Source: a virus. From it: 64,000 nucleotides of DNA. The DNA lies in the IMG/VR virus record IMGVR_UViG_3300045988_160394, positions 192,001 to 256,000 of that record; one strand, given 5' to 3'. The translations under genes were made by a program, and so were the position numbers. Shown one piece after another: positions 1 through 64,000 of this stretch. Under the pieces are notes generated by a model. That model had not been told where the DNA came from. It saw nothing but the letters and a program-made list of their open reading frames with translations, and made no database searches. Position 1 is the first letter of the stretch, and the number at the start of each line of letters is the position of its first letter.

Positions 1-19
1 TTAAAAATAAGTCTTTCAT
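1..19 (-). CDS. N-terminal tip of a CDS continuing past the left edge (MKDLFL...)
   Basis: ATG at 17-19 (minus) lies downstream of AAGGAGG (plus 32-38). Only 6 codons are visible. Confidence 0.35.
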
Positions 20-20
20 A

Positions 21-554
21 TTATTTGTCATCCTCCTTATCTCTATCTATATAGTATTTCTTTATATCCTCTAAAACATTTAAATCCAATCCTAATTGCT
101 CAGGAGTATTAGGAACATTTAATCTATTAGAGAATATAGCTGTTGAAATAGGTCTTCTTATTAGAACTCATTTCTCTAAAGTAGGTTCTCAGCTTTTAAC
201 TAATACTGTACCATTCATTAATAGATTACCTATTATGTTTTGATTCACCATTCTATAATCAGATAATTCTATTAATTGATTATTGAATTTATGTTTATTC
301 ATAACTAAGTCATTAAAGTTATGATCTTCTATTACAGCACTTGAAGTATGAGATAAAGAACTTTGTGTTATATTAGACATATTCTTATCCATTTTAAATT
401 GAGTATATTCATCTATACATAAATTAATATTTCCATCATCTCTAACAATTACAGATGATTTAGATTTAGGATTAACTATACCTGTATCTCCTGAAATATC
501 TACTTTTCCTGTTTTATTTTTTACATCATTGAATAAGTTACTTTTATTACTCAT
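21..554 (-). CDS. hypothetical tail/baseplate-region protein, 177 aa, 2 in-frame TGA (168, 189)
   Basis: Track ORF 189..554 ends at a TGA. The same frame stays open through a second TGA to TAA at 21-23. I translated the whole extension and found no TAA/TAG. Confidence 0.75.
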
Positions 555-563
555 ATTCTCCTC

Positions 564-926
564 CTAAAAACCTAAATTACCTGAAAAAGTAGCAGGACCA
601 GAATGAGTATCATTGTTACTACTTTTTTCAGCAGTCAATCTACTTTTATCAACCAATCCTGTTATTCTTATTACTTTACCTACTTCTTCTATTTCTACAT
701 AGTCTCCAGTTTTAGGGAAGCCCCCTAAGATTCCTCTTAGAGAGCTTTTCTTAACTGGAACATCTTCTTTTATTGTTAATATTCCATCTATATTTTTATA
801 TGATATAGTACAAACATTTCTATCTTCATTAGTATCTAACACTTCTGCTAATTTTTCTTGAGATATATTATATTTGTTATATGGTGCAACAATATTGTCT
901 TTAAAAATGTTTTTCAAATTACTCAC
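564..926 (-). CDS. hypothetical small beta-rich tail/baseplate protein, 120 aa, GTG start
   Basis: Intact ORF with RBS AGAGGTGA before GTG 924-926 and TAG stop. Sits in the tail module. Function not recognisable. Confidence 0.7.
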   Translation of the reverse strand: MSNLKNIFKDNIVAPYNKYNISQEKLAEVLDTNEDRNVCTISYKNIDGILTIKEDVPVKKSSLRGILGGFPKTGDYVEIEEVGKVIRITGLVDKSRLTAEKSSNNDTHSGPATFSGNLGF

Positions 927-938
927 AATATTTCACCT

Positions 939-3900
939 CTATTTTATATTATTTGACTTTAATGGAGCTAACGCCATTATGTTAAATTTTTTTCCGTTCT
1001 TGTTATAACTGAATACACCATCACTATCTTTTATTATATTTGTATCACCAACATATTTATCTAAAACCTCTTTAAATTCATCTGAATTCTTTTTAACTTC
1101 TAATACCATTGAATAACCTGTAGATCTTCATTTACCCTTAGTATCATTTGCTCTTGCTCCACTTTTAAAAAGTATTTTACTATCTTTAATTTCTTCTTCT
1201 GCTAGCATTTTACTTAATAGCCATACTAACTCTTCAGAAACTAAAGGCATATCTATAATATTGTTTTCTATTTTTATAGGTACTGCTTCTGTTCCACTTT
1301 CAAAAGGTATGTTAATAGTTGCTGATGGTTTATCACTATGAGCTATAGAGAATCTTTTAGCCACAATAGCTGCTTTTATATTTGGATCGTTAACTAAGCT
1401 ATTAAGTTTTAATACTTTTGGATTTGTAGCTAATGTCATTGTACTAACATCAAGGATTTCATATTGCTTTAATATATCTTCTGAATAATCGTCGCTTCTT
1501 GGAGTTTTGATTCTAGGCTTAACCATCATTGCATATGATTCTTGGTTATTAGCAGAATATGAAGAAGAAACATTATTATAAATCTCTTGTAGTAATTCTT
1601 CTTCAGTTTTTTCATCTCCAACATCTACTCCTAAATCTTTTCTTCATTCTTGAGATAAATTATCTAATACTCCTTTATCGACGAATTGATCTAATATCCA
1701 ATCCATTACAGGTAAGTCTCCATCTAAGTCTTTTATACTTTTAACAAATTGTAAGACCATTCCTTGTATAGAATCATAACCATCTTTTACTGGCCAGCCA
1801 TATACAGAACCTTTGTGTCCGTTCATTCCAGCTATTAAAGGTTTATTATTTTTCTTCAATGGATAAACATCTATTGCTTGTATTCCTTCTAAAAATCTAG
1901 TAAAGACTTCTTGAGCATTATTAATCATAACATACATAACTGTTTCAATAGCTAAATCTATTAACAGCGTTGCAGGATTTAATTTTATTACTCCTTCAGC
2001 TACAGCTTTTAATGATTTTAATAAAGTTCCACCTCTTAGTTTATCAGCAACTTTAGCAAATTTGGTTACCTTAGCTGCATCATCTAATTCGAATATAGAT
2101 TTAAAGCTTTTAAGAAAGTCTCCTATAGAATCTATTTTTAATGTTTTATTATTAATAGCTTTTAATAGTTCTTCTTCATTTAATATTTTAGCAAGATCTT
2201 TATTTATCTTTTGAGCTTCTCCAAACTCTTTAGCACTCCATTTATCTAATATTGCTCTAGACTCTCTAGATAAAGACTTATATAGATTATTTTCTTTGCT
2301 AGATATTTTTTTAATATCTTCTGCAAATTCATGTAAGTTTAATTTACTATAATCTAAGTGTTTATCTAAATCTATTTTAGTTGATTTAATTTCTTTCAAT
2401 ATTTCTTCTAATTTCTCAGGAGTTATATCACTAGAAACATTACCTACTTTATCTTTTCCAAAAGCTTTCTTAAGAGCTTCTGCATATTCGTCTGCGTCTA
2501 TTCTAGAATAATGTAACAATGCTTCAGCAACATCATCTATCTTATCTAATGATCCTGGTTTAATTTTTGATAAATTGTTTATAGCATTATCTACTCCATT
2601 AAGATTTAAGGATTCTTTATTAGTAAATATGTTTAAACTTTCGAACAATGATTTAGCTGCTGGTCTATCTTTCAAGAATTCTTTCATACCTGTAGCATGA
2701 GATAAGTCTTCTGCTATATCTACTAGTTTTTCTGTTTTACCGTACATATCTTTACTTTTAGCAATTACTCTAGTAAGTTTACCATTAACCATATAAGCGT
2801 TAACTTTGTCGGCTATTGCTAAACCAACTCCAAATCCTAATAGTCCTCCAGCTGTAGATAATAAGTTTTGAGCTGCTACTTCGTATTGGTCCTTATGTCT
2901 TGCAATAACATCAGGCATTATAGAAGTAGTAAATCCTGTATCTATACTCATAGTATGAATAACTGCTTCAACTTCAAATTGTCCCATCATATCTTCATAA
3001 GTATCATGGATATAGATTCTGTCATGTGGTTTTATAGAAGGATCACCAAGTACAGCAACATCTCCTAAATACATATCTTTTACAGCATTCTTTAATGAGT
3101 TAGCAGTAACTCTTAAAGCAGTTGCTTTATTTACTTTATCATCATTAGGATCTGTAGCCCATTCTTCTGATAAATGGTTTGTAACTCCTAAATCAATCCA
3201 TCCATTACCTGCTGCTAATAATCCTGTATCAACAGTCATTGTTTTTTGATATTCAGGATATATATTCATATCTACATATATAGGTCCTACAGTAGATTGT
3301 TCTCTACCTCACCATGGAGATGATGATTGCCACATTCCTATTGCATTAGTTTTTAATTGAGCTTCTGATGCCTTTATAGAGTTATAAACTATATCAGTAT
3401 AAGAATCTATATAATGAAATTGTTGGAATGGCTTTCTTTTTTCTACTACTTTATTATCTACTAGTACGTAGTCATAAGCATAATAATGATTTGGTTTTCC
3501 TAAGAAGATAGTACTTCTAAAGCCGAAATCTCTTATAGCTCCTATATAGTTGATTCCTGCATTAGCAGATAAATGTAATAGATCCCAGAATGTTTTATCT
3601 TGTAATGAAGTATTTAATATTGGTGTTATCTTTTTTAAACTAGGACCATTAGTTACTTCATTAACTCCTTTTAATAAACTTTTATCTGAAACTTCATATA
3701 AGTTTTGCACTACTTCACCTTGTTCAAAAATACTTGTATATTTAGGATCTCCAAAATGAGTAATACCAAATATATTGTCATTAAACCATCTACCATCAGA
3801 GAAATAGTCAACTGCTTTTCTCCATCCTCCACATTTAGCTGTTAATAGTTTGGCTAATAAATCTCTAGGACTTTCTCCTCCTTTAGACCAGTTACCTCTA

Positions 3901-6900
3901 AAATCTTTAAACCATGTTACAGCTGATTGTGCAGCATCTATAGATACAGCTTCTATTTCACCAAAACCACTTAAAGGATTTGTAAGCTCATGTCCATCTC
4001 CTTGAGCAACTATTTGAGCTACTTCTGCTACTTCAACTTCAGCTACTTTTCCATTAAACACTACAGGTAATTTAGAACCGTCTCCTGAGTATCCCATTCT
4101 AACATGTATTCTTATACCTGGTTGTAACATAACTGTATCAGGTAGATTCTTTCTAGCTCTTATTCTTTTTTCTTTATCGAAATAAGCTTTAGGAGAGAAT
4201 ATAGAATCGAACACATCTCTTAATCCATATATATCAGCGTATTGTTGTGTAGTTGTTGAATCAGGTTCCATAGTATATGAATTAAATGTATTATTCATAA
4301 CTAATGTACATGTATCAGCTGCTATCTTTCTAGATTTAACAACGTTAATACTAGATATAGAGTTCATGTTATAGAAGTTGTCATGTAACTTCCAAGAACC
4401 AAATTTTCTACCTTCATCTACAAATACAACATAATAAGTAGGGAATGCTCTTGCCAATCTACCTCTTTTATCATTAACAAGCATATCATAGAATGAATGT
4501 AATATATATGCTCTAGGATCTTCAGCTGATTCTATGAATACATCTTTCATTAATGAGTTCATAACCTTCTGACTAGTAGATGTATAAGCTATAGTCTTTC
4601 CATCATTACTTAATGTCATATTTATTCCACCCATAGCAGATAGGAATTTTACAGCTGATATTTTTGAATCAGATAATCCTTCTCCAGATTCAATATAACC
4701 TGTTAAATTATTTAATGATTCATAATCTCTATATTTAAATAATGTATATAAGTCATTTGCATTTCTAGTTGTAGCTGCTATAAAAGGATATATTAATCTA
4801 GCACAAAAAGCTTGCTGAGATGCTCTGTGTACAGAATTCATTAATTCCTTCATTTCTTTTTGGTCAAAACCTAAAGCTTTTAATCCTCCTGTTACAGTCT
4901 TTACATCACTAAGATTAGGTTTTTTATCAGCATCTTTTCCTTTAAGTTCAGCATTTGAAAAAATCAATAAAGGATTACCCATATATAAAGGGTTTAACAT
5001 TCTACCTAATAAACCACCATCTTCTGGCATATCTGAGAATCCAAAACTTTCATAATAGATATCATTCCAGTCATTTGCTATTATATCTATTTCAGATATT
5101 AAAAGCCCATCTACTATCATCTTTCTTAAATGAAGTAATACATTTCTTAAGAAAGCTTCTGCATTATTTTCTATGCTTGTTAAAATAGCTGTTTTATATT
5201 TCTTTATTTCATCACTATTAGAATCTAACTTATTATAATATGGGTCTAAAAATCCTGCCTGTATCTTTTCATAAGGAGAATCTTTTTCTGATACATATGT
5301 TATATTTGATTCTTTCTGCATCATGTCAGAAATCAATTTAGGATCAGAATATTGTACTATTCTTCACGCTCCAAAAACTGTTCCTGTATCGATTCCTTCT
5401 TTTATACTTAAAGCATAACTAGATTTACCTTCTATTTTATCTGTAATACAATAAGGTAAAAATGATCCTTTATATTCCGAATCTGTTTGATCTTTATTAG
5501 GATATTCAGCTAATGTCATATAATGATTTGGATACCAATCTTCTTCTTCTTTTATTCCACTAGCATATTCTCTATTTCCTGATAAAGCACATCCTGAGGC
5601 AAATAAGAATCCTATCATATATTGAATTGGATTTGCTAACTCAAAAGAACTTTTACCGAAAGAATCAGTTATTGGATGCATTTTAATTGATGTAGCTGTT
5701 GGACATAGTATTTCAATTAATTCTTTACCTTCTCCTTTTGTAAATAAATTGTTTACTGCGTCGCTACAAACTTTTTTATAGTTATTTTTTCTAGTTAAGT
5801 CTTTACTGTTCTTTTCATAATCTATAGGCTTAGATAATATTTTATCTATTAAGTTTATACATTTAGTTCTTCTAGCTTTTATTTCTTCTGCGAAAGCATC
5901 TTTGTTGTCTTCTTTTATTTTTCTAATAGCTTCATCAACACATTTATCAGCTAAAGGAGCTTTCCATCCAGGTATGATTTCTCATCCATCAGTTACGTCA
6001 GTCATAACTAATTTTTTAATAGCCATAGAAAGTCCTAATCTTTCTTCTATTGTTTCTTTCTTATCCTTAGATAAGTTTTTCATGTTTTTCAGTTTAGAAG
6101 AAATTTCTCCTTCGATGTTTTTAATTACATCATAGTAAGAGCTACCTTTTGCATTATCTGCACTTTCTAAAGTTATTCCTGTATAAGCTTCTATTTTTCC
6201 TGTTAGTTCAGCTCCATATACGTCTTTAAATTTAAACATATGAGATGGATCATCTTCTGTTTTGAATAAGTTTTTAGCTAAACCTTCTTTAACCATTTTC
6301 TTTATTACTAAAGATGTATATGGATAAGCATAAACAATATAGAAATCTGGATCTGGATAACTTCTATTTTGACCAGCGTATTTAACATATCTAAATCCTA
6401 ATTTACCTAACTCTTCTAATGAAGGTAAATCTAAATCTGGATATAGTTCTACTTTTGATAAAGCATAATTTAAGTTAAAGTAATTTTTAATAGATAAGCT
6501 AGAACTTCCATTAAAGTCAACTCTTCCACCTTCTGCTTTTACATCCAATCTTCTTAAAGCTTCTCTTTGTCTTTGAGTTCTATCTACAGAAGTTAATCTC
6601 ATAAATATAGAATATACTCCAGGGAAACCTTCCATAGTATCTACTTCTATCATATCTATTAATACTTCAGATACTCCTAACATTGTAGTTAAATCAGATT
6701 TGATTTTAATAGGCCATGCAGGTAAAACTTTTCTATATGTTTTTGCAGTAGCAGATGCTAGATTAGGAAGAGAGTTTAATGCTGAAACTATAGTTATATC
6801 GTCAGTAACTAATTGAAATTCTAATTGTATATCTTGTCCACCTATATATTGAGGACCTTTACCTTCTATAGCTTTTAATGAAACTTCTGTAAAACTGTTA

Positions 6901-9893
6901 GCCATATTAGCCATAACATTAGTACATAGAATATTTGTTACATAAGGTACAAAAGGCATATTAGCTGGATTTTTGTAATCCTTAATATAGAAGTCTATTT
7001 CTTTATTGTATTTGTTTAATGGATCATCATCAGGTAAATCTTGAGGATTATCTTCTTGATTTATTCCATTAATTAAATTCTTTAATGCTGTAACGTCATT
7101 ACTTTTTCTTAATATAAAAGTATTTTTATAATGATCAGATTTTTCATCATCTGAAATATTTAATGTAGCTAATTTAAATATACTATCTTTATTAAATGTC
7201 ATTTCAAATGACACTCTCATACAATCATCTATAAATATTTCATTAGGTTTTAAAGGATTGTTTTTATCGTTCTTACCTAATACTTCTTTTATGTTAGACC
7301 AGTCTTCATTATTTATAGATTCTAAATTTAACTTTAAGCTAAATTCCCATATAAGATGATATATATCATTAGCATCTTTAGTTATTATTTCATTCATTGT
7401 TAAGTCTTTTAAATACTTAGGATTATTAAAGTCCCCTAATAAAGCATTTTGTAAAGGTAATATATAGTTCTTAGTTACACTTGATAAAGCTTTGTCGTTT
7501 GTATCATAAATAAATATTCTAGACTTATCTGTATTACAAATATTCTCTTCTCTTGATCCATCTCCTACAAATAGAGGAGGATTCATCTTTATAAAATGCT
7601 TCTTCTTAACAGCATTACCTATTAAGTTTTCTATTGCTATATTAAACTTTTCATTCTTATAGTTCTCAACTGAATCTAAAGCTAATGCTAATTCACTTAA
7701 TGATTTAACGAATGTTTTAGCATCATCACTTAAATCTATTGAAGAAGTTGGTGTTAATAAGTTTTCATCTCTATCTTTTTTTATTTGAAGAGCATTCGCT
7801 AACCAGTTTTCATCTGGTATATAAAAACTTATTTCTCCTTTATTTACTTTAGGACCGCACTCATACCACCATGGACCAACAGTATTTTTATGAGTATAAT
7901 ATTGTAGATTATACTCATAGCTATTAAATTCCATAAGACTTAAGTTCGTTCCAGCTATTATAGATCTTTGATAGTAATATCTGAATATCTCCCAGTTAAA
8001 ACTTTTTGCGAACATAGGAGGCATTTCTGCTAGTTTTTCATTATCTTCTTTACCTGTATCTTTATCTATAGGTATATCTGGCATATAAACTTTATAGTTA
8101 AATTCTTTTAAAGTTAATATTACTTTTAATAGTCTAGGGAAACCTTCTACGTTTTGAATACTCATATTTGATAAAGCAACAGCTTCTATTCCTAATACAT
8201 CATTTATATAACCGTTCTCTATAGGCAAGAAAGGAGCTATTTTGAATTGGGCTATTAAACTTCTTAAGCCATCCATTTTATATTCAAAAGATGTTCCATT
8301 AGGACTTGTATAAACATAGTCTATTCCATTTATACCAACGTCTTCGTAAAAGTATAATGTTAGTTCTAACATTTGCTCATTATGTCCTTTATGTTTAGCT
8401 TGAGTACCTTTACTTCTCATATTAGGTATTCTTTCATAAGTACATTGAGTAATGTTTCTTATACTTTCTGGCGGTATAAGCATTAAAGTATCTCCTATGA
8501 ATAATGCACAATTTCTAACTTTAGTAAAATCTATTCCTGTTAATTCTTTATGAAGTTTTAATCTATCTTCATAAGATTTTTCTGATATCTTATTGAAACT
8601 ATCTAACCATTCTATATTATTTCTATCATATGACCATAAATTAAATGAATCAGATATTCCTGAACCAATAGCTTGTAATTCTGGAGAGCTATTAAATTTA
8701 GGATTAGCTATAGTTGATTCTGTATTACATAAAACATATTTATTTAAGTTTATCCATTTACCTTCATATTTTACATAAACAACTCCTAGAGATCTTTTAT
8801 AGTTATCCATTCCATATGGTATATAATTATAATTTGTTATAGGAAGGTCTCCATAATACATATCCCATTCTTTAATCATAAAATCGACAGTATCTTTTAA
8901 ATAATAAATGCTGTTAAAAGTTCTATCATCATTATCTGAATTAGTTTTACTTGCTTTAATTCCGTTTGCATTTAAAACTAGAACTATCTCTTCAGATTTT
9001 TCTAAAACTTTTCTAGCAGCTTCTTGAGCTTTATAAGCATCTTTAATAGTGTTAGAAGTAGATTCGTCTTTTTGCCCCATAACAATAAAGTACTTATATC
9101 CATCTTTTTTATTTATATATGGATTAGCACTCATTCTAGTTATTATTTCAGTGTATAAAGTTTTATCTCCACTTTCTCCTACTTTTCATAAAGTTACTTT
9201 GTCGTCATTTTTTCTTTCTGTAACTTTACCACTTTTTCTATCGTAATTTAAGTTTTCATAAGTTATAAGAGTTTTACCATTAATCATCTCTTTCATTTTA
9301 CCGAAGGTTGTTTCTGTTACTCTTTTATCATAGTCTTCTTCTCTGCATAGTTGTACTTCATAGTGAGGTATTTCCATAGAGTCTATACCTAATGCTCTGA
9401 CTTGTATTGATTGTCCTCCACCCATCTTTTTAAAGAAGTCTCTAAAGTTATTGTACTTTACACTTTCAGAACCATTAGTAAACATTATAGGTTGATTACC
9501 ATCATTTATATCTTCTAATCTAAAAGACCATGTATCTCCGTCAAACTTATTTAAATCTCAAGTAGACCCATTTTTATCTATATCAGCTTTATTAGCTTTT
9601 AATACGAAAGCTCCTTCTTCTGAATAATGTCCTGGATTAGTAGAGAACGGTGCTTCTACATAAAAGTATGAATCTAATATTTCTTTATCAGAATATTCAC
9701 CATCTGTATTTTTATCTACGTATTGTTGATAAATTTCTGACATTAAATCTTCTTGCATCATTTCATCCATATCAGGAGTTAAAAACTTTTTAGGATTTAC
9801 AGTATTAAAGTCGCTTCTATTATTAGCCATACTAATATATTTTTCTTTATTCTCTTTTAGTTTTTTTAGTATGTCTTTATTATCTTGACCCAT
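939..9893 (-). CDS. giant tail/baseplate-associated multidomain protein, 2984 aa, 7 in-frame TGA
   Basis: Track fragments 1128..1529, 1644..3269, 3309..5336, 5364..5681, 5982..9134, 9186..9485 and 9558..9893 share one frame. Each is separated by a single TGA. All seven linkers were hand-translated without TAA/TAG, and no internal Met has an RBS. RBS AAAGGAGA precedes ATG 9893; true stop is TAG 939-941. It contains SIQVRALGIDSMEIPHY (staphylococcal-nuclease-like, about 9361-9410) and hub-like segments such as PGIRIHVRMGYSGDGSKLPVVFNGKV. Confidence 0.8.
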
Positions 9894-9917
9894 AGTAGTC
9901 TCCTTTCTATTTATAAT

Positions 9918-9937
9918 AGGTGCAACTTAATGCACCT
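9918..9937 (-). terminator. stem-loop after the RNAP-like giant gene (AGGUGCA/UGCACCU, 7 bp)
   Basis: Perfect 7-bp inverted repeat with a 6-nt loop, 5 nt past the TAA at 9942-9944. It is followed by an AU-rich tract and then the next RBS. Confidence 0.45.
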
Positions 9938-9941
9938 ATCA

Positions 9942-12900
9942 TTAAAAATTCCTATTTATATAATTCTCGATATCTCTATCTGTTACTGGCTGATCTTTTT
10001 TATTTTTTATATTCATGTTTATATTAACAGCTCCACCTACTGTAGCTTCTGCTGCTTTTGCCATGATCTTCTCCATATACTTTCTACCTTTTTTAGTATC
10101 CGCCTTTATATTTATTATATAACCTTGTTGAGTATTCCCTGTCACATAACCGCTATCTTTTTCCATGAATTCAGGAATGCTCATAATTTGTTGTGATTTA
10201 TTTTCTTTGCTAACTTCACTAGCTTGTTTATCATTTAAAGGATTACCAGAAGCATAGCCTCCAATCATTAATCCAGCTGCTAAACCTAATACTGCTTTAC
10301 CCATTCCTCCTACTCTTACATTTTTAACTCCATCAGCTAAAGATTCTGTCATACTTTCAGATAAACGTTTTATTTCTGCGTCATATTGTCCAGAGTTCAT
10401 TAGTTTGTTTTTTGCAATATTACTTTCTTGTTGAGCCATGCTTCTTTGAGCTATTTCATCTAAAGCATTTTGTAAGAAAGCAGGATCTCCATATCCCATT
10501 AAAGCTTGGTGTCTAGTTGCAAAAGTACTAGCTTCTTCAGCAGCTGCTCCAATAGAACCATTATACCAAAGTTTTTCAGTTCTTGCTCCATTTCTTCCAG
10601 TAGCTTCTATAGATGCTTTATAAGATAATGCTAGTTTGTCATGAGACATTTCTTTCATTCTTCCTAAGAATTTTTGTTTCATTGCATTAGCTCCACTTAT
10701 CATAGGGTCAGCTTGTTTTTCTATATTAGCTCTTTCTTCTTTGCTTAATATAAGATGTCCCATATGTTCATATGATTTCTTAAATATATCATCACCATAA
10801 TCATCTAACCAACTGCCTAATTCATTTAATGATTCTGTAGATGCTACTGTTCCTTTATTATTAAAAATATCATTCATTGCTTTTTTGAAGTTTTTAATTC
10901 TATTATCATCATATACTCCACCAGCTAATTTTTTAGAAGAGATTACTCCTTGTTCAGCTGTATCTAAAGCATTCCAAACATAGTTATTAAAAGCTATTTC
11001 TTCAGGAGAAGTATTTCTAAATACATCAGCTAACTTAACAGCATTTAAAGCTTGGTTAACTGAACCTGTTGCAGCTAGTCCTGTTTTAGCCATCATTTCT
11101 TGTGCATACTTATCTACAGACATTCTTTTAATAGCTGTAGCTTCTAATTTACTAAACGTATCATCATCAACATTACCTTTTATAACAGTTAAAGCTTCGT
11201 CTAGTATTTTGCCAGGCTCTGATGCTTTATTTAAATCTATATCAAATTTTTCATCTTTAGTTATGTCTTTAGCCAAACTTAATAAATTAGTTGTATCTTC
11301 ACTTAGCTTATTAAACTCTTTTACAGTAGGCATATGAGCAACAGTTGTAAAAGTCTTTTTACCTAGAATAGATTCTCCGCCTGGAACTAAAACCATGTTA
11401 TCTGGATTAGATAAGTTTTGATTTTTTATAAAATCTTCTTTAATAGTTTTAGCTGCTTTATCTTGCCAATATTTATTATCTGTAACAGCAACACTATACA
11501 TAGCTCTTTCTTGTGCAGCAAAATAATCATATACTTCACCTGACATTAAATTGTTTTCTATTGCATAGTTTCTACCACCATTTTTATTAGCTAATTCATA
11601 TAAAGCTCCATCTACTACTTTCCCATCTTTATCTCTATATTCAATTCTGAATGAAGATAAAGAGTCACCGTCTTGGTCGGCATTAGCTTTTAACATTGTA
11701 GATACAGATATCTTAGTTTGATTACCTTGTAATCTTTTATCTAAGAATACTCTAGTTTGGTTTATAGAATTATTCCTTGTATTTGGATAACGGTCAGTTA
11801 TATCAAAAGTACCATATTCTAATAAGAAATCATCCATTTCACTTTCTGTTTTAAATCCAAACTTCTTTAATGTTTCTGGTTTATAATATCCCATCTTTTC
11901 CATCTGTTCTTTTGATACGTATTTATAATCAAAATAAGCTTCACCATTAGCTTCTCATTCAGCTATTGTTTTACCCATTATTTTAGATTTTTTAGTAAGA
12001 TCATCTCCAACAGTTACATCTATACCTGCCTCTTTAGCTGCCTCTACTAACTCTTTAGTCGTAGTATCAGTTATTAATCCAGATGATTTAAGTCTATAAG
12101 CAGTTGCATTTATTTCTATTTTACTAGCATTATGATGCATACCATTCTTACCAAATATAGAATCTCTTATACCTTCTATAGCTTCTGTTCTATTTCCTAA
12201 AACTCTTTGGAATAGTCTTTCATATTCATCATCTTGTTTCCCAGATAAAGATTCTAATTCTTCTATACTATGTTTAAGCTTATTTAATTTTTGATGTCCT
12301 ACATCTCTAACTTCCTCATCTGCTATTTTCATACCAGTACCAGGGACAGCTAGATATCTATTCTCCTGACCAAACTTTTCACCTAAATCTACAACTATGT
12401 TTCTTTCTACTAAATCATCAACTTTAAAGTTAACATCTTTGATATCAATAACTTCAAAGCCTTTTTGTTTCATATCTTCTAAACTTAAGTTATATCCTCT
12501 ATTAAAGCTATTAGCTTTCATAGCCATTTGTATTTTATATTCTTTTTCTGCACCTTCTACACCTAATTTAATCTTATATTTTTTAGCGTATTCATGAATG
12601 TCTTTTAAATGAGCGTATCTTTCTGTTTTAACCATATTATCTGTTAGTAGTTCATCAGTGTATGGATTAAAGAATTGATCATCTTTAAATTGGTCTAATA
12701 AACCTTTTAATGATTTCTCTCCTATAATATCTTTAGAAAAAGTAACAGTACCATCAGCATTTTCTGTTAAATGATCTTTGAAGGCATGTGAGCTTAACAA
12801 TGTTTTAGTATCTAGTTCTCCATTATTAATCATTTTTTCAATTTGTTCTGCATGAGCTTCTGTCAAGGATACCCTTTCTAATATAGATAATTCTTGGTCT

Positions 12901-15900
12901 CCAAACCTCATAGTTTTCATAGTGCCAGCTTTAGAATCTATATCTTCTAACATAGAATCTATTTTCATTATTTGTTGTTGAATAGCACTTTTCTCACTAG
13001 GGTCGGTAGACTTAATCATTTGCTTTTCTAGTCCTATTCTTTCTTTTTTTAATTCTTTTTTTGTTTTTAACATTTCAAAGTATTCTGCTGTTACACCTGT
13101 TTGTGTTTCTGCATCTCTAACATATTTTACGTTCTCTCTAGTATTAGTACCTATAGCAACTTTAGCATCTTTTATAAACTTACCATCAACAGTTATATCT
13201 TTTTGTATAGTAGCATATGAACCAATAGCTTCTTTTTTGTATTCATATTTACCATCTTTATTCATAATATAAATATCTTTAGCTACTAATCTATCATTTT
13301 CATCCATATCTTCTAATTCTTCATCTAAAGATTTTATTAATGCTGTAAACTTATCTTTATCTAATGATGTAGTTTTATTAACAGAATAAAATTTATCATC
13401 TATAAAGAATCTACCTTTCTTTTGTTTAACGCCTATAGATTCATAGCTTTTAGTGTCTTTATTTAAATCATATTGTTCTATAAATTGAAATGCTTTATTA
13501 GAATTTATTTTATCTACAATAAAATCTACAGCATCTTTCTCTGAACCATATTTCTTACCTAAGCTGTTAATAGCTTTAGATAATAATCCTTCATACATTT
13601 GTCCTATATTACCGTGCTTAGCTACGGCATCATTAGCTAATAAATGAGTTTTATTTTTTAGTATCTTATCGAATAATAATGCAGAATGCATATTTCTTTC
13701 TACAGTTATAGCTTTCTTTAAATCATCTAAAGATTCAAAACCTATTTTCTTAAGTGTACTTTCAGATAAATCTTTGTTTTTAAAGAATATAGCATCTACA
13801 GTTTCATTAGTAATTACTTTGTCTTTTACTATGTCCCAAGAATCTGTTTCTTTAAAAAATTGTTTTATCTTATTGTTGTATGATCCAGTAGAAGCATAAA
13901 CTATATCTGTCATACCTTTTTCTGCACCAGATGTCATTGTTTTAACATACCCCATAGCAGATATATCTTCTATAGCATATTGTCCAGTAATACCTTCTTT
14001 AGATAGTATCTTCTCTAACTTAGCAGCCATTTCTGCTTGAGTAAGAGGTTGATTGTTTTTATCTAAAAATTTAGATAAGTTCTTTCTTATTATTTTATTT
14101 ATATCTTCGTCTCTTAATTTAGTTCCATCACTTTCATAGAAGTTAAAATTGAAAACTCCATAATGCATTTTAGAAGCAAAGTCTACATTTCTTTCAGCAA
14201 AGCCTTTCCATTTAACAGCTGATTCACCTCTGCTTACTAATTTACCAGGAGAAGAATTGAATACTAATTCTCCATTTTTAAATTCAAAATTACCTCTATA
14301 GTTTAGTAATGCTTCTTGTTGTTTCTTTAAATCATTTCCTACTAATTCATTTAATAAAGCACTAACGTCATAATTTTTACTAAGCTTCTGAGTACTAGCT
14401 GTTCTTAATCCATAAGCAGCTTCATGCACTCTTGAATCTATAATTCTCTCTTGCTCAAAAGTAGATATTGAATTTCTTATATAGTTATAAGCTTTTTTCT
14501 CTATATCTTTTGTTTTTTCATCTACATTAGAATCTTTCATTACCTTAGCAAAGTTATTATCTATTAAAACTTGTAAAGCGTTGCTACTAACATATGTTGT
14601 ATCCATCATTACATCCGTAGTTGTTTTACCTAATCCAAAATAATTTCTCATAGTTCTTTTATCCATAATATCAGAACTTAAAGTATTACCAGCAGTAATT
14701 CCTAGTTTGGATTTCTTTATATCATCTACTCTTAATTGTAGAGCATTACCAGACTGAGTTATAGGTGGTCTTTGAGAATTATCAAAGATAGAGAATGTAG
14801 AGTTTCCTGGTCTATATCCTCTTATTCCTATAAGTGCAGATGTTTTATTTTCTTGACCAGTAAAACCTAATTCTTTAGTTAAAAAAGCAAATTCATTAGA
14901 TACGTTTTTGTCTTCTTTAATTTTATCTAATACAAAGTTAATATTCTTAATCAAATCTCTAGTCATTTCTGGATTAATATCTTCTAATGCTTTCTCTTCT
15001 TTTACATAATATTTAAGATGTTGTTTCATATTATCTAAGAATTCTTTATCAGCAAAATCTATTCCATCTACTATATGATTTAATTTTTGATTTTCTCCAA
15101 ACAAATCTACTAATACATTTTTTATATCTGATATATCTACTCCATAGTTTGAATCTATATCGTTACCTCCAAAACCATTTATGGTAGATCTACTTCTTAA
15201 TGAAGCATTATTTAAAGATACTAATCCTACTAATCTATCAAAACCTTCATCTTGGCCTTTCTTCTCTACTACTCTTTGTACGTTATTACTTATACTATAT
15301 CTATTAAGATTATCTAAAGATGAAGCAGAACCTCCTTTTACTTTTCTACCGTCAGCTTTGAAAGTTAACTTATTATTTACTTGTATTTTCATAGAACCTA
15401 ATTCTAAATACATAGTCTCAGAAGGATCATTGTATTTTATTTTAGGCATAATTAATTCCTCTGATCTACCATTTTTAAATAATAATAAAGAACCATCTTC
15501 TTGTACAGATATAGATGCTCCAAGTTTATCGGCAGTATGAACTACATCTTTTACATAAGTATTTAAATCTTTATATAAGTTGTCATACAATATCTGTTTA
15601 GTCCTATCACCTTTTTTTATTACATTTCTATTAGGTATATAATACTTTTCAACTAAACTTTTAGCATATCTTTCAGCAGATTTCTTAGTACCATCTAGAA
15701 CATTTATATTTGTTCTTTCAACTATATTATTTGCTATTTGTTGAATTATTGGTTTCATATTTTCACTATTTAAGTATCTAACAAATTCAGTATTACCTTC
15801 TAATGCTTTCATAAATGTTCTGCTACCATTTAATATTCCATTTGTAACATTAGACTCTTTAGCTTCTCTCATTCCTTCAATTATAGCTTCTGCTATTTGA

Positions 15901-18782
15901 TACGGATGATAATCTTTATCTTTAAAGCTATTTTTTGAACTAAACTTAAATTGTTTCTTTATATTTTTAAAAGCCTTTGTATCTTTTAAAACCTCATCTT
16001 CTTGTAACATAGCAAATAGTTTTTCAACTGCATCTTTTTCGTAAATTAAATTACCTTTTTTATCTTTACCATGAACAGCCTCTGTAGCTGTTTTTATTAT
16101 TGAGTAAGGGCTATTAACATCATTAAGATTAATCTTTAATATGTTTGCTGTATCTAATGATTTAGCAGTATCTATATAATTAATTCTTTTTCCTCTAATT
16201 ATCTTATCGTATTTTATTTCATATAGATTTTTAAAAGTATTAAAATCTGTTTGTAAATTAACGTCGCCTAATTTAATCATATCGGCAATATCATCATTAC
16301 CGCCTCTAAATTTGTTATTAAATATTCATTCAGCAGTCGTTCCTTTTACTTCTTTAACTGTTCTATTAAATAATTCTTGTTTAACACTTTCAGCCGTTTT
16401 AGGATCTTTAAATACTTCAGTAGCTTCTAAAGCTTCTATTATATTTTTAAACATATTACCATAGCTATTAACCATTTCTAATCCTGTAGCATTATTATCA
16501 ACAGTTGATTGTAATAATCTCATTACATCATTTTTACTATGTCCTAAAGTAGCTATAATCATTTCTTGTGATTTTATTAATTGAGCATTACTAAGTTCCA
16601 TAGCCATTTGCCCTTTAGAAACTCTTTCTGCCATGATAAGAGATATATCTCTACCTGTAATATCCATGTTCAATTCTTTAGATAAGTTTTCTTGTAGATC
16701 AAGTACATTCTTTATTTTCTTATAAGAATTATCTCTAAACATAGAGTTGTCTGCTCTAGAAATTAATTTCTTTTCATTATCAGCTAATACAACTCTATTA
16801 AATAACTCAGTATCAGAAAGACCTTCTTCATTAACTGGTTTAAAGACAACTTTATTAGTTTCTTTATTTTTGTTAATTTCTCTAATATCAAATCTGTCTT
16901 TCATTCCTTTTTTGATTTGAATTCCATTATCTGTTCTTTCTGCAACAATATCAAAGTTACCGCTTAAAAAAGCATTCATCTCTTTTTCTGATTTAAATAT
17001 TAGATTTTGTGTTAAATCTCCTAGTCTTGTTGTAGTTGCGTAATCATCATGTACTGCCATGTTTAATTGAACTTGATAAAGTTTTTTACCAGAATATTCA
17101 GGGGCTATATCTCCCATCATTGTTCTCAATTCATCTGTTAGTTCTATTTCTCTTATATTAGATATATCGTAAAAAGAACCTTTATTAATTCCGAAACCTG
17201 CACTAAAGTTTTCATGCATAGCTCCACCAGCTGCTTGTAAGGCTTCATCTCCTTTACCTAGTAAATGATTATCAGCTGTATATATAGTTCCTGTACTTTT
17301 ACTTTGTGCAAAGTTGAAATAATTTCTTCCACCATAACTAGTACTAACTCCTTTTTTAGCTTGAAGTATTTGCTTACCAGGAGTTAATACTGTATCTTCT
17401 GTTTTTATATTTTCTATTAAATTGTTTATGTGCTCTATAACAGATACATTCCCTGGAAGACTTTCTGATTTCTTTGTAAAAAACCATGATAATCCAGTAA
17501 CGTCATCTTCAGCCATATGAGGTTTTAGTCCTTCACTATTAAACAAACCTCCATAATGTTTTTGTAATAAGTATTCCTGTCCTCTTACTTTATCTATATC
17601 TCCTATTTTTGCATTTCCATATACAGAAGATAATGAATTATAATCTGTTGCTAATTTAACTCCACCTAAAACATCTAGATCTGCATAAGATGGAATATTA
17701 AAGCCAACTCTTTTACTTTCGAAATAATTATTTAATTTTCCATTATAATCGTTATTCCATTTTAATAACATATTATTTAAAATAAGTTCGTCAAACGCAT
17801 TACTGTTAAAACCAGAAATCATTGCTTTTTTATTATTAACAGCTGTTTGAGCTTTACTTATAGTTTGTGTAACTTTTAATATATCTGCTTTTATTCCATC
17901 AATTTCTCCTGTTTGATGATAAACATTATTTAAAACTTCTGCTCCTTTTTCTATAACTGAAATATCTTTATAGTTATTTCTATCTACATTAGGGAAATTA
18001 GTTGCTTTAAAATATTTTTCTCCTTTAACTTTTTCATATTTAAAATCTTTATCTGCATATTTAGCTAAACGCATAGCTGTTACTTTTAATTCTTCGTCAC
18101 TATCTATAGTTCCATTTTCTATAGCCTTTCTTATTTTATTTACAGTTTCTTCTTTTTCTTTATCTGACATTCCTATAAGTACACTTACATTATCTATTAC
18201 CTTACCTGTTTTAACGTCATATTCTTGCATAGCAAATTCTGTAATAGCATTAGGTCTTCATATATTATTTTTATCTTTTCCTCCAAGAGTTTCTAAGTCC
18301 CAAACAAAAAGACTTCCTCCATTACTTTTTAGAGAGTTAAAATATTTATAAGATTCTTTTCATGAATTGATAGATTCATTAGCAGAACCTCTTTGTTTAC
18401 TATGAACAACATTACCTAAATTCTTTATTGTTAATCCTAACATATTCTCTGATGAATTAGATTTATCACCTATTATTTCAAAGAAGTTTAATCCTTTATC
18501 TCCGATGTTGGTTAATTGTCTAAGCTTTTCTGTTATTACATCTATATCGCCAGTAGCAACTTTTTTATTTCATGTATACTTATGCTTATTAATAAACATA
18601 TGGTCAGAATCTTTTATTAAATACTTACCACTATGTAATAATTCTATTGTTCTATTTATTTCTTCTATAGCCGCATTTTCTTTATTTATATCTACTTTTT
18701 TTGAAGCTTCAATGTTACGTTGAGCTATACGGATTCTATCCATAGTAGTTCCAACTATATTAGTTGATTTATTATTAGCCAT
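9942..18782 (-). CDS. giant two-barrel RNA-polymerase-like protein with N-terminal DEDD (DnaQ-like) exonuclease motifs, 2946 aa, 5 in-frame TGA; candidate virion RNAP
   Basis: Fragments 9942..11903, 11955..16280, 16326..18230 and 18570..18782, plus the unlisted stretch 18231-18569, are in one frame. They are joined by TGAs at 11955, 16326, 18258, 18360 and 18570; linkers were hand-translated. RBS AGAGGTGG precedes ATG 18782; stop is TAA. Beta-prime-like motif: DRYPNTRNN...LKANADQDGDSLS (NADQDGD at about 11664-11684; compare universal NADFDGD). Beta-like motif: NDAVAKHGNIGQ (about 13600-13640; compare GDKxAGRHGNKG). Exonuclease motifs: Exo I LFVWDLETLGG (about 18282-18310), Exo II GFNSNAFDELILNN (about 17781-17820), Exo III HMAEDDVTGL (about 17491-17526). 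Confidence 0.8.
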
Positions 18783-18831
18783 TATTCCACCTCTTTAAAT
18801 ACACTTATTTCATTATTAATTATTATATTAT

Positions 18832-18860
18832 ATAAAAATAAGACCGCCTTGTATAAGACG
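18832..18860 (-). terminator. candidate rho-independent terminator after the small membrane-protein gene
   Basis: On the minus strand, CGUCUU-AUACA-AAGGCG forms 6 bp including one G-U. It is followed by GUCUUAUUUUUAUAU. The G-U makes the structure strand-specific. Confidence 0.45.
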
Positions 18861-18873
18861 ATCTTAAAAATAA

Positions 18874-19188
18874 TTATAATACAATACCTAGTTTAATCAG
18901 GATACTGTTCATTCTATTAACTTCTTTTCTAAGTTCAGAATTTTCTTTTGTCAAAGTTTCTATCTTTTCTTCTAGAATCTTTGTTTGTTTAGCATATTCT
19001 TCTTTAACTTTTGAGTTTTCTATTGAAAGCTTTTCTATCATCAACATAAGTTGTTCGTTAGCTGTTAAAATAAGATCTTGCTTTTTATTATTTTTGTTAA
19101 TTCATAAACCATACATAGTTCCGATTAAAGTTATTAATGCAACAATAATAGTAGCATCAATTGAATTTAAACTAGTTAGAATATCCAT
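18874..19188 (-). CDS. small membrane-anchored coiled-coil protein, 104 aa, 1 in-frame TGA (19102)
   Basis: RBS AAGGGGTG precedes ATG 19186-19188. Hydrophobic N-terminal segment IIVALITLIGTMYGL-W, then a heptad-like K/E-rich region. TAA at 18874-18876. Absent from the track because the TGA splits it. Confidence 0.6.
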
Positions 19189-19209
19189 AAAAACACCCCT
19201 TAGTTAATA

Positions 19210-22200
19210 TTAAAATAACATTGAAACCAATCCTTGAATACCTGATTGGACACCGTATTCGCCTATTTTTTTAACATCACTAGCAGTTTGACTTATGTCT
19301 CCAACTATTCATAGTCCTGGTGCACTAGTAGGACTCATAGATATATTTTGTAAAGAAACTCCTAATCCAGACATTGCTGTTACCATATTAGAAGCATATT
19401 TGATACCACCTGTACCTTTATCAAATTTATGAATGTCTGGTGCATCTTGATATTGAGCTTTTCCTTTCTCTGATTCGTAATATCCGAAATCAGATAATAA
19501 CATACCTTCGTTCTGAATAGTTTTCATTTTAACATGTTTCAAATTAACGTTAGGTTTCCAACCTCTTCAGTTCATACCAGGTAGTTTATGCTTTTTGAAA
19601 AACTTCCTGTTACTATCTACTTTTTTTACTTTCTCTCTTCAAGCTATTTGTAGAGGTTTCCTTAAATATTCTGGTAAAGATTTAAGGATTTTTTTTCTTT
19701 CGTTCTTATCAGTTTCATTCATAAAGTTTATAAAATAATCTTTATATTGATCTGGTATTGACGCTAAGATTTCATCTTGTGTAGCTCCTTCTGATAATCC
19801 ATAAATAGTAGATTCCATTGCTTTCTTGTAAGCAACTGCTGCCTTAGTATACTTACCACCTTTAAGCATGGTTTGTTGTGATTGTAAAGCCTGTATCTTA
19901 TTGTTAATCTTCATCATTTGTTGATCATATTCATATCCACCAGCTGTATATTTATTACTCAACTTTTCGGCCTTTTTAATCAATTTAGCAACTTTTTCTT
20001 TATTTTTATCTATTTTTCTAAAAGCTTTCTTTATATTTACGCTTCCTTCGAAAACAAAAGCTCTTAAAGCAGCTTGATTATATAAGCCTTTATATTTCAC
20101 ATATTCTAATCTATCAAAATATTCATCTAGTTCAAATTTCTTTTCAACTTTCTTAGGTATTCATTTTCTTCTAAACATGTCTTTATCAAAATCAGGATTC
20201 TTAATAGCTGATACACCTAATCCAACTAAAGCACCTATAGCTGCACCTTTACCATGTCCTAATTCATCTAATTTTAAATATCTAGATAATGTTTCTCCAG
20301 CAAAAGCAAATGATGCTGTTGCTTTCAATGGATTTTCAGCATTATTTCATCCTCATGCTAAAGACCCTAAAACTGCTCCAACTTCTGCTCCTACTTCTAT
20401 ATTAGTTTTCTTTCTTATATTAGTAGTTCTAACTCCTAAGTTCCATAAAGCAGCAGTACCCATTCCAAGTAAAGCTGTAGGGTTAGTTGCAGCCATTAAT
20501 GCTCCTGCTCCATATTTTAAATAAGATTCACTAGTTAGTTTCCCTATATTCATAAATAAAGCAGCGGAAGCTACTGCACCTGCATGTTGTAACATAGACT
20601 GTCCTGATATTCTATTAAACGCAGGTTTTACGAATCCTTCAATAGGATGATCCCAAGTAGTTAATGAGTTACCATAAATTTGTTCATTCATGAAAGATTC
20701 TCTAGCTGTTTCTATTTTTAAATACTTATTATGAAGGAATGGAATATTAGCATGACCAATAACTTCTTGAATAGCTCCTAATGTTTCTTGCATAGCTGAA
20801 ACATTTGCTAAATAACCTATGGCACTTGTATCTTCTTTATCTTTAGTTGCCATTCCTCTTTCTATTAATGTCTTGTTAATATTAGTTCCTAATCCATCTG
20901 TATCATATATAACAGCATTAGTAATTAATCCATCTTCTAATCTTTTTATAGCATTAGCTGATGTTCTATAGTTAATATGTTGACCTACATCTAATACATC
21001 ATGGACATCAGCATCTTTATCTAAAACAATACCTCCAAGATTAAGTTTTTCTCCTGAAGCTAATTCTACAATAGAACCATTGATGCTTTTAACTACACCT
21101 TTTTTCATTTTTACATTATTACGTATATATCTGTAATTAAAGAATTCATGGTTCCCTGACATTTTATTAGCCCTTTGTTGAATCTCTTTCATCTCTTCTA
21201 TTAACTCAGGGTCTTTTACAGTATTTCTAGCAATGTTTCTCCATATCTTATATTCTTGTGATGATGGTGCTATGTCTGCTAATATTTTAAATCTATCAAA
21301 TGCACCATATTCACCAAACTCATCTGAATGAAGTTTATTAAGAGTTTCGTATCCTTTACCAGGTAATCTCATTTCTCCTTTAGGTAATGAAGTAAATGGG
21401 TCCCCTGTTAAGAATCTTTCAGGTAATCATTCAGGCATATTATTTCTTAATGGATTATATCTAATAATAGACTTATCTTCTGATGGAAAGAAACGTCTAG
21501 CTATCTCCATTAATTCTCCACCAAAACCACCTATTTGAGAATCTCAGAATCCTCTAGAGAAACTTGTCATTGCTCCTGCATCAGCATATCTCATTTTATA
21601 GCTATCTTCTCCAAAAGCAAAGTCTCCTAAGAATCCATATATACCAGATAGCTGTTTAGCAGAATATATTCCATCTTGCATAAAATTAGTTACAAGACTT
21701 TTATTAACCAAACCAGGGTCATATATATCACTATAATATTCTGAATTTCTAACATTCATTTGATTAACAAGATTAGTGTATACATAAGTACCTTTAGTCT
21801 TATCAGGTAATACACCTTTATTGTATGCTGGGTTAGATTCATAACCAGTTAAATAATTCGCTGCTTTTTTAATATACTTATTTAATCCAGAAACTATTTG
21901 TCTAGCTATTACTCCTGTTTCTTGAGATTGGCTAGATATTGTTTGTACAATAGGGCTATTAGGATCTATTGCTTGTGTTTTATCGAATGCTGGATTAACA
22001 TCTCCATTAGGAACATTTAAATGATTAAAAGATTCAACATCATTTTCTACAAAACCTACTCCAGGAGAAGAAACTTCTCCATGAGAAATGTTTATATTCA
22101 TATGGCCGTCTCCTGGATTACCATATGGAACATACTTAGCATTTCTTACATCAGTACCTTCAAAAATTAAAACATCATCATTTTTATTTCCTCTAGCTTT

Positions 22201-25200
22201 AATTTTTTCGTTAATGTGTTTTAGTACCGTTCTTATATCTCTTCCATCACTACCTAATCTTTTCTTTACTTCAGGAAGCATTCTTACTGGTTTTATCATT
22301 TCTCCTAAAGTTGGATTAAGTATAGCTCCTCAAGGAGTACCTTCAGTAAATAGTTTTCCTGTTAAAGGATAAGGTCTATCATCCATATGTTTTTTCTCTA
22401 ACCAATATGGATCTAAGAATGCTCTTATAGGACTTAGAGGATGTCTAATTGTTGGTATTCAACTATGTTTCCATTTTTCATTTTCTGAACCATATATACT
22501 AACGTCTTTATAATTACTATGAGCTCTTCTTAAATAGTTAGGTTGATAGTATTGAACTGATCCTCCTCTAAATTCATTAGCTGAACCAAAGCCCCAGAAA
22601 CGTCCTCTTCTAACAACTGATACTCCATTTTCATATCATTCTTTTCTTTCATCAGCATCTTGAAATTCATTTGTTCCTGTCCAATACTCTCCTATTATAG
22701 ATGATTCTTTAGCTCAGTTAATAGCTTGACCTATACCAGTAGCATAAGCTAATTTTCTTGCTGCTATATCTACATTGGAAACTGCATTAGCTGCTGCTCC
22801 AGTAATAGAAACTCCAGTAAAGTTTTCTGATTCAAAATTAAGATAATCATATAGCTTATAAGCAGCCATTACTGGCAATACTCTTTTAAGACCTATATTT
22901 TTAATTAATTCTAAAGTAGAACCTGTATTTTCTGATGATAGATTTAATCCTACTCCTTCTAATCCTCACATTAATCTTGCAACCATAAATTGAGGTATTT
23001 GAGTAAGGGATGTGTAGTTGCTTAAATCACCATTTCTACTAGCTAGTATTTCCTTACCTGCTTGGCCTGCTAATTTAATAGCATCGTTTATTGATTTGAT
23101 TTGTCCTAATCTTGATAAAGCAGATTCTCTATTAAAAGTATAGTTGTCATACTCATTTATATAAGTTTCATTTAAACTACCAAAAGTCTTATCATAAATA
23201 TTAGTTCTAGATCCTAAATCGTCTATCATATTTATGTATTCTTGTTTAAACGTAGGACTAGTAGTTAATAAGTCATCTAGTTTTTTTAATGGAGAACCTT
23301 CTCCTATTAATTGATTAAGATGCAAATCCTGGTCAAAGTCATTATAGATTTCTAAGTTCTTTTGCATAATAGACCAGTTAGCAAGATATCTTAAATTCTT
23401 TTGTTGTTCTAAAGTTAAGTTAGAGTTTTGTAGAACCTTTTCTAAATTAACTATTCCAGATTTAACTCCACCATTAGATTCTCTTAACATAACTTCTTTA
23501 AGAGCTTCTCTTCTAATAACGTTTTCTGCATCTAATACATTAGTAGACGAAACAGAATATCCAAATATACTTTTACTATCTACTTGAGATATGTTTTGCA
23601 TATTCATTAAATGGTCTATATTAGATAAACCTTTATTAAATATATTGTTTAAATCCTGATTAAAGAAATTACTTTCTCCTGAATTATTTATTAAATGTAA
23701 TAATTCTTCAGCATTTTCATACTCTTTATTATTTAAAATATTAAGTATTCTTAACGATTCTTTATCTGTTATTGCTCCAGAATGTATCAATGAAGATATA
23801 GAAGAATCAGTCACTTGTTGAGAAGCAGTTATATCATTTAATATAGATGATAATTTTTTATTATCTTCTAATACCATATTTGCTATATTTGCAGAAGCTT
23901 CTAATAAACTTTCTTCTGAAAAATCCATTCCTTTTGCTTCAGCATAAACGTAAGATAGTTGATCTATTTTTTCTTCTGTACTTAAATCACTACCTATAAA
24001 TCTTTTTACTCTTAATAGCTTGTCTTTAACTCTATCTTGGTCTTTCTTACTATTGCCAGTAAAAATGTCTTTTATTTTATTAAACATAGTATAGGAACCA
24101 GTTTGATCAATGTCTAATTTTTTAGCAAGCTCATTATCACTTGCTGTTAATATGTCTTTATTAGTACCTAAGAACTCTTTTGTTAATCTAGCCCCTTTAC
24201 CATGCATATTATTATTTATAATACCATCTGCTATCTTATCTGAAAGAACTAAATTGCCTTGTTCATCTAAAACAGTTTCAAACAACTTTGCTTTTTTAGT
24301 ACTAGCGTTACCTATAGCTATTTTAGAAGTGAAAGCAGTTGTACTAGTATTTCCTTCTTCATAAGCTCCTAATAATGAAGTATTTAAAGCTTTAAAGTTA
24401 ACGAATATAGGATTACTCTTTTTTAATTTTATAGCATCTGTTAATCCAAATATTCTACCTAGAGTACTTACTGAAAAGTCATCTATAGCTTTATTAGCCA
24501 TATCTCTTACTTCGGCCGTACTATATATTTCACCATTTCTATTTATTCTAATAGCTTTATCAAAGATAGTATTGTCATCTAATTCAGGCATTTTATCAAT
24601 AAAGTCTTTTAAATTCTTTTTGACTAATCTACCATTTTCATCTTTAGTTACATAATCAAACATTCTAGGATTATAGTCTTTAGACTCAGTAAACTTTTTA
24701 AAGTCTCCAAGAGTCATTGCTTTATCTCCAGAAAATAATAGTTCACTATCTATTTCTAAACCTAAAACATTCTTTGCGAATTTATCTACTTTACCAAAGA
24801 TAGTATCACTTGTTTTCTTATTATCTAATAAGCTATTTCTTAATTCTTTATCTACTTGTTCTCTTATCTTTCTAGTCTTAGAAAAGTTATTTCTTACTTT
24901 TTCAGATATATCTTTTTTAGAATTATATATATATTCTAAGAATTCTTGTTTCTCTTCATTAGAGAAATTCATCTTATTGAAATGCTTATCTAAGAAATTA
25001 GAAAAAGCTATCTTATTATCTTTAGATACTACTGCATTTTCATTTATTTTTTCATAAGCCTCTAAAGCAGTATTTTTAATCGTAACTGGATTTCTTTCGA
25101 TGTTTTCTTTTTTTGTATATTTAGCAATAAGCTTAAATACTTCTTGTTTCTTTAATTCAGTTTCATAGTTAGCTTTAATACCTCTAATAGCATCTGAAGC

Positions 25201-25575
25201 TCTTACTTGATCTATGTTTTTTATTTGACCAAATAAATTATTTTTTCTAGTACTGTTAAATTTAAAAGAATCTTTTCTAAGTTTTCTTTCTTCTTCAAAA
25301 GTCTTTTTGCCTAATCGGAAAGCATCTCTTAAATCTTCACCAATAGTTCTTTTATCTAATCCTGTTCTAGTTGCTTTTAAATCTCTAAGCTCTTTATTAG
25401 CTTTTTTAATAGCCGTTTTAGCAGAAGGAATAAATTCACTTGATAAAGTTCTTTTTAAAGATGTATTATTAAAAACAGCTGCACCGCCTCCTATGGCTAA
25501 TGCAGCTGCTCCAACTTTGGCGACTTTACTAACTGTAGAAGAATCTCTTTCTTTATCTCTTCTTTTTTTAGCCAA
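19210..25575 (-). CDS. tape-measure-like giant tail protein, 2121 aa, 13 in-frame TGA, TTG start
   Basis: Fragments 19309..19542, 19639..20100, 20353..21372, 21544..22299 and 22966..25575 are co-framed. I scanned every linker triplet by triplet and found only TGA, never TAA/TAG. RBS AGAGGTGA precedes TTG 25575; stop is TAA 19210-19212. Supporting features: long helical repeats, Gly-zipper hydrophobic segments (GHGKGAAIGALVGLGVSAI), and a position directly after two chaperone-like genes and downstream of sheath and tube. Confidence 0.75.
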
Positions 25576-25597
25576 GTATTATCACCTCTTTATTGTT

Positions 25598-26392
25598 TTA
25601 TCTCAAAGCCACTGGTACTGTACTAGCAGATTGACTTTCATATCCAGTAAACATAGCATCGGCATCCCAATCTATATCTGGATACATTTTTCTAAAATCT
25701 AAGTATTGTTTATACTCACTTTCAGTCATTTCTCTTGATCCAACTTTTATTTTAGCAGAGCCATCTGAATAATGTTGAGATGCTTTTTGTTCTACATGCT
25801 CTTCATCATTTTCATCATGGTCTTCATAATATTCTTCTTCATCATCTGTTTCTATATTAGCTCTTAAGAAATCTGCTAAATCATTTTGTAATTCAAGATT
25901 TCTAAATGTAGTTAAGTTATATTCTGCTTTTACAAACATCTTGCAGAATTTAATCATATCTCATTCTTCTATTTCTTCTATTCTATAATTAGGGAAAGCT
26001 TCTGCTATTATACAAGTCATTTGTGAATCCATCTCTTGTAATTCTTCCCTAAAAGAATTTAATAACTGTAGTATCTGATCTGCTCTTAAAAATGAGTTAT
26101 CTAATATTTGTTCGTAAAGTAAGCTAGGAATGCCTGCTTCTATTTCATCCAAATCAATTTCAGTAGGATATAAAAGGGTAGCTTCAATTATTTCATCTTC
26201 TTTCTCTATTTGTTCAAGCTGATTATTTAATATAATGCTTTTATATTCTTTTCTATTAAGAGGTCTATATATGAAGTTATATCCTCCTATATCAGCAAAA
26301 AAAATAACTTCATGTTTAGACATTAAATCTTTAACTACTGCATCGAAATCAGCTTCTTGTTGTCTATTTTTAGAAGCGTTTGATATTTTCAT
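25598..26392 (-). CDS. tail assembly chaperone-like protein, 264 aa, 1 in-frame TGA (25961)
   Basis: ORFs 25961..26392 and 25598..25957 are in frame across one TGA (EEIEE-W-DMIKF). The N-terminal part is paralogous to the upstream gene (FIYRPLNRKEYKSII vs IIWKRLKRSEYKEIL). Acidic C-terminus. Lies immediately upstream of the tape measure. Confidence 0.65.
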
Positions 26393-26395
26393 ATT

Positions 26396-26797
26396 TTATA
26401 CCGCCTTTGTGCTTGTTATACCAAATCCAGTCTTTATCATTGTTTCGGATGCTATATAGTCAGATATACCTGCAAAGTCTTCTATTAATTCGTCTACATT
26501 CTCAGGATAAAGTATTACCTTCTTTGCAAAAGCTTCTTGTTTTTCATAAAAAGCTAAATCTGGATCTTCAGAATAAGTATCAGTTAATATCTCTTTATAT
26601 TCACTTCTCTTTAATCTTTTCCATATGATTTGTAAATCTGTACCAGATATTTCAGTTATGAATACTTCTTTTAATTTATATTTTTCTTTTAATTCCTCAG
26701 CTATCATTTCTATTGGTTTTGTTTTCTCAACCTTAACTTCTTCAGAAGTTACTTGATCTTTTATAACTTCTTCTTTTTTTGTATTATTTTTTTTCAT
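26396..26797 (-). CDS. tail assembly chaperone-like protein, 133 aa
   Basis: GGAGGA lies 7 nt before the ATG at 26797; the track start at 26812 lacks an RBS. Paralog of the N-terminal half of 25598..26392. TAA stop. Confidence 0.6.
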   Translation of the reverse strand: MKKNNTKKEEVIKDQVTSEEVKVEKTKPIEMIAEELKEKYKLKEVFITEISGTDLQIIWKRLKRSEYKEILTDTYSEDPDLAFYEKQEAFAKKVILYPENVDELIEDFAGISDYIASETMIKTGFGITSTKAV

Positions 26798-26840
26798 TCT
26801 TAAATCCTCCATTTTTATTTATTTTCTAATAATTAGTATA

Positions 26841-27905
26841 TTAAGATTTGCTTATATACATAGTACAACTTTTATTAACTTTAAATACTGTATCTATTTC
26901 TGTTCTATATAAGCTGAATTCTAGAGAACAATTTATACCTTTTCCAGAATTAATTTTAGAATTTAGTTTTTCTATGTCACTTTTATCAGTTATTCTGCAT
27001 ACTCATCCTTGATCACAATAAGTTAGCGTATATGTTTTAGATAAGTTTATTTTACTATCAGAAATAGTTAATTTAATATTATTAATCTTATCTCCGCTTT
27101 TCTTATTTATTATTTCAGGAAATGCTACAGAAATTAAACAATTATCTTTGTCTAATTTTCTTAATGCAATATTAGTAACGATAGCTAAATAATTTTGATT
27201 ACCTAACGCTTTACTCTTTGCAGTATCAACATCACTTTTATTTTTCTCTTCTACAACAACATAATCATATTTATTATTTGCTGATTTTAAATTAGGATTA
27301 GGAGTTGGAGTATTATCTTTAACATTGCCATCTTCTTCAGTCTTTTTATAAGATAAGTTTCTTGCTATAAAACTATATACTTCTGCTATAGGTTCTCCAC
27401 TAGTGTCAAGAACTTGTTGATACCCTGTTATATAAACTCCTTCTATAACTTGGAATGTTGCATTATATGATGTTTCATTACTTACGTTATATCCACCATA
27501 TCCTATCACTATATCAAAACACTTTCTAAATAAAGCTGCATTTAATGGATCACATGAAACTCCAACTTTGTCATAAGGATTCGCTATAGATGATTCTGGT
27601 ATACGTTCTAATAAATTAGCTATATAACCTACTTCTGTAAAGTTAATTATAAAAGTACCTTCTACTAATTTCTGTCCAATAATTATTCTAGATGGAAGAA
27701 AGCTATTAAAACCATATATGGGTTTTTTCTGTTCAGTATAAGTAAAATCAATTCTAGCTATATCTATTATTCTTTCTCCACCAATAAACATTTCTGCATC
27801 TATTGAAGAGAAATACCTTTTATGTGTTCCAGCATATTTAGTTGTACTAGTAATTAAGTCTCTATCACTAGCTTGTACTCCATACGTAAAATAAGGCTTA
27901 GCCAT
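26841..27905 (-). CDS. tail-tube paralog 3, 354 aa, 1 in-frame TGA (27003)
   Basis: The N-terminal pattern SSIDAEMFIGGERIIDIARIDFTYTEQKKPIYGFNS parallels GGSDIVATFNGKTIGELQAITYSITREKVPVYTMGS of 30547..31212. The frame stays open 53 codons past the TGA to TAA 26841-26843 (hand-translated). Confidence 0.65.
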
Positions 27906-30460
27906 TAAATCACCTCCAAATCTATTGAATAAGCTTTTGTATTTAGATTATCCATTATTACAAATCCTGATTTTATTACAGGATTACTATCTATCATATA
28001 AAAAATATTTATATCATAATTGTCATTTATAATTGCTGAGTTAGAATCATAATGATACACATTATAACTATCTTTTTTAATGCATATTTGAATAAGTTGA
28101 GAATCGTTTGCTTTATCAAAAATGATTGTTTTATTTTTAGAATCATATATTGCTTTTTTATACTTTTCTTTATTTATACATTTTTCATTAAAGATAGTCT
28201 TATATAATTCATAAAGCAAATCAAAACTATCACTTTTTAATGATAAGATATTTTGAGCATAAGATGGCTCAACATTTTTTACAAATGTATTCTCACTATT
28301 TACTATAGATGATACATCTGATAAATATCCTTTTTTATTTATATTGCTTTCTATTTTTTTTGTAATCATATTACAATCGTTATTCTTTAAATAATTATTA
28401 ACATCATTACTATCTTCTAATAAAGATACAAAACCTACATCTGAAATAATACTGTACTGTTCGTTTTCTATTCATAATGCAAATATATCATCTTTATTAA
28501 TAGCTGTTAAATACTTATTTAATACTAAAGTTTTATCTTTATCTGTAAATTTTATTTTTCTAAAAGTTGTAGTATCTAAACATTCACTTAATTTAGATAT
28601 GCATAAATAATATATATTATCTTTGTTTCCTAAGTTTTCTATATAATCAACATCGGCTATTAAATCTAAAGATTCATTTATATATCCACCAGGAGCTTTT
28701 AATAAATATATATCTTTATCTTTGTTTTCTTTAGCTGTTAAACATTTTAAAGATAAATTAGATAATTTAGAATTACTTAAAGACGGTGTATCGTATTTTT
28801 CTAATGTATTAACACTATTATATATATTTTTTAAGAAACCTTTGTCATTGTCTGAAAAAGAATAAAAACAATATCTTGGTGATTTAATATTGTTATTATT
28901 TATACCTATTACATTATACAATGTATTACTTTTTCCAGTGTATGTTACTTCAGTAGGATAAGAAAGTGTAGATTCATAATAATTTTTATTATTTCTATCT
29001 ATAAAAACATTTGCTTTTATAACACCATTATTAAATTTAAATGTATTGCCAAATACATTATCTATTTTTTTTGTTGGCATGTAATCATAATTATCACTAT
29101 TAATAGAAGATATAAATTCGTTATTATATTTTACTGCCATTAACATTAGTTCTTTTGATTTTATATCTTTCTTACTACTAAGAGTATTTATAAAGTTTTC
29201 ATCTTTTAATTCATCTAAAATAGGAATATATGAATTGAAATCACTTGCTAATAACATTTTATTGTTCTTTACATATTCTTTGTATTGATTAACAAAACTA
29301 TCTTTAACTTCTAAAGTTCTTACTTTAACACTTTTACTAAAGTTATTATCTAGTTTTGTATATATAAGATAATCTTGATTACTTTCTAAATTATTAAAAG
29401 TACATCTTCTAGATATTAACTCTTGTTCTATCTTTTTATTAGTAGCAATATCAATACAAACACATGTATCATGGCTACTATTGTTAGACATAACTTTTAT
29501 AGAACTATTAGTAACTAATTCTATAATAGGAGCATCATCTGATATTGTATTAAACACAATAACTTTATTAACAGCAAAAGTAGCTGTATTTGATAATGTT
29601 TGACCTTTATTATGATATCAAGCGGAATACTCTCCAGGTTTCATATAAGCATAATGTGTTTTACTTTTTTCATTTATTTGTACTTCTTTAACTATATTAT
29701 TAGTTTTTCTATCAGATATAGATATAGTACCTACTACTTGATTTGGCGAAAGATAAAACTTAACCAAACCTTCATCTTCATTTGAAGAAGGTTGTTCAAC
29801 TATTGCTGATAAGTATATCTTTTTAAAATTGTTTGAATTAGTTATATTATTTATATCATGAATAGACTCTCCTAGATTGTTAGGCTTAGATATATTTCTA
29901 TTTGGATGAGTAGAAATAACTTTATTATTTTTATTAGATTGATTACTTCCTACTTCTATTCCTTTTCTTAATGGTTCCATAGCTGTAGCTACAAATTGAT
30001 AAGTATTTTCTGTATATAAATCGTTGATTGACATAACTTGTCCTTCATTAATTATTCTTAATCCATATATAGCCATTCTAGAAGTTCTTCCGTATTCGTT
30101 AGCAAATGTTATAGTAATATCTAAAGCAGGTAATTCATCAGGAAGAAAGAATTCTTTACCTGTAGCGGTTTTTAAATCATCAAACATCTCTGTTGCAAAA
30201 TGCTGATCGAAAACAGCAAATACTAAAGATCCAGCAATTGTTCTTTGACCTAATGTATAATCTAGAGCATTAGCACTTCCAATAACTCTAACTGGTTTTT
30301 TATCTTGGTGAGTAGAAACAGATAAAGTTTGAATAGAGCCTAATGTATAAACTTTTTCAGCAACGTTACCATTAGCTCCAGTTACAACATTTAATCTAGC
30401 AGTAACAACTATATCACAACCAGAATAACTGTCATATCCTTTTATTTCGAATTTAGCCAT
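27905..30460 (-). CDS. tail-tube paralog 2 with a roughly 570-aa Asn/Ile/Lys-rich C-terminal extension, 851 aa, 2 in-frame TGA (29618, 28472)
   Basis: ORFs 29618..30460, 28472..29557 and 27905..28369 are co-framed, and the linkers have no TAA/TAG. The N-terminal 280 aa is tube-like (YSGCDIVVTARLN...VYTLGSIQTLSVSTHQDKKPVRVIGS...ITITFANEYG, shared with paralog 1). TAA 27905-27907 overlaps the next ATG (TAATG). Confidence 0.7.
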
Positions 30461-30507
30461 TATATATCCTCCTTTTTTATTTTAGATATAGCTTTAATAT
30501 ATGTTTA

Positions 30508-30540
30508 CAAAAAAAAGAGGAAGTACTGAGACTTCCTCTT
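30508..30540 (-). terminator. rho-independent terminator after tail-tube gene 1
   Basis: Perfect 10-bp stem AAGAGGAAGU/ACUUCCUCUU with a 6-nt loop. On the minus strand it is followed by a U8 run. Confidence 0.8.
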
Positions 30541-30546
30541 AAAAAA

Positions 30547-31212
30547 CTACCAAGTAGTACTTATGAAACCTTTGTTATTATCATCAATAGGCTTCATTGA
30601 ATCTACTGATCTACAAACGAAAGTATAAGCTTTTTCAGATGTAGGAGCATCAATAGAGAAACCTGTTCCTTCATTCAATAACTCTACTCCATATAAAACA
30701 GTAGAAGCTTTATTACCATATTCATTAGCAAAAGTGATTGTAATATCGAATGGTAATAGTTCATCAGCGTATCTTGGTTTAACATTTTCTGCAACTAGGT
30801 CAGAAGGAGTTTTACCTGTAACACCAGCTCCAGTATTAGTACCAGAAGATAGACTAGTCATGTGCTTATCCCATTCTTCAACTGAAGTAAATTGTAAAGC
30901 ACCATTATCATCTGAAGTTTTGAATACATTTGCATGGTATTTACTGATTCCTGGACCATCTGATAATTCAACCATTAATGCGTCTCTATTGAAAGTAATG
31001 AATACTAAGTTACCAGCTATACCTCTTTTACCTCTTGAGAAAGATCTAGGCTCTGCACTACCCATAGTGTAAACAGGAACCTTTTCTCTAGTAATTGAGT
31101 ATGTTATGGCCTGTAACTCACCAATTGTTTTACCATTGAATGTAGCAACAATATCGCTACCTCCAAAAGTAGTATAAGTCTTCTTATATTGTTCTGTGGA
31201 CATGTTAGCCAT
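30547..31212 (-). CDS. tail tube protein (paralog 1), 221 aa, no TGA
   Basis: Lies immediately downstream of the sheath gene with a strong RBS AAGGAGGAA. Conserved blocks are shared with the two downstream paralogs (PFDITITFANEYG). TAG stop followed by a strong terminator. Confidence 0.75.
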   Translation of the reverse strand: MANMSTEQYKKTYTTFGGSDIVATFNGKTIGELQAITYSITREKVPVYTMGSAEPRSFSRGKRGIAGNLVFITFNRDALMVELSDGPGISKYHANVFKTSDDNGALQFTSVEEWDKHMTSLSSGTNTGAGVTGKTPSDLVAENVKPRYADELLPFDITITFANEYGNKASTVLYGVELLNEGTGFSIDAPTSEKAYTFVCRSVDSMKPIDDNNKGFISTTW

Positions 31213-31259
31213 TAGAACATTCCTCCTTTATTATATTCATAAACAATATATTTAATTAT

Positions 31260-31280
31260 AAGAGGGGATATACCCCTCTT
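31260..31280 (-). terminator. stem-loop between sheath and tube genes (AAGAGGGG/CCCCUCUU, 8 bp)
   Basis: Perfect 8-bp inverted repeat with a 5-nt loop, 6 nt after the sheath TAA. The tail is AU-rich, not a clean U-run, so it may be an attenuator or a processing/stability element. Confidence 0.5.
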
Positions 31281-31285
31281 ACATA

Positions 31286-34216
31286 TTAGTTGCTTTCTTG
31301 TACAGAAACAGTGTTTCTAACTTCTTTGATTTCGTTATAAGGGATAACAACGTATTGTATCTTGATTATACCTAATCTAGCAGAAGCAGCATCTGTTACT
31401 ATATTGAATTTGTAGTAGCTGATTAATGATTCTTTTAACTTATTTAACATAGATGTTATAGCTGTAGTCATAGAGTTTCTGTTAGCTAAGTTATCTTGTA
31501 ATCCAATAAATGGTTGAATTACTTCTCTTAAACTAGCATCAACTATATTTATAACCTTAGCTGTAGATAATCTTCTGTAAGCAGAATCAACTGGTGCCAT
31601 TGTTATACCATCTGTTATAACAGTACCATTAGTTGTATTCTTAACAGTAACTATACCTTTACCTGTTAATTGGCTTAATTGATAGTTTGATAATTCAAAC
31701 GCTAAAGTTGGTAAGCTTATAGGTTGGTTAGTTGAAGATCTATCAGCTGCTAAAGTAGAAACCATACCAGCGTATCCAGCTGCACCATTAGATACATAGT
31801 TATATCCGTTACCAGTTGTAACTACATATTGCATGAATGGAACTGAGATTCTCATTCCTATTGGATGAGGCATGTTATTGTTGTTTAACATGTTATTACC
31901 GTTAGGTCTCTTAGCATATAAGTCTAAGTCTAAAGATAATACTTCATTAACTCTTGCTGCTACTGTTGATAAGTTAACACCATTTAACTTAGCACATCCT
32001 ATTATTCCGTGAGTTGGGAATGTTTTTAAAGATGTATAAGTACAGTGTTGAGCTAAATGTCTAGCAAAGTTATCTGTAGTAGTGTAAGGAATATACATAG
32101 TAGTATCGTAGAAAGTATCTCCTTTATCCTTACCTGTACCTTTACAGCTAGCTCCAACTTCTTTATCTGGAGATAAAGCTTTTGCTTTAAAGTATTCAGA
32201 GAATATTGGGTTTTCATTTAACTTGTCTACTAACTCTCCATAAGTCATCCATTGAGCTTCTGTTGAGAATACTACAAGGTTTAATCCTGAAGCAAGATCT
32301 TCTACAAAACATATAGTATAATCTTCTTCTAATTCTTTATTAGCTATTTGAGATAATTCTGCTACAGGAGTGATTACATTGTTTTCACCAGCAATATATA
32401 CGTTAGCTATATCTCCATTAGTAGCTATTAAAGTTGTATGTTGAGGAACTTCTTTAACTGTTGCATTACCGTTTTTAGCTTGTACTAATTTAACATGGCT
32501 AGATGTTGATCCTAAAGTATCAGCTTGTAATGCTCTACCATCTTCTGATTGCATTAAAGCACTAGCTTCAGTTTCTACTAGTTTAACAGTTTCTCCTTTT
32601 TGAACTAAGAATAAACCGTCTTCTTTAGTAGATACAACTAACTTACCATTAACTACTTGCTTAATAGTAACAGTAGTAAAGTCTCCTTCTATTACGGCTA
32701 CTAAAGTTCCTTCAGGGAATTTAGCACTATCCTCTTGTTCTTTTGTTATACTAACTATTCTTCTAGCTTTTAAATCAGTATCTATTGAGCTTAATATCTT
32801 ATTTTGGTCTATGCCTTCTTCTATAGATTTAATTTCAATAGTACAGTCTTTAGCTTCTGAGAAGTCTTTGCTATCTATTTTAGCTACTACTTCTATCATG
32901 TTAGAAAGATTTTCTTGTAAATTGAAAGTTCCTGCTTTTCTCTTTTTGAAAGCGTCTTTTCTAGGAAGTTTTCCATTTACTTTAGTTTCTGCATTAACCA
33001 TACCAGTTAATACTGTATAGTTAGTTGAATGGTTTTCTAACATAGAATAAATACCATCCATTATACCAACTACTCTATTAGGATCGTTAGACTCAGGTAC
33101 AGCAACTTTGTAACCTCTAACTTCTCCATGAGTTCCTTTTAAAGCAACTACTTGAGCAGTTTGAGCGAAACCAGAACCTAATCTTTTGTATAAATCGAAT
33201 TCATCTAATTCTACTTCTTCGTAATCCTTTTTATTCTTAACAGCTATTTTATCTATTACTCCAGATGGTTTTAACCAATCTCCTTGGATATCTGTAGCAA
33301 TAGGCAATAAAGCACTTAAGTCATTACTTGATTTACCGAAGATAGGATAATCAGCTTTTACATCAGAGTTTATAATTAACTCTTTCCAAACTGATTCTTG
33401 GTAATTAGAATGAGGTTTTTCATGAGCAGATAAAACATAATTTACATCAGTTTTAGTTTTAACTCCTTCTGCTGCATGATCTCTACCTATAGTATAAAGA
33501 CCAGGGAACATTACACCTAAACATAAAGATTGAGCTTCTTTAGATGATGCAGTTACATCTCCACCTTCTTCATTAACTATAGCTAATCTTATAACATTAT
33601 TAGCTTCTAAGTTGTTAACGATATTAATAACGTCAACAAGTCTAGAATCTTTAGTTATACCATAGCCAGCTAATTTTATTTCATTAACTAGTAATTCAGA
33701 TTGGTTAAAAACTAATCCTTGGATTTTTTCTTTCATGTTAGATCTGTCGATAGGTTTGTATATTCTTATAACTCCAGCATCACTATTTTGTGCTTGGTTA
33801 GCAGAGTAGTTTAAGAATACATCTTTGTTTAAGTTTGATGGGAATATACCGCTTACTCTTAACTTAAGTTTAGTTTCTGTAGCTAATTGATAGTCTTTGT
33901 AAATTTCTTTACCAGAAACTCTTATTGCGTATATTGTTCTACAACCTCTATCTCAAGCATCAAATATTTCAGCAACTAAAGTAGCTTCTCTTCTTGTTTT
34001 AGTATCAAATGAATCACCGAAAATATATTTCGCATGTTCAGGTGAAAAGATAGGAACTACTTTACCAACTGGACCATTAAAAGCTGTACCTATTATAGTT
34101 ACAGATTCAGTTGTATTGAATTTACTTGTGTCGTAATCCTGAGCATAATCAGGGATAATCTCAGTTATTACTCCAGGAAGGATAAGATCATTGTCAAATA
34201 TTCCTGTGTTTGCCAT
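31286..34216 (-). CDS. tail sheath protein, 976 aa, 1 in-frame TGA (33953)
   Basis: ORFs 33953..34216 and 31286..33736 are joined in frame; the linker was scanned with no TAA/TAG. The N-terminus has the sheath signature LPGVITEI...TIIGTAFNGPVGKVVPIFSPEHAKYIFG. Size and position upstream of the tube genes also fit. Confidence 0.85.
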
Positions 34217-34240
34217 TATAGCATTCCTCCTTGATTGTTT

Positions 34241-34921
34241 TTATTTTTTTTCAACAGTATCTCCGTATACTTCTATGTCATCTAGTCTTCTATTGAATAT
34301 TACTCTTAATTTTTCTATTTTTACATAGTAACGAAGATTTCTTACTGATAAAGTTTCCCTAAAGTTATTATATTCACTGTCCGTAACTTGTTCTTTAAAA
34401 TATATCTCACTTACACCTTCTTTTTTTAAATAACCTGTATAATTTAATATTAATTCTTCAAAATCTTCCATTATTTTATCGGCTATTATACTTTCTGTAG
34501 CAAAGATGTTAAATTGAACTATACAATCAAAGAACTGTCCAAAAACAGTACCCCCTCTTTGTTCATTATATTCATCACATTCATTAGTATTTTCTCTTAC
34601 TATAGGCTTGTACTCATTTGAAGGTTTTCTACTAACTACTTTATACGATATATATGGATGATTGACTGGAATTTCTGGATCAGTAATTTTTATTTGATGT
34701 TCATCATTTGTAAATACAACATCATCTTTTTTCATATCATAATCAACTATTGTTCCAATCATTCTTATACAATCTATTAAACTAGCATTTTTATCTGCTC
34801 TTTGCATTTTCTTTGCTGTTCCACCATGAGGCAATTTACAATTATCTTCTTTTGGAGTTGTCTCTTCTAATCCATTTATACTATCTAAAGTATTAAGCAT
34901 GCTTTCTAAATCGTCTCTCAT
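34241..34921 (-). CDS. hypothetical neck/tail-completion protein, 226 aa
   Basis: Intact ORF with TAA stop, tightly packed between the neck genes and the sheath. Confidence 0.6.
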   Translation of the reverse strand: MRDDLESMLNTLDSINGLEETTPKEDNCKLPHGGTAKKMQRADKNASLIDCIRMIGTIVDYDMKKDDVVFTNDEHQIKITDPEIPVNHPYISYKVVSRKPSNEYKPIVRENTNECDEYNEQRGGTVFGQFFDCIVQFNIFATESIIADKIMEDFEELILNYTGYLKKEGVSEIYFKEQVTDSEYNNFRETLSVRNLRYYVKIEKLRVIFNRRLDDIEVYGDTVEKK

Positions 34922-34922
34922 T

Positions 34923-35984
34923 TTATACCGCCCCCATTATAATGTTTATATCTTCAATAGTTCCGTAAGGCACTATACTATAATCAGCTATTATATATCC
35001 AGATGATTCATCAGTCTTTTTGAAAATAACTTTATTAACATGGTATTTTTTTATTAGCTTTCCTTTTAATCTATTTAAGCTTTTTGTTATATCGTCTTTT
35101 ATTTGCATAGATGTATATGGAGTAAATAATTTACCTTTGTATTTACTCATATCTATATTTTTTATAGTAAGCTTTATTACATCATCTACTAATGCATTAG
35201 AATATATATCGTGAGGTTCTTTAAAGTTAAAAGGATTTTCTAAAGTTACTTTATCTATATAAAAATTATATTTAAAATACATAGCTCTTAATCCTTTTAC
35301 ATCTATATTATCTATATTAAAAACAACTTTTAAATCATTTAATCCTCTAAAGTATTCTGCATAATTTCTTGTAGAATATAAACCAGCTAATAAAACATTT
35401 GAATATGGAATATCTTCTACATTGTTATAAACAAAGTTTAAGTTATTACCGTATTCTTTTAAAAAGCTTTTATTCTTTATATTCATTGAAACTACAAAAT
35501 CATTTTCTATATCACCCATCTCTGTTAGATAACTATCAAAGTTTTCGTATAGACTAGCATGCCTTTCTGTCATTAAAATTGTAGTTAAGCTATTAACAGA
35601 AGCAAATTGTTTTAAAAAGTAATTTGCATAATATTCATTTGTATCTTCTATAGGGTTATAAAATTTATCACTTAAATAAATACCAATAGGTACTAAGAGA
35701 TCAAAATCATAATGGATTAATTTATCTATAACTCTTATATAATCTGATTCGTAAAAGCAATTAGAAGTATAAATATTATTAGCTCCCATATCAAACAATA
35801 AACAATAAGCTTTATATAATTCACTATTACCATATAGAGATAATGCTTCTTCTTTATTTTTAGGAAAAAGTATTTCTCTATTTTTATAATCTGATGAAGC
35901 TTCGCCTAATAATATTACTTTTCTATCTTTATTAATATCAGTTGAAAACTTCTTTATATTTTGACTACTTACGTTTATACTCAT
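34923..35984 (-). CDS. hypothetical neck/tail protein, 353 aa
   Basis: Intact ORF with TAA stop. It overlaps the upstream gene end by 20 nt. Confidence 0.6.
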   Translation of the reverse strand: MSINVSSQNIKKFSTDINKDRKVILLGEASSDYKNREILFPKNKEEALSLYGNSELYKAYCLLFDMGANNIYTSNCFYESDYIRVIDKLIHYDFDLLVPIGIYLSDKFYNPIEDTNEYYANYFLKQFASVNSLTTILMTERHASLYENFDSYLTEMGDIENDFVVSMNIKNKSFLKEYGNNLNFVYNNVEDIPYSNVLLAGLYSTRNYAEYFRGLNDLKVVFNIDNIDVKGLRAMYFKYNFYIDKVTLENPFNFKEPHDIYSNALVDDVIKLTIKNIDMSKYKGKLFTPYTSMQIKDDITKSLNRLKGKLIKKYHVNKVIFKKTDESSGYIIADYSIVPYGTIEDINIIMGAV

Positions 35985-36417
35985 GAATTATCTCCTTAAA
36001 GTTTTTAATTATTTGCTTATTATTATTCTTTTGAGATGGGCATACGCATCTAGTAAATTTAAATTCTCCATTAAGTCCTCTATGGAATTGTATAGCATAT
36101 ACTCTATACATATTTTCTCTATCTATTATTAAGTCGTCTTTTTCTATAAATAATTTATTTTTTATATAAAATATCTTAGGAGTAACAGTAGGGAACTCAG
36201 CTCTTAAAGCTTCGAATTCCCTAGACTCTCTAGATGTTCCTTCTACTTGAAATATCTTTATTTTATAGCCTAAACCTAAACAACTTTTACATGTAAGCTT
36301 AGGTTGTTTTGTTACAGGATCAACGCATTTGCATTTAATATTGCCTATTTTCTTCACTATTCAAAATTTATATTTTCAACTATCTATTACTTCTTGTGCA
36401 AAACTATGGTCAATCAT
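35965..36417 (-). CDS. hypothetical Cys-cluster protein, 150 aa, 2 in-frame TGA (36361, 36376)
   Basis: The ATG at 36415-36417 opens MIDHSFAQEVIDS-W-KYKF-W-IVKKIGN, running into track ORF 35965..36357 (whose M is really a GTG Val). Contains CKC...CKSC. TAG stop. Confidence 0.6.
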
Positions 36418-36419
36418 AT

Positions 36420-37163
36420 TTAAAATCTCCTTCCAAATCTGCTAGAGAAATTATTGTACAAACGATTATATCCATCCATACCATTTGGTCTATAATAAGG
36501 AGCTCCTAAGTTTATATCTACAGGCATAGCTGTTCTTCCTCTAAGAGCAAATACTGGATCAGCAAATGTCATTAATCTATTTAAGATATCTTCAAAATCT
36601 TTTTTAAATCTATCTAATAAGTCTTTTATAGCTGATAAATTATACTGAAATTCTTTAGACAAATCTGATAAAACTTCTTTAACCTTTTCAGGTTTAGTTA
36701 CCATGCATATATATAAAGTACTTAAAGCTTCATAACAAGTTTTATATATTACAAAATGCCAAACTAAACTATGTGTATTTTTTAATTCTTCTACATTATC
36801 TCTTAATATTAATAAGTCTTCTTTTGAAAAATGTACGTTCTGTTTCTCATAAGCTTTTTGTACTATTACCTCTACTAATCTAGAAGCTTCTTTTAAATGA
36901 TATAATATTACTTCATCATTTATATCTATATCTCCTAGTTTATTTTTTATATCATCTATAGATGCATACATAATACTAGGTTTAGAAATGTATTTTATTT
37001 TTTGAGCTTTTAAGAAAGTACCATTAGTAGCATATATGTTAGGTAATTTAAATTCATATACACTATTATCATCAAAGTCTTTTAAATGGAATGGTTTTAT
37101 AATTAACACATTAGGCTCTATTTCGTCTACAGATATACTACAGCTTACTCTTTCTCTATTCAT
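36420..37163 (-). CDS. hypothetical head-tail connector region protein, 247 aa
   Basis: Intact ORF. Its ATG overlaps the upstream TAA (TAATG). RBS AGGAGTG. TAA stop. Confidence 0.6.
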   Translation of the reverse strand: MNRERVSCSISVDEIEPNVLIIKPFHLKDFDDNSVYEFKLPNIYATNGTFLKAQKIKYISKPSIMYASIDDIKNKLGDIDINDEVILYHLKEASRLVEVIVQKAYEKQNVHFSKEDLLILRDNVEELKNTHSLVWHFVIYKTCYEALSTLYICMVTKPEKVKEVLSDLSKEFQYNLSAIKDLLDRFKKDFEDILNRLMTFADPVFALRGRTAMPVDINLGAPYYRPNGMDGYNRLYNNFSSRFGRRF

Positions 37164-38092
37164 TAAAAATCACTCCTATACGCTATAATCTTTTCAGGTA
37201 GTTTACTTGCATCTATATCTAAATTAAACTCTATATAAAATTCAGGATATGTTTCACCATTTTGGCTTCTTGAAACTATTTTAAGTTCTGTTTCGTCTTC
37301 TAAGAAAAATTCTACTGGAGCTAATACTTCTTCTAAATAATCTTTTTCAGCTTCAGTTAAAATATTGTTTTCACAATCTTTTCCGTTAGGTACTACAGAA
37401 AAAGTTATAGTATCACTTCAATCTCCATCCATATCTTCTTTTTCTTTTACTCTGGCTCTCATGTAATATTGACCATTATCTAATTGAATTAATCCATCTG
37501 TAAATTTAGAAACATAAGATTGAACTATATCAAAAAAAGCTACATCAGAAGCAAATTGGAATTCATATTGTATCCCTGATTCGCTTTCTAATATAGCTTC
37601 TTTCATATTAGAATCCCTTAGTTTAGAGTTATAAGTTGGCAGACTTATAATATCTTTTAACTCTGTATTTGGTTTAACTGTAATAGTTCCATCTTCATTA
37701 ATTCTATTAATTGAAAAATAAAATAAATTATGTTCTGTTAACACGGCTTCATTATTTACAGGTGATGTTATAACAGCTTTATATTTAGAATCTGCTGAAA
37801 ACTTTATATCTTTAGATATGTTATTAGTTAATTCACGTCCTAACATATCTTTAATGTCTTTAACATTAATTTGATAAAAGCCTTCAAGATTTGGTCATTC
37901 TTTTAAAGTTATTATTATTTTATTATCATCAACAGATAACTTATATATTACAACGGTGCCAGATGATGCATCTACAACATTAACATTCTTCTTATTTACT
38001 GTTTCAGGATTGACAGTAAAATTAGTTAATATAGTGATTTTCTTGTTAGTATATTCTCCATATATACTAGTAACATTAAAAATGCTTTGCAT
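37163..38092 (-). CDS. hypothetical head/neck protein, 309 aa, 2 in-frame TGA (37895, 37418)
   Basis: ORFs 37895..38092 and 37418..37846, plus an 84-codon extension, are co-framed. All linkers were triplet-scanned. TAA at 37163-37165. Confidence 0.7.
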
Positions 38093-38113
38093 TATCTATC
38101 ACCTCATATTTTA

Positions 38114-38503
38114 TTATTTAGTTGTTTCTGTTTCTTCTACTTTTTTAGTAGATTTCTTTTTAGTAGTTTTTTTAGCTGGTTTCTTTTCTTCTTCAACTAC
38201 TTCTTTTTCTTCTGGTTCCACTACTGGAACTTCTTCTTTTACTTCTTCAACAACAGGTTCTTCAATGACCTCTCTTACTGGTTCTTCACTTACAACAGGA
38301 TTAGATTGAACTTCATTGTAATCAAGTTCACCTTCTACCACATAGATTAATTTATGAGATATACCTATTTTAATATTAGTTGTGTTTGCTCCTTCATAAA
38401 TAAGAGCTTCTGGTCTAGTAATTGTAAGGTGTGTATTAGTAAGAGGGTCATACCATCCTGGATTACCTGCTGATATTTTTATTCTAGCTATTGGTGCTCT
38501 CAT
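38114..38503 (-). CDS. hypothetical head-associated protein with an E/V/K-rich tail, 129 aa
   Basis: Intact ORF directly after the MCP gene. TAA stop. Possibly a decoration protein (context only). Confidence 0.55.
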   Translation of the reverse strand: MRAPIARIKISAGNPGWYDPLTNTHLTITRPEALIYEGANTTNIKIGISHKLIYVVEGELDYNEVQSNPVVSEEPVREVIEEPVVEEVKEEVPVVEPEEKEVVEEEKKPAKKTTKKKSTKKVEETETTK

Positions 38504-38554
38504 GTGGTACGACCTCCTTTATAATTTATTCTTTTATTTAATTTTTAAACTATA

Positions 38555-39781
38555 CTATTTTGTAGCTGGTGTATTAGTTATATTGATAACTGGAGCAGCT
38601 GGGTATGATGGAGCTACAGCTATGTTTCTAGCAACAGTGATTGCTCTACCATTATTTAAGATACCTATTCCATATCTTTCTTTAGCTTTTAAAGATCTGA
38701 TATCTTTTTCTGGTTCTGTCCAGTTTCCGTTTGATAAACCTTCTCTTTGAGCGATTATACCTACTTCTGAACTATCTAATACATACATATCAAATCTCTT
38801 TGTAAGTTTATCAAAGTTTACCCATGGTGAGAAGTTTATAGATAGAGGTACAGGTAATCTGTTTTGAACTTGTTCTGGCTTCATTATCATTTTTTGACCA
38901 TTACCGTTATTAGCCATACCAAATGCAGCTGGTGTTCCTTGGATTCCTCCGTTAGGATGAACGTTATTTCCACCTAAAGCACCGAAAGTTAATCCGTTAC
39001 CTATCATTGAGTTTCTTGCGAAGATAACCCAAGTTAATGGATGCATGATAACATCTGTTGGGTTATATCCATTACCCATTAATGCTAATGTTAAATCTAA
39101 GAAGTCTTCTACTGATAAAGTATCATTGTAGTTACCATCTTTACCAAGTCCAGTTGTTCCTGCTGCTGGGATTATTCCTCTCTTAGCATTATCGAAAACA
39201 ACATGTCCATGTGTAGAGAATGCATTAAATATTAATTCTTCTTTATATCTAGCCATTGCTCTACCCATTTTTCTTAAGTTGATTCCTAAGATATCCCATG
39301 AGCTATCAGCTATAGCTTCTTCTGTTATAGAAACTTTAACTCCGATCTTTTTAACTCTTACTTCTAGAGTAGCGTTTTCTAGTGTAGTTTGATCGAATCC
39401 AGTTTCTTTGTATCTAGTACCTTCTCCAACTTCGTATGCTGTTACTTCCCCAACTATCGGAATAACATATACTGCTGAACTTCCTCCGTCAACTTTTACA
39501 GTTTGGAAGAACTTAGTTCCTAAATACTCAGGCTCAGCTGCTTCTCTTAATTTACCTTCTATAACTTTTGGGATTAATTTAACAGCGTCAGTACTTGAGA
39601 TTGCTTCTTTTATAGATGCTCTTCCTTTGCTGAAATCTCCGTATAAGTTTCTAGTCATGTTTTCAACTAAATCTATAGCTTCTTCAGTTATATTAACTGT
39701 TTTCTTATCTTTTTTAGCTAATGCTACTTGTTCTTTTAACTCATTAAGTTGCATTAGAGTTTCTTGTAATTGAATACTCAT
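38555..39781 (-). CDS. major capsid protein (HK97-fold type), 408 aa, no TGA
   Basis: The N-terminal coiled segment is followed by blocks typical of HK97-family capsid proteins (VYVIPIVGEVTAYEVGEGTRYKE, SITEEAIADSSWDILG, MARYKEELIFNAF). RBS GAGGAGGAA. Located after the protease/scaffold gene. Confidence 0.75.
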   Translation of the reverse strand: MSIQLQETLMQLNELKEQVALAKKDKKTVNITEEAIDLVENMTRNLYGDFSKGRASIKEAISSTDAVKLIPKVIEGKLREAAEPEYLGTKFFQTVKVDGGSSAVYVIPIVGEVTAYEVGEGTRYKETGFDQTTLENATLEVRVKKIGVKVSITEEAIADSSWDILGINLRKMGRAMARYKEELIFNAFSTHGHVVFDNAKRGIIPAAGTTGLGKDGNYNDTLSVEDFLDLTLALMGNGYNPTDVIMHPLTWVIFARNSMIGNGLTFGALGGNNVHPNGGIQGTPAAFGMANNGNGQKMIMKPEQVQNRLPVPLSINFSPWVNFDKLTKRFDMYVLDSSEVGIIAQREGLSNGNWTEPEKDIRSLKAKERYGIGILNNGRAITVARNIAVAPSYPAAPVINITNTPATK

Positions 39782-39824
39782 TATTCAAATTCCTCCTCAA
39801 AGAATCTTATTTTCTATTTTTTTT

Positions 39825-39847
39825 GAGGGAGCTTTTTAAACTCCCTC
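39825..39847 (-). other. 7-bp GC-rich stem-loop (GAGGGAG/CUCCCUC) in the leader of the MCP gene
   Basis: Perfect inverted repeat with a 9-nt loop. On the minus-strand RNA it is followed by an A-run rather than a U-run, so it is more likely a stability/processing hairpin than a terminator. Confidence 0.4.
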
Positions 39848-39896
39848 TTTCTATTTTTTATTATATAAAAGATATACCAATAATTTTCACAATTGA

Positions 39897-41360
39897 TTAA
39901 AGTTGTAATAAGATTGATGCAGTACCTACACATCCATCCCAGTCTACCATAGTTGGCATACCAGCTATTAAACCTTTTTTCTTATAAGATATATTTACTG
40001 GTTGAGCTTGTCCATCTCCGCCACCTCTTGTTTGCTTAATAGCAAATAATCCTTTATGCATATCAGCATAAACTACTGTAAATTGTGCTGAACCTACTGT
40101 AATAGTAGCATTATCTGTAATAGATACAGCATCTCCTGAACCTATTTTAACTTTAGCTGATTCTAAAGCTGTATCAGGTAATCTTAAGATCATTTCATCT
40201 TCTGAAGCTTCTTTACCAACAATAACATGGCTTATAGTTAAAGTTTCACCTTTTCCTAATTCTTGAGCAGCGTGGTTTCCACCATCCATAAGTCCTGGAA
40301 TACCTCTGTCTAATCTCATAGCTTCGTCTAATCTTGGATCAAATGCACCTTCTCTTGATGAAGCTAACATGTGTAAATCATTAGAAATGTAGTTCTTATC
40401 GTAAGGATATCCTGGATAAGTAAAGTCTGATTGATAAGCAGTTGGAGGATTAGTTACGAAATCTTCTCCAGCTCTTCCTGAATTAGGCCAGATTTGTGGA
40501 TTGAAGTCGCTGAAGTTTCTTCTATCTTCTAAGCTCCATTGAGCAAATCTAGCAGCACCTTCTGGTAATAATGATTTATCAGTTGCGTAAACTGTTCCTA
40601 TAACTTGTTGTCTTTCTGCTTCTATTTCAGCAGCTGTCATATCTGCCATTCCTTTTGGTTTGTTATCTTTAGGGAAAGATAAAGGTGAGATAGTTATTCT
40701 ACCATTAGCGTCAGCTTTTAATTTGTGTCCTGGTTTTAATTCTCCATATACACATCCCCATGGGTTTCCTTCTGCTTTATCTTTTTGTTCGAACCATGGT
40801 AAATCAACTAATTTATCTGTCCAGATTGGTCCTGGCATGATACCATTGAATGCATCTGCATTTCTAGTATATTCGTTTCTTCCTAACATACCTAATGGTA
40901 AGTTAGCATCTCTTAATGTTTCAGGTTTACTTTGGTCTTTACCGTTTAAAGTATTAACTTGGAAAGTATCTTCTACTTCTTTCCATGTGTTACCTTCTTG
41001 TAATTCTACTACTTTACCACCGTTTGCTAAAGTAACAGCATTGAAGAAGTGTTGAGTTTCAGTATCCATTACAGTTAAGTGTGGATCAGCAGCTACTATT
41101 CTTCCTTTTGGAATTACAATTTGGTTATATCCGTATGCCCATCCATATCTGAATAATGGTTTTAATCTTGGGTCCATAACGTATTTAATATTTAACGTAT
41201 CATGTTCACTCACAATTAATGAGTTATTAGTTCTATTTATTCTTTGGTCGTCGGTTCTATGTCCTGGTATACCGTTATTTTGGAACATGTCCCCTCTTGC
41301 ACCAGGTTGTAATACCTCTCTTGATGAGAAGCTATATGGTTGTAATGCCATTGTATTCAC
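39897..41360 (-). CDS. hypothetical abundant head protein, 487 aa, no TGA
   Basis: Intact ORF between the protease/scaffold and MCP genes. Trp-rich (all TGG). TAA stop. Function not recognisable. Confidence 0.6.
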   Translation of the reverse strand: MNTMALQPYSFSSREVLQPGARGDMFQNNGIPGHRTDDQRINRTNNSLIVSEHDTLNIKYVMDPRLKPLFRYGWAYGYNQIVIPKGRIVAADPHLTVMDTETQHFFNAVTLANGGKVVELQEGNTWKEVEDTFQVNTLNGKDQSKPETLRDANLPLGMLGRNEYTRNADAFNGIMPGPIWTDKLVDLPWFEQKDKAEGNPWGCVYGELKPGHKLKADANGRITISPLSFPKDNKPKGMADMTAAEIEAERQQVIGTVYATDKSLLPEGAARFAQWSLEDRRNFSDFNPQIWPNSGRAGEDFVTNPPTAYQSDFTYPGYPYDKNYISNDLHMLASSREGAFDPRLDEAMRLDRGIPGLMDGGNHAAQELGKGETLTISHVIVGKEASEDEMILRLPDTALESAKVKIGSGDAVSITDNATITVGSAQFTVVYADMHKGLFAIKQTRGGGDGQAQPVNISYKKKGLIAGMPTMVDWDGCVGTASILLQL

Positions 41361-41456
41361 TCCTTGTATTTAATTTCTTTTTAATGATTTCTTATTTTAG
41401 TATATTCATACATTTGAAAATATTATCTTTTCGTTGCTTTTATTATATTAAAGAGA

Positions 41457-42908
41457 TTATTCTAGACCAAATATGTTACCTAATTTAGCTTTAAAGTCTA
41501 CGCTCTCTTTTAAGTTTCTTGCAGCAGTAGTTGATCCTGAATCAACAATAGTATTATCTCTTTCATCAGATACACTTACAGGAGATTCTATTACACTCAT
41601 TTGTCTAATAGCATTTAAATTAGATTCTTTACATTCTGTATAAGTTTTTAAACTAACTTGTAAAGACTCAACTGAACTCTCCATTAAAGATGCTACATCT
41701 TGAGCTTTTAATCCAATATCAGTTCTAAGCTTATTAACTCTTTCTACTAGGTCAACTTTTCTTTCTTGTTGTACTTTTACTAATTCTACTTCAGCAGATT
41801 CTTTTAATTTCTTTTCTACTTCTACAGATTTCTTTAATGAAGCATTTTCTGCTTTTAATTTCTCTATTTCAGCTTTTAACTCTTTTATTTCATTTCCTTC
41901 TGTCTTTTTGTCTTTACCTTCGTTAGTTTTATCGTCGTTTACTTCGCCTTCTTTAGAACCTTCATCTGATTTAGGATCTTCTTTTGGTTTTTCTTCTCCT
42001 TCATCGTTCTTAGGATTCTTTTCATCATCTTTTTGTTCAGGAGTTTCTTCAGGCTTTTGCTCAGGATCTTTCTTTCCTTCTTCACCTTCAGTTTCACCTT
42101 CTTCTTTTCCTTGCTTATTTTCTTCTTCAATTTTTCCAGTTTGATTTGCGTTTTCTCCATCTTTTACTTCTTCATCTAAAGGAGAACCTTCTGCGATAGC
42201 AGCTTTAGTTGATTCTATTAAATCAGCAAATATATTATTTGTTCCAAATGCCATTGATTCATTCACCTCATTATTTTTATTTTTTTTAACAGCTGGGTAT
42301 ACTCTAGTACTATGAGCATATATATCAGATGGTACAATTACGAAAGATAATTCTTTAGGTTCAATTCTTTTTACTATCCAATAACATCTTTTGCCATCAT
42401 ATATTTCACCTTTAGAATGTTCGCATAGTCCTTCTTCTACCAAATTCCTATTACAAATAGAACATCTTATATCATGAGCTATAGCTCCTATAGATACAGT
42501 AGCTAATGTTCCATTTTTAATTCCTGTTTTACCTTCTTCGTCTCCTATATTAGTAACAAATTCAAGAGCAGCTGTTCCACTTCTTTCACTCTTACTAATA
42601 TAATTAGCACTTTTAATTCTACCTATTATCTTTCCATCTCTTTCATTATGATGCATTATTACTGGTCTTTCATAAGGAGATGTCCAATAAGGTACTGATT
42701 CTTTTAAACAGTCTGGTGCATAATAAGTATCATTTCTGGTTATAATAGAATGGATTCCTTCTATATCTACCATCAACGAATTCTCATCTATATAAGTTTG
42801 TGTATAGCCCTCGGATAACAAAGCAATTTCGTTATCCTTGGACTTTACATTTAAAGCTACAGCACCGACATATTCTTTTAATTCAAATGCCATACTATGC
42901 TTTTTCAC
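41457..42908 (-). CDS. prohead protease / scaffold-like protein, 483 aa
   Basis: A globular N-terminal region of about 210 aa is followed by a long K/E/D-rich coiled-coil tail (EIKELKAEIEKLKAENASLKK). Positioned between portal and capsid genes. The protease call rests on position only. Confidence 0.5.
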   Translation of the reverse strand: MKKHSMAFELKEYVGAVALNVKSKDNEIALLSEGYTQTYIDENSLMVDIEGIHSIITRNDTYYAPDCLKESVPYWTSPYERPVIMHHNERDGKIIGRIKSANYISKSERSGTAALEFVTNIGDEEGKTGIKNGTLATVSIGAIAHDIRCSICNRNLVEEGLCEHSKGEIYDGKRCYWIVKRIEPKELSFVIVPSDIYAHSTRVYPAVKKNKNNEVNESMAFGTNNIFADLIESTKAAIAEGSPLDEEVKDGENANQTGKIEEENKQGKEEGETEGEEGKKDPEQKPEETPEQKDDEKNPKNDEGEEKPKEDPKSDEGSKEGEVNDDKTNEGKDKKTEGNEIKELKAEIEKLKAENASLKKSVEVEKKLKESAEVELVKVQQERKVDLVERVNKLRTDIGLKAQDVASLMESSVESLQVSLKTYTECKESNLNAIRQMSVIESPVSVSDERDNTIVDSGSTTAARNLKESVDFKAKLGNIFGLE

Positions 42909-45030
42909 CTGCCTTTGGTTTTGTATATGTTATTTCACAATTACAGAAAGAATGATAAGCTGGTATTTCTTCTACTGTAAAAGCTTTTGTATCTATAACG
43001 TCTTTATTTTCATTAGCGTCTTTATCGCTGCTAAATTTAATATATGCTTTATCTATTCCAACAAACGCTCCTGTTTTTACATATGAATACCAATAAGATT
43101 TTCTAGCATAATAATCTTCTAAGAATCTAACTTTATACTCATATTTGTTGAAAGCTTGTTCTACATCAGCATCTTCTTTATCTAAATCTTTAACTATGTT
43201 TTTAAATATATGTTTTAAATCATTAGAAAACTCTTCATAGAATTTAGTTAATACTATTTTATCTTTAGGCATAGATACTTTCTTAACATTAGTATTTATA
43301 TCTTTTAAAGCATCTACCATACCTTGATTTGAATTCATATCAACTATTCTTTCTAATAAAGTAGATATTGTTTCAGCTGTTAATGGAAGTATTAAATCAT
43401 TATCTTCTCCATTCATTATGTCATCGCAAGCATCCATATATATAGAATAGATTTCTTTTGTATATACCTTTTTATTATATTCACTATTAAACGCTTCTTT
43501 TATTTTTGCAGATGTTTTACCATGTTGATTAGCAGGTCTATTATTATTATCTACAGCTTTATTAGGGCTTGAACTCTTAGAGCTTCTTGGAGATTTATTA
43601 GCTGTTGATCCTTTTGATGCAGAACCACTATTATTAGCATTTCTACTTTGAATGCTCATTTTAGCAATCTCTTTTTGATGTTCTGCTGTTCTATCAATTT
43701 CTTTCATTCTTGCTTTAGTATCAATGTAGTTTTTATATAATTTTTCTTCATCATCAGGACTATCTTTGTATCCCATTTTTCTTCTAGATTCACTAATGCT
43801 TGTAACATTAGATTGATACTTAAGCATTTCATGATTTTCTTTTTTAACTTTAGTCTCTAATGAGATTTCTTCAAATTCATAATCTACTATATCTTCTTCA
43901 TTTAATATAGGATTAAATCCATTTTCTAATAGTAATTCACTTAATATATATTCTCTAATAAAGATTTCCATTATTCTTTGAATATATTTAACAGTATCAT
44001 GTATTTGAGCTTCCATAGAATCTGCATCTTGTTTAGCTCCTCCTCTACCCATTTGAGAAGCAGATACTCCTAATGCAGAGAATACTCTATTTTCAAAATA
44101 AGTTAAATATCCTTGTGCATTTAAAGCAGTTCCTTCAGCTCCTATAGCTTTTATAGTTGTTCTTTCATTAGTAATTAATATTCCATCCAATGTTGAATTT
44201 TCTACTTCTCTTTGTGCCTTTTGTATTTCTGGATCAGTTCCTCCCATACCTGGTTGAGGTAATCCTATTATCCATTGATATAAAGGCATAGAAAATCTAT
44301 ATATTAATGCACTGACGTTACCTTCTATTTTTCTTAATAGCTTAACGTCTTCTAATGCTGCTATTACTCTAGGTGTACCAAAAGAGTTATTTGCATCTTT
44401 ATCTAAATACATATGAATAACATCTCTAGGATAAAATTGTTTTTTATTTTTACCATATCCTTGTTCGTATTTTAATACGTTACCATTTAAATCTCTTTTA
44501 ATTCTTATAGACGCAGGATCAACTCTAAAATATCCACCAACTATTTTATCAGCAAATATAGGTTGTAATCCTGGCATACCAGGAATAGCATCTACTCTTT
44601 TCTTTATTAAAAAAGCATTAGAATATTTAACTAAGTCGTCTGCTATTTCTTGAAAAAGTATATCCATTGGTTTTTGAGTAGCAAAAGACATCATTCTAAA
44701 TCTTTTTTCTAAATACTCAACTCTATCGTCTTGACCTTTTAAAGATGCTCCTTCTTTATATATTAAATAAGAATATTTACTAAAAGATATTTTTATATAA
44801 GAATCAGCCTCTGAAGCTTCTTTTATTTCTCAAAGATTATATTCAGGTCTTTCAAATCTTTCTCTACTATCAGATTGATTAGCTATAGCACCTATGGCTT
44901 TAACAACAAAATCTTTTATTTTAGCCTTATTTATTTTTATAGGTCTGGATGTAGTTACTTTTTCTTCAACAGGAGTTTCATCTAAATCAATACTTTCTTT
45001 TCGTTTGAACAGCTTGTCAAACAAATCCAT
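42895..45030 (-). CDS. portal protein, 711 aa, 1 in-frame TGA (44830)
   Basis: ORFs 44830..45030 and 42895..44694 are joined in frame; the 45-codon linker was hand-translated. Size, position between TerL and the protease/scaffold, and portal-like blocks (FYPRDVIHMYLDKD, LIYRFSMPLYQWIIG) support the call. TAG stop. Confidence 0.75.
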
Positions 45031-45055
45031 GTTATCACCTGTCTTTCATATTTAA

Positions 45056-45358
45056 TTATTTAACTCTTGCTAATATATCAGTCTCTTTTAATAGCAAGTA
45101 TTTTTTATTATCAAATTGTATTTCAGTTCCAGCATATTTATTGTATAATACTTGATCTCCTACATTAACTGAAGGAATTAATAACTGTCCATTGTTTAGC
45201 ATTCTTCCTTCTCCGATTGCAACAACTCTTGCCATATCTGTTCTTAAAGATTGTTCAGTTCCTTCATTAAGTAAGATTAATCCACCTTCTGTTTTTTCTT
45301 CTTTTTGTTTAACCTCTATTTCTAATAATAAATTATCTCCCATTGGTTGTAGATTCAT
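45056..45358 (-). CDS. groES: GroES-like co-chaperonin (Hsp10), 100 aa
   Basis: Collinear with bacterial GroES along its full length: MNLQPMGDNLLLE..., TEGGLIL, ARVVAIGEGR, NVGDQVLY, KETDILARV. RBS AGGGAAGG. TAA stop. Confidence 0.85.
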   Translation of the reverse strand: MNLQPMGDNLLLEIEVKQKEEKTEGGLILLNEGTEQSLRTDMARVVAIGEGRMLNNGQLLIPSVNVGDQVLYNKYAGTEIQFDNKKYLLLKETDILARVK

Positions 45359-46334
45359 GTTTTATACCTTCCCTTTCTATTAATGTTTGTTTTGACTTTA
45401 TTTCTTGAACTCAACTTTGAAAACTATCCTTTATAACTTTATTTGAGCTATTAAGATAACGATATAAGTTTTCATAAGCTATATCATATTTCTTATCGTA
45501 TGATATTAATGATGCTGTTAATACATTATTGTTATATTGATTTGATTTCGTTCCACCGTCAGTTTTTTCTATATTAGCATATCTAATTCTAAACTCTTGT
45601 GTGGCTTTTAATTGTTTTAAATTTATTATTGTTGATTCTAAGTTAAACATAAGTTTGTGATAATCTAGTTTCATATCTTTTATTATTTGTTGTCTAACAG
45701 CAGAATCTAACAAATGCTTAGCATTATCTATAATATCGTTACTATTAAATAGTATATTATTAATTATTAATCCAATTTCACTGTCTGTTTTATTACTAGT
45801 TGCTAAAATATAATCTCTTCAAAATTCAGTAATTATATTTTGTAACTCAATATTATAATAATAAAATAAGTCTACTAAATTCTTTATATATTCTTTTTCG
45901 TATATATCTTTTTTTGTATACTCTTCTTCTTCTGTTGGAAAGAAGTCATCTGTTCCTCACATATTATCAACATCTTCATTATTGTTATTATCATCATTTT
46001 CGTTATCACTATTTTCATTGTTGTCAGTATCAGCATAATTCCAATCATCTTCATCAGGAATAGGTTCTACAACTTTATCTTTTAATTCTTCATTTATAAA
46101 ATCTAAGACTGGATCAAACACTTCTTTTATTGTATTAGAAGCTTCATTTGGCAATTTAGAAATCAATGTGTTTAATACATTCATATTATTTATCAAATTG
46201 TCTATGATTTCTTTACCTTCGTCTTTTTCATCTGGTGCATTATTGTCTATTTCACTATATTCTATTTCTGAATAATAATCATCAGTGTAATTAAGCTCAG
46301 GAACATAACCTATTCGTTTTTTATTTTCATCCAT
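45333..46334 (-). CDS. hypothetical acidic protein, 333 aa, 3 in-frame TGA (45957, 45819, 45411)
   Basis: ORFs 45957..46334 and 45411..45713 and the linker are co-framed (hand-translated). After the last TGA the frame runs 25 more codons to TAA 45333-45335, overlapping the groES start by 26 nt. Confidence 0.6.
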
Positions 46335-46399
46335 TATTAACAGCTCCTTTCATATAAAAGTATATTAGCGATGATATAATAGAATACCATCGCTAATTA

Positions 46400-49300
46400 C
46401 TATCTACTAAATCCACCTCTTCTACCAAAACCTCCAGAACGAGAACCTCAACCACTACTCCTTCCACCAAATCTATTAGACATAGCTTTAGCTGATCTAT
46501 AATCCATATCAACCTCTACTCATGTTTGTCTATCTCCAGGTAAATCATCTCAATCATTATTAGCATAAAAATCAGATATTCTAGAGTCTGTATTAATTCT
46601 ATTAACAGAAGTAGCATACATTCCTGCTCCACCCATTTGTTTATTAGATATATGGAAGTCTGAAGTAGTTTTTATATCTTCAACGACACCTGTTAGTTCT
46701 TTAAATTCCATAACCATTGCTAAGTGAGCTAAACCTAAAGCGTCGACAAAGTGTTCGTTTTCTGATGTATATTGAGGTATACCTGCTTTAGACATTTGAA
46801 CAACTTCGTAATCTGTTAATTGTTTAGCTAATACATCGTCGTAAGGAGATAATATAATTCTATCTCTTTCAAAAGCTATTTGTAGTTGGTTAACCATAAA
46901 TGGTTTAAAAGGTTTGCTATCTAATTCTTTAGTTATAGGGTCCATTATTTGAAGCTTAGTAGAAAAGTTACACTTCTTAACTTTAGCTTTTAATCCTGTT
47001 TGTGGATTTTCATCACCTATGATATGCAAGCGTTCTATTTGATATTCTCCTGCTCCTGCATCACAATATATTCAGCTAGGATTATATAGAGCATTTAATT
47101 CAACTATTAAATTAACAGCTGCATCATAAGAATATTCACTTCTAGGAACTTCTACTCTTTTTAATACTTTAAATTTATTAAAGTTTACATCATAATCTAA
47201 TATTAAAATAGAAGATGAAGCTCCATATTTATCTCAGTCAACCCCCATAGTTCTAAAAACATTTCTAGGAGGAGGATTTGTTCTGTCATACAATTCCATG
47301 AAGGGGTATAATCCTGTTTCTTGTAGTTTTTCTTTTTGGAAATAATCTAATTCATTATAAGCATAATTATAAAACTTTTGAGCAGCATCTAATTTATTCT
47401 TATCAAATACCCCTGTTTCTTGTGTACCGAACTCAGCTAAAACTTCATGCACATAACCTTCAGCTGTTAATTGAGCTTTAAGTTCTGCTTCCATTTGAGC
47501 ATTCCAGTTAGGGTTATGTGTAGATGGATGATAATGTTGAGAATATCCCATACTCTTATCTGTACACATTTGATAGAACTTACTACGTTTACCTAAAGGT
47601 GTAGATGAAACTGTTATACCTATTTCAGGTCTCTCTATAGCAACAGCAGCAACAACTTCGAAACAATATTCACTCATGAAGTCAACCTCATCTATGAATA
47701 TCCAGTCTGCTTTTTGTCCTCTTATAGAAGCTGCATCATCACCAGTAGTAAATCCTAGTATCATAGATCCGTTAGCAAATTCTATTTTTGCAGGGTTCTT
47801 TGTAGAAGCAACTACTGTTTGTTTTAATAATGGAGATTCTGCTATTAACTCATTTAATCTTGTAAACATGTTTCTGATTTGGTTTTCATATGGAGCAGCC
47901 ATAAGTATTCTAAAGTTCTTATTACTACTAGCCATATATAACATCTCAACTACCATTGTTTCAGTATTATGAGTTATAAAGTCTTCTGCTACAAAGTTCA
48001 TTGTTAATGGTATAGATAAATTATATGTTTGCATCTCTCCTAAGGATTGTATTGAAACTATTTCATCAAAGATAAATTCACCATCTGCAAAAGCTTTTAA
48101 ATCTTCATTATCTAATACATTAGCGAATTCTTTTAATCTACTCCTTTGGATATCATAATTCATTCTTAATCTAACATTAGGATTTGTTTTACACAAATCA
48201 GCTTTAGATAATCCTTGTTTAATTCTATCTTCTTCTACGAATTCTAATATCTCTTTTGGTAGATAAGTATCGTATTTATTATTTATTAAAGCTAATTCAT
48301 AAGCTTCTTTCATAACTTTCTCTTTAGAGAAAATACCAATCTCTTTATAGAACTTAATAACGTTTATAGAATCTGTTATTAAAAGCTGATAACAAACTTT
48401 AATTGTTCCATTATATTTATTTTTCTTAGTTACAACATAGCTATTAATTCCAAACTTTAATAATAAATGTTGTATATCAGAAATAAGTTCTCTTGATACA
48501 GAACTATATCCTATTTGTTGTTTATTATTTCTAGCATATGCTCAACCATCTGTAGCGTATAATCTAGATAAGAATAAAGCTGTATCGTTTTTACTTAATT
48601 TAAATATATCTTTAGGAACGAATTTAGTATGAGATGTTTTCCCAAACAATTCGTGCTTTTCTAAAATCTCTTTAATATTGTTAGGATAGATTCTATTATT
48701 CCTGTTATGTTTTTTTACAATATTATAATCTATGTTTCTATTGCTTTTATATTGTACTAATTCACAGTCAAAATAGTTAACTGCTCTTTCTAATTCACTT
48801 CTTATCTCTTCAGAAGCTGTACAGAATCTAATAGCCTTTGTAGAGCAATTACCGTCACCAATCATGTAAGCTAATAGTTTTATTTCATTTTCGCTCATGT
48901 AGTGATTACCGAAATATCCTAAGTTACCAGCTAATGCTACTCTATCTCCTGGTTTTAAGAAATCTATTGCTTGTCATCCTTTAGCAGTAAATAATGGGTG
49001 ATTTCCCGTAGCATCTATGTGCCTACCTGACTTTGTAGTAACTCTAAAGACTTCTTTAATTCCGTTATCTGTTATTTCATTAGTAAAGTGAGGACTCATC
49101 TTATAATCATCTGTCATAGTTACAAAATGAGCTCGACCTTGTTTATATAACTCTTCTGCTGTTACTCTTTCTCCTGTTTTAGGATTAAATACTCTAGTAT
49201 GACCAGGGATACATTTCCCTATACGTCTTCCACATCTATATACTTTTCTAACACTTTTGTCTCTTAACATTTCAACTTGATATCATCTAGCTGTTCAAGG

Positions 49301-49411
49301 CACGTATTCTTTTTTTCTAGGATCGAAAGTTTTTAAAAAAGCTTGAGACCATAATATAGGGTCATCCATAATTTCTTTAAGCTTCTTGGACTGAGCTCTA
49401 TTTATTGCCAC
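46400..49411 (-). CDS. terL: terminase large subunit interrupted by an intein, 1003 codons (about 587-aa extein), 9 in-frame TGA, GTG start
   Basis: Fragments 48974..49270, 48542..48898, 47234..48313 and 46550..47029, plus the linkers and a C-terminal extension, are all co-framed (triplet-scanned). RBS AAGGAGTG precedes GTG 49409-49411; stop is TAG 46400-46402. Motifs: PWTARWYQVEML (both W are TGA); Walker A CGRRIGK|...|T, split by the intein; Walker B ADWIFIDEVDF; nuclease-domain MGVDWDKYG (W is TGA). Confidence 0.9.
47966..49213 (-). mobile_element. intein (416 aa) with a LAGLIDADG homing-endonuclease domain, inserted in the TerL P-loop
   Basis: It starts with Cys right after the Walker-A Lys (RRIGK/CIPGHTRVF). 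Hint block B is TGNHPLFT. LAGLIDADG motifs are LLAYMIGDGN and FLSRLYATDGW. It ends FVAEDFITHN, followed by Thr, which restores GKT. It carries its own in-frame TGAs (48974, 48542). Confidence 0.85.
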
Positions 49412-49434
49412 TGTTTTCACTCCTTACATGTTGA

Positions 49435-50076
49435 TTAGAAAAATAAGTCAAAAGGTTCATCATCAAATTCTAATAATATTTCTCTTTTGTATGTTCTTTC
49501 ATCTAAATACTTTTTAAATTCTTCTATTTCTGATTCATTATATGCTTCACTAGCTTTTGCTATATATCTAGTAATATAACAACTGCTACATAACTCTTTA
49601 GTTAATGGAGTTGTTCCTGCTATTGATATACTAACTTCTTCATTATTTGCTCATATAGTACTTAGTTTGAAAAATGATAGTAAATCATCAAAAGCTCTTC
49701 TAGAAAAATAAGGCTCGTCGACTTTTAAATGTTTTAATCTTAATCCTCTAGCGTCTCCTCTTTCTATTTCGTTAATACTTTTTATATACAATGTATTATC
49801 ATTAATAATAACTTTGTCATTTACTAATTCATATTCGCAATCTAAAGCAGAGCATATTTCTTTAATAGTTTGTAAGATATGTTTTTTTTGTGCTACATAA
49901 CTGCAACAGAATAACACATCAGATTCATTGTTCGCTTGCATATCTCTTACTGTTGATAAACATAAAGCAGATGTTTTTCCAACTCTTCTACTTCCTAATA
50001 ATATTTTTATTTTAGAATTGTTATCATATATAAAATTTCTAATAGTATCTTTACTTAAAATATCCATTACATTCAT
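49435..50076 (-). CDS. P-loop NTPase resembling a terminase ATPase domain, 213 aa, 1 in-frame TGA (49651)
   Basis: Walker A LLGSRRVGKTS (compare TerL CGRRIGKT) and Walker B LKHLKVDEPYF. AAAGGAGA lies 10 nt before the ATG at 50076; the track start at 50145 overlaps the upstream gene. The frame stays open 71 codons past the TGA to TAA 49435-49437. Confidence 0.65.
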
Positions 50077-50116
50077 TATTTTAATATCTCCTTTATTATC
50101 CTGTTTTTTATTTTTA

Positions 50117-51157
50117 CTATATGCGATGCATATATTGAGCTTCATTCCCCATAATTGATTGTTGTAAATTGTATTGTGACATCTTAGCTAATTCCATACC
50201 AGCTTGTCTCATTGTAGCTAATTGTCGAGTATCATGAAATTCAGCTTCTCCAAATGTTTGAAATCTTTGAGAACTATTCATTTCTCTAGTTACTTTTTGT
50301 AATGAGTCTACACTACTAACGACCATAGAAGGTAACTGTTTAGCTAACATTACAGGGAATGCTGCTCCTTGAAGAACCTCTCCCGTTACGAACATGGCCC
50401 CCGCTTTAGCAGCTGATTTAACAACACCATTACCTTGATTTCTAGCATCTTTATAATCAGAGATAGCCACACCAGTGTTTATTATTACTCCGACGCTTCT
50501 TTTATTAAATATCTTTTTAAATACAGATTCTTCTAGTTTATCTTCTGCTTCATTCATTCCTTCTTTAGTTACATCTTCTATAACTTCTTTAGTTTCTTCT
50601 TTTATCTTTTCCTTAACTTTCTTTTTAGTTTGTTTTTTACTTTCTTTTTCTGCTTCTTTTCTAAAAACAACATTATGCTCTTTATCATATTCTTTTGTAA
50701 ATTTATTTATTTCAGAATCGACATCAAACAATTCTTCAGGCTTACTATATTTAATCCTTTCTCCTTCGTAATCATAAAACAGTCCTTCATTTTCAGAAAG
50801 GAATCTTTTCATACTTTCAAGATCTTCATTACTTTCTATTACGCCACTTCTTCTTGCTCTATTAATAGCACCTTGTGCGTCAAAATAATCAGTATCTTCT
50901 CCTAATATATTGTTTATCTTTTCATACAAAGGATTGCCTTTAAGATTATTTAATTCATTATGTTCTAATAAAGAAGCTCGTTTCTCATTTATAGCTTTTT
51001 CTCTGTCTTTAAGCATCTTTTCATAAGCTTGATCTTCTTGTCTAGCATTTTTTCTCTTATCATTTTTTCTATGTCTTCTTTTCCATTTAGAATAAGATAG
51101 CTTACCTCCACCAGCTACATACTCTTCATACAAGGCTTTTAATTCTTCTTCATTCAT
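50117..51157 (-). CDS. hypothetical protein, 346 aa (charged, K/E-rich centre)
   Basis: Intact ORF. Its ATG overlaps the upstream TAG region. TAG stop. Confidence 0.6.
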   Translation of the reverse strand: MNEEELKALYEEYVAGGGKLSYSKWKRRHRKNDKRKNARQEDQAYEKMLKDREKAINEKRASLLEHNELNNLKGNPLYEKINNILGEDTDYFDAQGAINRARRSGVIESNEDLESMKRFLSENEGLFYDYEGERIKYSKPEELFDVDSEINKFTKEYDKEHNVVFRKEAEKESKKQTKKKVKEKIKEETKEVIEDVTKEGMNEAEDKLEESVFKKIFNKRSVGVIINTGVAISDYKDARNQGNGVVKSAAKAGAMFVTGEVLQGAAFPVMLAKQLPSMVVSSVDSLQKVTREMNSSQRFQTFGEAEFHDTRQLATMRQAGMELAKMSQYNLQQSIMGNEAQYMHRI

Positions 51158-51158
51158 A

Positions 51159-51836
51159 CTACATCATTCCTCCATGTCTTAAATTGTTTAAAGCAAATAC
51201 TAAATCACCAGTAGCTCCACCGTCTTGTGCATAAGCAGGAACTCTTGGAGCGGAAGTAGTAACTTGACCATCAGGATTTATTCCTTTTCTATCTTCTATA
51301 AATTGTTTAGCTGCATCAGGAGTTCCTATAATAGCCATACCTGCACCTGCTAATAAAACACCTCTTTTAGTAGCTTTATATCCTACTAAACTTTCTTCAT
51401 CTTTTCTTATAAGCTGTAATGGGTTTTTGACCTTATGGCCGTCAACGATATTATAGTCTCTTGATATAGTATCAAAAACAGCAGCTCCATTATTTACGAA
51501 CTGTTTTCCTCTTCTACTTAAATCATCTAAGAATAAAGGCTTTCTACTAATACCAACTTTACCTACAATATTATAAGAAGAATCATCAGATAATATTGTT
51601 GTGCTTGTTTTCCCTATTCCTCTTTTAACAGCTCTTTTTACAGAACCATCTTTTATTTTGCCAATAAAGTCTTTCCCCATATGAATTCCTTTATCAGCGG
51701 CCCCAGCTCCTCCTTCAATTAATCCAGGAACATGTTTAAAGATTTTATTAGTAATCTTACCTACTTTAGCAGCGATACCAATAGATACATCATTAATGTT
51801 ACCCATAAGTTTATTTACTCTACCTAATAACGACAT
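51159..51836 (-). CDS. hypothetical Gly-rich protein, 225 aa
   Basis: Intact ORF with RBS AAGGAGTTGA and a TAG stop. Confidence 0.6.
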   Translation of the reverse strand: MSLLGRVNKLMGNINDVSIGIAAKVGKITNKIFKHVPGLIEGGAGAADKGIHMGKDFIGKIKDGSVKRAVKRGIGKTSTTILSDDSSYNIVGKVGISRKPLFLDDLSRRGKQFVNNGAAVFDTISRDYNIVDGHKVKNPLQLIRKDEESLVGYKATKRGVLLAGAGMAIIGTPDAAKQFIEDRKGINPDGQVTTSAPRVPAYAQDGGATGDLVFALNNLRHGGMM

Positions 51837-51865
51837 TTAATCAACTCCTTATGTTTATAGTAATA

Positions 51866-51889
51866 AAGTGCAGCTATTAAACTGCACTT
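51866..51889 (-). terminator. stem-loop after 51895..52344 (AAGUGCAG/CUGCACUU, 8 bp)
   Basis: Perfect 8-bp inverted repeat with an 8-nt loop, 5 nt past the TAA. The tail is AU-rich. Confidence 0.5.
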
Positions 51890-51894
51890 ATAAA

Positions 51895-52344
51895 TTAGAT
51901 AAATGGTACTCCAGGTAAATTGAAGTTACCGTATCTATCTCTATATAATCCTCCACCAGTAACAACTCTACCAGCAACTCCTACAGTAAACGCAGTTCCA
52001 GCAACTTTCTTTGCACTGATATGACCATTAACCATATGCCCCTTTTTAATAGCTTCTAAAGCAGTAGCACCAGACTCTCTTGCTTTAAAAGAATCAGTTA
52101 TCCCTTTAAATACTTTTGCATTACCAACAGCTGCTCCCATTTTATAGCTTTCTTTTTGCATAAGTTCATTAGTTAATTCATGCCCCATCTTTAAAGCTTC
52201 TCTTTTAGATTTAGTAACTCCTTGTGCTAAAATCCCTGCTGCTGATCTTTTAGCAAGTCTACTTTCAGCTTTATTACTCGCTGCTGAAAATAAACCAGCC
52301 GCAAATTCAGTCATACCTTCAGCTATTTTTCTTCCTTTACTCAT
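51895..52344 (-). CDS. hypothetical Ala/Gly/Lys-rich protein, 149 aa
   Basis: Intact ORF with RBS AGAGGTGA and a TAA stop. Confidence 0.6.
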   Translation of the reverse strand: MSKGRKIAEGMTEFAAGLFSAASNKAESRLAKRSAAGILAQGVTKSKREALKMGHELTNELMQKESYKMGAAVGNAKVFKGITDSFKARESGATALEAIKKGHMVNGHISAKKVAGTAFTVGVAGRVVTGGGLYRDRYGNFNLPGVPFI

Positions 52345-52356
52345 TTAAATCACCTC

Positions 52357-53019
52357 TTATAAATTATCTGGTCTTTCCTCTACAATAAATTCAGTACTAA
52401 TAGCATTATCAAGCATCTCATTAACAGATAAAGTATTACCTTGTTGTCCTTTTTGTGATCTTCTAGTTCCAAGCATATTATCAAGAATCTTATCTTTTCT
52501 ATTTAAACATCTTTCATATAGTTCATAAGCTTTAGATACTTCTGGTCTAGTATATTCTTCTCCTGATTCAGTCATACCTGCAACTACATCTGTTATAGGC
52601 AATTGTTCTTTAGACAATATAGCTTTACATCTTTCTAACATTACATCTATATTAATTAATTCAGCTACTAATGTTTGATCAGTAAAGCTGGCTTCGTCTA
52701 GATTGTAATCTTCCATATAATAGTTTCATCTTGTTTCTATCATGGCCGTTTCTACTGGACATTTTTCTCCTAAAGGAGCTAAATCATATTCCAATAAACC
52801 ACAAGTAGCCGCATATGGACAATCACTTTGTTTACAAACAATTGGCACTTTAGCAAATAGGCCTGTCTTAGTAGATAACATTGCCATAGCTGCTTTTTTA
52901 GCCTCTACTCCAACAACACTATGTCCTCAAAAGTTATTTGACATAGCTTGTATGAAACCTTCTTTTTTAGCTATTGCATCCTCTCTTTCTTGTAGAGAAA
53001 TCTCCTTATTTATTTCCAT
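52357..53019 (-). CDS. hypothetical Cys-motif protein, 220 aa, 2 in-frame TGA (52927, 52726); weak small-terminase candidate by position
   Basis: The ATG at 53017-19 opens MEINKEISLQERED..NNF-W-GHSVV..CKQSDCPYAATCGLLEYDLAPLGEKCPVETAMIETR-W-NYYMEDYN, running into track ORF 52357..52716 (hand-translated). TAA stop. The antisense track ORF 52742..53260 is a shadow of this gene. Confidence 0.65.
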
Positions 53020-53025
53020 AATATA

Positions 53026-53391
53026 TTACTCACCCCCTTCCCATAATTTACTATCATCATCTTTATATATTTCTTTTTCTAATTTTTCAACCATTTCTTC
53101 TGATAAGTTCGTTTCTCCATTTTTTATAGAATATTCTTCAGCAGTAAAGTTATATAAGATATTAAAATCTTCTGATCCAAATACTTCATTAAAAACCTTG
53201 ACGTTTTTTAAAACATATCTACTACTTTCTATTTTATTAATATCATCTATATATCTATGAGTTGTCATGCTACCTGTTATTAATATTTCTTCTTCTCCAT
53301 TTTCATTCTCTATTAATTTAGTTTCAAACGTAAGACGCCCTTTGACTCTCTTTAATTGTTTATCTCCTGTTACTATCTTTAGGTTCGCCAT
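53026..53391 (-). CDS. hypothetical protein, 121 aa; first gene of the minus-strand module
   Basis: Intact ORF with RBS AAGGAGGA and a TAA stop. It abuts the divergent intergenic region. Confidence 0.65.
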   Translation of the reverse strand: MANLKIVTGDKQLKRVKGRLTFETKLIENENGEEEILITGSMTTHRYIDDINKIESSRYVLKNVKVFNEVFGSEDFNILYNFTAEEYSIKNGETNLSEEMVEKLEKEIYKDDDSKLWEGGE

Positions 53392-53410
53392 AAAATTGTC
53401 CTCCTTATAT

Positions 53411-53424
53411 ATTTTTCCTATATA
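53411..53424. repeat. 14-nt direct repeat ATTTTTCCTATATA, copy 1 (candidate phage promoter element)
   Basis: An exact second copy lies at 53523-53536. This copy is 20-33 nt upstream of the minus-strand ATG at 53391 and reads TATATAGGAAAAAT on the minus strand. Confidence 0.5.
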
Positions 53425-53522
53425 TTAATATATTCTAGTATTTTATTTATTTTAAATTGTCAGAAAATTCTGAAAACTTTCATCATATATATTTTTATAT
53501 ATTTTTCTACACCAATTTACAA

Positions 53523-53536
53523 ATTTTTCCTATATA
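53523..53536. repeat. 14-nt direct repeat ATTTTTCCTATATA, copy 2
   Basis: Exact match to 53411-53424 in the same orientation, 112 nt away, inside the divergent control region. Confidence 0.5.
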
Positions 53537-53689
53537 GAGCAAAATTTTTATAATTTTTCGAAGCAGTACCTAGTTATTGATAATAGATAAAAAGCTAAGA
53601 ATTTTAGCCCCAGGTCTATTAAGTTAAACAAAATAAAAATAAACGAAAGGGTCTAATGATAAAAGATTGATTAGACAGAGGTGAATAAA

Positions 53690-54028
53690 ATGGAAAACTT
53701 AAAAGAAGTAAAAGCAACAAGAGTAAACGGAAGATTAATGGCTTCAGGTAAAGTAAAGTCATTAAATGAAAAGAGAAGAGAACAAGGAGTGAATATTATG
53801 AAACAAGAACAAGTAGTAGAAGTAAAAGAAGAAAGAATAGATACATCTATGTTTGATAAATTAAGTGCTAATAAAGCAGCTTATAATAAGCACTTAGAGG
53901 ATCTAGCTTATGACAAATGGTTAGATGAACAATTCGATCAAGAAGACAAGGAAAAGAAGCTATCATATAAGATATCAAAGTTGTTTAAAATGATGGCTAG
54001 AGACTTGCAAGGAAAGAAAATAAAATAA
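53690..54028 (+). CDS. hypothetical early protein, 112 aa
   Basis: AGAGGTGA lies 5 nt before the ATG at 53690; the track start at 53681 is a GTG inside the RBS. TAA stop. No TGA. Confidence 0.65.
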   Translation: MENLKEVKATRVNGRLMASGKVKSLNEKRREQGVNIMKQEQVVEVKEERIDTSMFDKLSANKAAYNKHLEDLAYDKWLDEQFDQEDKEKKLSYKISKLFKMMARDLQGKKIK

Positions 54029-54050
54029 ATAAACAGTAGGAGGTAAAGTG

Positions 54051-54455
54051 ATGAAGAAATCAAACAATTATAGACATGAGTTAGAGAGGTTAAAACCATT
54101 TAATAACTTCATAGTAGAAGGTAAGGTAGAGTGTATTAGTAGTAAGTTCACTGATAGTTTCTCAGGAGGATATAAGACTAAGACTATGTTATTAACTAAT
54201 GTAGGAATAGCATTAAGATCTAAGAAAGATAAGAAACTACACATAGTTATGAGAATAGATCACATATGGATAGCAGAGGATACTAATACAATACCTAGAG
54301 ATAAAAATACAAAAATAGGAGATATAGTTAAGTTCAGAGGTAAAGTATATGAGTATAAATATAGTCATGGAGGTATACAATTAGGCATTAAACAGAGCAT
54401 GAAAGGACATGTGAATGTAACCAAAGGAATAAGCTATAAAATATTGTATAAATAA
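54051..54455 (+). CDS. hypothetical early protein, 134 aa
   Basis: AGGAGG lies 7 nt before the ATG at 54051. TAA stop. Confidence 0.65.
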   Translation: MKKSNNYRHELERLKPFNNFIVEGKVECISSKFTDSFSGGYKTKTMLLTNVGIALRSKKDKKLHIVMRIDHIWIAEDTNTIPRDKNTKIGDIVKFRGKVYEYKYSHGGIQLGIKQSMKGHVNVTKGISYKILYK

Positions 54456-54466
54456 TATAGATTATG

Positions 54467-54493
54467 CCTATATATGCATTACGTATATATAGG
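54467..54493 (+). promoter_or_regulatory. 11-bp AT-rich hairpin CCUAUAUAUGC-AUUAC-GUAUAUAUAGG between early genes
   Basis: Inverted repeat seen directly (one G-U pair). Both arms contain the CCTATATA core of the 14-nt repeat at 53411/53523. It could be a terminator, an operator or a hairpin promoter. Confidence 0.45.
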
Positions 54494-54576
54494 TATAAAT
54501 GTGTATTATTCATACACTATGCACAGAGTATGTGGCATTATGGTCAACGAACCGCCCGCTCAATGGAGGTGCAATT

Positions 54577-56835
54577 ATGTCAAATTTAAACAACGTATTA
54601 GGGAACAACAATAATGTAGAAGGAGGAAGCAATATGAAAAAAGTAGTAATCAAAGCTACAAACAACAATAGCAGAAAGGCTGCTAAAATGAACAAGGAGT
54701 TACATGATGTAATGGCTAAGAGATTTATGAAACAAAATCTATATAACTGGGCTCCAGTTATCAGAATGATTACTATAACAGGAGTAGATGATTTAGAAAA
54801 CTTAGTGTTTGATATGTACAATACTATAGGAGGTAACAGCCCTGTAATGAGAGAGTTCGTTAAAAGAAATGGATCCGTTACAGAAGGGGAGGTAGATGTC
54901 GTTCAAGTATTACCAGATGGAAGAAAAACAACTAGAAAGGTTGTTTGTGGAGAAGTTAAAGGTAAGATGAGACATGATTATGTGGAGGATATATTCCTTA
55001 TCCAATTTAAGGATTTAGAAAAGAATTTTAAAGGTATAACTAAGAAAGAAAAGAAAGAAGCTAGTGAATTATTAGTTGCTTCCGTTCTTGATAATGGATT
55101 ATCCATAGTAACAGATGTTAATGGATATCCTGCTGTTAGAATAAAAGGCCAAGAGATGGAAGGAGATGTAGTTAATAAAACTATTTCACCATTCATATGG
55201 ACACCTTCAAACGAAAGAAATGGTCAAATACTAATGACTAGTATAGACCATAATGAAGCTTGGGACATATTAGAGACTGTTGGTGGAAGAACAGTTAGCA
55301 AGCTATTAGAAAAAGGAGAAGAGATGCCAATAGCTAAATTCAAGAAGTTAGCTTCAAGAATAGGTTTATTCGCAACTCCAGCTATTAAGTTCGGAAAAAT
55401 AGGTACAGCTAAACATGGCCTATTATTAATAAACAGGACCATAGCTGGTGCTGATGATTTTGATAAAATTGCTAAGGAAGTGTTAGACTCTGTAGGAGTT
55501 GAAATAGATGATAACCAATATGATGGAGCTGTTTGGTTCTCAGCAGAATGGTTATCAGATTGTTTCAAAGAAAATGGATTTAACATTTCACCAGCTCAAG
55601 CCATCTGGTTTTCAGCTCAGCTAAGAGTCAATAAGATATATGCTAAAGTATTTGGAGAAGCATTTATTCAAGAGCTAGTTAATGTAATGGCTCACAAATT
55701 AATTGAAAACTTAGTAGAAGGTAGAGATTATACTATCATAGGTAATAGAGACAATATCTCAATGATACTAGATAGTAATGGTGCTAAGTTATTGGATTTA
55801 AACTTAAAAGATAAATGTGATGTTTATCTATTAGATATAGCTAAAGGCACACAATCAGGTACAGCCATACAAATGACAGATAAAATGGCTGTAAAAGATA
55901 AAGAAGCTACTTGCAACTTCTTATACAAAAGAGGTATAGAAGAATGTCACAATTATGTAAATGCTATAGGTGATACAACTAAATCATTAGTAGAAGATGA
56001 TATAAATGTATCAGAGTACTTAATAAATGTTGCAAAACATAATGGAGGAGCAATTGCTTCTAAAGTATTCTCTGATCAATATATCGTATCAGGTATATTA
56101 AGAGATGCAACTAAGAAACATGAAGCTGCTTATAGAAGAGGTAGAGTAGAATTAAACTCACTATTCCAAAGAGCTTTATTTGATAATACTTATGTATTTA
56201 CTAGTGGTAAATTAGACTCAGTATTAAGAGTTGATAGTAGAGGTGCTATAGAATGCTATTCAACTGATGTTTTAGAATTAAATAGAGAAGTAATAGATGC
56301 TATAGAAAATGATAATACATTAAATGATTATGAGAAGGATATGAAATTAAGAGAAGTATTATCTGCTTGTATTATTAAATACCCTACTCCGGGTACAGAG
56401 GAAATAGAACTTGTAGTCTTCTTAACAGAGAAACAAATAAATAGAAGACTACAAGGTTATGTGAAATCAGGTATGATAACTAAAGAAGAAGCTTTAGTTC
56501 TATATAAATATTTTGTATACTCATCATACGGTACAATAAAAATAGCTGCTGATAATAGTGTAAAACACAAATTAGCAGGATTTGATACAGATTACGACGG
56601 ATTCGCAGTCGTATTCGAAAAAGAATTGGTCACTATAATAGAAGGAGTGTATGTTGAAAGAACTGAATCATTCCAAGAATCAACAGGTTCAATAGCTACA
56701 CATGGTGGTGTTACTCCATTTATTGATTGTGGACATGATGCTAAGAACTATATAGAGCTAAATAATAAAAATGTTAATATGAAAGATAAATCAGTACAGG
56801 ACGAAATAAGTATTTGGAATAACTTATTCGAGTAG
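54577..56835 (+). CDS. single-subunit two-barrel RNA polymerase (YonO / QDE-1 / crAss gp66-like class), about 752 aa
   Basis: Beta-like motif FGKIGTAKHG (about 55390-55419; compare GDKxAGRHGNKG). Beta-prime/RdRP-like motif KYPTPGTEEIELVVF...KLAGFDTDYDGFAVVFEKEL (DTDYD at 56584-56598; compare NADFDGD / DxDGD). Start chosen at the ATG with GGAGGTG 5 nt upstream; an alternative is ATG 54634 after GAAGGAGGA. TAG stop. All 7 Trp codons are TGG. Confidence 0.75.
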   Translation: MSNLNNVLGNNNNVEGGSNMKKVVIKATNNNSRKAAKMNKELHDVMAKRFMKQNLYNWAPVIRMITITGVDDLENLVFDMYNTIGGNSPVMREFVKRNGSVTEGEVDVVQVLPDGRKTTRKVVCGEVKGKMRHDYVEDIFLIQFKDLEKNFKGITKKEKKEASELLVASVLDNGLSIVTDVNGYPAVRIKGQEMEGDVVNKTISPFIWTPSNERNGQILMTSIDHNEAWDILETVGGRTVSKLLEKGEEMPIAKFKKLASRIGLFATPAIKFGKIGTAKHGLLLINRTIAGADDFDKIAKEVLDSVGVEIDDNQYDGAVWFSAEWLSDCFKENGFNISPAQAIWFSAQLRVNKIYAKVFGEAFIQELVNVMAHKLIENLVEGRDYTIIGNRDNISMILDSNGAKLLDLNLKDKCDVYLLDIAKGTQSGTAIQMTDKMAVKDKEATCNFLYKRGIEECHNYVNAIGDTTKSLVEDDINVSEYLINVAKHNGGAIASKVFSDQYIVSGILRDATKKHEAAYRRGRVELNSLFQRALFDNTYVFTSGKLDSVLRVDSRGAIECYSTDVLELNREVIDAIENDNTLNDYEKDMKLREVLSACIIKYPTPGTEEIELVVFLTEKQINRRLQGYVKSGMITKEEALVLYKYFVYSSYGTIKIAADNSVKHKLAGFDTDYDGFAVVFEKELVTIIEGVYVERTESFQESTGSIATHGGVTPFIDCGHDAKNYIELNNKNVNMKDKSVQDEISIWNNLFE

Positions 56836-56864
56836 TATTGATTGAGTAATTGTGTAATAGGTTC

Positions 56865-56891
56865 GGTGAGTGTATACCTTTAAAACTCACC
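56865..56891 (+). terminator. stem-loop after the RNAP gene (GGUGAGU/ACUCACC, 7 bp)
   Basis: Perfect 7-bp inverted repeat with a 13-nt loop, followed by AUUUAAAUU. Confidence 0.4.
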
Positions 56892-56967
56892 ATTTAAATT
56901 AAAATATAAAAATAAAAGATAAAAAATTAAGGAAATCTTCAAAGAGTGAAGATATTAGGAGGAAACA

Positions 56968-58818
56968 ATGATGAAAATATTATTAAACAACAACAACAAT
57001 GGAGCAAATACTTTAATGGAGGCTGTTTCAAACGAAATGATGAAAATAACAGAAGCATCTAAGTTTAATGTTGCTAATGGTGTAGCAGGATTATATAACA
57101 GTGAAAAGAGAATAGATAAGAGAATGTTAGATTATTTAACAAAAGTAGATACTAGAAAGCTAGATAACATACAAAGAGCTTTCGCAGTAACATCTTTTGC
57201 GACAGGTTCAATGGTAGGTATAACTACTATTGGTATAGAAGCAGCTTTAACTTTAGCTACTTCAACTTATCAATATTTAGATAAAGATGGGAAGGTAAAT
57301 GCTAAGAAAGTTGAAAGAGTTGTTAAGAACATAGGTGAAAAGCCAGAAGCTGGATATAGATATGTATCAGTGTTTAATTACAATGTAAACAAGGCTTTAG
57401 CTATATCTAAGTTCAGCAGAGCTTCAATATTTATAAGAGTATCTGCTCATGAAATAAAAGAGTTCCAAAAGAGAATAAGAAAGATTGATATGACAGCTAT
57501 CCAACCAGAAGATCTTGTTACAATAGCATATGACATGGATATCATAGGTAGAGCTCTTCAAGAGTTATCTATAGACGTTACTAAGGATAAATCAAAAGAT
57601 ATTGGTTATGATATCAATTCATTAATCAATATGACTAATAAAACAAAGTCTAACATTATTAAGAATACAGTTGTTAAAAACAACATAGAAGATATAATAT
57701 CAGAAAAGATATTTAAAGGAACAGTTTCTAAAAAATACTCAATGGAAGCTATAATAGATGGTAAACCAATGAGTGAAGTAGATGTTAATGATAAAGATGA
57801 ATTAAATAGTGCTTACATCGATAATTTAGGTGGAGATTGTAAAGACGCTATAAATGCTGGTTACATGAAAGGATTCGAGCCTATTGTTGAGTTATTAAAA
57901 GTAAGCAATAATGATGCTTACCAAGTATTCAAGAACAGAGTAGTAACAGCTTCTCAAAACTCTAACCAAAAGGATGTTATTATGAATCAAATAATAACTG
58001 CTGCTAGAGTTGCTATGGATATCATTAATAATCTATATGGTAAGAAGCAATATGACAATACTATAACAAGCAGCTATATCAAAGAAGTTGCTGCTAAATT
58101 AAGAAATGCTATATACACTGTAGGAGCTAAATATGGAGTAGATCCAGTTAACACAGTTAAGATAGCTATGTCAGCTCCATTTGCTAAAATAGTTAACGGA
58201 GAATTAAAAGTAAAAGAAAGACCAACTAGCTTAAGAGCTATATTAGACATCTTCCCAAAAGAATTTGTAGTAGAATATGTATGTAATCCATATGATACAG
58301 AACAAAGCAAAAGAGAAGTAGCTGAATCAGCTTGTTACTTAACTGTTACATTCTCTGATTATGATTTATGCTTAGGAGATGAATTAGATTTCGAAGATAG
58401 TTTATCTATGACTGAGTATGGTATGGTTTCAATTAAAGAAAAATTCTCAGGTAAAGCTGTTGTTACAGAAGAAGGATTAAAAGCTGTTGTTGATATATAC
58501 GCATTTGAATATACTGATGCTGTATTCTTAAGTGAAATATATACAAATAACGAACAAAGTTTTAATGCTCCATTTGTACAACCAGTTTGCTTTACAAAAA
58601 ATAGTGATGAATCTAATATAGAAACATCAATAGAAATGAACGCTATAAGAGAGAAAATAGACACTTGCTTAGACGCAGGTACTAACGGTGTTCTATTATG
58701 TGTAAAAACAAAAGAGGGGAACTTATCAAAGATAGGTAGATTAGCTTTCCCTTATCAAGGAAAAATTAGAATAAAAGATTATATAATAAATACATCTTGT
58801 GGAGTTGTATTATTATAA
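56968..58818 (+). CDS. hypothetical early protein, 616 aa (contains no Trp)
   Basis: Intact ORF with AGGAGG 5 nt upstream and a TAA stop. It lies immediately downstream of the RNAP gene, so an accessory role is possible but unsupported. Confidence 0.7.
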   Translation: MMKILLNNNNNGANTLMEAVSNEMMKITEASKFNVANGVAGLYNSEKRIDKRMLDYLTKVDTRKLDNIQRAFAVTSFATGSMVGITTIGIEAALTLATSTYQYLDKDGKVNAKKVERVVKNIGEKPEAGYRYVSVFNYNVNKALAISKFSRASIFIRVSAHEIKEFQKRIRKIDMTAIQPEDLVTIAYDMDIIGRALQELSIDVTKDKSKDIGYDINSLINMTNKTKSNIIKNTVVKNNIEDIISEKIFKGTVSKKYSMEAIIDGKPMSEVDVNDKDELNSAYIDNLGGDCKDAINAGYMKGFEPIVELLKVSNNDAYQVFKNRVVTASQNSNQKDVIMNQIITAARVAMDIINNLYGKKQYDNTITSSYIKEVAAKLRNAIYTVGAKYGVDPVNTVKIAMSAPFAKIVNGELKVKERPTSLRAILDIFPKEFVVEYVCNPYDTEQSKREVAESACYLTVTFSDYDLCLGDELDFEDSLSMTEYGMVSIKEKFSGKAVVTEEGLKAVVDIYAFEYTDAVFLSEIYTNNEQSFNAPFVQPVCFTKNSDESNIETSIEMNAIREKIDTCLDAGTNGVLLCVKTKEGNLSKIGRLAFPYQGKIRIKDYIINTSCGVVLL

Positions 58819-58916
58819 GATAAAGATAAGGCATGACTTACATAGTTGTGCCTTTTATTATACTCAAAGATATAAAATAAGAATGCAAAGAAAATAATAA
58901 AGTGAGGTAAAGAAAG

Positions 58917-60080
58917 ATGAAAAAGATAGCAATAGAAATAATGGAAAGACAATTACAAGAAAGAAAGGAAGCTGCAACTAGTATTATAAACAACACAATA
59001 GAAGCATTAAAAGTATTAGGACAAGAAGAGTTATTATCTTCAAATGTAGTAGAAGTAGAGAAAGAAAAAATAGTAGAAGTTAAAGTTCCAGTTGAAGTAG
59101 ATAAGAGTGAATTAGAAGCTTTAAAAGTAAAAAATGCAGAAGCTGAAGCTATTATCAAATCATTAAAGAAAGAATTAGCTAATGAAAAGAGAAAGGCTAC
59201 TAACAGTAACAAGAGAGTAGATAAATTAAAAGAACAAGTTTCTGAATTAAAATCAGATGTTAAAGGTTTATCTAAGATAGCTGATAAAAATAAAGAGCTT
59301 GTAGAAGAGAATAAATACTTAAAAGATATGATTACAAAATTAGAAGCTAAATTAAACATGAAAACAAATGCTGAATTTAAAGTACCAGTGAAGAATAAAG
59401 AAACAGTTAAGAAGCAAACTCCTGTTCAAATTAATAGCGATTTGAAAATTTATTCAAACAATAACATAAGTATATTAGCTCAATATAAAAATGTTATATT
59501 TGAAGCTTCTAAAAGAATGGATGCAATAACCATATATGATCCAAGTATGTACGGTATGAAAGAAGAAATAAAAGCTGCACTAGAATCAGCTAAATTATTT
59601 ACTCAAGCTAGAGATGTAAAAGACCATGACAGAATAGAAACTGAAATAGGTTCATGTCATGCTATATCTAAGACTAAGTATATGGGATTCGTTATGGATA
59701 ACGGTAAAGCTATTTGTTATGTATACGAACCAAGTAAATATGATACAGCTAAAGCTATTTTAATAAACAAAAGATTAAATAACACTAGTATTAAATATGA
59801 ACCAGCTACAGAATCTCAACAAGCTCTTATTAACAATTTAGTAGCTCAACATGTAGCTGCTAATAATAAGAGAATGGAGCAACTTTCTCAAGATGCATAT
59901 ACTGGTTTAGGGTTAGATTTCTTAGATGGAAATAATAATCAACAAACAGTTAGTAATAGTGCTCCTAGTGTTAGCTTAAACTTTACAAAACAACCTGAAC
60001 AAACTGCACCTTCAACTAATAGTCCTGAAGAGGATATGATGGCTGAATTTGCTAGAATGTTAGATGGTTTAAATGCATAA
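58917..60080 (+). CDS. hypothetical protein with an N-terminal coiled coil, 387 aa
   Basis: Intact ORF with RBS GTGAGGT and a TAA stop. The antisense track ORF 58838..59359 is a shadow. Confidence 0.7.
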   Translation: MKKIAIEIMERQLQERKEAATSIINNTIEALKVLGQEELLSSNVVEVEKEKIVEVKVPVEVDKSELEALKVKNAEAEAIIKSLKKELANEKRKATNSNKRVDKLKEQVSELKSDVKGLSKIADKNKELVEENKYLKDMITKLEAKLNMKTNAEFKVPVKNKETVKKQTPVQINSDLKIYSNNNISILAQYKNVIFEASKRMDAITIYDPSMYGMKEEIKAALESAKLFTQARDVKDHDRIETEIGSCHAISKTKYMGFVMDNGKAICYVYEPSKYDTAKAILINKRLNNTSIKYEPATESQQALINNLVAQHVAANNKRMEQLSQDAYTGLGLDFLDGNNNQQTVSNSAPSVSLNFTKQPEQTAPSTNSPEEDMMAEFARMLDGLNA

Positions 60081-60400
60081 GCGTTACCTTTCCCCTGCGG
60101 GGGTAGTTTCTCACGTTAAGCCCTACGGGTTTGAGTTAAAAGTAACTACCTTCGGTTATCGAGAAATTAGAAATATTTCTTTCTATGACAAGTTAGCTCC
60201 GCTTCGCTACGCTAACTGTTAGAAAGAAGAAAACTCGCTTCGCTCGTAAGAAATAGAGCGTTTTGTGAGTATTCGTGAGAAGAGTGCTTCTCTTTGGTGG
60301 GTAAAACCACCAACGGTTGTACTTAGCTCTACGAGTGCCATAAGAAATCATAAAAGAAATAGTACTTCTTTTTGATTATAAACTAAATCAATTATATTAA
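60081..60400 (+). ncRNA. candidate structured non-coding RNA in a GC-enriched intergenic region (about 320 nt)
   Basis: No ORF here, and the region is visibly more G+C-rich than its flanks. Helices verified by hand: 60092-95/60100-103 (CCCC-UGCG-GGGG); 60177-85/60220-28 (9 bp) enclosing 60192-97/60211-16 (6 bp); 60241-45/60256-60; 60277-82/60287-92; 60296-300/60307-311. A 9-nt repeat CGCTTCGCT occurs at 60200 and 60236. Strand assumed from the flanking genes. Confidence 0.5.
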
Positions 60401-60419
60401 ATTAAAGGAGGTATTCACA

Positions 60420-60902
60420 ATGAATACAAATACAACTATCAAGAAAAGAATATTTACTATGGCTATGAGAGGCAACACTGCTATCTTAACAGACAGTAGT
60501 AATCCTCAATCTACTATCTCATTTAAAGGAGAAAACTTATCTATTATTGGCTTACAACTATTAAATAAGCTATTAGAAAGTATGCCAACTCAAAGATTAA
60601 ACTATAAAGTAGCAGTATTATTACCACATACTGTAGTTATTCCTACATTCGAAAATACTAGAAATGCATGGATTGCTAATGGTAAAACTAAGACTGGTAA
60701 TGATATAGAACCTGCTAAGCTTCATGAAGTTATTAGACTTAATGAGCTATTAAGAGTTAAAGGTCATAACGTAGAAATCTTTGACCAAAGCAAACTAACT
60801 AGTGTAATGTATAAATCATTTACTAGAAAGACATGGGAGCTTATGGATAAGATAGTACCAAAAGCAGAGGCAGAAGATTGCAATGCATTTATGGTTCAAT
60901 AA
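60420..60902 (+). CDS. hypothetical early protein, 160 aa (paralog of 62578..63420)
   Basis: AAGGAGG lies 8 nt upstream. TAA stop. Shares NGKTKTG / TGKTKSG and flanking blocks with 62578..63420. Confidence 0.7.
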   Translation: MNTNTTIKKRIFTMAMRGNTAILTDSSNPQSTISFKGENLSIIGLQLLNKLLESMPTQRLNYKVAVLLPHTVVIPTFENTRNAWIANGKTKTGNDIEPAKLHEVIRLNELLRVKGHNVEIFDQSKLTSVMYKSFTRKTWELMDKIVPKAEAEDCNAFMVQ

Positions 60903-60933
60903 TATTATTATGAGTCAGTGAAATATCTGGCTC

Positions 60934-60992
60934 TTTCTGTCGTGGAAGATACAGTCCACCTGATGATGGCTATTAGGTAGCCGAAACAGAAA
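60934..60992 (+). ncRNA. hammerhead ribozyme, type III topology (HH1); predicted cleavage after C60941
   Basis: Stem III is open: 60934-40 pairs with 60986-92 (7 bp, including A15.1-U16.1 and C15.2-G16.2). GUC triplet at 60939-41. Stem I is GUGG/CCAC with a 10-nt loop. Core CUGAUGA at 60960-66, then one extra U. Stem II is GGCUA-UUAGG-UAGCC with G10.1-C11.1. GAAA at 60983-86. Confidence 0.85.
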
Positions 60993-61018
60993 TATTATTA
61001 CATTATGAGGTGATTGAT

Positions 61019-61441
61019 ATGAAAATATTTATACCAGCTTACGAAGGAATATCTGGATTATATACTGTAGAAGAAATAAGAGAAGGAGAAAACTTCTATT
61101 ATGATAATGGATCTATGGTAAACATATATGACAACTATTTTATTGTTATCAATAACAATGGAATAATCGAGTACGAAAGTGATGAAGGATTATACAGCAT
61201 ATTTGTTATGTGTTCTGATGAAGAAATAAAATTCTTAGAACAATTTACAGATATAGGATCTAAAAAGATTTTAGAGAGAATGTTAGAGCGTAGAATGTAT
61301 TACGCTAATCTTAAAAAATCTGTAGATGGTAAAACATGTCCTGTATGTGGAAAGAAACTATCCGAATCTAATATAGATGCTGGAATAAGAAATCTATTCT
61401 GCAATAATTGTAAGCATAGTGAAACTATTTGCATAGATTAG
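61019..61441 (+). CDS. hypothetical small protein with a C-terminal zinc-ribbon (CPVCG...CNNCKH), 140 aa
   Basis: GAGGTGA lies 5 nt before the ATG at 61019. The final G of its TAG stop is part of the downstream hammerhead. Confidence 0.7.
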   Translation: MKIFIPAYEGISGLYTVEEIREGENFYYDNGSMVNIYDNYFIVINNNGIIEYESDEGLYSIFVMCSDEEIKFLEQFTDIGSKKILERMLERRMYYANLKKSVDGKTCPVCGKKLSESNIDAGIRNLFCNNCKHSETICID

Positions 61442-61501
61442 TCGAAACGGTAGAAATACCGTCGTACAGGGATGGCTTCCTGTGCCTGATGATGACAAGC
61501 C
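61441..61501 (+). ncRNA. hammerhead ribozyme, type II topology with pseudoknot (HH2); predicted cleavage after C61463
   Basis: Order along the sequence: GUC (61441-43, the stem II 3' strand) then GAA (61444-46). Stem III is ACGGUA-GAAA-UACCGU (61447-62). C17 is at 61463. Stem I is GUACAGG/CCUGUGC (61464-70 / 61479-85). CUGAUGA at 61486-92, extra U, then GAC (61494-96), which pairs with GUC. AAGCC (61497-501) pairs with loop-I GGCUU (61474-78). Confidence 0.85.
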
Positions 61502-61535
61502 AAACTATATTTGAATTTAAAGGAGATTGATTGAT

Positions 61536-62093
61536 ATGAAAACAAAATTCACATTAAAAGGATTAGAAATAGGAAACATTAAGATAGGAGATATCGTTGT
61601 TGAAGGCGAATACTTTGTTAAAGAGGCATGGGGTATGAAAAACCTAATTAAAGGAACAGTTGAAGATTTGTTACACAACATGCCAAAATATCTTGATCAA
61701 GTATCTACAATAAACAACAAGTACGAAGAACTATCTAGAAAAGAATTCTTAAAGAAAGTAGACCATATTCGTACTAGAATTAATGGAGCTAAAACTATAG
61801 AAGAATTAGATAGTATCTGTAAATGCTATTACGAAATATGTCCATTTAGTATGCATAGTGAAATAGATGCTCTTCATAACCAAAGATATCATGAGTTAAG
61901 AAGATATTCTGATGATGAAATTAAAGAGCTAAAAAAAGAAATAGAGTCTTCAGGTACAATTACAGGTATTGCAAGACTTATCAATATTGTTAAGAGTGAA
62001 GTTATTCCTGATAAATATAGAGACGAATTGTTAGCTATGGTTGACAGGAAACACTCAGAAATATTATTTAAATATACAACAAGTATGAATTAG
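61536..62093 (+). CDS. hypothetical small protein, 185 aa
   Basis: AGGAG lies 10 nt before the ATG at 61536, in the conserved leader AAAGGAGATTGATTGATATG. The TAG stop abuts HH3. Confidence 0.7.
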   Translation: MKTKFTLKGLEIGNIKIGDIVVEGEYFVKEAWGMKNLIKGTVEDLLHNMPKYLDQVSTINNKYEELSRKEFLKKVDHIRTRINGAKTIEELDSICKCYYEICPFSMHSEIDALHNQRYHELRRYSDDEIKELKKEIESSGTITGIARLINIVKSEVIPDKYRDELLAMVDRKHSEILFKYTTSMN

Positions 62094-62158
62094 TCGAAAC
62101 GGTATAGAAATATGCCGTCGTGTAGAGATAGCCTACTACACCTGATGATGACAGGCTA
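62093..62158 (+). ncRNA. hammerhead ribozyme, type II topology with pseudoknot (HH3); predicted cleavage after C62119
   Basis: Same architecture as HH2, with compensatory changes. Stem III is ACGGUAUA-GAAA-UAUGCCGU (8 bp). Stem I is GUGUAG/CUACAC. CUGAUGA at 62142-48, extra U, GAC at 62150-52. AGGCUA (62153-58) pairs with loop-I UAGCCU (62129-34). Confidence 0.85.
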
Positions 62159-62191
62159 AATAATATTTTAATTTAAAGGAGATTGATTAAT

Positions 62192-62452
62192 ATGACAAAT
62201 TGGAAAATTACAAAAATAACAACAGGAGTAGCAACTGAAGAAGAGGTAAAAGGATGGGAAGAAATAGAAAATGATGACATCTGTCCTGTATGTGGATCAA
62301 AAATGATTGATGATGAAGAAGAACAATTATTACAACATACTGAATGTCCTATATGTGGTTACTTTGAAAACATCTACGGTAATGCTATAGATTTCTATGG
62401 TAAAGAATGTTTCGAAGAAAAGAAAAAAGAAATAGGTCTTTTAAATGAATAA
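62192..62452 (+). CDS. hypothetical small zinc-ribbon protein (CPVCG...CPICG), 86 aa
   Basis: Leader AAAGGAGATTGATTAATATG. TAA stop, followed by a short hairpin. Confidence 0.7.
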   Translation: MTNWKITKITTGVATEEEVKGWEEIENDDICPVCGSKMIDDEEEQLLQHTECPICGYFENIYGNAIDFYGKECFEEKKKEIGLLNE

Positions 62453-62455
62453 TTA

Positions 62456-62476
62456 GGGAGTTCTCTCCCTTCTTCT
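62456..62476 (+). terminator. short hairpin GGGAG-UUCU-CUCCC followed by UUCUUCU
   Basis: Seen directly, 3 nt after the TAA. A weak terminator candidate. Confidence 0.4.
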
Positions 62477-62577
62477 AATGTAGCCAATGACGGTCACAAG
62501 CCCGTATAAGAAATACAGAGTGGAAGAAAATAATATTATGGGTTAAGCTTCCCTAAAAAGCATAGGAGGAAACAATT

Positions 62578-63420
62578 ATGAAAAATGTAGTATTAGTATT
62601 CAAAGGAAATCACGCTTTAGCATTAGACAATGCTGGAACAGTTATTAAGAAGACTTCAACTGGTAGCTTTTTAGCTAACTTAGAAACTTTAGCAGAAGTT
62701 CTTAACACTATCCCTGTAGGAGATGTAGCTCCAGAAGTTACAACTATTCATATCCCTGACTTTATTCAAGGTATAGCTTCAGGTACAGCTTTAGATTATA
62801 TTAGAACTGGTAAGACTAAATCTGGTACACAATTAACTGGTCAAGAAATGCAAGCTTTTAAAGATGTGTATAAGATGATAGCAGAAAGAATCTATAACGT
62901 TAGATTAAGCTTAGCTAAGTTCATACCAAAGACTAATACAGAGTTAATAGCTTTAAGAACAAACGCTTATAATGCTTTAACTAATTATGTTGCAAGTACT
63001 GGTGGAATGGTAATGGGAGGAATGGCTCCAGCTTCACAAGTAATTGACCCTGATAAAGCTTTAAGAGAAGCATTAGATGCTCAAATCATAGAAGCTATTA
63101 ATAAGGGAGATATGGATAAGATAATGCAATTAAAAGCTATGAGAGATACATTAAAGCAACCAACTATGGTTCAAGGTACTGCTCCTGTAGCTCAACCAAC
63201 TAATAGTTATGTGCCTACACCAAACTTTGGAATGGAAAGCACTACAGCTCCAACAGAAAATAATACTGCTGTTGCACAAGATAGTAATAACCAACCAATA
63301 GCTACACCTGAAGAAACTCAACAACAAGCTCAAGCTCCAGTAGAAAATGCAGGTACTGATGTTAGTTTCACTAATACAACTACAACTGATGCAAGTAACA
63401 TCAACTGGGCTAATGTTTAA
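62578..63420 (+). CDS. hypothetical early protein, 280 aa (paralog of 60420..60902, with a Q/T/P-rich tail)
   Basis: AGGAGGAA lies 6 nt upstream. TAA stop followed by a terminator. Confidence 0.7.
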   Translation: MKNVVLVFKGNHALALDNAGTVIKKTSTGSFLANLETLAEVLNTIPVGDVAPEVTTIHIPDFIQGIASGTALDYIRTGKTKSGTQLTGQEMQAFKDVYKMIAERIYNVRLSLAKFIPKTNTELIALRTNAYNALTNYVASTGGMVMGGMAPASQVIDPDKALREALDAQIIEAINKGDMDKIMQLKAMRDTLKQPTMVQGTAPVAQPTNSYVPTPNFGMESTTAPTENNTAVAQDSNNQPIATPEETQQQAQAPVENAGTDVSFTNTTTTDASNINWANV

Positions 63421-63433
63421 TTAATAGCTAATA

Positions 63434-63465
63434 AAGCCTCTATTAATATAGGGGCTTCTTTATAT
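63434..63465 (+). terminator. rho-independent terminator (AAGCCUCU/AGGGGCUU, 8 bp, then a U-rich tail)
   Basis: 8-bp stem with one G-U pair and an 8-nt loop, followed by CUUUAUAUUAU. Confidence 0.65.
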
Positions 63466-63507
63466 TATCAAAAATAAAATTATAAGAAGAAAAAGGAGAC
63501 GATTGAA

Positions 63508-64000
63508 ATGAAAATTATAAAAGGATCACAAAAAATGTTAGAGGAATTACAAGCAAACTTATTTAATATGTTATCAGAAGAAGGACATGAATTAAACGGA
63601 AGTGAAGCAGACGGATATGCATTAAAGATAGACGAGGAAGTATTTAATGATAACCAAAGAAGAATAATTGAAGTAGCTATGAAAGCTAGAATAAACGCAG
63701 GAGTATTAGATCCATCAGCTTATACAATAGATGAAGAATTAGTTAAGAATAGTTTCTCATTAATAGCTGACTCTCAAGAAAAGATGGAAATAATCCAAAC
63801 AGATATATTAAGAGGAGCTAAGATACCAGAAGAAAATATAGTAATATTATTACAACCATGGGCTCCAGAAATGTATAGTACATTCTCATACTTAGTAATA
63901 GCATTTGGTTTAAGTAACGATCAAATGAAGGCAGTACAATTATCAGCTAAAGCAGCTAAGACTGGATTAAAGATAACACAAGCTACTAAGAAAGCAGCTA
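63508..64000 (+). CDS. hypothetical protein, 5' part (at least 164 codons), continues past the right edge
   Basis: AAGGAG lies 9 nt before the ATG at 63508-10. I translated to the window end without a stop. It is missing from the track because it is unterminated. Confidence 0.65.
   Translation, partial: MKIIKGSQKMLEELQANLFNMLSEEGHELNGSEADGYALKIDEEVFNDNQRRIIEVAMKARINAGVLDPSAYTIDEELVKNSFSLIADSQEKMEIIQTDILRGAKIPEENIVILLQPWAPEMYSTFSYLVIAFGLSNDQMKAVQLSAKAAKTGLKITQATKKAA

Follow-up and report, generated by a model that had tools for sequence, protein, structure and literature searches.

The locus analyzed here raises the question of how TGA is decoded in a long array of phage structural genes whose frames it interrupts at many positions, and by what means such genes could be expressed alongside a divergently oriented neighboring module from which in-frame TGA is absent. 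The window, i.e., the whole stretch of DNA that was analyzed, comprises 64,000 nucleotides (positions 192,001 to 256,000 of IMG/VR record IMGVR_UViG_3300045988_160394) and derives from a genome of approximately 263 kb with a GC content of 29% (ENA ERZ1756024, NODE_19, 263,172 bp), of which 83 kb, representing the window and a flank of approximately 9.4 kb at each end, constituted the readable sequence. Judged by homology, the phage is a jumbo myovirus-like member of the lineage that includes Moorella phage MTATph1 and Bacillus phage 0305phi8-36, with homologues of the portal, terminase, major head, and sheath proteins being encoded on the 263,172-bp source contig. No megablast match to GenBank phages was obtained for 12 kb of the window, and an exact 60-mer taken at its end had no match in IMG/VR; exact protein look-ups led to the genome. 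The bipartite layout of the window, in which the sign of the GC skew flips at approximately 54 kb, is as follows:

21 to 53391, minus strand: structural (late) module of 31 contiguous genes with 53 in-frame TGA codons, read as tryptophan (ORF maps and alignments)
53392 to 53689, no strand: divergent intergenic region, at which gene strand and GC skew both switch (ORF maps)
53690 to 64000, plus strand: TGA-free module of small genes, presumed early (ORF maps)

When TAA and TAG are the sole stops, the minus strand between 21 and 53391 resolves into 31 contiguous, back-to-back ORFs, each of which ends in TAA or TAG, with 53 in-frame TGA codons (54 if one gene is given its longest start) against 78 TGG codons. 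The TGA at 51166 probably precedes the real start codon of its gene, and leaving it out gives the figure of 53. An initial annotation of the window had counted approximately 53 TGA and 75 to 80 TGG codons and had described all genes as ending in TAA or TAG, values which our recount reproduces; each of the sites which it quoted (44830, 33953, and 29618) marks the third base of a genuine in-frame TGA codon. The first base of each in-frame TGA codon on the minus strand is located at the following positions:

52929, 52728, 49653, 49297, 49285, 48976, 48544, 47236, 47074, 46552, 46522 (minus strand)
46450, 45959, 45821, 45413, 44832, 37897, 37420, 36378, 36363, 33955, 29620 (minus strand)
28474, 27005, 25963, 22968, 22716, 22638, 22461, 22332, 21546, 21429, 20355 (minus strand)
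20349, 20163, 19641, 19569, 19311, 19104, 18572, 18362, 18260, 16328 (minus strand)
11957, 9560, 9188, 5984, 5366, 3311, 1646, 1130, 191, 170 (minus strand)

Because 11,229 non-overlapping codons remain open past the first TGA of each gene, despite off-frame TAA or TAG occurring once per 9.5 codons, a chance origin of the open frames is excluded (log10 P of approximately −544). Reading TGA as sense rather than as stop raised the coverage by open frames with a minimum length of 100 codons from 0.90 to 0.998. The expectation that standard-code gene callers would mis-annotate such a phage is borne out by the ENA, Logan, and NCBI calls, in which TerL, m2, and tail genes are split; public records break up the TerL, tail, and baseplate proteins of this phage and its relatives into fragments of 30 to 600 amino acids, and annotation, clustering, and host-range work on these phages needs TGA to be translated as tryptophan in the structural module. 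The further claim that TGA is never used as a stop held inside the window but not beyond it, one probable TGA stop being present in gene 71915-72262, 8 kb outside, and occasional TGA stops being found in early modules of both the flank of this phage and its relatives. Since low-GC standard-code relatives employ TGA for 7.6% of stops, such that approximately three would be expected among the 42 genes of the window, the lack of TGA stops is weakly significant, and it was dropped as a signal given their rarity across the low-GC lineage.

The 53 sites are spread over 16 genes of the window, and the following late genes, all of which are located on the minus strand, illustrate their distribution:

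46400 to 49420, minus strand: large terminase (TerL) with an intein (PHROG terminase match), nine TGA and 3 TGG
42895 to 45030, minus strand: portal protein (phrog_9232, E = 2e-50), one TGA at 44832
38114 to 42908, minus strand: four head genes (ORF map and PHROG), 15 TGG and no TGA
39781 to 38555, minus strand: major head protein within the four-gene head block, TGA-free
31286 to 34216, minus strand: tail sheath (phrog_16991, E = 3e-59), one TGA at 33955
19210 to 25575, minus strand: 2121-amino-acid tail protein (ORF map and homologues), thirteen TGA and 9 TGG
939 to 18782, minus strand: giant virion proteins, one of 2946 and one of 2984 amino acids (ORF map), 5 and 7 TGA, respectively

The TerL intein, consisting of Hint and LAGLIDADG domains, sits just after the GK of the Walker A motif, and matches to the Pfam families Intein_splicing, LAGLIDADG_3, and Terminase_6N were obtained on fragments from relatives. 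The placement of TGA at expected tryptophan positions of recognizable TerL motifs, as initially noted, was reproduced at residues 42 and 46 (PWTARWYQ), 783 (GVDWDKYG), 149 (GW of Hint), and 293 (DGW of LAGLIDADG); the TerL TGA columns are mostly occupied by tryptophan in relatives, and the TerL gene of the standard-code relative L001 contains 12 TGG and no TGA codons. The portal protein shares 37 to 40% identity with the portals of MTATph1 and 0305phi8-36, while the single TGA of the sheath gene lies opposite tryptophan in 37 of 40 relatives. The 2121-amino-acid tail protein is, on the basis of its size and position, probably the tape measure protein, and its standard-code homologue in relative L091 is encoded with 25 TGG and no TGA codons. 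For the giant virion proteins, a faint Pfam match to DUF6046 was obtained on a fragment. The four head genes form a TGA-free island within the recoded module.

The use of TGA is uneven among the late genes (chi-square p = 0.003). As TGA is missing from 14 or 15 of the window's 31 late genes, that of the major head protein among them, any gating of late expression by this codon would be only partial.

To determine the residue, queries carrying X at the TGA positions were aligned to 80 IMG/VR relatives in standard-code translation. Among the 1007 cells opposite TGA, 470 contained tryptophan, 93 tyrosine, 93 phenylalanine, and 18 glycine, and none contained a stop; opposite TGG, as a control, tryptophan occupied 67.5% of cells. 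Single-sequence scans of IMG/VR returned no loci for the tail protein and one locus for the sheath, and protein homologue searches were employed instead. Across 120 homologues, the 13 TGA columns of the 2121-amino-acid tail protein contained tryptophan in 1278 of 1560 cells and glycine in none. At the codon level, 17 of 24 TGA codons of the window lie opposite TGG in the standard-code relative L091, and in recoded relatives they lie opposite almost only TGA or TGG. Strains sharing 97 to 98% nucleotide identity exhibit TGA/TGG swaps in both directions and no other change at these sites, swaps which were also seen between strains in the giant virion proteins. These alignments uphold the initial assignment and show that TGA encodes tryptophan in the structural module, as opposed to glycine, selenocysteine, or a gap.

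The plus-strand module presents the opposite picture. Within the window, its ten complete genes contain 15 TGG codons and the partial last gene one more, with no in-frame TGA, thus reproducing the earlier tally for 53690 to 64000 of 16 tryptophan codons, all TGG, and no TGA as sense or stop. The module runs on for at least 9.4 kb past the window, and here too the absence of in-frame TGA persisted over the approximately 9.4-kb flank, giving a total of 41 genes with 36 TGG codons, no in-frame TGA, and one TGA stop. The contrast between the modules is significant for the window alone (p = 0.001) and more so with the flanks included, where 63 TGA and 90 TGG codons in 35 minus-strand genes compare to 0 and 36, respectively, in 41 plus-strand genes (Fisher p = 7.6e-8), and out-of-frame TGA is equally frequent in both modules. 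In-frame TGA is found in about 25% of the 76 genes, all in one module, and the proposal of module-specific recoding is sustained across 83 kb, a confinement to the structural minus-strand module which recurs in two independent recoded relatives. Because tryptophan is strictly encoded by TGG in the plus-strand module, a standard-code system can read it. These genes are presumed to be early on account of their orientation, their small size and unknown function, a Tad8 match, and an excess of terminator-like hairpins (13 versus 3.2 expected). Family searches with the plus-strand genes gave no functional annotation, Shine-Dalgarno-like motifs precede 38 of the 41 genes, and a sigma-70 promoter scan was uninformative (56 sites versus 58 expected).

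The same sequence was recovered in many independent assemblies, with 13 to 24 contigs read per single window protein and nine to twelve of them exceeding 200 kb. Sister contigs of 261 to 264 kb include ERZ27278024 k141_5150, ERR11474454_101, and SRR22802544_455. The recoded relatives L099 (16 TGA and 6 TGG late; 0 and 16 early) and L100 (10 TGA and 8 TGG late; 0 and 14 early) reproduce the division between modules, such that across three recoded lineages none of 66 early-module tryptophan codons is TGA, compared with 41 to 73% in the adjacent late modules. L099 and L100 are diverged, and sister lineages at similar distances keep the standard code. A further 10 kb of a recoded relative consists of recoded tail genes only, including a 1884-amino-acid ORF with 17 TGA and 2 TGG codons. 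Among close relatives, the TGA share of tryptophan codons ranges from zero (L091, L001, and L101) through approximately 40% in the window phage, whose genes shared with L089 to L091 have 24 TGA and 25 TGG, and 27 TGA to 27 TGG in L089, up to 72% in L090 (39 TGA and 15 TGG). As this share forms a graded series, the recoding can be traced, at the level of codon usage, to a recent origin from standard-code ancestors.

The published code-switch model is considered the best account of late genes with TGA as tryptophan beside TGA-free neighbors, and we assign it a probability of roughly 0.8. According to this model, the phage would enter a standard-code Bacillota host, possibly of the Peptostreptococcaceae, and the TGA-free genes would be expressed first with the host machinery. 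The cell would then be made to read UGA as tryptophan, most likely by a phage tRNA with a UCA anticodon and perhaps with the assistance of an action against release factor 2 (RF2), which would permit production of the terminase, portal, sheath, tape measure, and giant tail proteins, late proteins predicted to be full-length only where TGA is decoded as tryptophan. The early and late timing of the two modules, the code of the host, and the involvement of a suppressor tRNA or other switching factor are inferred. Regarding the host, NCBI assembly GCA_051651445.1, which bears the label Paraclostridium dentum, contains recoded relative L103 (39 TGA and 19 TGG), a standard-code homologue is located in a metagenome-assembled genome (MAG) labelled Romboutsia timonensis, both species belonging to the Peptostreptococcaceae, and the MAG with recoded relative L092 has no label more specific than “Bacilli bacterium.” These labels come from assemblies, possibly bins. 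Further leads are the Shine-Dalgarno-like motifs and the occasional TGA stops of early modules. From the labels, the Bacillota hosts of the phage family, and the TGA-free module, we infer that the host belongs to the Bacillota, perhaps to the Peptostreptococcaceae, and uses the standard code.

Alternative readings were weighed against this model. That TGA denotes something other than tryptophan, be it glycine (code 25), selenocysteine or cysteine, leaky readthrough, pseudogenization, or an assembly error, is favored solely by the bare presence of in-frame TGA and appears practically untenable: glycine occupies 18 of 1007 and 0 of 1560 cells, compared with 470 and 1278 for tryptophan, which disagrees with code 25; the 53 sites fall in 16 genes with no SECIS or other element found by Rfam; no TAA or TAG closes the frames over thousands of codons; and separate assemblies from many samples contain this sequence. 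Glycine, selenocysteine, pseudogenes, and assembly error were thus rejected on the alignments and the many independent assemblies. A host which natively reads TGA as tryptophan (Mollicutes-type Bacilli), the TGA-free module then being a coincidence or a recent acquisition, would fit the GC content of 29%, as found in many bacteria with this code, the near absence of TGA stops, and the “Bacilli bacterium” label, which in GTDB-based naming could cover Mollicutes-like orders. Such a host would, however, be expected to show TGA as tryptophan genome-wide, early genes included, and the 0 of 66 early codons in three lineages beside late modules at 41 to 73% speaks against it, as do the occasional TGA stops of early modules, the standard code of the nearest relatives, Bacillus and Moorella as the cultured hosts of the phage family, the Paraclostridium and Romboutsia labels, and the strong use of Shine-Dalgarno motifs. 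In addition, host-matched TGA-sense phages were reported to carry TGA in approximately 90% of genes (bioRxiv 10.1101/2021.08.26.457843), compared to approximately 25% here, and a native-code host is consequently regarded as quite improbable.

A tRNA-free variant of the switch, in which the host tRNA-Trp(CCA) would read UGA, for example where RF2 is disabled and natural UGA leakiness is exploited, is considered unlikely, albeit with points in its favor. ARAGORN and Rfam detected no tRNA or other Rfam RNA in the window, the two flanks (83 kb), or any fetched relative locus (approximately 200 kb), and neither RF1 nor tryptophanyl-tRNA synthetase (TrpRS) was seen in the 83 kb. Natural UGA leakiness has been reported for Bacillus subtilis. 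Moreover, T follows sense TGA in 5 of 63 cases versus 27 of 89 for TGG (p = 0.005, stratified by gene) and follows 25 of 35 true stops, a depletion which could reflect release-factor competition; because this bias was missing in five recoded relatives, it was dropped as a sign of such competition and is not used as evidence. Against this variant, the tRNA search covers one third of the genome, and near-cognate decoding is probably not efficient enough to produce proteins with 13 to 17 TGA codons. Jumbo phages usually cluster their tRNAs. In a published survey, just 35% of the phage genomes with TGA as tryptophan were found to contain a TGA suppressor tRNA (bioRxiv 10.1101/2021.08.26.457843), a frequency which lends the tRNA-free variant some support.

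The code-switch model, the use of TGA as tryptophan in gut phages, and the evolutionary path have already been published (bioRxiv 10.1101/2021.08.26.457843), and the phage described here, with its contiguous restored genes, tryptophan columns, and confinement to one module over 83 kb, is a clear-cut further case of the late-gene TGA-to-tryptophan recoding reported for Firmicutes phages. It resembles the gut phages of Borges et al. (Jade, Sapphire, and Agate) in that TGA lies at tryptophan columns and clusters in the structural genes, the remaining modules are compatible with the standard code, TGA stops are depleted, close relatives retain the standard code, genome size is large and GC content low, and the predicted hosts are Firmicutes; Jade phages, however, carry a code-change module (suppressor tRNA, TrpRS, and RF1), no counterpart of which was found in the 83 kb. 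The crAss-like and Lak phages (PMC7886860) are likewise uncultivated gut phages with a stop codon reassigned in late genes, for which the same logic of a suppressor tRNA gating late genes has been proposed, but they represent Bacteroidota podoviruses or megaphages with mostly TAG-to-glutamine and some TGA-to-tryptophan recoding, whereas the present phage has a contractile tail, is related to 0305phi8-36, and recodes TGA. Phages 0305phi8-36 and MTATph1 and the 215- to 260-kb phage-like plasmids of Bacillus thuringiensis and Paenibacillus share a homologous portal (35 to 40% identity), sheath and terminase family matches, and a genome size of about 180 to 260 kb, yet are distant and are taken as standard-code from the full-length gene annotations in their deposited records. 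Host-matched phages of Mollicutes (TGA as tryptophan) and Absconditabacteria (TGA as glycine) also use TGA as sense but do so in nearly all genes, approximately 90% in the latter, compared with roughly a quarter, in one module, in the window phage, where TGA moreover stands for tryptophan rather than glycine.

While TAG-to-glutamine recoding has been proven by proteomics (PMC9523058), no experimental demonstration of the TGA-to-tryptophan switch is apparent in the literature, the validation that we found concerning the former. The most useful lead is the possible tie to a named, cultivable genus: if GCA_051651445.1 represents an isolate, it would provide the first culturable system for watching the TGA-to-tryptophan switch, which the relatives graded from 0 to 72% would assist. 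That it does so and, as a separate matter, that the clade switches UGA to tryptophan in a tRNA-free manner through RF2 or the host tRNA-Trp are ideas which we hold as long shots worth stating. Sister phages at 0%, approximately 40 to 50%, and approximately 70% TGA show how fast the replacement of TGG by TGA proceeds.

The window (64 kb, 29% GC) is contained, with identical sequence, in the ENA contig ERZ1756024 NODE_19_length_263172, and near-identical contigs of 261 to 263 kb are present in several further samples. Exact-protein look-ups added approximately 9.4 kb of flank at each end, bringing the analysed DNA to 82.9 kb. The minus strand encodes proteins with PHROG matches to the large terminase (TerL), portal, major head protein, and tail sheath. 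The portal shares 37 to 40% identity with its counterparts in Moorella phage MTATph1 and Bacillus phage 0305phi8-36, and 35 to 38% with products of genes on 215- to 260-kb "plasmids" of Bacillus thuringiensis and Paenibacillus. The phage is a jumbo, contractile-tailed member of a Bacillota-associated lineage. GC skew changes sign near 54 kb.

Features discussed (window coordinates)
21-53391, minus strand: late (structural) module
53690 onward, plus strand: presumed early module
49435-50145, minus strand: short P-loop protein (236 aa) directly upstream of TerL, matching the ATPase part of a terminase family (phrog_2, E = 1e-6)
46400-49420, minus strand: TerL, with an intein (Hint plus LAGLIDADG homing endonuclease) inserted right after the Walker A GK
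45056-45358, minus strand: GroES/Cpn10-like co-chaperonin, with the terminase region on one side and the portal on the other, identified through a Pfam Cpn10 match of its homologue in L099, a recoded relative's locus
42908 to 38114, minus strand: block of four head genes
61437-61542 and 62089-62198, with a partial copy at ~60940-61025: intergenic leader repeat of ~105 nt
71915-72262, plus strand, past the window's end (19338-19685 in L082): gene apparently ending in TGA

When only TAA and TAG are taken as stops, the late module becomes a head-to-tail series of 31 genes, among whose products are three of 2121, 2946, and 2984 aa. Open frames of 100 or more codons then give a coverage of 0.998 instead of 0.90. 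These genes, all of which (31/31) stop at TAA or TAG, contain 78 TGG and 54 in-frame TGA codons; one of these TGAs (51166) probably precedes the true gene start, which would reduce their number to the approximately 53 of the initial annotation. Chance is ruled out as an explanation, since a total of 11,229 non-overlapping codons lying past the genes' first TGAs are free of stops despite an off-frame TAA/TAG frequency of one per 9.5 codons.

The identity of the encoded residue was assessed by masking TGA sites as X and aligning the proteins to 80 IMG/VR relatives in standard-code translation. Opposite TGA, the 1007 cells contained W 470 times, Y and F 93 times each, G 18 times, and a stop never, while control columns of TGG-encoded Trp held 67.5% W. 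For the 2121-aa tail protein, with 13 TGA sites and 120 homologues, W occupied 1278 of 1560 cells and was invariant at seven sites. The motif sites at which the initial annotation had placed TGA in Trp positions were verified, and two conserved Trp residues of the TerL intein are spelled TGA. At the codon level, the standard-code relative L091 carries TGG opposite 17 of 24 window TGAs, recoded relatives carry nearly always TGA or TGG, and strains with 97 to 98% nucleotide identity differ at TGA sites solely by TGA/TGG swaps, in both directions. Taken together, the homologue columns, the relatives' codons, and the strain swaps show that TGA is a tryptophan codon. Glycine (code 25), selenocysteine, pseudogenes, and assembly artefact are ruled out by the Trp columns and the swaps. 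TerL gene fragmentation in public gene calls varies among relatives.

In-frame TGA and TGG codons by module
Analysed phage (82.9 kb), minus strand (structural), 35 genes: 63 TGA, 90 TGG
Analysed phage (82.9 kb), plus strand (presumed early), 41 genes: 0 TGA, 36 TGG
L099, 67% plus-strand protein identity: late 16 TGA, 6 TGG; early 0 TGA, 16 TGG
L100, 62% plus-strand protein identity: late 10 TGA, 8 TGG; early 0 TGA, 14 TGG

Across the 82.9 kb, the recoding is confined to one module, as had been proposed from the window, whose plus strand holds 16 TGG (15 in ten complete called genes and one in the partial last gene) and neither in-frame TGA nor a TGA stop. The contrast is significant by Fisher's test in the window (P = 0.001) and across 82.9 kb (P = 7.6e-8), and it is not compositional, because the two modules have out-of-frame TGA at equal frequency. 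Two diverged recoded relatives, L099 and L100, which were located via homologues of one plus-strand protein, show the same late-only pattern. Both the codon meaning and its restriction to a single module were correctly anticipated, and the recoding is real, clean, and statistically overwhelming. Late genes differ in TGA use (chi-square P = 0.003), from 9/12 Trp codons in TerL and 13/22 in the 2121-aa tail protein to 0/15 in the head block, so any late-gene gating is only partial. The most recoded gene found in the clade is a tail-fibre-like open reading frame of 1884 aa (17 TGA, 2 TGG) at 14928-20582 of L102, the genome of L099.

The assertion that TGA is never a stop holds inside the window but constitutes weak evidence, as low-GC standard-code relatives seldom stop at TGA (24/314 stops), and the standard-code relative L101 does so at 1/28. 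It probably fails past the window's end, where 71915-72262 is the lone plus-strand-module gene apparently ending in TGA. The following gene begins 20 nt ahead of this stop and thus overlaps it; reading the TGA as Trp would lengthen the protein by 15 residues, and a TGA end is the simplest reading. L100 has a comparable apparent TGA stop. If real, such stops agree with standard-code decoding of this module. TAG terminates 19/41 genes in the plus-strand module (53690-64000 plus flank to ~73400), 9/35 on the minus strand, and ~16% in standard-code relatives, the early-late difference being borderline (P = 0.06).

TGA and TGG codons in relatives (from ENA, Logan, and NCBI)
L091, standard code, 65% tail-protein identity: 0 TGA, 48 TGG
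Analysed phage, ten genes matching the L089-L091 set: 24 TGA, 25 TGG
L089, recoded, 80% tail-protein identity: 27 TGA, 27 TGG
L090, recoded, 72% tail-protein identity: 39 TGA, 15 TGG
L102, recoded, tail genes: 40 TGA, 17 TGG
L103, recoded, tail genes: 39 TGA, 19 TGG

This graded series, coupled with the approximately equal distances of L001 (standard code) and L092 (recoded) from the phage, indicates that recoding is recent and patchy, as also reported for the clades of Borges et al. The portal neighbourhood is in standard code in 80/80 IMG/VR relatives.

We infer a standard-code host and a code-switch mechanism. A host natively reading TGA as Trp, to which a MAG containing one recoded relative and named no more precisely than "Bacilli bacterium" might point, is strongly argued against by the TGA-free modules. 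Circumstantial leads favour Peptostreptococcaceae, to which both Paraclostridium dentum and Romboutsia timonensis belong: L103 derives from an assembly labelled P. dentum (NCBI GCA_051651445.1, contig JBOFSH010000242.1, 116,967 bp), in which the annotation breaks its genes into fragments and its protein name lacks the "MAG:" prefix, and the label R. timonensis MAG is attached to a standard-code homologue of the tail protein. A further circumstantial host lead is the presence of Shine-Dalgarno-like motifs ahead of 93% of plus-strand genes. No tRNA or Rfam family was detected in 83 kb of the ~263-kb genome or in any fetched relative locus. In the minus-strand genes (21-53391 plus left flank), T follows sense TGA less often than TGG (5/63 versus 27/89; P = 0.005, stratified by gene), a depletion not seen in five recoded relatives; T follows true stops in 25/35 minus-strand genes.

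TGA-as-Trp gut phages with predicted standard-code Firmicutes hosts, recoding found mainly in structural and lysis genes, and standard-code close relatives have been described, TGA-stop depletion in low-GC genomes being given as a precursor of recoding; suppressor tRNAs were found in only 35% of such genomes, and the Jade clade code-change module comprises a tRNA, TrpRS, and RF1 (Borges et al., bioRxiv 10.1101/2021.08.26.457843). Other studies treat crAss-like cases and provide proteomic proof of TAG-to-Gln recoding (Yutin et al., PMC7886860; Peters et al., PMC9523058), and a 2026 jumbo-phage survey reports recoded hallmark genes (PMC13037316). The present phage resembles those of Borges et al. 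in every sequence-level feature tested, differing only in lineage and in switching machinery not seen in 83 kb. The phenomenon is already known; of further note are a possible cultivable host, on which the P. dentum label may offer a handle, and a small chance that the code switches without any phage tRNA.

Plus-strand genes yielded no functional matches; the module is presumed early from its divergent orientation, small genes without assigned function, a Tad8 anti-defence match in its flank, and an excess of terminator-like hairpins. The leader repeat, which has a weak consensus fold and no Rfam match, stands before each of three small plus-strand genes in a row, of which two or more have zinc-ribbon-like CxxC pairs. 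A CCTGATGATGR box, matched five times in the window against an expectation of 0.05, is common to its copies, which also have the same ribosome-binding and start context.

Follow-up and report, generated by a model that had tools for sequence, protein, structure and literature searches.

Virion RNA polymerases have been described in phiKZ and AR9, in P23-45 (gp96) and in crAss-like phages (gp66). Eight universal residues of the two-barrel polymerases have been defined, as has the Lys pair that is universal in the beta barrel, and a switch-2 Lys is said to be common to DNA-dependent RNA polymerases (PMC2919709); a two-barrel core is also present in PolD (PMC10770324; PMC7281927). Multidomain polyvalent proteins that are injected into the host are a further known theme (PMC7824862).

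The gene described here was found in a window of 64,000 nucleotides (positions 192,001 to 256,000 of IMG/VR record IMGVR_UViG_3300045988_160394) belonging to an uncultured, TGA-recoded jumbo myophage of about 255-266 kb. A first-pass annotation had read it as a polymerase-like giant with exonuclease motifs, embedded in the tail module and possibly packaged in the virion. This observation proved to be real, and its interpretation largely right, if not fully proven. The 2,946-aa protein founds a large, previously undescribed family that probably represents a novel type of injected transcription enzyme.

The recoded gene and its family

The gene spans positions 9942-18782 of the minus strand (to which the coordinates of its parts and of its immediate neighbours also refer), and consists of 2,946 sense codons followed by TAA, with a predicted protein mass of 335 kDa. 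Its frame contains no internal TAA or TAG and exactly five TGA codons, at aa 71 (18570-18572), 141 (18360-18362), 175 (18258-18260), 819 (16326-16328) and 2276 (11955-11957), the last one lying between the beta-like and beta-prime-like parts discussed below. In the alignment of homologues, four of the five, including that at aa 141, fall in conserved Trp columns. Comparison with an 86%-identical relative (L006) showed TGA/TGG exchange at aa 71, 342, 819, 1525 and 2276, with TGG in the relative at aa 71, 819 and 2276; protein P0013 also reads through the latter position. In a non-recoded, 25%-identical relative (L007), the codon corresponding to aa 175 is TGG, and the homologue runs without interruption through 3,397 codons in the standard code, with no TGA at all. 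On this comparative evidence the gene encodes one polypeptide, with TGA decoded as Trp, as the first-pass annotation had assumed.

Full-length homologues at 44-72% identity span 100% of the protein. The family comprises at least 119 clusters (50% identity; E <= 1e-3), mostly of 2,400-3,400 aa, in which the match falls at an equivalent relative position. Searches of the family against Pfam, PHROG and NCBIfam returned no annotation. The predicted polymerase and exonuclease active sites are both invariant across about 90 relatives.

Exonuclease and polymerase-like modules

All six motifs quoted in the first-pass annotation were located, namely VWDLETLGG (aa 160), GFNSNAFDELIL (324), HMAEDDVTGL (422), NDAVAKHGNIGQ (1717), DRYPNTRNN (2330) and NADQDGD (2367). 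The first three, proposed as an ordered Exo I/II/III set, lie in a DEDDh (DnaQ-like) 3'-5' exonuclease domain with large insertions (aa ~150-440, 17463-18335). Exo I (D162, E164; 18279-18305) is 100% invariant in 91 sequences and was aligned by hhalign to Exo I of DnaQ (P = 0.019); Exo II (N326, D331; 17778-17813), also invariant, was aligned to Exo II of PDB entry 9mrc_A; and the equally invariant Exo III (17490-17519), whose H422-x4-D427 spacing marks the DEDDh subtype, was aligned to Exo III of Orn and RNase T (P = 0.045). The alignments with DnaQ, Orn and RNase T all fall on the exonuclease motifs, and the pentad D162/E164/D331/H422/D427 is invariant in the 91 sequences.

An AF2 model of the exonuclease domain of a 72%-identical homologue (pLDDT 86.6, pTM 0.84) has a DnaQ-like fold. 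Its best Foldseek matches in PDB were Orn, REXO2, CRN-4, ExoI and ERI1 (probability 0.8-0.98), and in BFVD it matched entries labelled "DEDDh", "DNA polymerase III epsilon" and "Exoribonuclease" with a probability of ~1.0 and E-values as low as 3.6e-7. A DEDDh exonuclease was also the top PDB match of the full-length family profile, which matched TREX-like exonucleases as well. The assignment of the N-terminus as a 3'-5' exonuclease of the DnaQ/Orn/TREX type with an intact catalytic pentad is thus well supported.

The C-terminal half contains a beta-prime-like module (aa ~2200-2625, 10908-12185), within which R2331-x-P2333 and D2369-Q-D2371-G-D2373 mark the predicted double-psi barrel and its catalytic loop (aa 2326-2383, 11634-11807). 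These R, P and three D residues, which belong to the eight that are universal in two-barrel polymerases and make up five of them, are 100% invariant in the family (91 of 91 sequences). The aromatic position of D-F/Y-D-G-D is occupied by Q, N, H or S instead. When a 46-sequence profile of aa 2198-2392 was searched with hmmsearch against 177,635 PDB sequences, eight of the nine matches were RNA polymerases whose alignments lay at the catalytic loop, among them phiKZ gp55 (E = 3.4e-5), the AR9 beta-prime protein (E = 1.5e-3), ASFV RPB1 (E = 0.046) and Pol I A190 (E = 0.54). In profile-profile comparison with 75 bacterial beta-prime sequences, the barrel was aligned with P = 0.00099, and none of 40 column shuffles reached its score. 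Across all six frames of the window, translated with code 4, the pattern R.P.{30,42}D.D[GI]D has a single occurrence, at the barrel site. Judged from the profiles, the R-x-P...N-A-D-x-D-G-D element is a true homologue of the catalytic barrels of RNA polymerases, and the predicted beta-prime-type barrel of the C-terminal half shares ancestry with the beta-prime-like subunits found in the RNA polymerases of jumbo phages. The Mg-binding signature recognized in the first-pass annotation was therefore confirmed.

Upstream of the barrel, a switch-2-like motif, FGKNGMHHNASKIEINATAYRLK (K2212, K2232; 12087-12155), was aligned to RpoC 323-356 (P = 0.023, 0/40 shuffles) and showed a weak colinear alignment with switch 2 of phiKZ and AR9. 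Downstream, MMAKTGLAATGSVNQALNAVKLA (11028-11096; G2573 99% conserved) is a candidate bridge helix by its likeness, seen by eye, to those of gp66 and beta-prime (PMC10770324, Suppl. Fig. 9), and TAEQGVISSKK (10929-10961; K2617 100% conserved) may, likewise as judged by eye, correspond to the trigger loop; profile searches supported neither.

The preceding region (aa ~1318-1905, 13068-14831) is a candidate beta-like module, defined by weak colinear hhalign matches that fall short of a statistical demonstration, the top ones being to RpoB 666-688, 1093-1127 and 1224-1241. The segment FDNSQRPPITQSGNAL (14739-14786; R1338 98% conserved) resembles beta "DDANRALMGANMQR", its top match to RpoB 661-688 not being significant. 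The first-pass annotation had placed the beta-like barrel signature at NDAVAKHGNIGQ, about 650 aa before the beta-prime-like motif. The spacing is right, but instead of GDKxxxRHGNKG it is the beta segment "PSRMNIGQILE" (RpoB 1093-1127) with which NDAVAKHGNIGQ aligns best, a different motif to which it probably corresponds. The signature region, NDAVAKHGNIGQMYEGLL (13581-13634; H1723 96% conserved), has beta "PSRMNIGQILETHL" as its best match, with the same RpoB 1093-1127 on top and a weak shuffle control (5/40 shuffles reach the real score).

As a candidate for the universal Lys pair, K1614-x7-K1622-G within YVKTMTSGAEKGM (13911-13949) is preferable; its K, E and K do not vary among the anchored sequences (80 of 80), and its spacing, typical of multisubunit polymerases, matches that of K1065/K1073 when checked against the E. 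coli RpoB sequence. This segment was placed on RpoB by neither hhalign, which misses the K-loop and FEQER windows, nor HMMER, and when a 38-sequence profile of aa 1588-1745 was run against PDB with hmmsearch, no RNA polymerase was among the matches. No counterpart of Rpb2 D837 could be recognized. The AlphaFold model of homologue residues 1539-2738 was too poor to be informative about the two-barrel fold (pLDDT 64.6, pTM 0.42, all motif regions below 50), and Foldseek matched it to no RNA polymerase; a beta-type barrel was detected by none of the profile and structure methods used.

Genome neighbourhood

In agreement with the first-pass annotation, the gene is on the late strand, which is recoded. 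In-frame TGA codons are absent from the plus-strand genes that start at 54499 and beyond; recoding is thus seen in the late genes, and the early genes are TGA-free. It sits in a conserved block of three giants between genes in sheath/tube and baseplate position. Upstream is a 2,121-aa giant in tape-measure position (19210-25575, 13 TGA; no family match), downstream a 2,984-aa giant (939-9893, 7 TGA) that matches phrog_20474 (E = 4.8e-168), and between the two upstream giants of the block is a small 104-aa membrane/coiled-coil protein (18874-19188). The block is kept inside the tail genes down to the 25%-identical relative, where the counterparts have 2,180, 2,999 and 117 aa, respectively. As for the neighbours named in the first-pass annotation, the sheath was identified (phrog_16991, E = 3e-59), whereas "tube", "tape measure" and "baseplate" are assigned by position only. 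The major capsid protein gene was identified in the same phage, three post-sheath paralogues match a PHROG labelled head protein, and a weak sheath-initiator match is found downstream in L006.

The protein also carries a conserved Gly-rich segment, VRVGGMGKAVLGLAAGLMIGGYASGNPLN (10233-10319), which is its most hydrophobic part, and a strongly conserved C-terminal domain (9945-10145; G2887, Y2888, N2891).

Proposed role and comparison with known systems

Taken as a whole, these data are probably, though by no means certainly, explained by a single-chain RNA polymerase with an exonuclease, borne by the tail and ejected to transcribe the early genes. A very divergent beta-like barrel upstream of the beta-prime-like part would supply K1614 and K1622, which would make the protein a single-chain DNA-dependent RNA polymerase of the beta-beta-prime type. 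It would be built into the tail or adjoin it, with the Gly-rich segment and the C-terminal domain possibly serving as an anchor, and would be ejected together with the DNA. In the cell it could transcribe the TGA-free early genes, by analogy with the virion polymerases named at the outset. The exonuclease would act on 3' ends, and may serve to shorten or proofread backtracked RNA, to remove short abortive transcripts or to destroy nucleic acid of the host.

Virion packaging is a candidate property, its support being synteny within the tail module. This leaves some room for a genuine two-barrel polymerase acting as a late, non-virion enzyme (in late transcription or primer synthesis) and placed among tail genes by coincidence, all the more as translation only under late, recoded conditions is compatible with any late role. 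We consider this unlikely, because the place between two giants is kept down to 25% identity, tail-lumen or ejection proteins typically have a Gly-rich hydrophobic segment and a conserved domain at the C-terminus such as are found here, the known giant single-chain phage polymerases in structural modules are virion proteins, and the window contains a separate candidate early polymerase (54499-56835). Quite unlikely, too, is the reading as an ejected giant of the polyvalent or structural type in which the exonuclease is the working enzyme and the barrel, with no partner, is a relic or has another metal-dependent role. Such multidomain injected proteins exist, and one barrel alone is statistically supported; a relic, however, is not expected to keep R, P, three Asp, the switch-2 Lys and K-x7-K-G invariant in about 90 sequences at 17-25% identity, and an isolated beta-prime barrel that keeps its D-x-D-G-D loop intact while serving another function is not known to us.

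The fusion of a DEDD exonuclease to a polymerase is the classic arrangement of proofreading DNA polymerases, and together with the two-barrel core shared by PolD it could suggest a PolD-like DNA polymerase or primase-like enzyme rather than an RNA polymerase. This appears very improbable, as the significant PDB matches were all RNA polymerases and none was PolD, the switch-2-like motif has the Lys ascribed to DNA-dependent RNA polymerases, and a tail-module location is hard to square with a replicative role. Finally, standard-code ORFs of 634, 1,441 and 653 aa with ATG starts do exist, and databases list such fragments as proteins of their own (e.g. P0014), as if the TGAs were genuine stops separating exonuclease, beta-like and beta-prime-like subunits. 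This is scarcely credible: it would sever Exo I from Exo II and III, and it is already contradicted by the TGA/TGG exchanges, the TGA-free homologue and the conserved Trp columns.

The tail-borne polymerase that we favour has precedents in P23-45, whose virion RNA polymerase is fused to the tape measure, for an RNA polymerase in a structural module, and in phi14:2, with three giants around gp66, for the conserved block. N4 vRNAP and crAss-like gp66, with which the first-pass annotation drew a parallel, are not the closest relatives; no similarity to gp66 was detectable, and the nearest are instead the multisubunit-type RNA polymerases of jumbo phages (phiKZ gp55, AR9). Virion RNA polymerases as a kind are already known, while the exonuclease-fused giant family is new.

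A single recoded gene in the tail module

The giant, a 2,946-aa late protein to which all residue numbers refer, is encoded on the minus strand at window positions 9942-18782 as an ORF of 2,946 sense codons that ends in TAA. The frame contains exactly five TGA codons, at residues 71, 141, 175, 819 and 2276, and no TAA or TAG; all six motifs quoted in the first-pass annotation were found in it, at residues 160, 324, 422, 1717, 2330 and 2367. Databases hold standard-code fragments of the giant as individual proteins. However, that the TGAs mark boundaries between subunits was ruled out by comparison with two relatives. In L006 (86% identical, on a 264-kb contig), residues 71, 819 and 2276 are encoded by TGG, where the window has TGA, while TGA is found at residues 342 and 1525, where the window has TGG. 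In the more distant L007 (25% identical), the gene is an unbroken ORF of 3,397 codons without TGA, and TGG stands at the position of residue 175. These swaps and the unbroken ORF bear out the annotation's reading of the gene as one ORF with five TGAs, and therefore the standard-code pieces of 634, 1,441 and 653 aa are gene-calling artefacts. In addition, conserved Trp columns coincide with four of the five TGAs, and the full-length relatives retrieved by protein search are 2,907-3,397 aa long, eight of them showing 44-72% identity over 100% of the query.

The window has a G+C content of about 28%. Its minus-strand block (1-53.4 kb) is rich in in-frame TGA, with 1-13 per large gene, whereas no plus-strand gene from 54499 on contains any; TGA recoding is confined to the late strand. 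GC and AT skew switch sign at about 54 kb, along with gene orientation (minus at 1-53400, plus at 53681-64000). No tRNA, including suppressor tRNA, was found within the 64-kb window.

The minus strand carries, in the order of transcription, a large terminase whose P-loop is interrupted by an intein (46400-49420), a portal (42895-45030), an HK97-type capsid protein (38555-39781; Pfam Phage_capsid_4, E = 3e-18), a tail sheath (31286-34216; phrog_16991, E = 3e-59), three paralogs of 354, 851 and 221 aa with a common N-terminal domain at the tube position (26841-31212), two small acidic proteins (25598-26812), a 2,121-aa giant with 13 TGAs and no PHROG or family match at the tape-measure position (19210-25575), a 104-aa membrane and coiled-coil protein (18874-19188), the target giant, and a 2,984-aa giant with 7 TGAs (939-9893), which hits the 1,954-position profile phrog_20474 ('endolysin') with E = 4.8e-168. 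The L007 locus keeps this gene order (a 2,180-aa protein, one of 117 aa, the giant and one of 2,999 aa), and in L006 a weak sheath-initiator (baseplate) match lies downstream of the giant. The gene is therefore embedded in the tail module, as had been proposed; its more precise placement between putative tape measure and baseplate genes is a reasonable reading of their positions. Relatives are found on contigs of 255-266 kb, which makes this a jumbo lineage.

Some features of the neighbouring genes should be mentioned. The shared N-terminal domain of the sheath-adjacent paralogs, about 170 aa long, matches phrog_9206, labelled 'major head protein'; by position the three proteins look like tube or tube-related proteins, and the PHROG label may be wrong. 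The 2,121-aa ORF has a hydrophobic segment N-terminally and several Gly/Ala-rich hydrophobic segments close to its C-terminus. The terminase intein (416 aa; 47966-49213, minus strand) sits in the Walker A loop, with junctions …GRRIGK/CIPGH … FITHN/TETM…, and contains LAGLIDADG-like blocks as well as several TGA codons of its own.

An exonuclease domain joined to a polymerase-like chain

When 1.84 billion representative proteins were searched exhaustively with HMMER, a profile built on residues 2277-2700 gathered at least 119 clusters (50% identity) with E <= 1e-3, 94 of them with E <= 1e-10; these define the family. Most members are 2,400-3,400 aa long and match at an equal relative position. 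Across 91 aligned full-length members, residues conserved in at least 96% of sequences were D162, E164, N326, D331, D370, H422 and D427 in the exonuclease, R1338, K1614, K1622, G1633, E1695 and H1723 in the beta-like region, G2324, R2331, P2333, D2369, D2371, G2372, D2373, G2573 and K2617 in the beta-prime-like region, and G2887, Y2888 and N2891 in the C-terminal domain. The same residues are invariant within subsets of only 13-25% identity, so that no full-length member lacks either putative active site, and the exonuclease-polymerase fusion is ancient and obligate. Pfam, PHROGs and NCBIfam returned no RNA polymerase family for the window fragments or for 11 + 17 family members, and GenBank phages gave no match either by DNA search or by tblastn, whether the core or the N-terminal region was the query.

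Two records carrying relatives are assigned to Firmicutes, namely a 117-kb contig of NCBI GCA_051651445.1, 'Paraclostridium dentum' (relative L001), and a 79-kb contig of a Bacilli bacterium MAG (relative P0017); this is a weak hint to the host. The L001 gene is broken into abutting ORFs of 1,890 aa and, from the next base, 442 aa, which suggests that an in-frame stop is read as sense there too; the contig could belong to a recoded phage instead of the host chromosome.

For the N-terminal domain, the predicted model of residues 126-505 of a 72%-identical homolog had a pLDDT of 86.6 and a pTM of 0.84, and nearly all its top Foldseek matches in the PDB were DEDDh enzymes (oligoribonuclease, REXO2, CRN-4, ExoI, ERI-1/3 and 3'hExo), with probabilities of 0.8-0.98, E = 0.03-0.1 and TM-scores of 0.24-0.54, the modest TM-scores being due to large insertions in the domain. 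Significant matches among the BFVD viral models were annotated as DEDDh, DNA polymerase III epsilon, Exoribonuclease 3 and Exonuclease (probability about 1.0). Profile comparison pointed in the same direction: with the deep family profile, hhalign placed Exo I onto DnaQ (P = 0.019) and Exo III onto Orn and RNase T (P = 0.045), and the top PDB match of a 34-sequence full-length profile was a TREX-like DEDDh exonuclease (E = 0.025). The ordered Exo I, II and III motifs noticed in the first-pass annotation thus do align to exonuclease families, and their residues (Exo I D-x-E, D162 and E164; Exo II D331; Exo III H-x4-D, H422 and D427) are invariant in 91/91 members, the H422-x4-D427 arrangement indicating the DEDDh subgroup. 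On the strength of sequence and predicted structure, we regard a DnaQ-like fold with an intact predicted active site as established with high confidence. The domain has the fold and the D-E-D-D-H set in common with DnaQ epsilon, oligoribonuclease/REXO2, RNase T, TREX1/2 and ERI-1, but differs from these in its size (about 290 aa), in the large insertions that separate Exo I from Exo II, and in being joined to a polymerase-like giant.

The best BFVD match of the domain was A0A7R7G2L5_1, a 1,257-aa viral fragment (E = 3.6e-7, probability 1.0) representing the opening part of a large viral protein. This protein may belong to the family and come from a deposited virus, yet a tblastn search of GenBank phages was negative.

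As regards the polymerase-like part, several searches were negative. A 12-sequence full-length profile had no match in the PDB, and an 11-sequence barrel profile matched phiKZ gp55, a subunit of the non-virion RNA polymerase (nvRNAP), with E = 0.54, level with an EF-hand protein at 0.69; the motif evidence by itself was therefore not accepted before a 46-sequence profile reached significance. Comparison by hhalign with single sequences of RpoB, RpoC, YonO, gp64, gp96N and gp66 gave nothing significant, and ranking among 353 decoy ORFs with short motif HMMs was uninformative. An AlphaFold model of residues 1-1200 of a further homolog (equivalent to residues 1539-2738 of the giant), computed with 18 sequences, reached a pLDDT of 64.6 and a pTM of 0.42, with motif regions below 50 pLDDT, making Foldseek on this core model meaningless.

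The 46-sequence profile, covering residues 2198-2392 and searched against 177,635 distinct PDB sequences, had nine matches, eight of which are largest-subunit RNA polymerase homologs, all over the R-x-P...D-x-D-G-D segment. They include phiKZ nvRNAP gp55 (E = 3.4e-5, 27 bits), AR9 nvRNAP beta-prime (E = 1.5e-3), ASFV RPB1 (E = 0.046) and Pol I A190 (E = 0.54). In profile-profile comparison by hhalign with 67 beta and 75 beta-prime sequences from Proteobacteria and related phyla, the barrel window aligned onto RpoC 420-475 (P = 0.00099) and the switch-2-like window FGKNGMHHNASKIEINATAYRLK onto RpoC 323-356 (P = 0.023); none of 40 column shuffles reached the real score in either case (29.1 versus a maximum of 19.0 for the barrel, 18.5 versus 15.9 for switch 2). 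The distance from the Arg to the first Asp is 38 residues in the giant and in gp64 and gp96 of P23-45, 39 in gp66 of phi14:2, a crAss-like phage, and 35 in RpoC. Eight residues are common to all two-barrel RNA polymerases, i.e. Rpb1 R446, P448 and three Asp (D481/483/485) and Rpb2 D837, K979 and K987 (Ruprich-Robert and Thuriaux, PMC2919709). All five on the beta-prime side (R2331, P2333, D2369, D2371 and D2373) are invariant in 91/91 family members, and the three Asp align with the loops of phiKZ gp55, AR9 beta-prime, ASFV RPB1 and RpoC. The switch-2 signature (Rpb1 K332; GKxGR...R) has its counterpart in FGK(2212)NG...YR(2230)LK, with K2212 conserved at 92%. Given the significant barrel matches and the five invariant residues, it is established that this part is homologous to the catalytic barrels of RNA polymerases, and the NADFDGD-type loop reported in the first-pass annotation was correctly recognized.

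The beta-like half is a different matter. The motif NDAVAKHGNIGQ, which had been taken as the beta-like signature, does not correspond to GDKxxxRHGNKG, as it does not align to GDKMAGRHGNKG; its best alignment, a weak one, is to RpoB 1093-1127 (…PSRMNIGQILETHL…), and in the shuffle control the real score was attained 5 times out of 40. K1614-x7-K1622-G (YVKTMTSGAEKGM) is a stronger candidate for the universal Lys pair: all 80 anchored sequences have the same K, E and K, and the spacing equals that of E. coli K1065-x7-K1073-G; neither hhalign nor HMMER aligns the pair to beta. Three windows have best RpoB matches that are colinear with the order of beta (666-688, DDANRALMGANMQR; 1093-1127; 1224-1241), with P values of 0.2-0.6. 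Apart from these weak colinear alignments, no recognizable beta core with an SBHM/flap insert was found in the PDB searches: a 38-sequence profile of residues 1588-1745 (the K-loop/NIGQ region) found no RNA polymerase, and neither did the deep full-length profile within the beta-like part. No invariant Asp equivalent to Rpb2 D837 was found. One candidate segment is FEQERIIDSR, in which E1443 is 93% conserved; the IED at residues 1603-1605, considered as Rpb2 E836/D837, was rejected, being conserved in about half of the family and lying 9 residues before the first Lys. A bridge-helix-like segment, AKTGLAATGSVN, and the conserved AEQGVISSKK resemble the gp66/beta-prime alignments in Suppl. Fig. 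9 of PMC10770324. However, a profile of the bridge-helix/trigger-loop region matched no RNA polymerase in the PDB and had no hhalign support, and both assignments were therefore lowered to unconfirmed.

The absence of a beta match is to be expected for a divergent family, since many two-barrel families have no significant similarity outside the DxDxD region (Chaban et al.), yet it is not evidence in favour. Of the two barrel signatures originally proposed, the beta-prime-like one is invariant and significant, whereas the beta-like one has no profile match in the PDB. By its beta-prime side, then, the giant fits the definition of the two-barrel superfamily, while on the beta side the expected features either have putative counterparts or were not found. 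We consider it probable that the giant is a complete two-barrel nucleotide polymerase, and its switch 2 and best matches suggest that it leans to the msRNAP-type clade.

A putative tail-borne enzyme and a candidate early polymerase

Because the gene lies on the recoded late strand, its translation is expected only after TGA reads as Trp. The product might then travel in or beside the tail and be ejected along with the DNA; the conserved tail block of three giants, the Gly-rich segment at residues 2822-2850 (where the giant is most hydrophobic) and the strongly conserved C-terminal domain would fit such a tail-borne ejected protein. The giant probably functions in the manner of the RNA polymerases that phages inject, and its natural templates would be the TGA-free plus-strand genes. 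Precedents are P23-45 gp96, the phi14:2 gp65-gp66-gp67 block of virion proteins, and the virion RNA polymerases of the phiKZ/AR9 type (PMC7824862). The exonuclease could serve to remove misincorporated or backtracked 3' ends, to clear abortive RNA, or to attack host nucleic acid.

The first TGA-free early gene (54499-56835, plus strand) encodes a 778-aa protein containing KYPTPGTEEIELVVF and, after about 70 aa, KHKLAGFDTDYDGFAVVF. At least 91 related proteins of about 745 aa are found on the same 255-266 kb jumbo contigs, with the invariants K627-x-P629-x-P-G-x-E-E-I and K-H-K-L-A-G-x-D696-T-D698-x-D700-G. No Pfam, PHROG or NCBIfam match was obtained for the 778-aa protein and the PDB profile search was empty; hhalign aligned it weakly onto the catalytic barrel of gp64 (P = 0.065) and onto that of the giant (P = 0.037). 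We regard it as a candidate two-barrel RNA polymerase of the non-virion kind. Should it prove to be a polymerase, these phages would have a virion and non-virion pair, as P23-45 and phiKZ do.

Taken to its full extent, this model would describe the first RNA polymerase with a covalent DEDDh 3'-5' exonuclease working on its own product or template, i.e. a proofreading or trimming single-chain beta-beta-prime enzyme delivered via a contractile tail, which together with the second, early two-barrel polymerase of 778 aa would give rise to a fully host-independent transcription cascade. As a whole the model is speculative, and we think it rather unlikely to hold in all its parts.

Full-text literature searches and a jumbo-phage survey (PMC7824862) contained no description of a fusion between a DnaQ-type exonuclease and a two-barrel polymerase, or of the giant's family, consistent with the earlier statement that no description of such a fusion was known. 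Accessory hydrolase fusions do occur, as shown by Bacillus jumbo phages in which an HD phosphohydrolase is joined to a fragment of beta (PMC7824862). A single beta-beta-prime-type chain with a DnaQ-type exonuclease is an undescribed architecture in the searchable literature. Injected two-barrel RNA polymerases are known from crAss-like podoviruses, one group of Thermus siphoviruses and phiKZ/AR9-like jumbo phages; the giant would add TGA-recoded jumbo myophages, with a large unannotated family. It also opens to test the question of whether a transcription enzyme can make use of a dedicated proofreading or trimming nuclease. As for the start of infection in recoded phages, the arrangement suggests that early genes in the standard code could be expressed before TGA is reassigned. 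Finally, about 140 database proteins, many of them mis-split at TGA, gain a testable annotation.

Comparison with known systems

The N4 virion RNA polymerase, with which the giant had been compared, is an injected protein of about 3,500 aa that transcribes early genes, and its core is a T7-like palm domain unrelated to double-psi barrels. A palm of the T7/N4 type (Pfam RNA_pol) had no match at E <= 10 in 11 members of the giant's family, nor at E <= 0.1 in 17. The N4 enzyme is also mentioned in the jumbo-phage survey (PMC7824862). YonO-type enzymes, found in Firmicutes prophages and in the jumbo phages 0305phi8-36 and c-st (PMC2919709, PMC7824862), are likewise single chains with both barrels, and their loop, D-N-D-G-D, is also devoid of an aromatic residue. 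However, they are about 840 aa long, are encoded outside the tail module and have no exonuclease, and only a 9-residue loop match to the giant was seen (P = 0.14).

The enzyme phi14:2 gp66 (PDB 6VR4) is a giant single chain of 2,180 aa encoded in a three-giant run of the structural module; it is present in virions and was first recognized solely by its DxDxD motif. Its phage, however, is a podovirus, its motif is DFDID, it has no exonuclease, and it is QDE-1-like and not msRNAP-like. The parallel with gp66 drawn in the first-pass annotation does not extend to sequence kinship, as no sequence or profile similarity was detected between the two proteins, nor any alignment at homologous sites. Some crAss-like phages recode stop codons too. 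When the neighbouring giants were compared with phi14:2 gp65/gp67 and P23-45 gp96, blastp gave chance-level matches only.

In the Thermus phage P23-45, gp96 is a giant tail-module protein in which a virion RNA polymerase is fused to the tape measure; this single-chain two-barrel enzyme is proposed to pass through the tail and carry out pre-early transcription, and the phage encodes another polymerase among its early genes (PMC10770324). The giant has the same R-x-P to D-x-D spacing, and its top hhalign match to gp96, a weak one, lies at the catalytic barrel (P = 0.014). In gp96, the polymerase is N-terminal in a siphovirus tape measure and belongs to the phage/plasmid/QDE-1 clade; in the giant, by contrast, the polymerase part lies in the C-terminal half, at residues ~1300-2650 of 2,946, and is fused to an exonuclease. 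The tape-measure position belongs to another gene, coding for 2,121 aa, the tail is of the contractile kind, and the polymerase is closest to enzymes of the msRNAP type.

Significant sequence matches, which are also the best ones, were limited to phiKZ gp55 and AR9 beta-prime, in which the beta-prime barrel and the colinear switch 2 align. Both have virion paralogs. Their phages are likewise jumbo myophages, and bring a host-independent phage RNA polymerase with the virion; their beta and beta-prime are distributed over 4-5 polypeptides encoded apart from the tail genes (PMC7824862). The giant, unlike these, is one chain of 2,946 aa with a DEDDh exonuclease, a hydrophobic C-terminal segment, a locus in the tail module and a beta-like half unrecognizable by profiles. 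The giant is outside the gp66, P23-45, YonO and N4 families, and its nearest known relatives are the jumbo-phage enzymes of the msRNAP type.

Follow-up and report, generated by a model that had tools for sequence, protein, structure and literature searches.

A very diverged two-barrel RNA polymerase in a TGA-recoded phage genome and its probable split over two adjacent genes

Does the gene heading the TGA-free arm of this phage genome encode a complete RNA polymerase, or is the enzyme divided between that gene and the one that follows? The window, a stretch of 64,000 nucleotides from a dsDNA tailed phage, holds a 752-aa ORF that had been annotated initially as a compact single-subunit two-barrel polymerase, with the 616-aa product of the next ORF suggested as a possible cofactor. 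RdRP-like (YonO-class) polymerases are considered similar to the single-chain ancestor of every cellular RNA polymerase; to our knowledge very few of them have been studied. We find the 752-aa protein to be a two-barrel RNA polymerase of the QDE-1/RDR/YonO kind that has diverged very far; its family is large and invisible to sequence searches of Pfam, PHROGs and the PDB. Our preferred reading, to which we give a probability of about 0.6, is that the two ORFs jointly specify one RNA polymerase of two subunits, split by nature, from the RdRP/QDE-1/YonO branch within the two-barrel superfamily. The features discussed are collected in Table 1.

Table 1. Features of the proposed polymerase locus and of the giant ORF, in window coordinates
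Feature	Position	Strand	Basis or remark
Giant late ORF, 2946 aa with five TGA read as Trp	9942..18782	-	
N2367-A-D-Q-D-G-D of the giant ORF (residues 2367-2373)	11664..11684	-	
Hairpin, 16-bp stem, directly upstream of the polymerase gene	54462..54498	+	
Proposed large (N-terminal) subunit, 752 aa: N-terminal slab-like domain, barrel B (DPBB-B), connector, barrel A (DPBB-A) with metal-binding DxDxD	54577..56835	+	ORF, RBS, alignment A1, AF2 model, Foldseek
P210-S-N-E-R-N-G-Q217, N-terminal-domain motif, S-x-S-x-x-R type	55204..55227	+	Invariant in A1
FGKIGTAKHG, residues 272-281, poorly conserved strand-turn	55390..55419	+	
D316-G317, barrel-B aspartate	55522..55527	+	Conserved 117/118; aligns with 'DG' of gp99 and YonO
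Q348-L-R350-V-N-K-I-Y-A-K357, barrel-B product-binding signature, RdRP type QxR...K	55618..55647	+	
K601-Y-P603, 'Pro-gate' R-x-P loop of barrel A, Lys replacing Arg	56377..56385	+	
D670-T-D672-Y-D674, catalytic metal-binding triad	56584..56598	+	
Proposed small (C-terminal) subunit, 616 aa, Trp-free, own AGGAGG RBS	56968..58818	+	Family A3
I202-D203-V-T-K206, proposed trigger-loop NTP-contact motif of the 616-aa protein	57571..57585	+	Invariant in A3
Terminator-like hairpin, T-rich tail, 10 nt past the stop of the 616-aa gene	58828..58854	+	
Third conserved gene, 387 aa, coiled coil and C-terminal domain	58917..60080	+	Homologues in L001, L017

Fold class and catalytic residues of the 752-aa protein

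The ORF is genuine. Its longest possible reading (54499..56835) would give 778 aa, and the start at 54577 is favoured by a GGAGGT 7 nt upstream. The N-termini of homologues (M-x-N-L-N-N in the family alignment, A1) coincide with the same position, so the start had been chosen correctly. The AlphaFold (AF2) model has a pLDDT of 79 and a pTM of 0.76, and its best 18 Foldseek matches in the PDB are all two-barrel polymerases (E 1e-10 to 7e-6, about 700 aligned columns): plant RDR2 (7eu1_M, E 1.6e-10), Neurospora QDE-1 (7y7p/2j7n, E about 1e-9, about 700 columns) and, more weakly, gp66 of phi14:2, a crAss-like phage (6vr4, E 7e-6). Bacterial beta-prime chains come next in the ranking, at E about 0.1. 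The strands near the motifs are arranged in the model as a two-DPBB fold would have them, and the protein is predicted to adopt that fold. Foldseek searches of BFVD returned phage entries titled RNA-dependent RNA polymerase, together with pieces of crAss polymerases. One of the matches, A7KVB1, has 1218 aa, as does gp99 of Bacillus phage 0305phi8-36.

Sequence searches of curated families returned far less. Pfam and PHROGs gave nothing meaningful for the protein and its neighbours and were empty for 38 distant relatives; PF05183, the Pfam family of eukaryotic-type RdRPs, did not match the protein even at E<=1, nor any of 38 + 7 sampled relatives. Searches of PDB sequences with phmmer and with a profile found no match, as did tblastn against 50,697 phage records. 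The family nevertheless numbers 180 cluster representatives at E<=0.001 in a library of 1.8 billion proteins. The broadened family profile reaches gp99 collinearly at E 1.2e-7 (database of four sequences), and gp99 in turn matches PF05183 (E 1.2e-18). Against YonO the domains of the broadened profile are collinear without reaching significance, and the single match from hhalign is the catalytic motif (E 0.38). The catalytic motifs align collinearly with gp99 and YonO and, with the structural matches and the residues described below, bear out the placing of the protein with RdRP/QDE-1, YonO and gp66.

Conservation was counted in a profile alignment of 176 sequences, with the catalytic residues scored over 118-161 of them. 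All eight residues that are universal to two-barrel polymerases, as defined by Ruprich-Robert & Thuriaux 2010 (PMC2919709), are present (D316, R350, K357, K601, P603, D670, D672 and D674) and 95-100% conserved, K601 being a conservative Arg-to-Lys change. D316 has counterparts in D709 of QDE-1 and D837 of Rpb2 (PMC2919709). The barrel-B signature reads as the RdRP-specific QxR...K instead of the K...K of multisubunit RNAPs: Q348 (117/119), R350 (115/119) and K357 (112/118) correspond to Q736, R738 and K743 of QDE-1 (PMC9508822), and in gp99 the stretch 'AFQIRFGFTKG' aligns with 'AFQIRYGGYKG' of RDR2. In barrel A, K601 is kept in 159 of 161 sequences, with R in the other 2, and P603 in all 161; the counterpart in QDE-1 is R962-x-P964 (PMC2919709, PMC9508822). 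The triad is invariant (D670 161/161, D672 161/161, D674 160/160) and aligns with GGADTDGDK of gp99 and FDNDGDK of YonO. Further upstream, the N-terminal-domain motif is common to gp99 (SASQTRVGK) and YonO (SAGQIRTKK), with S211 kept in 74/83 sequences and R or K at position 214 in 81/83.

The initial annotation had picked out two motifs, and they fared differently. The second, an R-x-P ... DxDxD pattern in KYPTPGTEEIELVVF (residues 601-615) and AGFDTDYDGFAVVFEKEL (residues 667-684), is correct and far beyond chance, because the universal barrel-A residues are present and near-invariant. The first, FGKIGTAKHG, had been taken for a beta-like catalytic loop; the string is there but is poorly conserved (K274 32/89, K279 34/87, H280 18/88), and the true conserved barrel-B residues, D316, Q348, R350 and K357, lie 40-80 residues beyond it.

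The 616-aa neighbour and the trigger loop

The 752-aa chain stops 78 residues past DxDxD. QDE-1 has its bridge helix and trigger loop 71-125 residues past the last catalytic Asp, and the trigger loop reads V1115-D1116-x-x-K1119 (PMC9508822). The 752-aa chain has no conserved form of the corresponding motif, (A/S)-(V/I)-D-x-x-K-(T)-G, and seems to lack the same-chain, post-catalytic trigger loop of RdRPs; an invariant I-D-V-T-K is found on the separate, Trp-free 616-aa protein, within the invariant Q-E-L-x-I-D-x-x-K-D-K-S-K of its family (A3).

A profile of A3, built from stand-alone 616-aa-type proteins only, matches 14-15 long homologues of the polymerase in their C-terminal halves (P0106 at E 3e-80, the rest at 1e-19 to 1e-4). 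The order in these fused homologues is always polymerase-like region, then partner-like region. The fused ORF of P0106 is uninterrupted in table 11, and P0138, another fused homologue, stands in a phage context. On these profile matches, what is a separate 616-aa protein here forms the C-terminal half of the polymerase in the fused homologues. The split pair is also syntenic elsewhere, at L001 (40% and 36% identity), at L006-L011 including L008 (32%) and at L019 (30%), and the partner adjoins every short-type gene with readable surrounding DNA (L001/L002, L006-L011, L019). Fusion and synteny argue that two polypeptides would be needed here for processive DNA-dependent transcription. Joining of the two ORFs by read-through was considered and rejected: they share a frame, yet six in-frame stops, with each of the three stop codons represented, lie in the 132-nt spacer.

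The neighbouring gene appears to supply the missing trigger-loop part of the polymerase. Its I-D-x-x-K can be traced to 'AVDFAKTG' of RDR2 through the bridging sequences P0213, P0237, P0182 and gp99, the last of which was aligned to RDR2. An hhalign comparison of A3 with gp99 places I-D-x-x-K at the gp99 motif, not significantly, and because it reaches only E 0.16 the assignment rests on a short motif and its position. The spacing from DxDxD to the motif is about 280 residues in the proposed split enzyme, ~104 in QDE-1 and ~110 in gp99. The alignment of the partner with YonO by hhalign was uninformative. The AF2 model of the partner is moderate (pTM 0.48); Foldseek with this model found no match in the PDB, and the partner profile found none among PDB sequences.

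Could the 752-aa protein still be a complete, unusually compact single-subunit RNAP that works alone, with the 616-aa neighbour no more than a dispensable cofactor for specificity or regulation? The one chain does carry the full set of eight universal catalytic residues, and 88 of the 147 cluster representatives are of this short type, ending <130 aa past DxDxD, but at least 14 divergent homologues have the neighbour covalently joined to the enzyme, and it accompanies the enzyme at the syntenic loci listed above. YonO is reported to be efficient without detectable trigger-loop homology (PMC5467207), yet it has 300 residues past its DNDGD against the 78 here. There is a helix (682-703) after barrel A in the AF2 model and a weakly conserved F-I-D-S-S-K in the disordered tail, which might be what remains of another trigger loop; the motif that varies least in the family, and that agrees with the RdRP trigger-loop signature, is on the neighbour. 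Because the chain ends early and the downstream ORF is both fused to it in homologues and in possession of a trigger-loop-like motif, the compact single-subunit description is probably wrong, and we consider it unlikely. The cofactor idea for the 616-aa protein was right as to a functional link with the polymerase and too modest as to its nature, since in fused homologues the protein is the C-terminal half and more than a loose cofactor.

Proposed mechanism, template and relatives

In the two-subunit enzyme that we favour, barrel B would provide D316 for metal B, with Q348, R350 and K357 gripping the RNA 3' end, and barrel A would provide the K601-x-P603 gate loop and, in D670/D672/D674, the triad that binds the catalytic Mg2+. 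The small subunit would assemble with it and contribute the modules that follow barrel A in single-chain relatives, with I202, D203 and K206 (hydrophobic-Asp-x-x-Lys, after a long helix) acting as an NTP-positioning trigger loop as in QDE-1. The same enzyme occurring both fused and split, cut just past barrel A, is a natural experiment: it implies that the bridge-helix/trigger-loop module can be supplied or withheld in trans, which would make the part of this module in catalysis and fidelity directly testable on a minimal two-barrel enzyme.

The TGA-free arm that carries the polymerase gene diverges from the recoded structural arm. Ten + strand ORFs in the window contain no in-frame TGA against 15 TGG, and the - strand arm, read with table 4, contains 54 TGA against 78 TGG; the TGA-free module of the initial annotation is thus confirmed for the part in the window. 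The pair stands as a hairpin-bracketed bicistron at the front of this arm, beside the divergent junction. YonO of SPbeta transcribes late structural and lysis genes (PMC5467207), and Thermus phage P23-45 has a tape-measure-fused virion RNAP, gp96, and an early-made non-virion RNAP, gp64 (PMC10770324). By analogy with YonO and gp64, the pair would be made early under the standard code and would then serve as a non-virion DNA-dependent RNA polymerase for later (middle/late, TGA-recoded) genes. For the recoded late genes of TGA-recoded gut jumbo phages, the split enzyme is a candidate transcriptase; the word 'polymerase' does not occur in the recoding survey that was searched.

An enzyme that is not the phage transcriptase at all, and that works instead on RNA templates (QDE-1/RDR-like) or makes a replication primer, a regulatory RNA or an anti-defence decoy RNA, has rather poor prospects. 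Its nearest structural matches, RDR2 and QDE-1, are RNA-dependent enzymes, and the QxR signature of barrel B is RdRP-specific, unlike the K...K of DNA-dependent multisubunit enzymes; QDE-1, moreover, copies DNA as well as RNA templates (PMC9508822). The characterised phage members (YonO, phi14:2 gp66, P23-45 gp64 and gp96) are, however, all DNA-dependent transcriptases, the source is a dsDNA tailed phage, the window holds no sign of an RNA-templated process, and a transcriptase would be well placed at the head of an early arm. That the protein is a relic of the fold, structural or regulatory and without catalysis, as the want of a sequence-level match to curated families might suggest, is highly improbable, since near-perfect conservation of the metal- and substrate-binding residues across >100 sequences sharing about 20% identity points to purifying selection on catalysis.

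The proposed split form would be a variant of the known YonO/RdRP-like phage RNA polymerases, new in its division over two genes. The closest phage counterpart is gp99 (orf99) of 0305phi8-36, a putative RNAP with PF05183 that Iyer et al. 2021 reportedly termed YonO-like. That phage is of the same broad lineage, its portal being 39% identical to the one in the window. As here, gp99 lies near the start of the non-structural arm (PMC2147016), and its S-x-S-x-x-R, DG, QxR...K, DxDxD and ID..K motifs are collinear with those of the 752-aa protein and its partner. It differs in being one chain of 1218 aa rather than 752 + 616 aa, in its PF05183 score where the 752-aa protein has no Pfam score, in the Arg of its gate loop where the latter has Lys, and in reading D-T-D-G-D-K where the latter reads D-T-D-Y-D-G.

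QDE-1 and RDR2 match the model best, along almost all of the chain, and share QxR...K, the R/K-x-P gate and DxDxD, and the V-D-x-x-K of the QDE-1 trigger loop resembles the I-D-x-x-K of the partner. Their identity to the 752-aa protein is only about 10%, they are single chains of 1100-1400 aa with a role in RNA silencing, and their bridge helix and trigger loop are on the same chain, about 70-125 residues past the triad. YonO likewise is a phage-encoded enzyme of the RdRP-like branch that has no sigma factor and shows collinear motif order, but it is a single 839-aa chain and its similarity is not significant. In phiKZ/AR9, as proposed here, more than one phage gene contributes to a two-barrel catalytic core, which in those phages is spread over several, and there are paired virion and non-virion sets; those enzymes, however, are of the multisubunit beta/beta-prime clade and have their barrels on separate chains, whereas here both barrels share one chain that is cut after barrel A. 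The phi14:2 gp66 type, a module in a giant (>2000 aa) virion protein among structural genes, does not fit a 752-aa protein in the non-structural, TGA-free arm.

The giant ORF and the flanking elements

The recoded arm holds a giant ORF that the initial annotation had taken for a second two-barrel polymerase, late and possibly virion-borne, beside the early one. One of its TGA codons is matched by Trp in an 86%-identical homologue. Its motif, R2331-Y-P...N2367-A-D-Q-D-G-D with the gap RYP-(33)-NADQDGD, makes it a candidate beta-prime-like two-barrel polymerase; local alignment with the motif window of E. coli beta-prime scores 35, which 4 of 2000 shuffles reach. Searches of the PDB, Pfam and phage collections gave no match for the giant, a word-indexed homologue search gave two near-identical proteins only, and viral and metagenome scans for relatives were empty or returned unrelated sequences. 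Its hhalign comparison with E. coli beta-prime, from a profile of two sequences, was uninformative. Paralogy with the 752-aa protein, the check proposed for the pair, was not borne out: hhalign of A1 against the C-terminal 1144 aa of the giant gave E 0.14, away from the motifs, and a broadened HMM of the polymerase family found no match in it.

P23-45 is a precedent for two single-chain-type two-barrel RNAPs, one virion-delivered and one early, which is the logic of the original proposal. Its two RNAPs are, however, mutual paralogues, whereas no similarity was found here between the giant and the 752-aa protein; among the 50 Foldseek matches listed for the latter, none is named as a P23-45 polymerase. 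This jumbo-phage lineage might run two unrelated two-barrel enzymes, a giant virion-delivered beta-prime-like polymerase encoded among tail genes and a split RdRP-like polymerase with a Trp-free trigger-loop subunit, the latter dedicated to TGA-recoded late genes so that the polymerase and genetic-code switches are coupled. This scheme is tentative and we hold it to be doubtful; if true, regulation would act through how the small subunit is supplied.

Sigma-70-like sites in the window are no commoner than in shuffled sequence, and the intergenic regions yielded no common k-mer and no phage-specific promoter motif. The two hairpins of Table 1 bracket the two-gene unit. Beyond it stands the 387-aa third gene, possibly encoding an accessory factor, whose homologue comes after the split pair in L001 (E 4e-27) and after a fused polymerase in L017 (E 2e-6).

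The 752-residue protein as a two-barrel polymerase

The 752-residue protein starts where the initial annotation had placed it, at 54577, with GGAGGT 7 nt upstream and the same initial methionine in its homologues, and both peptide strings quoted there occur in its sequence. Curated libraries (Pfam, PHROGs, PDB sequences, tblastn of phage records) were uninformative. A homologue search recovered 97 proteins of ~740 aa (identity down to 36%, contigs up to 266 kb), and 1.8 billion cluster representatives, searched with a profile, gave 180 relatives at E<=0.001; the distant relatives sampled had no Pfam or PHROG match. AlphaFold, supplied with a 29-sequence alignment of the family, returned a usable model (pLDDT 79, pTM 0.76) that is consistent with two double-psi beta-barrel domains. 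Its significant PDB matches in Foldseek are exclusively two-barrel polymerases, namely Arabidopsis and maize RDR2 (E 1.6e-10 to 7e-7), Neurospora QDE-1 (E ~1e-9, ~700 aligned columns) and gp66 of crAss-like phage phi14:2 (E 7e-6), followed by bacterial and plastid beta-prime chains at E ~0.1. The viral library yielded phage proteins labelled RNA-dependent RNA polymerase, crAss polymerase fragments and A7KVB1, an unnamed 1218-aa entry whose length equals that of gp99 of phage 0305phi8-36.

Ruprich-Robert and Thuriaux described eight residues common to every two-barrel polymerase, which in QDE-1 are D709, R738, K743, R962, P964, D1007, D1009 and D1011 (PMC2919709). Counted in a 176-sequence profile alignment, D316 (117/118), R350 (115/119), K357 (112/118), K601 (159/161, with Arg in the remaining two), P603, D670 and D672 (each 161/161) and D674 (160/160) are kept in the target family. 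These catalytic residues and the Foldseek matches bear out the assignment to the two-barrel class. One of the two motifs first proposed is misidentified: FGKIGTAKHG, taken for a beta-like loop, is a separate and poorly conserved stretch (K274 32/89, K279 34/87, H280 18/88). Two residues upstream of R350, Q348 is kept in 117/119, giving the family a Q-x-R signature; Q-x-R is reported to be specific to RNAi-type RdRPs, the Pol II counterpart being K979 (PMC9508822, the QDE-1 structural paper).

The portal encoded in the window shares 39% identity with the portal of Bacillus phage 0305phi8-36. In that phage, orf99 has carried the annotation of a putative RdRP-family RNAP since 2007; it has a transcript to itself, close to the end of the genome believed to go into the cell first (PMC2147016), and Iyer et al. 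named it YonO-like (PMC7824862). Its product, gp99, matches PF05183 (E 1.2e-18) and aligns with RDR2 in an 'FQIR....KG' block. The broadened target profile reaches gp99 (E 1.2e-7, database of four sequences), hhalign links the N-terminal domain at E 1.8e-4, and the S-x-S-x-x-R block, DG and DxDxD are collinear in the profile alignment. With YonO the aligned motif order is the same, at a similarity without significance. The links to gp99 place the target, though very diverged, with a known class rather than in a new one.

A probable split enzyme and its partner subunit

The target ends 78 residues past D674, and the model shows disorder over the final ~50 residues. In QDE-1, the bridge helix (L1082-R1091) and trigger loop (1102-1136), required for activity, lie 71-125 residues past the triad (PMC9508822). 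The neighbouring 616-residue partner is probably the other half of the enzyme, as judged from fusions and gene order. A profile built exclusively from stand-alone members of the partner family, searched against distant relatives of the target, matches 14-15 long proteins (1274-1724 aa) in their C-terminal halves, in every case downstream of the target-like part. The best match, P0106 (E 3e-80), is target-like over residues 15-751, with AGMDTDFD at 691, and partner-like over 776-1397, in an ORF uninterrupted under the standard code; the other long homologues match at E 1e-19 to 1e-4. Bro-N, ANT and pRha genes surround the gene of another distant homologue, P0138. No fusion of any other neighbour to target-like polymerases was found among the homologues examined. 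The order large then small is kept in relatives at 40%, 32% and 30% identity, and 88 of 147 cluster representatives terminate <130 residues past DxDxD. Six in-frame stops lie in the spacer between the two ORFs. As the partner is fused C-terminally in 14-15 homologues and the pair is syntenic, the earlier description as a compact single-subunit enzyme should give way to that of the large subunit of a putative split two-gene enzyme, a new variant among the known YonO/RdRP-like phage RNA polymerases.

A Bacilli bacterium MAG (JAVWCU010000001.1, 79 kb contig) was the sole match among 185,579 species-representative genomes; its split pair (726 and 692 aa) is accompanied by a third gene, and its binning is a weak hint of Bacilli as the host class. 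Two more distant IMG/VR relatives (25-29% identity; one at L012 9461..12673, the other on L013) are single ORFs of ~1070-1100 aa with no partner-like gene adjacent, so that fused, split and intermediate-length architectures coexist in the superfamily.

The most invariant block of the partner, Q198-E-L-x-I202-D203-x-x-K206-D-K-S-K, lies where a 20-residue helix ends. Single-chain relatives carry 'LQELTIDSVKTG' (P0213, P0237) or 'LQEMTIDAAKTG' (P0182) ~140-200 residues past DxDxD, and the counterpart in gp99, 'MQGWSIDFAKTG', aligns in HMMER with RDR2 'LHSRAVDFAKTG'. In QDE-1, trigger-loop residues V1115, D1116 and K1119 touch the incoming NTP at its base, 3'-OH and gamma-phosphate (PMC9508822). 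By motif correspondence with these, I202, D203 and K206 probably fill the same NTP-contacting role, although the spacing from DxDxD is longer in the split enzyme than in QDE-1. An hhalign comparison of partner profile and gp99 gives the same motif register, at a non-significant E of 0.16; Foldseek found no PDB match for the partner model.

Putative transcription unit and proposed role

Two hairpins bracket the target and partner genes (see table), which suggests that these form one transcript; the upstream hairpin could be a terminator, attenuator or processing site controlling polymerase expression. The standard code suffices to translate both genes. YonO transcribes the late structural and lysis genes of SPbeta (PMC5467207), and P23-45 relies on a virion polymerase to transcribe the gene of its non-virion polymerase, the latter subsequently taking over (PMC10770324). 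By analogy with these, the split enzyme would most likely be a DNA-dependent RNAP specific to the phage, made early and serving later genes. No promoter motif was found: sigma-70-like sites were no commoner than in shuffled sequence, and the intergenic regions showed no k-mer in common.

The third gene recurs after both split and fused polymerases (L001 14322..15716, E 4e-27; L017 4401..5429, E 2e-6, respectively), and its product is a candidate accessory factor of the polymerase. Neither it nor the small-subunit gene contains a Trp codon of either kind.

Features of the polymerase module and of the opposite arm
Feature	Coordinates	Strand	Remarks
Upstream hairpin	54462..54498	+	AT-rich, 16-bp stem; between 135-aa ORF stop and polymerase RBS
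Target ORF (putative large subunit)	54577..56835	+	752 aa
Partner gene (putative small subunit)	56968..58818	+	616 aa; own AGGAGG RBS
Downstream hairpin	58828..58854	+
Third gene	58917..60080	+	387 aa; coiled coil and C-terminal domain
Second giant ORF	939..9893	-	table 4; 2984 aa, 7 TGA
Giant ORF	9942..18782	-	2946 aa, TGA = Trp
1920-aa ORF	19210..24972	-	table 4; 13 in-frame TGA, the window maximum
Largest standard-code piece of 1920-aa ORF	22966..25575		no PHROG match
Terminase ORF	46400..49369	-	table 4; 989 aa, 9 TGA
Terminase match	47234..48313		inside terminase ORF

Codon use and the giant ORF

The window is AT-rich (G+C ~29%), and near 53.5 kb its coding strand and GC skew both switch. 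The minus-strand arm encodes tail sheath, major head, portal and large terminase; on the plus-strand arm, two small ORFs precede the target. The plus arm had been called TGA-free, which holds for its portion inside the window: ten ORFs (53600..64000) have 0 in-frame TGA and 15 TGG, compared with 54 TGA and 78 TGG under table 4 in the minus arm (1..53400). One TGA position of the giant ORF is Trp in an 86%-identical homologue. The window is free of tRNA genes, suppressor tRNAs included.

The giant product had been proposed as a second, divergent two-barrel polymerase. It has R2331-Y-P, then 33 residues, then NADQDGD, resembling the RAPTLH...NADFDGD block of beta-prime. A local alignment to that block scores 35, a value reached in 4/2000 shuffles, and translating the window in six frames yields just three instances of a looser form of the pattern. 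PDB, Pfam, phage, profile and metagenome searches gave no polymerase support beyond this motif, and neither hhalign nor a broadened HMM detected paralogy with the target. The two-polymerase picture is plausible and precedented, though not established. By eye, a DnaQ-like 'FVWDLETLGG...ITEFA' stretch is seen at the N-terminus of the giant and a hydrophobic 'AVLGLAAGLMIGGYASG' segment at its C-terminus. Its gene lies among those downstream of the tail sheath gene, the usual site of tape-measure or ejection proteins.

All three standard-code pieces of the second giant ORF match phrog_20474 (an 'endolysin' profile of 1954 positions), and it possibly encodes a tail lysin or a tape-measure-like protein. 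In the related locus L001 (2340..4365), a LAGLIDADG homing-endonuclease gene adjoins a short terminase N-terminal piece, which suggests that the terminase gene is interrupted.

Follow-up and report, generated by a model that had tools for sequence, protein, structure and literature searches.

What is the hammerhead-like motif at positions 60934-60992 (+), here called HH1, where did it come from, and what would it do for the phage that carries it? Phage and prophage hammerheads of types I, II and III clustered around single genes have been known since 2011 (PMC3088659; reviews PMC6155905, PMC6765202), and the biological role of such ribozymes is still debated in the field (PMC6765202). The stretch analyzed here (the window, 64,000 nt) belongs to a phage contig of about 263 kb made up of orphan genes; a gene with a Tad8 domain lies some 6 kb past the locus, and no DNA match to the INPHARED phages was found. 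The phage is present in the samples ERZ1756024, ERZ27278024 and SRR22802544. The first-pass annotation had read HH1 as a type III hammerhead close to two related, circularly permuted type II hammerheads (HH2 and HH3) and tied to the same downstream gene series, and had attributed the arrangement to local duplication followed by topological rearrangement.

HH1 reads UUUCUGU-C/GUGGA-AGAUACAG-UCCAC-CUGAUGA-U-GGCUA-UUAGG-UAGCC-GAAA-CAGAAA, where the slash marks the predicted cut, and it is composed of the following parts.

60934-60940 (+): stem III 5' strand UUUCUGU, positions 16.7-16.1, pairing with 60986-60992 (7 bp)
60941 (+): C17 by motif position, with the predicted scissile bond between 60941 and 60942
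60942-60959 (+): stem I hairpin GUGGA-AGAUACAG-UCCAC, which folds and with which the downstream RNA would begin
60960-60967 (+): core C3-A9 CUGAUGA plus an extra U, invariant in all orthologues
60968-60982 (+): stem II hairpin GGCUA(U)-UAG-(G)UAGCC, with a compensatory G-C to A-U change in the loci L001, L164 and L155
60983-60992 (+): core G12 A13 A14 and stem III 3' strand ACAGAAA, which begins at A15.1

The elements of a hammerhead core are all in place, namely C3-A9 (CUGAUGA at 60960-66), G12-A14 (GAA at 60983-85), the A15.1-U16.1 pair (A60986 with U60940) and an H17 that is not G (C60941), and the one departure from the strict consensus is the U inserted at 60967 between A9 and G10.1. Folded alone or together with 35-50 nt of flanking sequence at either end, HH1 has the three-way junction as its minimum-free-energy structure, and centroid and minimum-free-energy structures agree on loop-closed stems I and II and an open stem III (block order S-C-G); the z-score of the fold against shuffles is only -1.8 to -2.0. 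Sequence and fold thus bear out the type III reading with each of its named elements, including the open 7-bp stem III, the closed stem II and the AGAUA in loop I, and the predicted cut after C60941, 77 nt before the ATG at 61019, agrees with the motif positions. Stem III is A/U-rich and is shortened to about 4 bp in L369. A tertiary contact between loops I and II is required for fast hammerhead cleavage at physiological Mg2+; on inspection, no Watson-Crick complementarity is evident between the two loops of HH1, and their sequences are kept within its subgroup, where stem II is closed by a U-G pair over a loop of 3-4 nt. As for the extra nucleotide, De la Pena and Flores are said to have described in 2001 a plus-strand hammerhead of CChMVd with an added nucleotide between A9 and G10.1 that is compatible with activity. 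The bulge sits at the same position there, in a viroid RNA, whereas the phage insert is a U that is fixed across hundreds of copies.

The motif lies far beyond chance. A covariance model built from 104 metagenomic and IMG/VR hammerheads, all unrelated to this phage, gave HH1 53.6 bits (E 3e-12) when both strands of the 64-kb window were searched with filters off, and the second-best match of the same model in the window reached 18.3 bits. Two other candidates were dismissed: a model match at 37996-38019, a simple hairpin within what looks like coding sequence, and a minus-strand descriptor match at 19519-19604 (44397-44482 from the window's far end), which has stems of 3-4 bp. Rfam returned no matches in the whole window at gathering thresholds, and its speed filters lost even HH2, which stood above threshold in a more sensitive run. 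The Rfam family RF00008 (Hammerhead_3; viroids, satellites, plant and other genomes) has the same core, three-way junction and open stem III as HH1, which differs from it in the extra U, in its loops and in scoring 30.4 bits against a gathering score of 48.5, a match that was reported only when a 96-nt stretch was searched and that aligned the model from position 1 to 54. The first-pass annotation had held that a covariance score under the family threshold would speak against a hammerhead; the score is indeed under that of RF00008, yet clear phage relatives fall short as well, since one of three type III copies in L056 scored 34.6 bits and the other two went unreported, and at E<0.1 no type III copy was reported in L009, L056, L061 or L140. 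RF00008 therefore misses a large phage type III subfamily, its members being below threshold or unreported in the loci tested.

Judged from its sequence, HH1 belongs to that widespread phage subfamily. Unrelated metagenomic and viral DNA carries the extra-U core too, at least 233 stretches having it in type III form and at least 119 in type II form, with the ascertainment bias that the type III search patterns fixed CUGUC/GAAACAG and the extra U itself. Pairing in stems I and II was not imposed by the search pattern, and among the unfiltered matches stem I has at least 5 bp in 252/259 and stem II at least 4 bp in 254/259. Across the 104-sequence family 92.9% of cells are paired, against 67.7% in shuffles, and double changes occur in 13 of the 18 pairs (6/6 in stem I, 4/5 in stem II), the distal pairs of stem III covarying as well. 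Within the subgroup of HH1 (8 sequences) 95.8% of cells are paired, stems I and II at 100%, with double changes in 9/18 pairs, including 4/5 of stem I; in L008, for example, stem I is GUGAG/CUCAC, two compensatory pairs away from HH1. Orthologues are 83-89% identical at the DNA level and carry substitutions only in loops, in compensatory pairs and at the distal end of stem III. HH1 also sits between stop codon and ribosome-binding site (RBS) as the family does, its ATG lying 29 nt past GAAACAG (family mode 30-36 nt), and in many members AAA replaces UUU ahead of CUGUC. Type II readings that overlap type III copies in L023, L059, L091, L108, L144 and L189 have stems of 2-3 bp and were dismissed. 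HH1 is a genuine, evolutionarily conserved type III hammerhead ribozyme, self-cleaving by prediction.

The surroundings of HH1 form an array of five small genes, in which the following features were located.

58828-58854: terminator-like hairpin between the 616-aa and 387-aa genes
60420-60902 (+): upstream 160-aa ORF, from the ORF list; HH1 behaves like a 3' appendage of its cassette
60912-60933 (+): accessory hairpin GAGUCAG-UGAAAUAU-CUGGCUC, from the context fold, abutting stem III with no gap
61007-61012 (+): Shine-Dalgarno GAGGUG, before the ATG at 61019
61007-61441 including the Shine-Dalgarno (+): downstream 140-aa ORF (ATG 61019), with C-terminal CxxC pairs
61440-61505 (+): HH2, type II with pseudoknot, starting within the 140-aa gene's stop codon and predicted to cut after C61463; found by the descriptor scan and by RF02276 (40.4 bits, gathering score 37)
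62093-62158 (+): HH3, type II with pseudoknot, from the descriptor scan, its L001 orthologue having CUGAAGA; starts within the 185-aa gene's stop codon and is predicted to cut after C62119; no cmscan match reported
62455-62470 (+): hairpin abutting the twister, the two together (62455-62526) preceding the 280-aa gene
62472-62526 (+): twister-P1-like ribozyme, RF03160 49.1 bits, E 7e-8, with the gathering score of 67.2 not reached
63434-63457: terminator-like hairpin just past the 280-aa gene

From the 160-aa to the 280-aa gene, all four junctions among the five genes carry a coding-strand ribozyme, in the order type III, type II, type II, twister, so that the arrangement of the type described by Perreault in 2011, same-strand ribozymes flanking small phage genes, is present here. 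The hairpin and twister pair is kept in L003, L008 and L011 with differing hairpin sequences. Neither Pfam nor PHROGs gave an assignment for any of the eight ORFs nearest HH1, the 160-aa ORF included, and protein-based IMG/VR searches with both genes flanking HH1 found no relatives; the 140-aa protein is a lineage-restricted orphan. No tRNA genes were found in the window, a promoter scan remained at background level, and a pattern scan of IMG/VR with the conserved 339-nt intergenic RNA upstream (60081-60419) gave no match.

Comparison of strains reveals what HH1 travels with. Behind homologues of the 160-aa gene (P0001-P0005) the same hairpin and hammerhead are found in L001, L002, L011-L013 and L369; in L368 the element stands behind a 157-aa gene whose DNA is only weakly similar, and in L003 a twister replaces HH1 after the 160-aa homologue. 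An HH1-type ribozyme stays behind the 160-aa gene whether the next gene encodes 140 or 186 aa, and L008 has a second, nearly identical type III copy at another junction, behind an inserted 118-aa gene. The supposed tie of HH1 to the downstream gene series consequently does not hold, and the further copies that the first-pass annotation had proposed to seek in related phages, with an eye to whether topology follows the gene cassettes, were found: the type of ribozyme goes with the gene that precedes it. The differences between near-identical strains comprise entire cassettes of a gene and its ribozyme, and with an identical 280-aa protein the order may be 160|140|185|86|280, 160|140|79|116|280 or 160|140|116|280. 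The 3' end of the 253-aa gene has a type II hammerhead in L008 and a terminator-like hairpin in the window, L001 and L003.

Taken with these exchanges, HH1 is probably a functional type III hammerhead that forms the 3' end of the 160-aa cassette and, by cutting co-transcriptionally, insulates swappable cassettes from one another. Hammerhead self-cleavage is site-specific and leaves 2',3'-cyclic phosphate and 5'-OH ends. The gene array would be transcribed as one RNA, in which the three-way junction would fold during transcription and cut after C60941; the upstream RNA would then carry at its 3' end the hairpin at 60912-60933, then UUUCUGUC and a 2',3'-cyclic phosphate, and the 5'-OH of the downstream RNA would sit immediately at the stem I hairpin, the remainder of the ribozyme serving as a 77-nt leader before the Shine-Dalgarno and ATG 61019. 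With HH2, HH3 and the twister also cutting, the array would be opened at all four junctions from the 160-aa to the 280-aa gene, and each small accessory gene, freed from its neighbours, would be expressed from a separate RNA whose ends are structured and protected. HH1 would in this manner act as a natural insulator, and gene-plus-ribozyme cassettes could be swapped between strains. Gating of the RBS by cleavage was considered and rejected, as predicted RBS pairing and accessibility are identical before and after the cut and there is therefore no sign of a translational switch. Processing by ribozymes has been hypothesized before, and similar clustered prophage hammerheads are active in vitro and in vivo (PMC3088659; PMC6155905, PMC6765202).

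The strain breakpoints lend themselves to a second reading, in which the main selected role is exercised at the DNA level: ribozymes, A/U-rich linkers and RBS/start regions would be joints for cassette recombination between co-infecting phages, and RNA cleavage would be secondary. This is compatible with the insulator proposal, and as the main role we consider it unlikely. In its favour, the L013 breakpoint lies right after HH2 (about window 61511), the recombination junction of L008 coincides exactly with GAAACAG inside HH1 (ending at window 60989), that of L001 lies in AAAUAAUAUU, which follows both HH3 and the twister, and the nearly identical type III copy at the second L008 junction can be counted here too. 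In L011 identity extends about 40 nt beyond the L013 breakpoint, into the first codons of the next gene. Several other breakpoints, however, lie outside ribozymes, either within the 86/116-aa ORFs or in the RBS/start region with the repeated GAUUGAUAUGAAAA, and equivalent junctions hold three unrelated ribozyme architectures. Moreover, the compensatory changes keep RNA pairing and not DNA identity, which argues for selection on the RNA fold.

Whether HH1 was born locally, from HH2, HH3 or a common local ancestor by duplication and subsequent circular permutation, is a separate matter. The permutation itself is plain, the block order being G-S-C in HH2 and HH3 and S-C-G in HH1 (nomenclature of PMC10085705), and HH1 does stand near two type II hammerheads with the same extra U, so that this part of the first-pass description holds; local kinship is unsupported and a local birth improbable. 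In its favour stand several resemblances: besides the common extra U, HH1 and HH3 have a stem I that starts with GUG and ends with CAC and AGAUA at the start of loop I, the stem II strands GGCUA/UAGCC of HH1 look like the pair of strands that form the HH3 pseudoknot, the stem III bases GAAACAG/CUGUC of HH1 also occur in type II copies of L008 and L011, and at HH1's own junction in L008 a shared GUCGAAACAG joins the 5' part of a type III to a type II hammerhead (block order S-C-G-S-C). The fusion means that ribozyme cores here do undergo internal recombination. It is nevertheless explained by simple recombination at a 10-nt identity, by which the type III form is predicted to be disabled (16.2 G to A, 3' strand lost), and outside the core HH2 has nothing in common with HH1. 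The extra-U core, together with GAAACAG/CUGUC in type III copies, is general among phage hammerheads of unrelated samples. Mixed topologies are common as well: more than one hammerhead topology occurs in 56 of 368 DNA stretches (the window and the other loci, most of them chosen for carrying a hammerhead), and such mixtures on one contig have already been described (Perreault 2011, PMC3088659). The loops of HH1 (loop I AG-NN(N)-ACAG, loop II U-N-N-G-G) are seen again in the IMG/VR contigs L140, L155 and L164 (153-247 kb), and the IMG/VR searches with both flanking genes found no relatives; the HH1 lineage therefore predates this locus. With core, mixed topologies and loops all recurring elsewhere, local duplication with topological rearrangement is not upheld.

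The accessory hairpin calls for its own explanation. In a simple scan the hairpin at 60912-60933 with the following UUUCUGUC was flagged as terminator-like (7 bp, 4 G-C pairs, then TTTCTGTC), and one may ask whether the hairpin and U-rich tract at 60912-60941 are an intrinsic terminator with the hammerhead as a decaying or neutral passenger. That scan result and the weakened stem III of L369 are what such a reading can draw on, and it is very improbable given the invariant core and covarying stems across lineages, the members with AAA in place of UUU before CUGUC, and a family-wide abutting hairpin with no U-tract association: TTT is found in 21% of type III members with an abutting hairpin and in 22% of those without, and because U tracts are not enriched a general terminator role of the hairpin is rejected. 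L008 copy a and L164 have a different hairpin sequence at the same position. An abutting upstream hairpin accompanies 56% of type III hammerheads (mean z -2.66) and is rarer with the other topologies (type II 13%, type I 11%); that terminators often follow genes could account for this excess too, with no link to ribozyme topology. In types I and II stem III stays on the 5' cleavage product and forms its 3' hairpin. The twister is expected to cut near its own 5' end, and an abutting hairpin can be read before the twister in L003 and L008 too. To our knowledge, a type III-specific abutting hairpin has not been described before.

A generalization may be offered tentatively, as possible though not the expected outcome: phage self-cleaving ribozymes would be standard 3' modules of plug-and-play cassettes, with topology dictating the accessory structure (the 5'-cutters, type III and twister-P1, would pair with an abutting upstream hairpin that remains at the end of the released upstream mRNA, and types I and II would use stem III for this) and with shared core segments acting as topology-converting recombination joints, as in L008.

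That the flanking ribozymes release gene-length RNAs with 5'-OH and 2',3'-cyclic phosphate ends, which ligation would then close into circles or splicing would join, so that the gene has a mobile or regulatory form at the RNA level, is hardly credible: the 140-aa gene does lie between HH1 and HH2 (predicted product 60942-61463), end-joining of that product would from the sequence rebuild a type II-like hammerhead (GGC-GUC with a G-U wobble) and the DNA arrangement in L008 resembles such a joined junction, but circular or spliced products of clustered prophage hammerheads were sought and none found (Perreault 2011, PMC3088659), no reverse transcriptase or ligase was noted nearby (eight nearest ORFs against Pfam and PHROGs; precomputed Pfam marks for the other called genes), and the S/C and G blocks of these hammerheads are freely combinable, so that compatibility of the junction is not specific.

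Among known systems, the clusters of PMC3088659 are the closest, with several coding-strand ribozymes within a few kb, mixed topologies, small non-conserved ORFs and a co-occurring twister, and the hypothesis that polycistronic RNA is processed applies equally to the HH1 locus; unlike them, this array belongs to an uncultured phage of about 263 kb without INPHARED match, and it displays swaps of cassettes between strains and a copy in which type III and type II are fused. Within the array, HH2 and HH3, members of RF02276 (Hammerhead_II, with a loop I/3'-tail pseudoknot), have the same core as HH1 including the extra U and the same gene-junction site, and differ from it in a 3-bp open stem II, a Watson-Crick pseudoknot in place of a putative loop-loop contact, a start within the upstream stop codon and the lack of an accessory hairpin. 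RiboJ, a synthetic insulator made of a satellite-RNA hammerhead and a hairpin, frees gene expression from its upstream context. RiboJ and HH1 are alike as type III hammerheads placed before an RBS, with a defined structured 5' leader and an accessory hairpin, insulation being proposed for HH1; the extra hairpin is downstream of the ribozyme in RiboJ and upstream, on the 5' cleavage product, in HH1.

Overall, HH1 adds one more ribozyme-flanked phage gene to those known, and as a ribozyme it is nothing new in kind. Its locus is a clean natural experiment on the function of phage hammerheads: the cassette swaps, the three architectures at equivalent junctions, the interchange of terminator-like hairpin and hammerhead at one junction and the extra hairpin of type III at the place where others have stem III support an end-forming, insulating role that is directly testable. 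Should the tentative generalization be true, the purpose of hammerheads in bacteria and phages would become a testable rule on the protection of mRNA ends and the insulation of cassettes.

The type III hammerhead HH1 occupies positions 60934–60992 on the plus strand and reads UUUCUGU-C-GUGGA-AGAUACAG-UCCAC-CUGAUGA-U-GGCUA-UUAGG-UAGCC-GAAA-CAGAAA. The core, extra U, stems, C17 and distance to the start codon described by the first-pass annotation were all found at their positions, and the observation is confirmed as real:

60934–60940 / 60986–60992, plus strand: stem III, 7 bp, A15.1–U16.1 included
60941, plus strand: C17, predicted cut after this base
60942–60959, plus strand: stem I hairpin
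60960–60966, plus strand: core C3–A9, followed by the extra U at 60967
60968–60982, plus strand: stem II hairpin
60983–60985, plus strand: core G12–A14

From the predicted cut to the ATG at 61019 the distance is 77 nt. Both the MFE and the centroid fold of HH1 alone are the hammerhead three-way junction (−17.5 kcal/mol, z −1.8), which is again obtained in 146 nt of context. HH1 belongs to a known kind, the phage type III hammerheads within ribozyme-flanked gene clusters.

Taken together, a descriptor scan, Rfam E-value searches and an independent model gave four ribozymes in the window, three of them hammerheads and the fourth a twister; all four lie on the plus strand. The array runs in the order 160-aa gene, hairpin and HH1 (type III), 140-aa gene, HH2 (type II), 185-aa gene, HH3 (type II), 86-aa gene, hairpin and twister-P1-like ribozyme, and 280-aa gene, with these elements in and around it:

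58828–58854: terminator-like hairpin between the 616-aa and 387-aa genes, upstream of the array
62093–62158, plus strand: HH3, full type II motif with a 6-bp pseudoknot (UAGCCU/AGGCUA)
62455–62526, plus strand: twister-P1-like ribozyme with its preceding hairpin (RF03160, 49.1 bits, E 7e-8; gathering score of 67.2 not reached)
63434–63457: terminator-like hairpin immediately past the 280-aa gene

The start of HH2 is contained in the stop codon of the preceding gene, and likewise for HH3. HH2 exceeds the RF02276 threshold only in a sensitive search, being dropped by gathering-mode filters, and HH3 is unreported by cmscan even at E up to 10. In the twister, which is kept in the related contigs L003, L008 and L011, CAAU stands in place of one Rfam-consensus hairpin. 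Pfam and PHROGs gave no family assignment for the array genes. The 160-aa (60420–60902) and 280-aa (62578–63420) proteins, which bracket the array, have a GKTK(T/S)G motif in common and 22% identity over 116 N-terminal residues (E 0.004, single comparison); judged on sequence, they may be distant paralogues. About 6 kb past the 280-aa gene, an 81-aa product (L011 16602–16847) matches Tad8 (PF25189) in Pfam, and its position amid a long series of very short ORFs suggests an accessory or anti-defence gene block.

A covariance-model score below the family threshold, named by the first-pass annotation as refuting, was formally obtained with the curated Rfam model. Against RF00008 (Rfam Hammerhead_3), HH1 aligned end to end at 30.4 bits, below the gathering score of 48.5, and this match was seen only with a 96-nt query, being absent from 3-kb and 64-kb searches. 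Because the answer of the curated model was ambiguous, a separate test was built from a family pattern, CTGTC N14-22 CTGATGATG N9-15 CGAAACAG, which constrains nothing beyond the core, the extra U, three pairs of stem III and the pair closing stem II, and does not demand pairing in stems I and II. It matched at least 120 metagenome stretches and 113 IMG/VR stretches. Although pairing was not imposed, stem I formed a hairpin of 5 bp or more in 252 of 259 matches and stem II reached 4 bp or more in 254, with 132 distinct stem combinations overall; the frequencies of the extra U and of CUGUC/GAAACAG are biased, since the patterns used to find the sequences impose them. The model alignment comprised 104 pattern-derived sequences, excluding this phage lineage and three sequences bearing HH1-like loops, and was filtered for minimal stems, whereby few of the 259 matches were lost. 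Its cells were paired in 92.9%, against 67.7% when shuffled and 36–45% with slid partners, and double changes occurred in all six stem I pairs and four of the five stem II pairs. With the resulting model, HH1 scored 53.6 bits (E 3e-12; window, both strands, filters off), the second-best match in the window reaching 18.3 bits. RF00008 reported one of three copies in the contig L056 (34.6 bits) and left the other two unreported, and at E<0.1 it reported no copy in L009, L056, L061 or L140. As other clear members of the subfamily also fail, the sub-threshold score reflects a limit of RF00008 itself and does not weigh against HH1.

The analysis covered the 64-kb window and 10 kb past its end, out of a 263-kb genome. 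A 263,172-bp ENA contig (L012) is identical over window 60000–64000; INPHARED held no match to the window, and IMG/VR yielded no relative of either gene flanking HH1. Homologues of the 160-aa protein (75–99% identity) provided the route to related contigs. All core nucleotides are retained in the HH1 orthologues and the fold is kept despite substitutions. In L001 and L002, stem II is GACUA/UAGUC in place of GGCUA/UAGCC, and in a second copy in L008 (5916–5974) stem I changes from GUGGA/UCCAC to GUGAG/CUCAC, two compensatory pairs with no other change. The large IMG/VR contigs L164, L155 and L140 carry the HH1 loop signature with further covarying stems. Across the eight distinct sequences of the HH1 subgroup, 95.8% of cells are paired (100% in stems I and II), with double changes in 9 of 18 pairs.

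The first-pass annotation had proposed that HH1, HH2 and HH3 arose by local duplication followed by topological rearrangement. Ribozyme cores do recombine at this locus: the homologous junction of L008 (6505–6613) carries a fused hammerhead with blocks S-C-G-S-C (named after PMC10085705), reading 5' to 3' AUUCUAUC, stem I, CUGAUGA-U, stem II (GACUA..UAGUC), GAAA, CAGUAC-UUAU-GUACUG, UC, stem I', CUGAUGA-U-GAC and the pseudoknot strand. The GUC-GAAA ending the type III stem II is reused by a complete type II hammerhead, while the type III 3' strand is missing and its 16.2 G is changed to A. Recombination at a 10-nt identity, GUCGAAACAG, accounts for this arrangement. Its predicted outcome is one active type II hammerhead with a disabled type III remnant, and as read it shows that ribozyme topologies can join locally. 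The extra U after A9, however, is no local signature. The extra-U type II core, GUCGAAAC...CUGAUGAUGAC, was found in at least 119 IMG/VR stretches, some carrying 4–6 copies in 1–2 kb, and the type III version in at least 233 stretches. Dense type II arrays of this kind include six copies in 2.2 kb (L307 9913–12141), four in 0.8 kb (L292 4314–5070) and four in 2.9 kb (L278 639–3552). More than one topology was present in 56 of 368 DNA stretches, these being the window and loci mostly fetched for carrying a hammerhead, and the HH1 loop signature recurs in other large phage contigs. Clusters mixing types I, II and III, with cleavage demonstrated for several, were described by Perreault et al. 2011, who suggest that long phage transcripts are processed in this way (PMC3088659); later reviews concur, holding function open (PMC6155905, PMC6765202). 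Since the extra U, mixed topologies and the loop signature all occur elsewhere, local duplication followed by topological rearrangement is not the best account; beyond the recombination seen in L008, the proposal is not supported. HH1 belongs to a lineage of type III hammerheads that is old and widespread, and is present in the array as part of a cassette.

The 280-aa protein is identical among closely related contigs, yet gene content between the ribozymes varies (sizes in aa; HH, hammerhead):

L012 (as window): 160, 140, 185, 86, 280
L011: 160, 140, 79, 116, 280
L013: 160, 140, 116, 280
L001 (more distant): 160, HH-III, 186, HH-II, 272
L008 (more distant): 118, HH-III, 158, fused HH, 191, twister, 261
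L003 (more distant): 159, twister, 311

In these contigs the kind of ribozyme goes with the upstream gene. A hairpin with a type III hammerhead lies 3' of the 160-aa gene and of the divergent 157-aa gene of L368, regardless of the next gene, and in L008 also 3' of the inserted 118-aa gene; HH-II(a) is invariably 3' of the 140-aa gene. Strain breakpoints, located by blastn, fall about 6 nt past HH2 in L013 (~window 61511), while identity extends ~40 nt more in L011, reaching the opening codons of the gene that follows (~window 61549). The L008 breakpoint is within HH1, exactly at GAAACAG (window 60989), and that of L001 involves a linker, AAAUAAUAUU, found 3' of both HH3 and the twister. Further sites are a repeated RBS/start sequence, GAUUGAUAUGAAAA, and the interior of the 86/116-aa ORFs. 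These two genes have their last ~60 codons in common (L012 9694–9875, window 62271–62452, versus 9694–9875 in L011 and L013; 96.6% DNA identity) and unrelated 5' parts, which places one strain breakpoint inside an ORF. CxxC pairs are present in both proteins. Ribozymes are thus frequent recombination joints, not the sole ones, and the mapped breakpoints indicate an exchange unit of roughly RBS, ORF and 3' ribozyme.

Other structured regions were observed nearby. The 387-aa and 160-aa genes are separated by 339 nt that contain no gene (window 60081–60419, plus strand), a stretch with counterparts in three contigs:

L001 5666–6000
L003 5690–6000
L008 5134–5410

It is locally G+C-rich, with short hairpins bearing UNCG-like loops (CCCC-UGCG-GGGG, GCCC-UACG-GGU, GCUC-UACG-AGUGC) and invariant blocks AGAAAUAGAGCG and CUCUACGAGUGCCAU. 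RNAalifold gave 69 pairs with double changes in 11, from four sequences only, and Rfam offered no convincing match; lying directly 5' of the array, it is a candidate new structured RNA or ribozyme. Past the window end, 551 nt of L012 without a called gene (12316–12866, window-equivalent 64893–65443) contain G+C-rich hairpins, GGGGCGUAAGCCCC and GCGAGCGUCAGCGAGC, and repeated ACUUUUAC motifs. GC and AT skew change sign at about 54000–54500 and genes switch from the minus to the plus strand at ~54 kb, indicating a divergent transcription point; a perfect 16-bp hairpin lies near the switch (54462–54498).

Co-transcriptional self-cleavage after C60941 is the best-supported reading of HH1. The cut would part the 160-aa from the 140-aa cistron, with the three other ribozymes acting alike at their junctions, giving predicted mRNAs of 60942–61463 (140-aa) and 61464–62119 (185-aa); each downstream product would begin with a 5'-OH and a stem I hairpin at its very start. 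The start codon of the window copy is 29 nt past GAAACAG; across the family the commonest spacing is 30–36 nt. Predicted RBS accessibility does not change upon HH1 cleavage. Type III cleavage would leave merely 8 nt of ribozyme on the upstream product, whereas after type I or II cleavage stem III would stay on it as a 3' hairpin. A hairpin (60912–60933) abuts HH1 stem III with zero gap, and across loci 56% of type III copies have a stable hairpin that ends no more than 3 nt from the ribozyme (mean z −2.66), compared with 13% of type II and 11% of type I copies. The twister is likewise expected to cut close to its 5' end. In the window a hairpin (AGGGAG-UUCU-CUCCCU) abuts it on the 5' side, as is the case, by sequence reading, in L003 and L008, the three hairpin sequences being different. 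Across the family the abutting hairpin shows no association with a U tract and is therefore generally not a terminator, although in the window hairpin plus UUUCUGUC does pass a simple terminator scan. At its 3' end, the 253-aa gene has a hammerhead in L008, and the other strains have a terminator-like hairpin, AGAGAGUC...GGCUCUCU-UUUU, at the same place:

L008 8971–9030: type II hammerhead (core sequence CUGAAGA), with an additional 138-aa gene after it
L012 11693–11756 (window-equivalent 64270–64333): terminator-like hairpin
L001 8950–8985: terminator-like hairpin
L003 8515–8545: terminator-like hairpin

From the hairpin bias, the 5' stem I ends and this sharing of one site by hammerhead and terminator-like hairpin, we infer that the ribozymes would be modules of exchangeable cassettes that form 3' ends and insulate each cassette from its context. 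The abutting hairpin may alternatively, or additionally, aid folding by stacking on stem III, which is A/U-rich. To our knowledge, an accessory hairpin specific to type III, cassette swaps at strain level, the S-C-G-S-C fusion and the RF00008 blind spot go beyond the existing literature.
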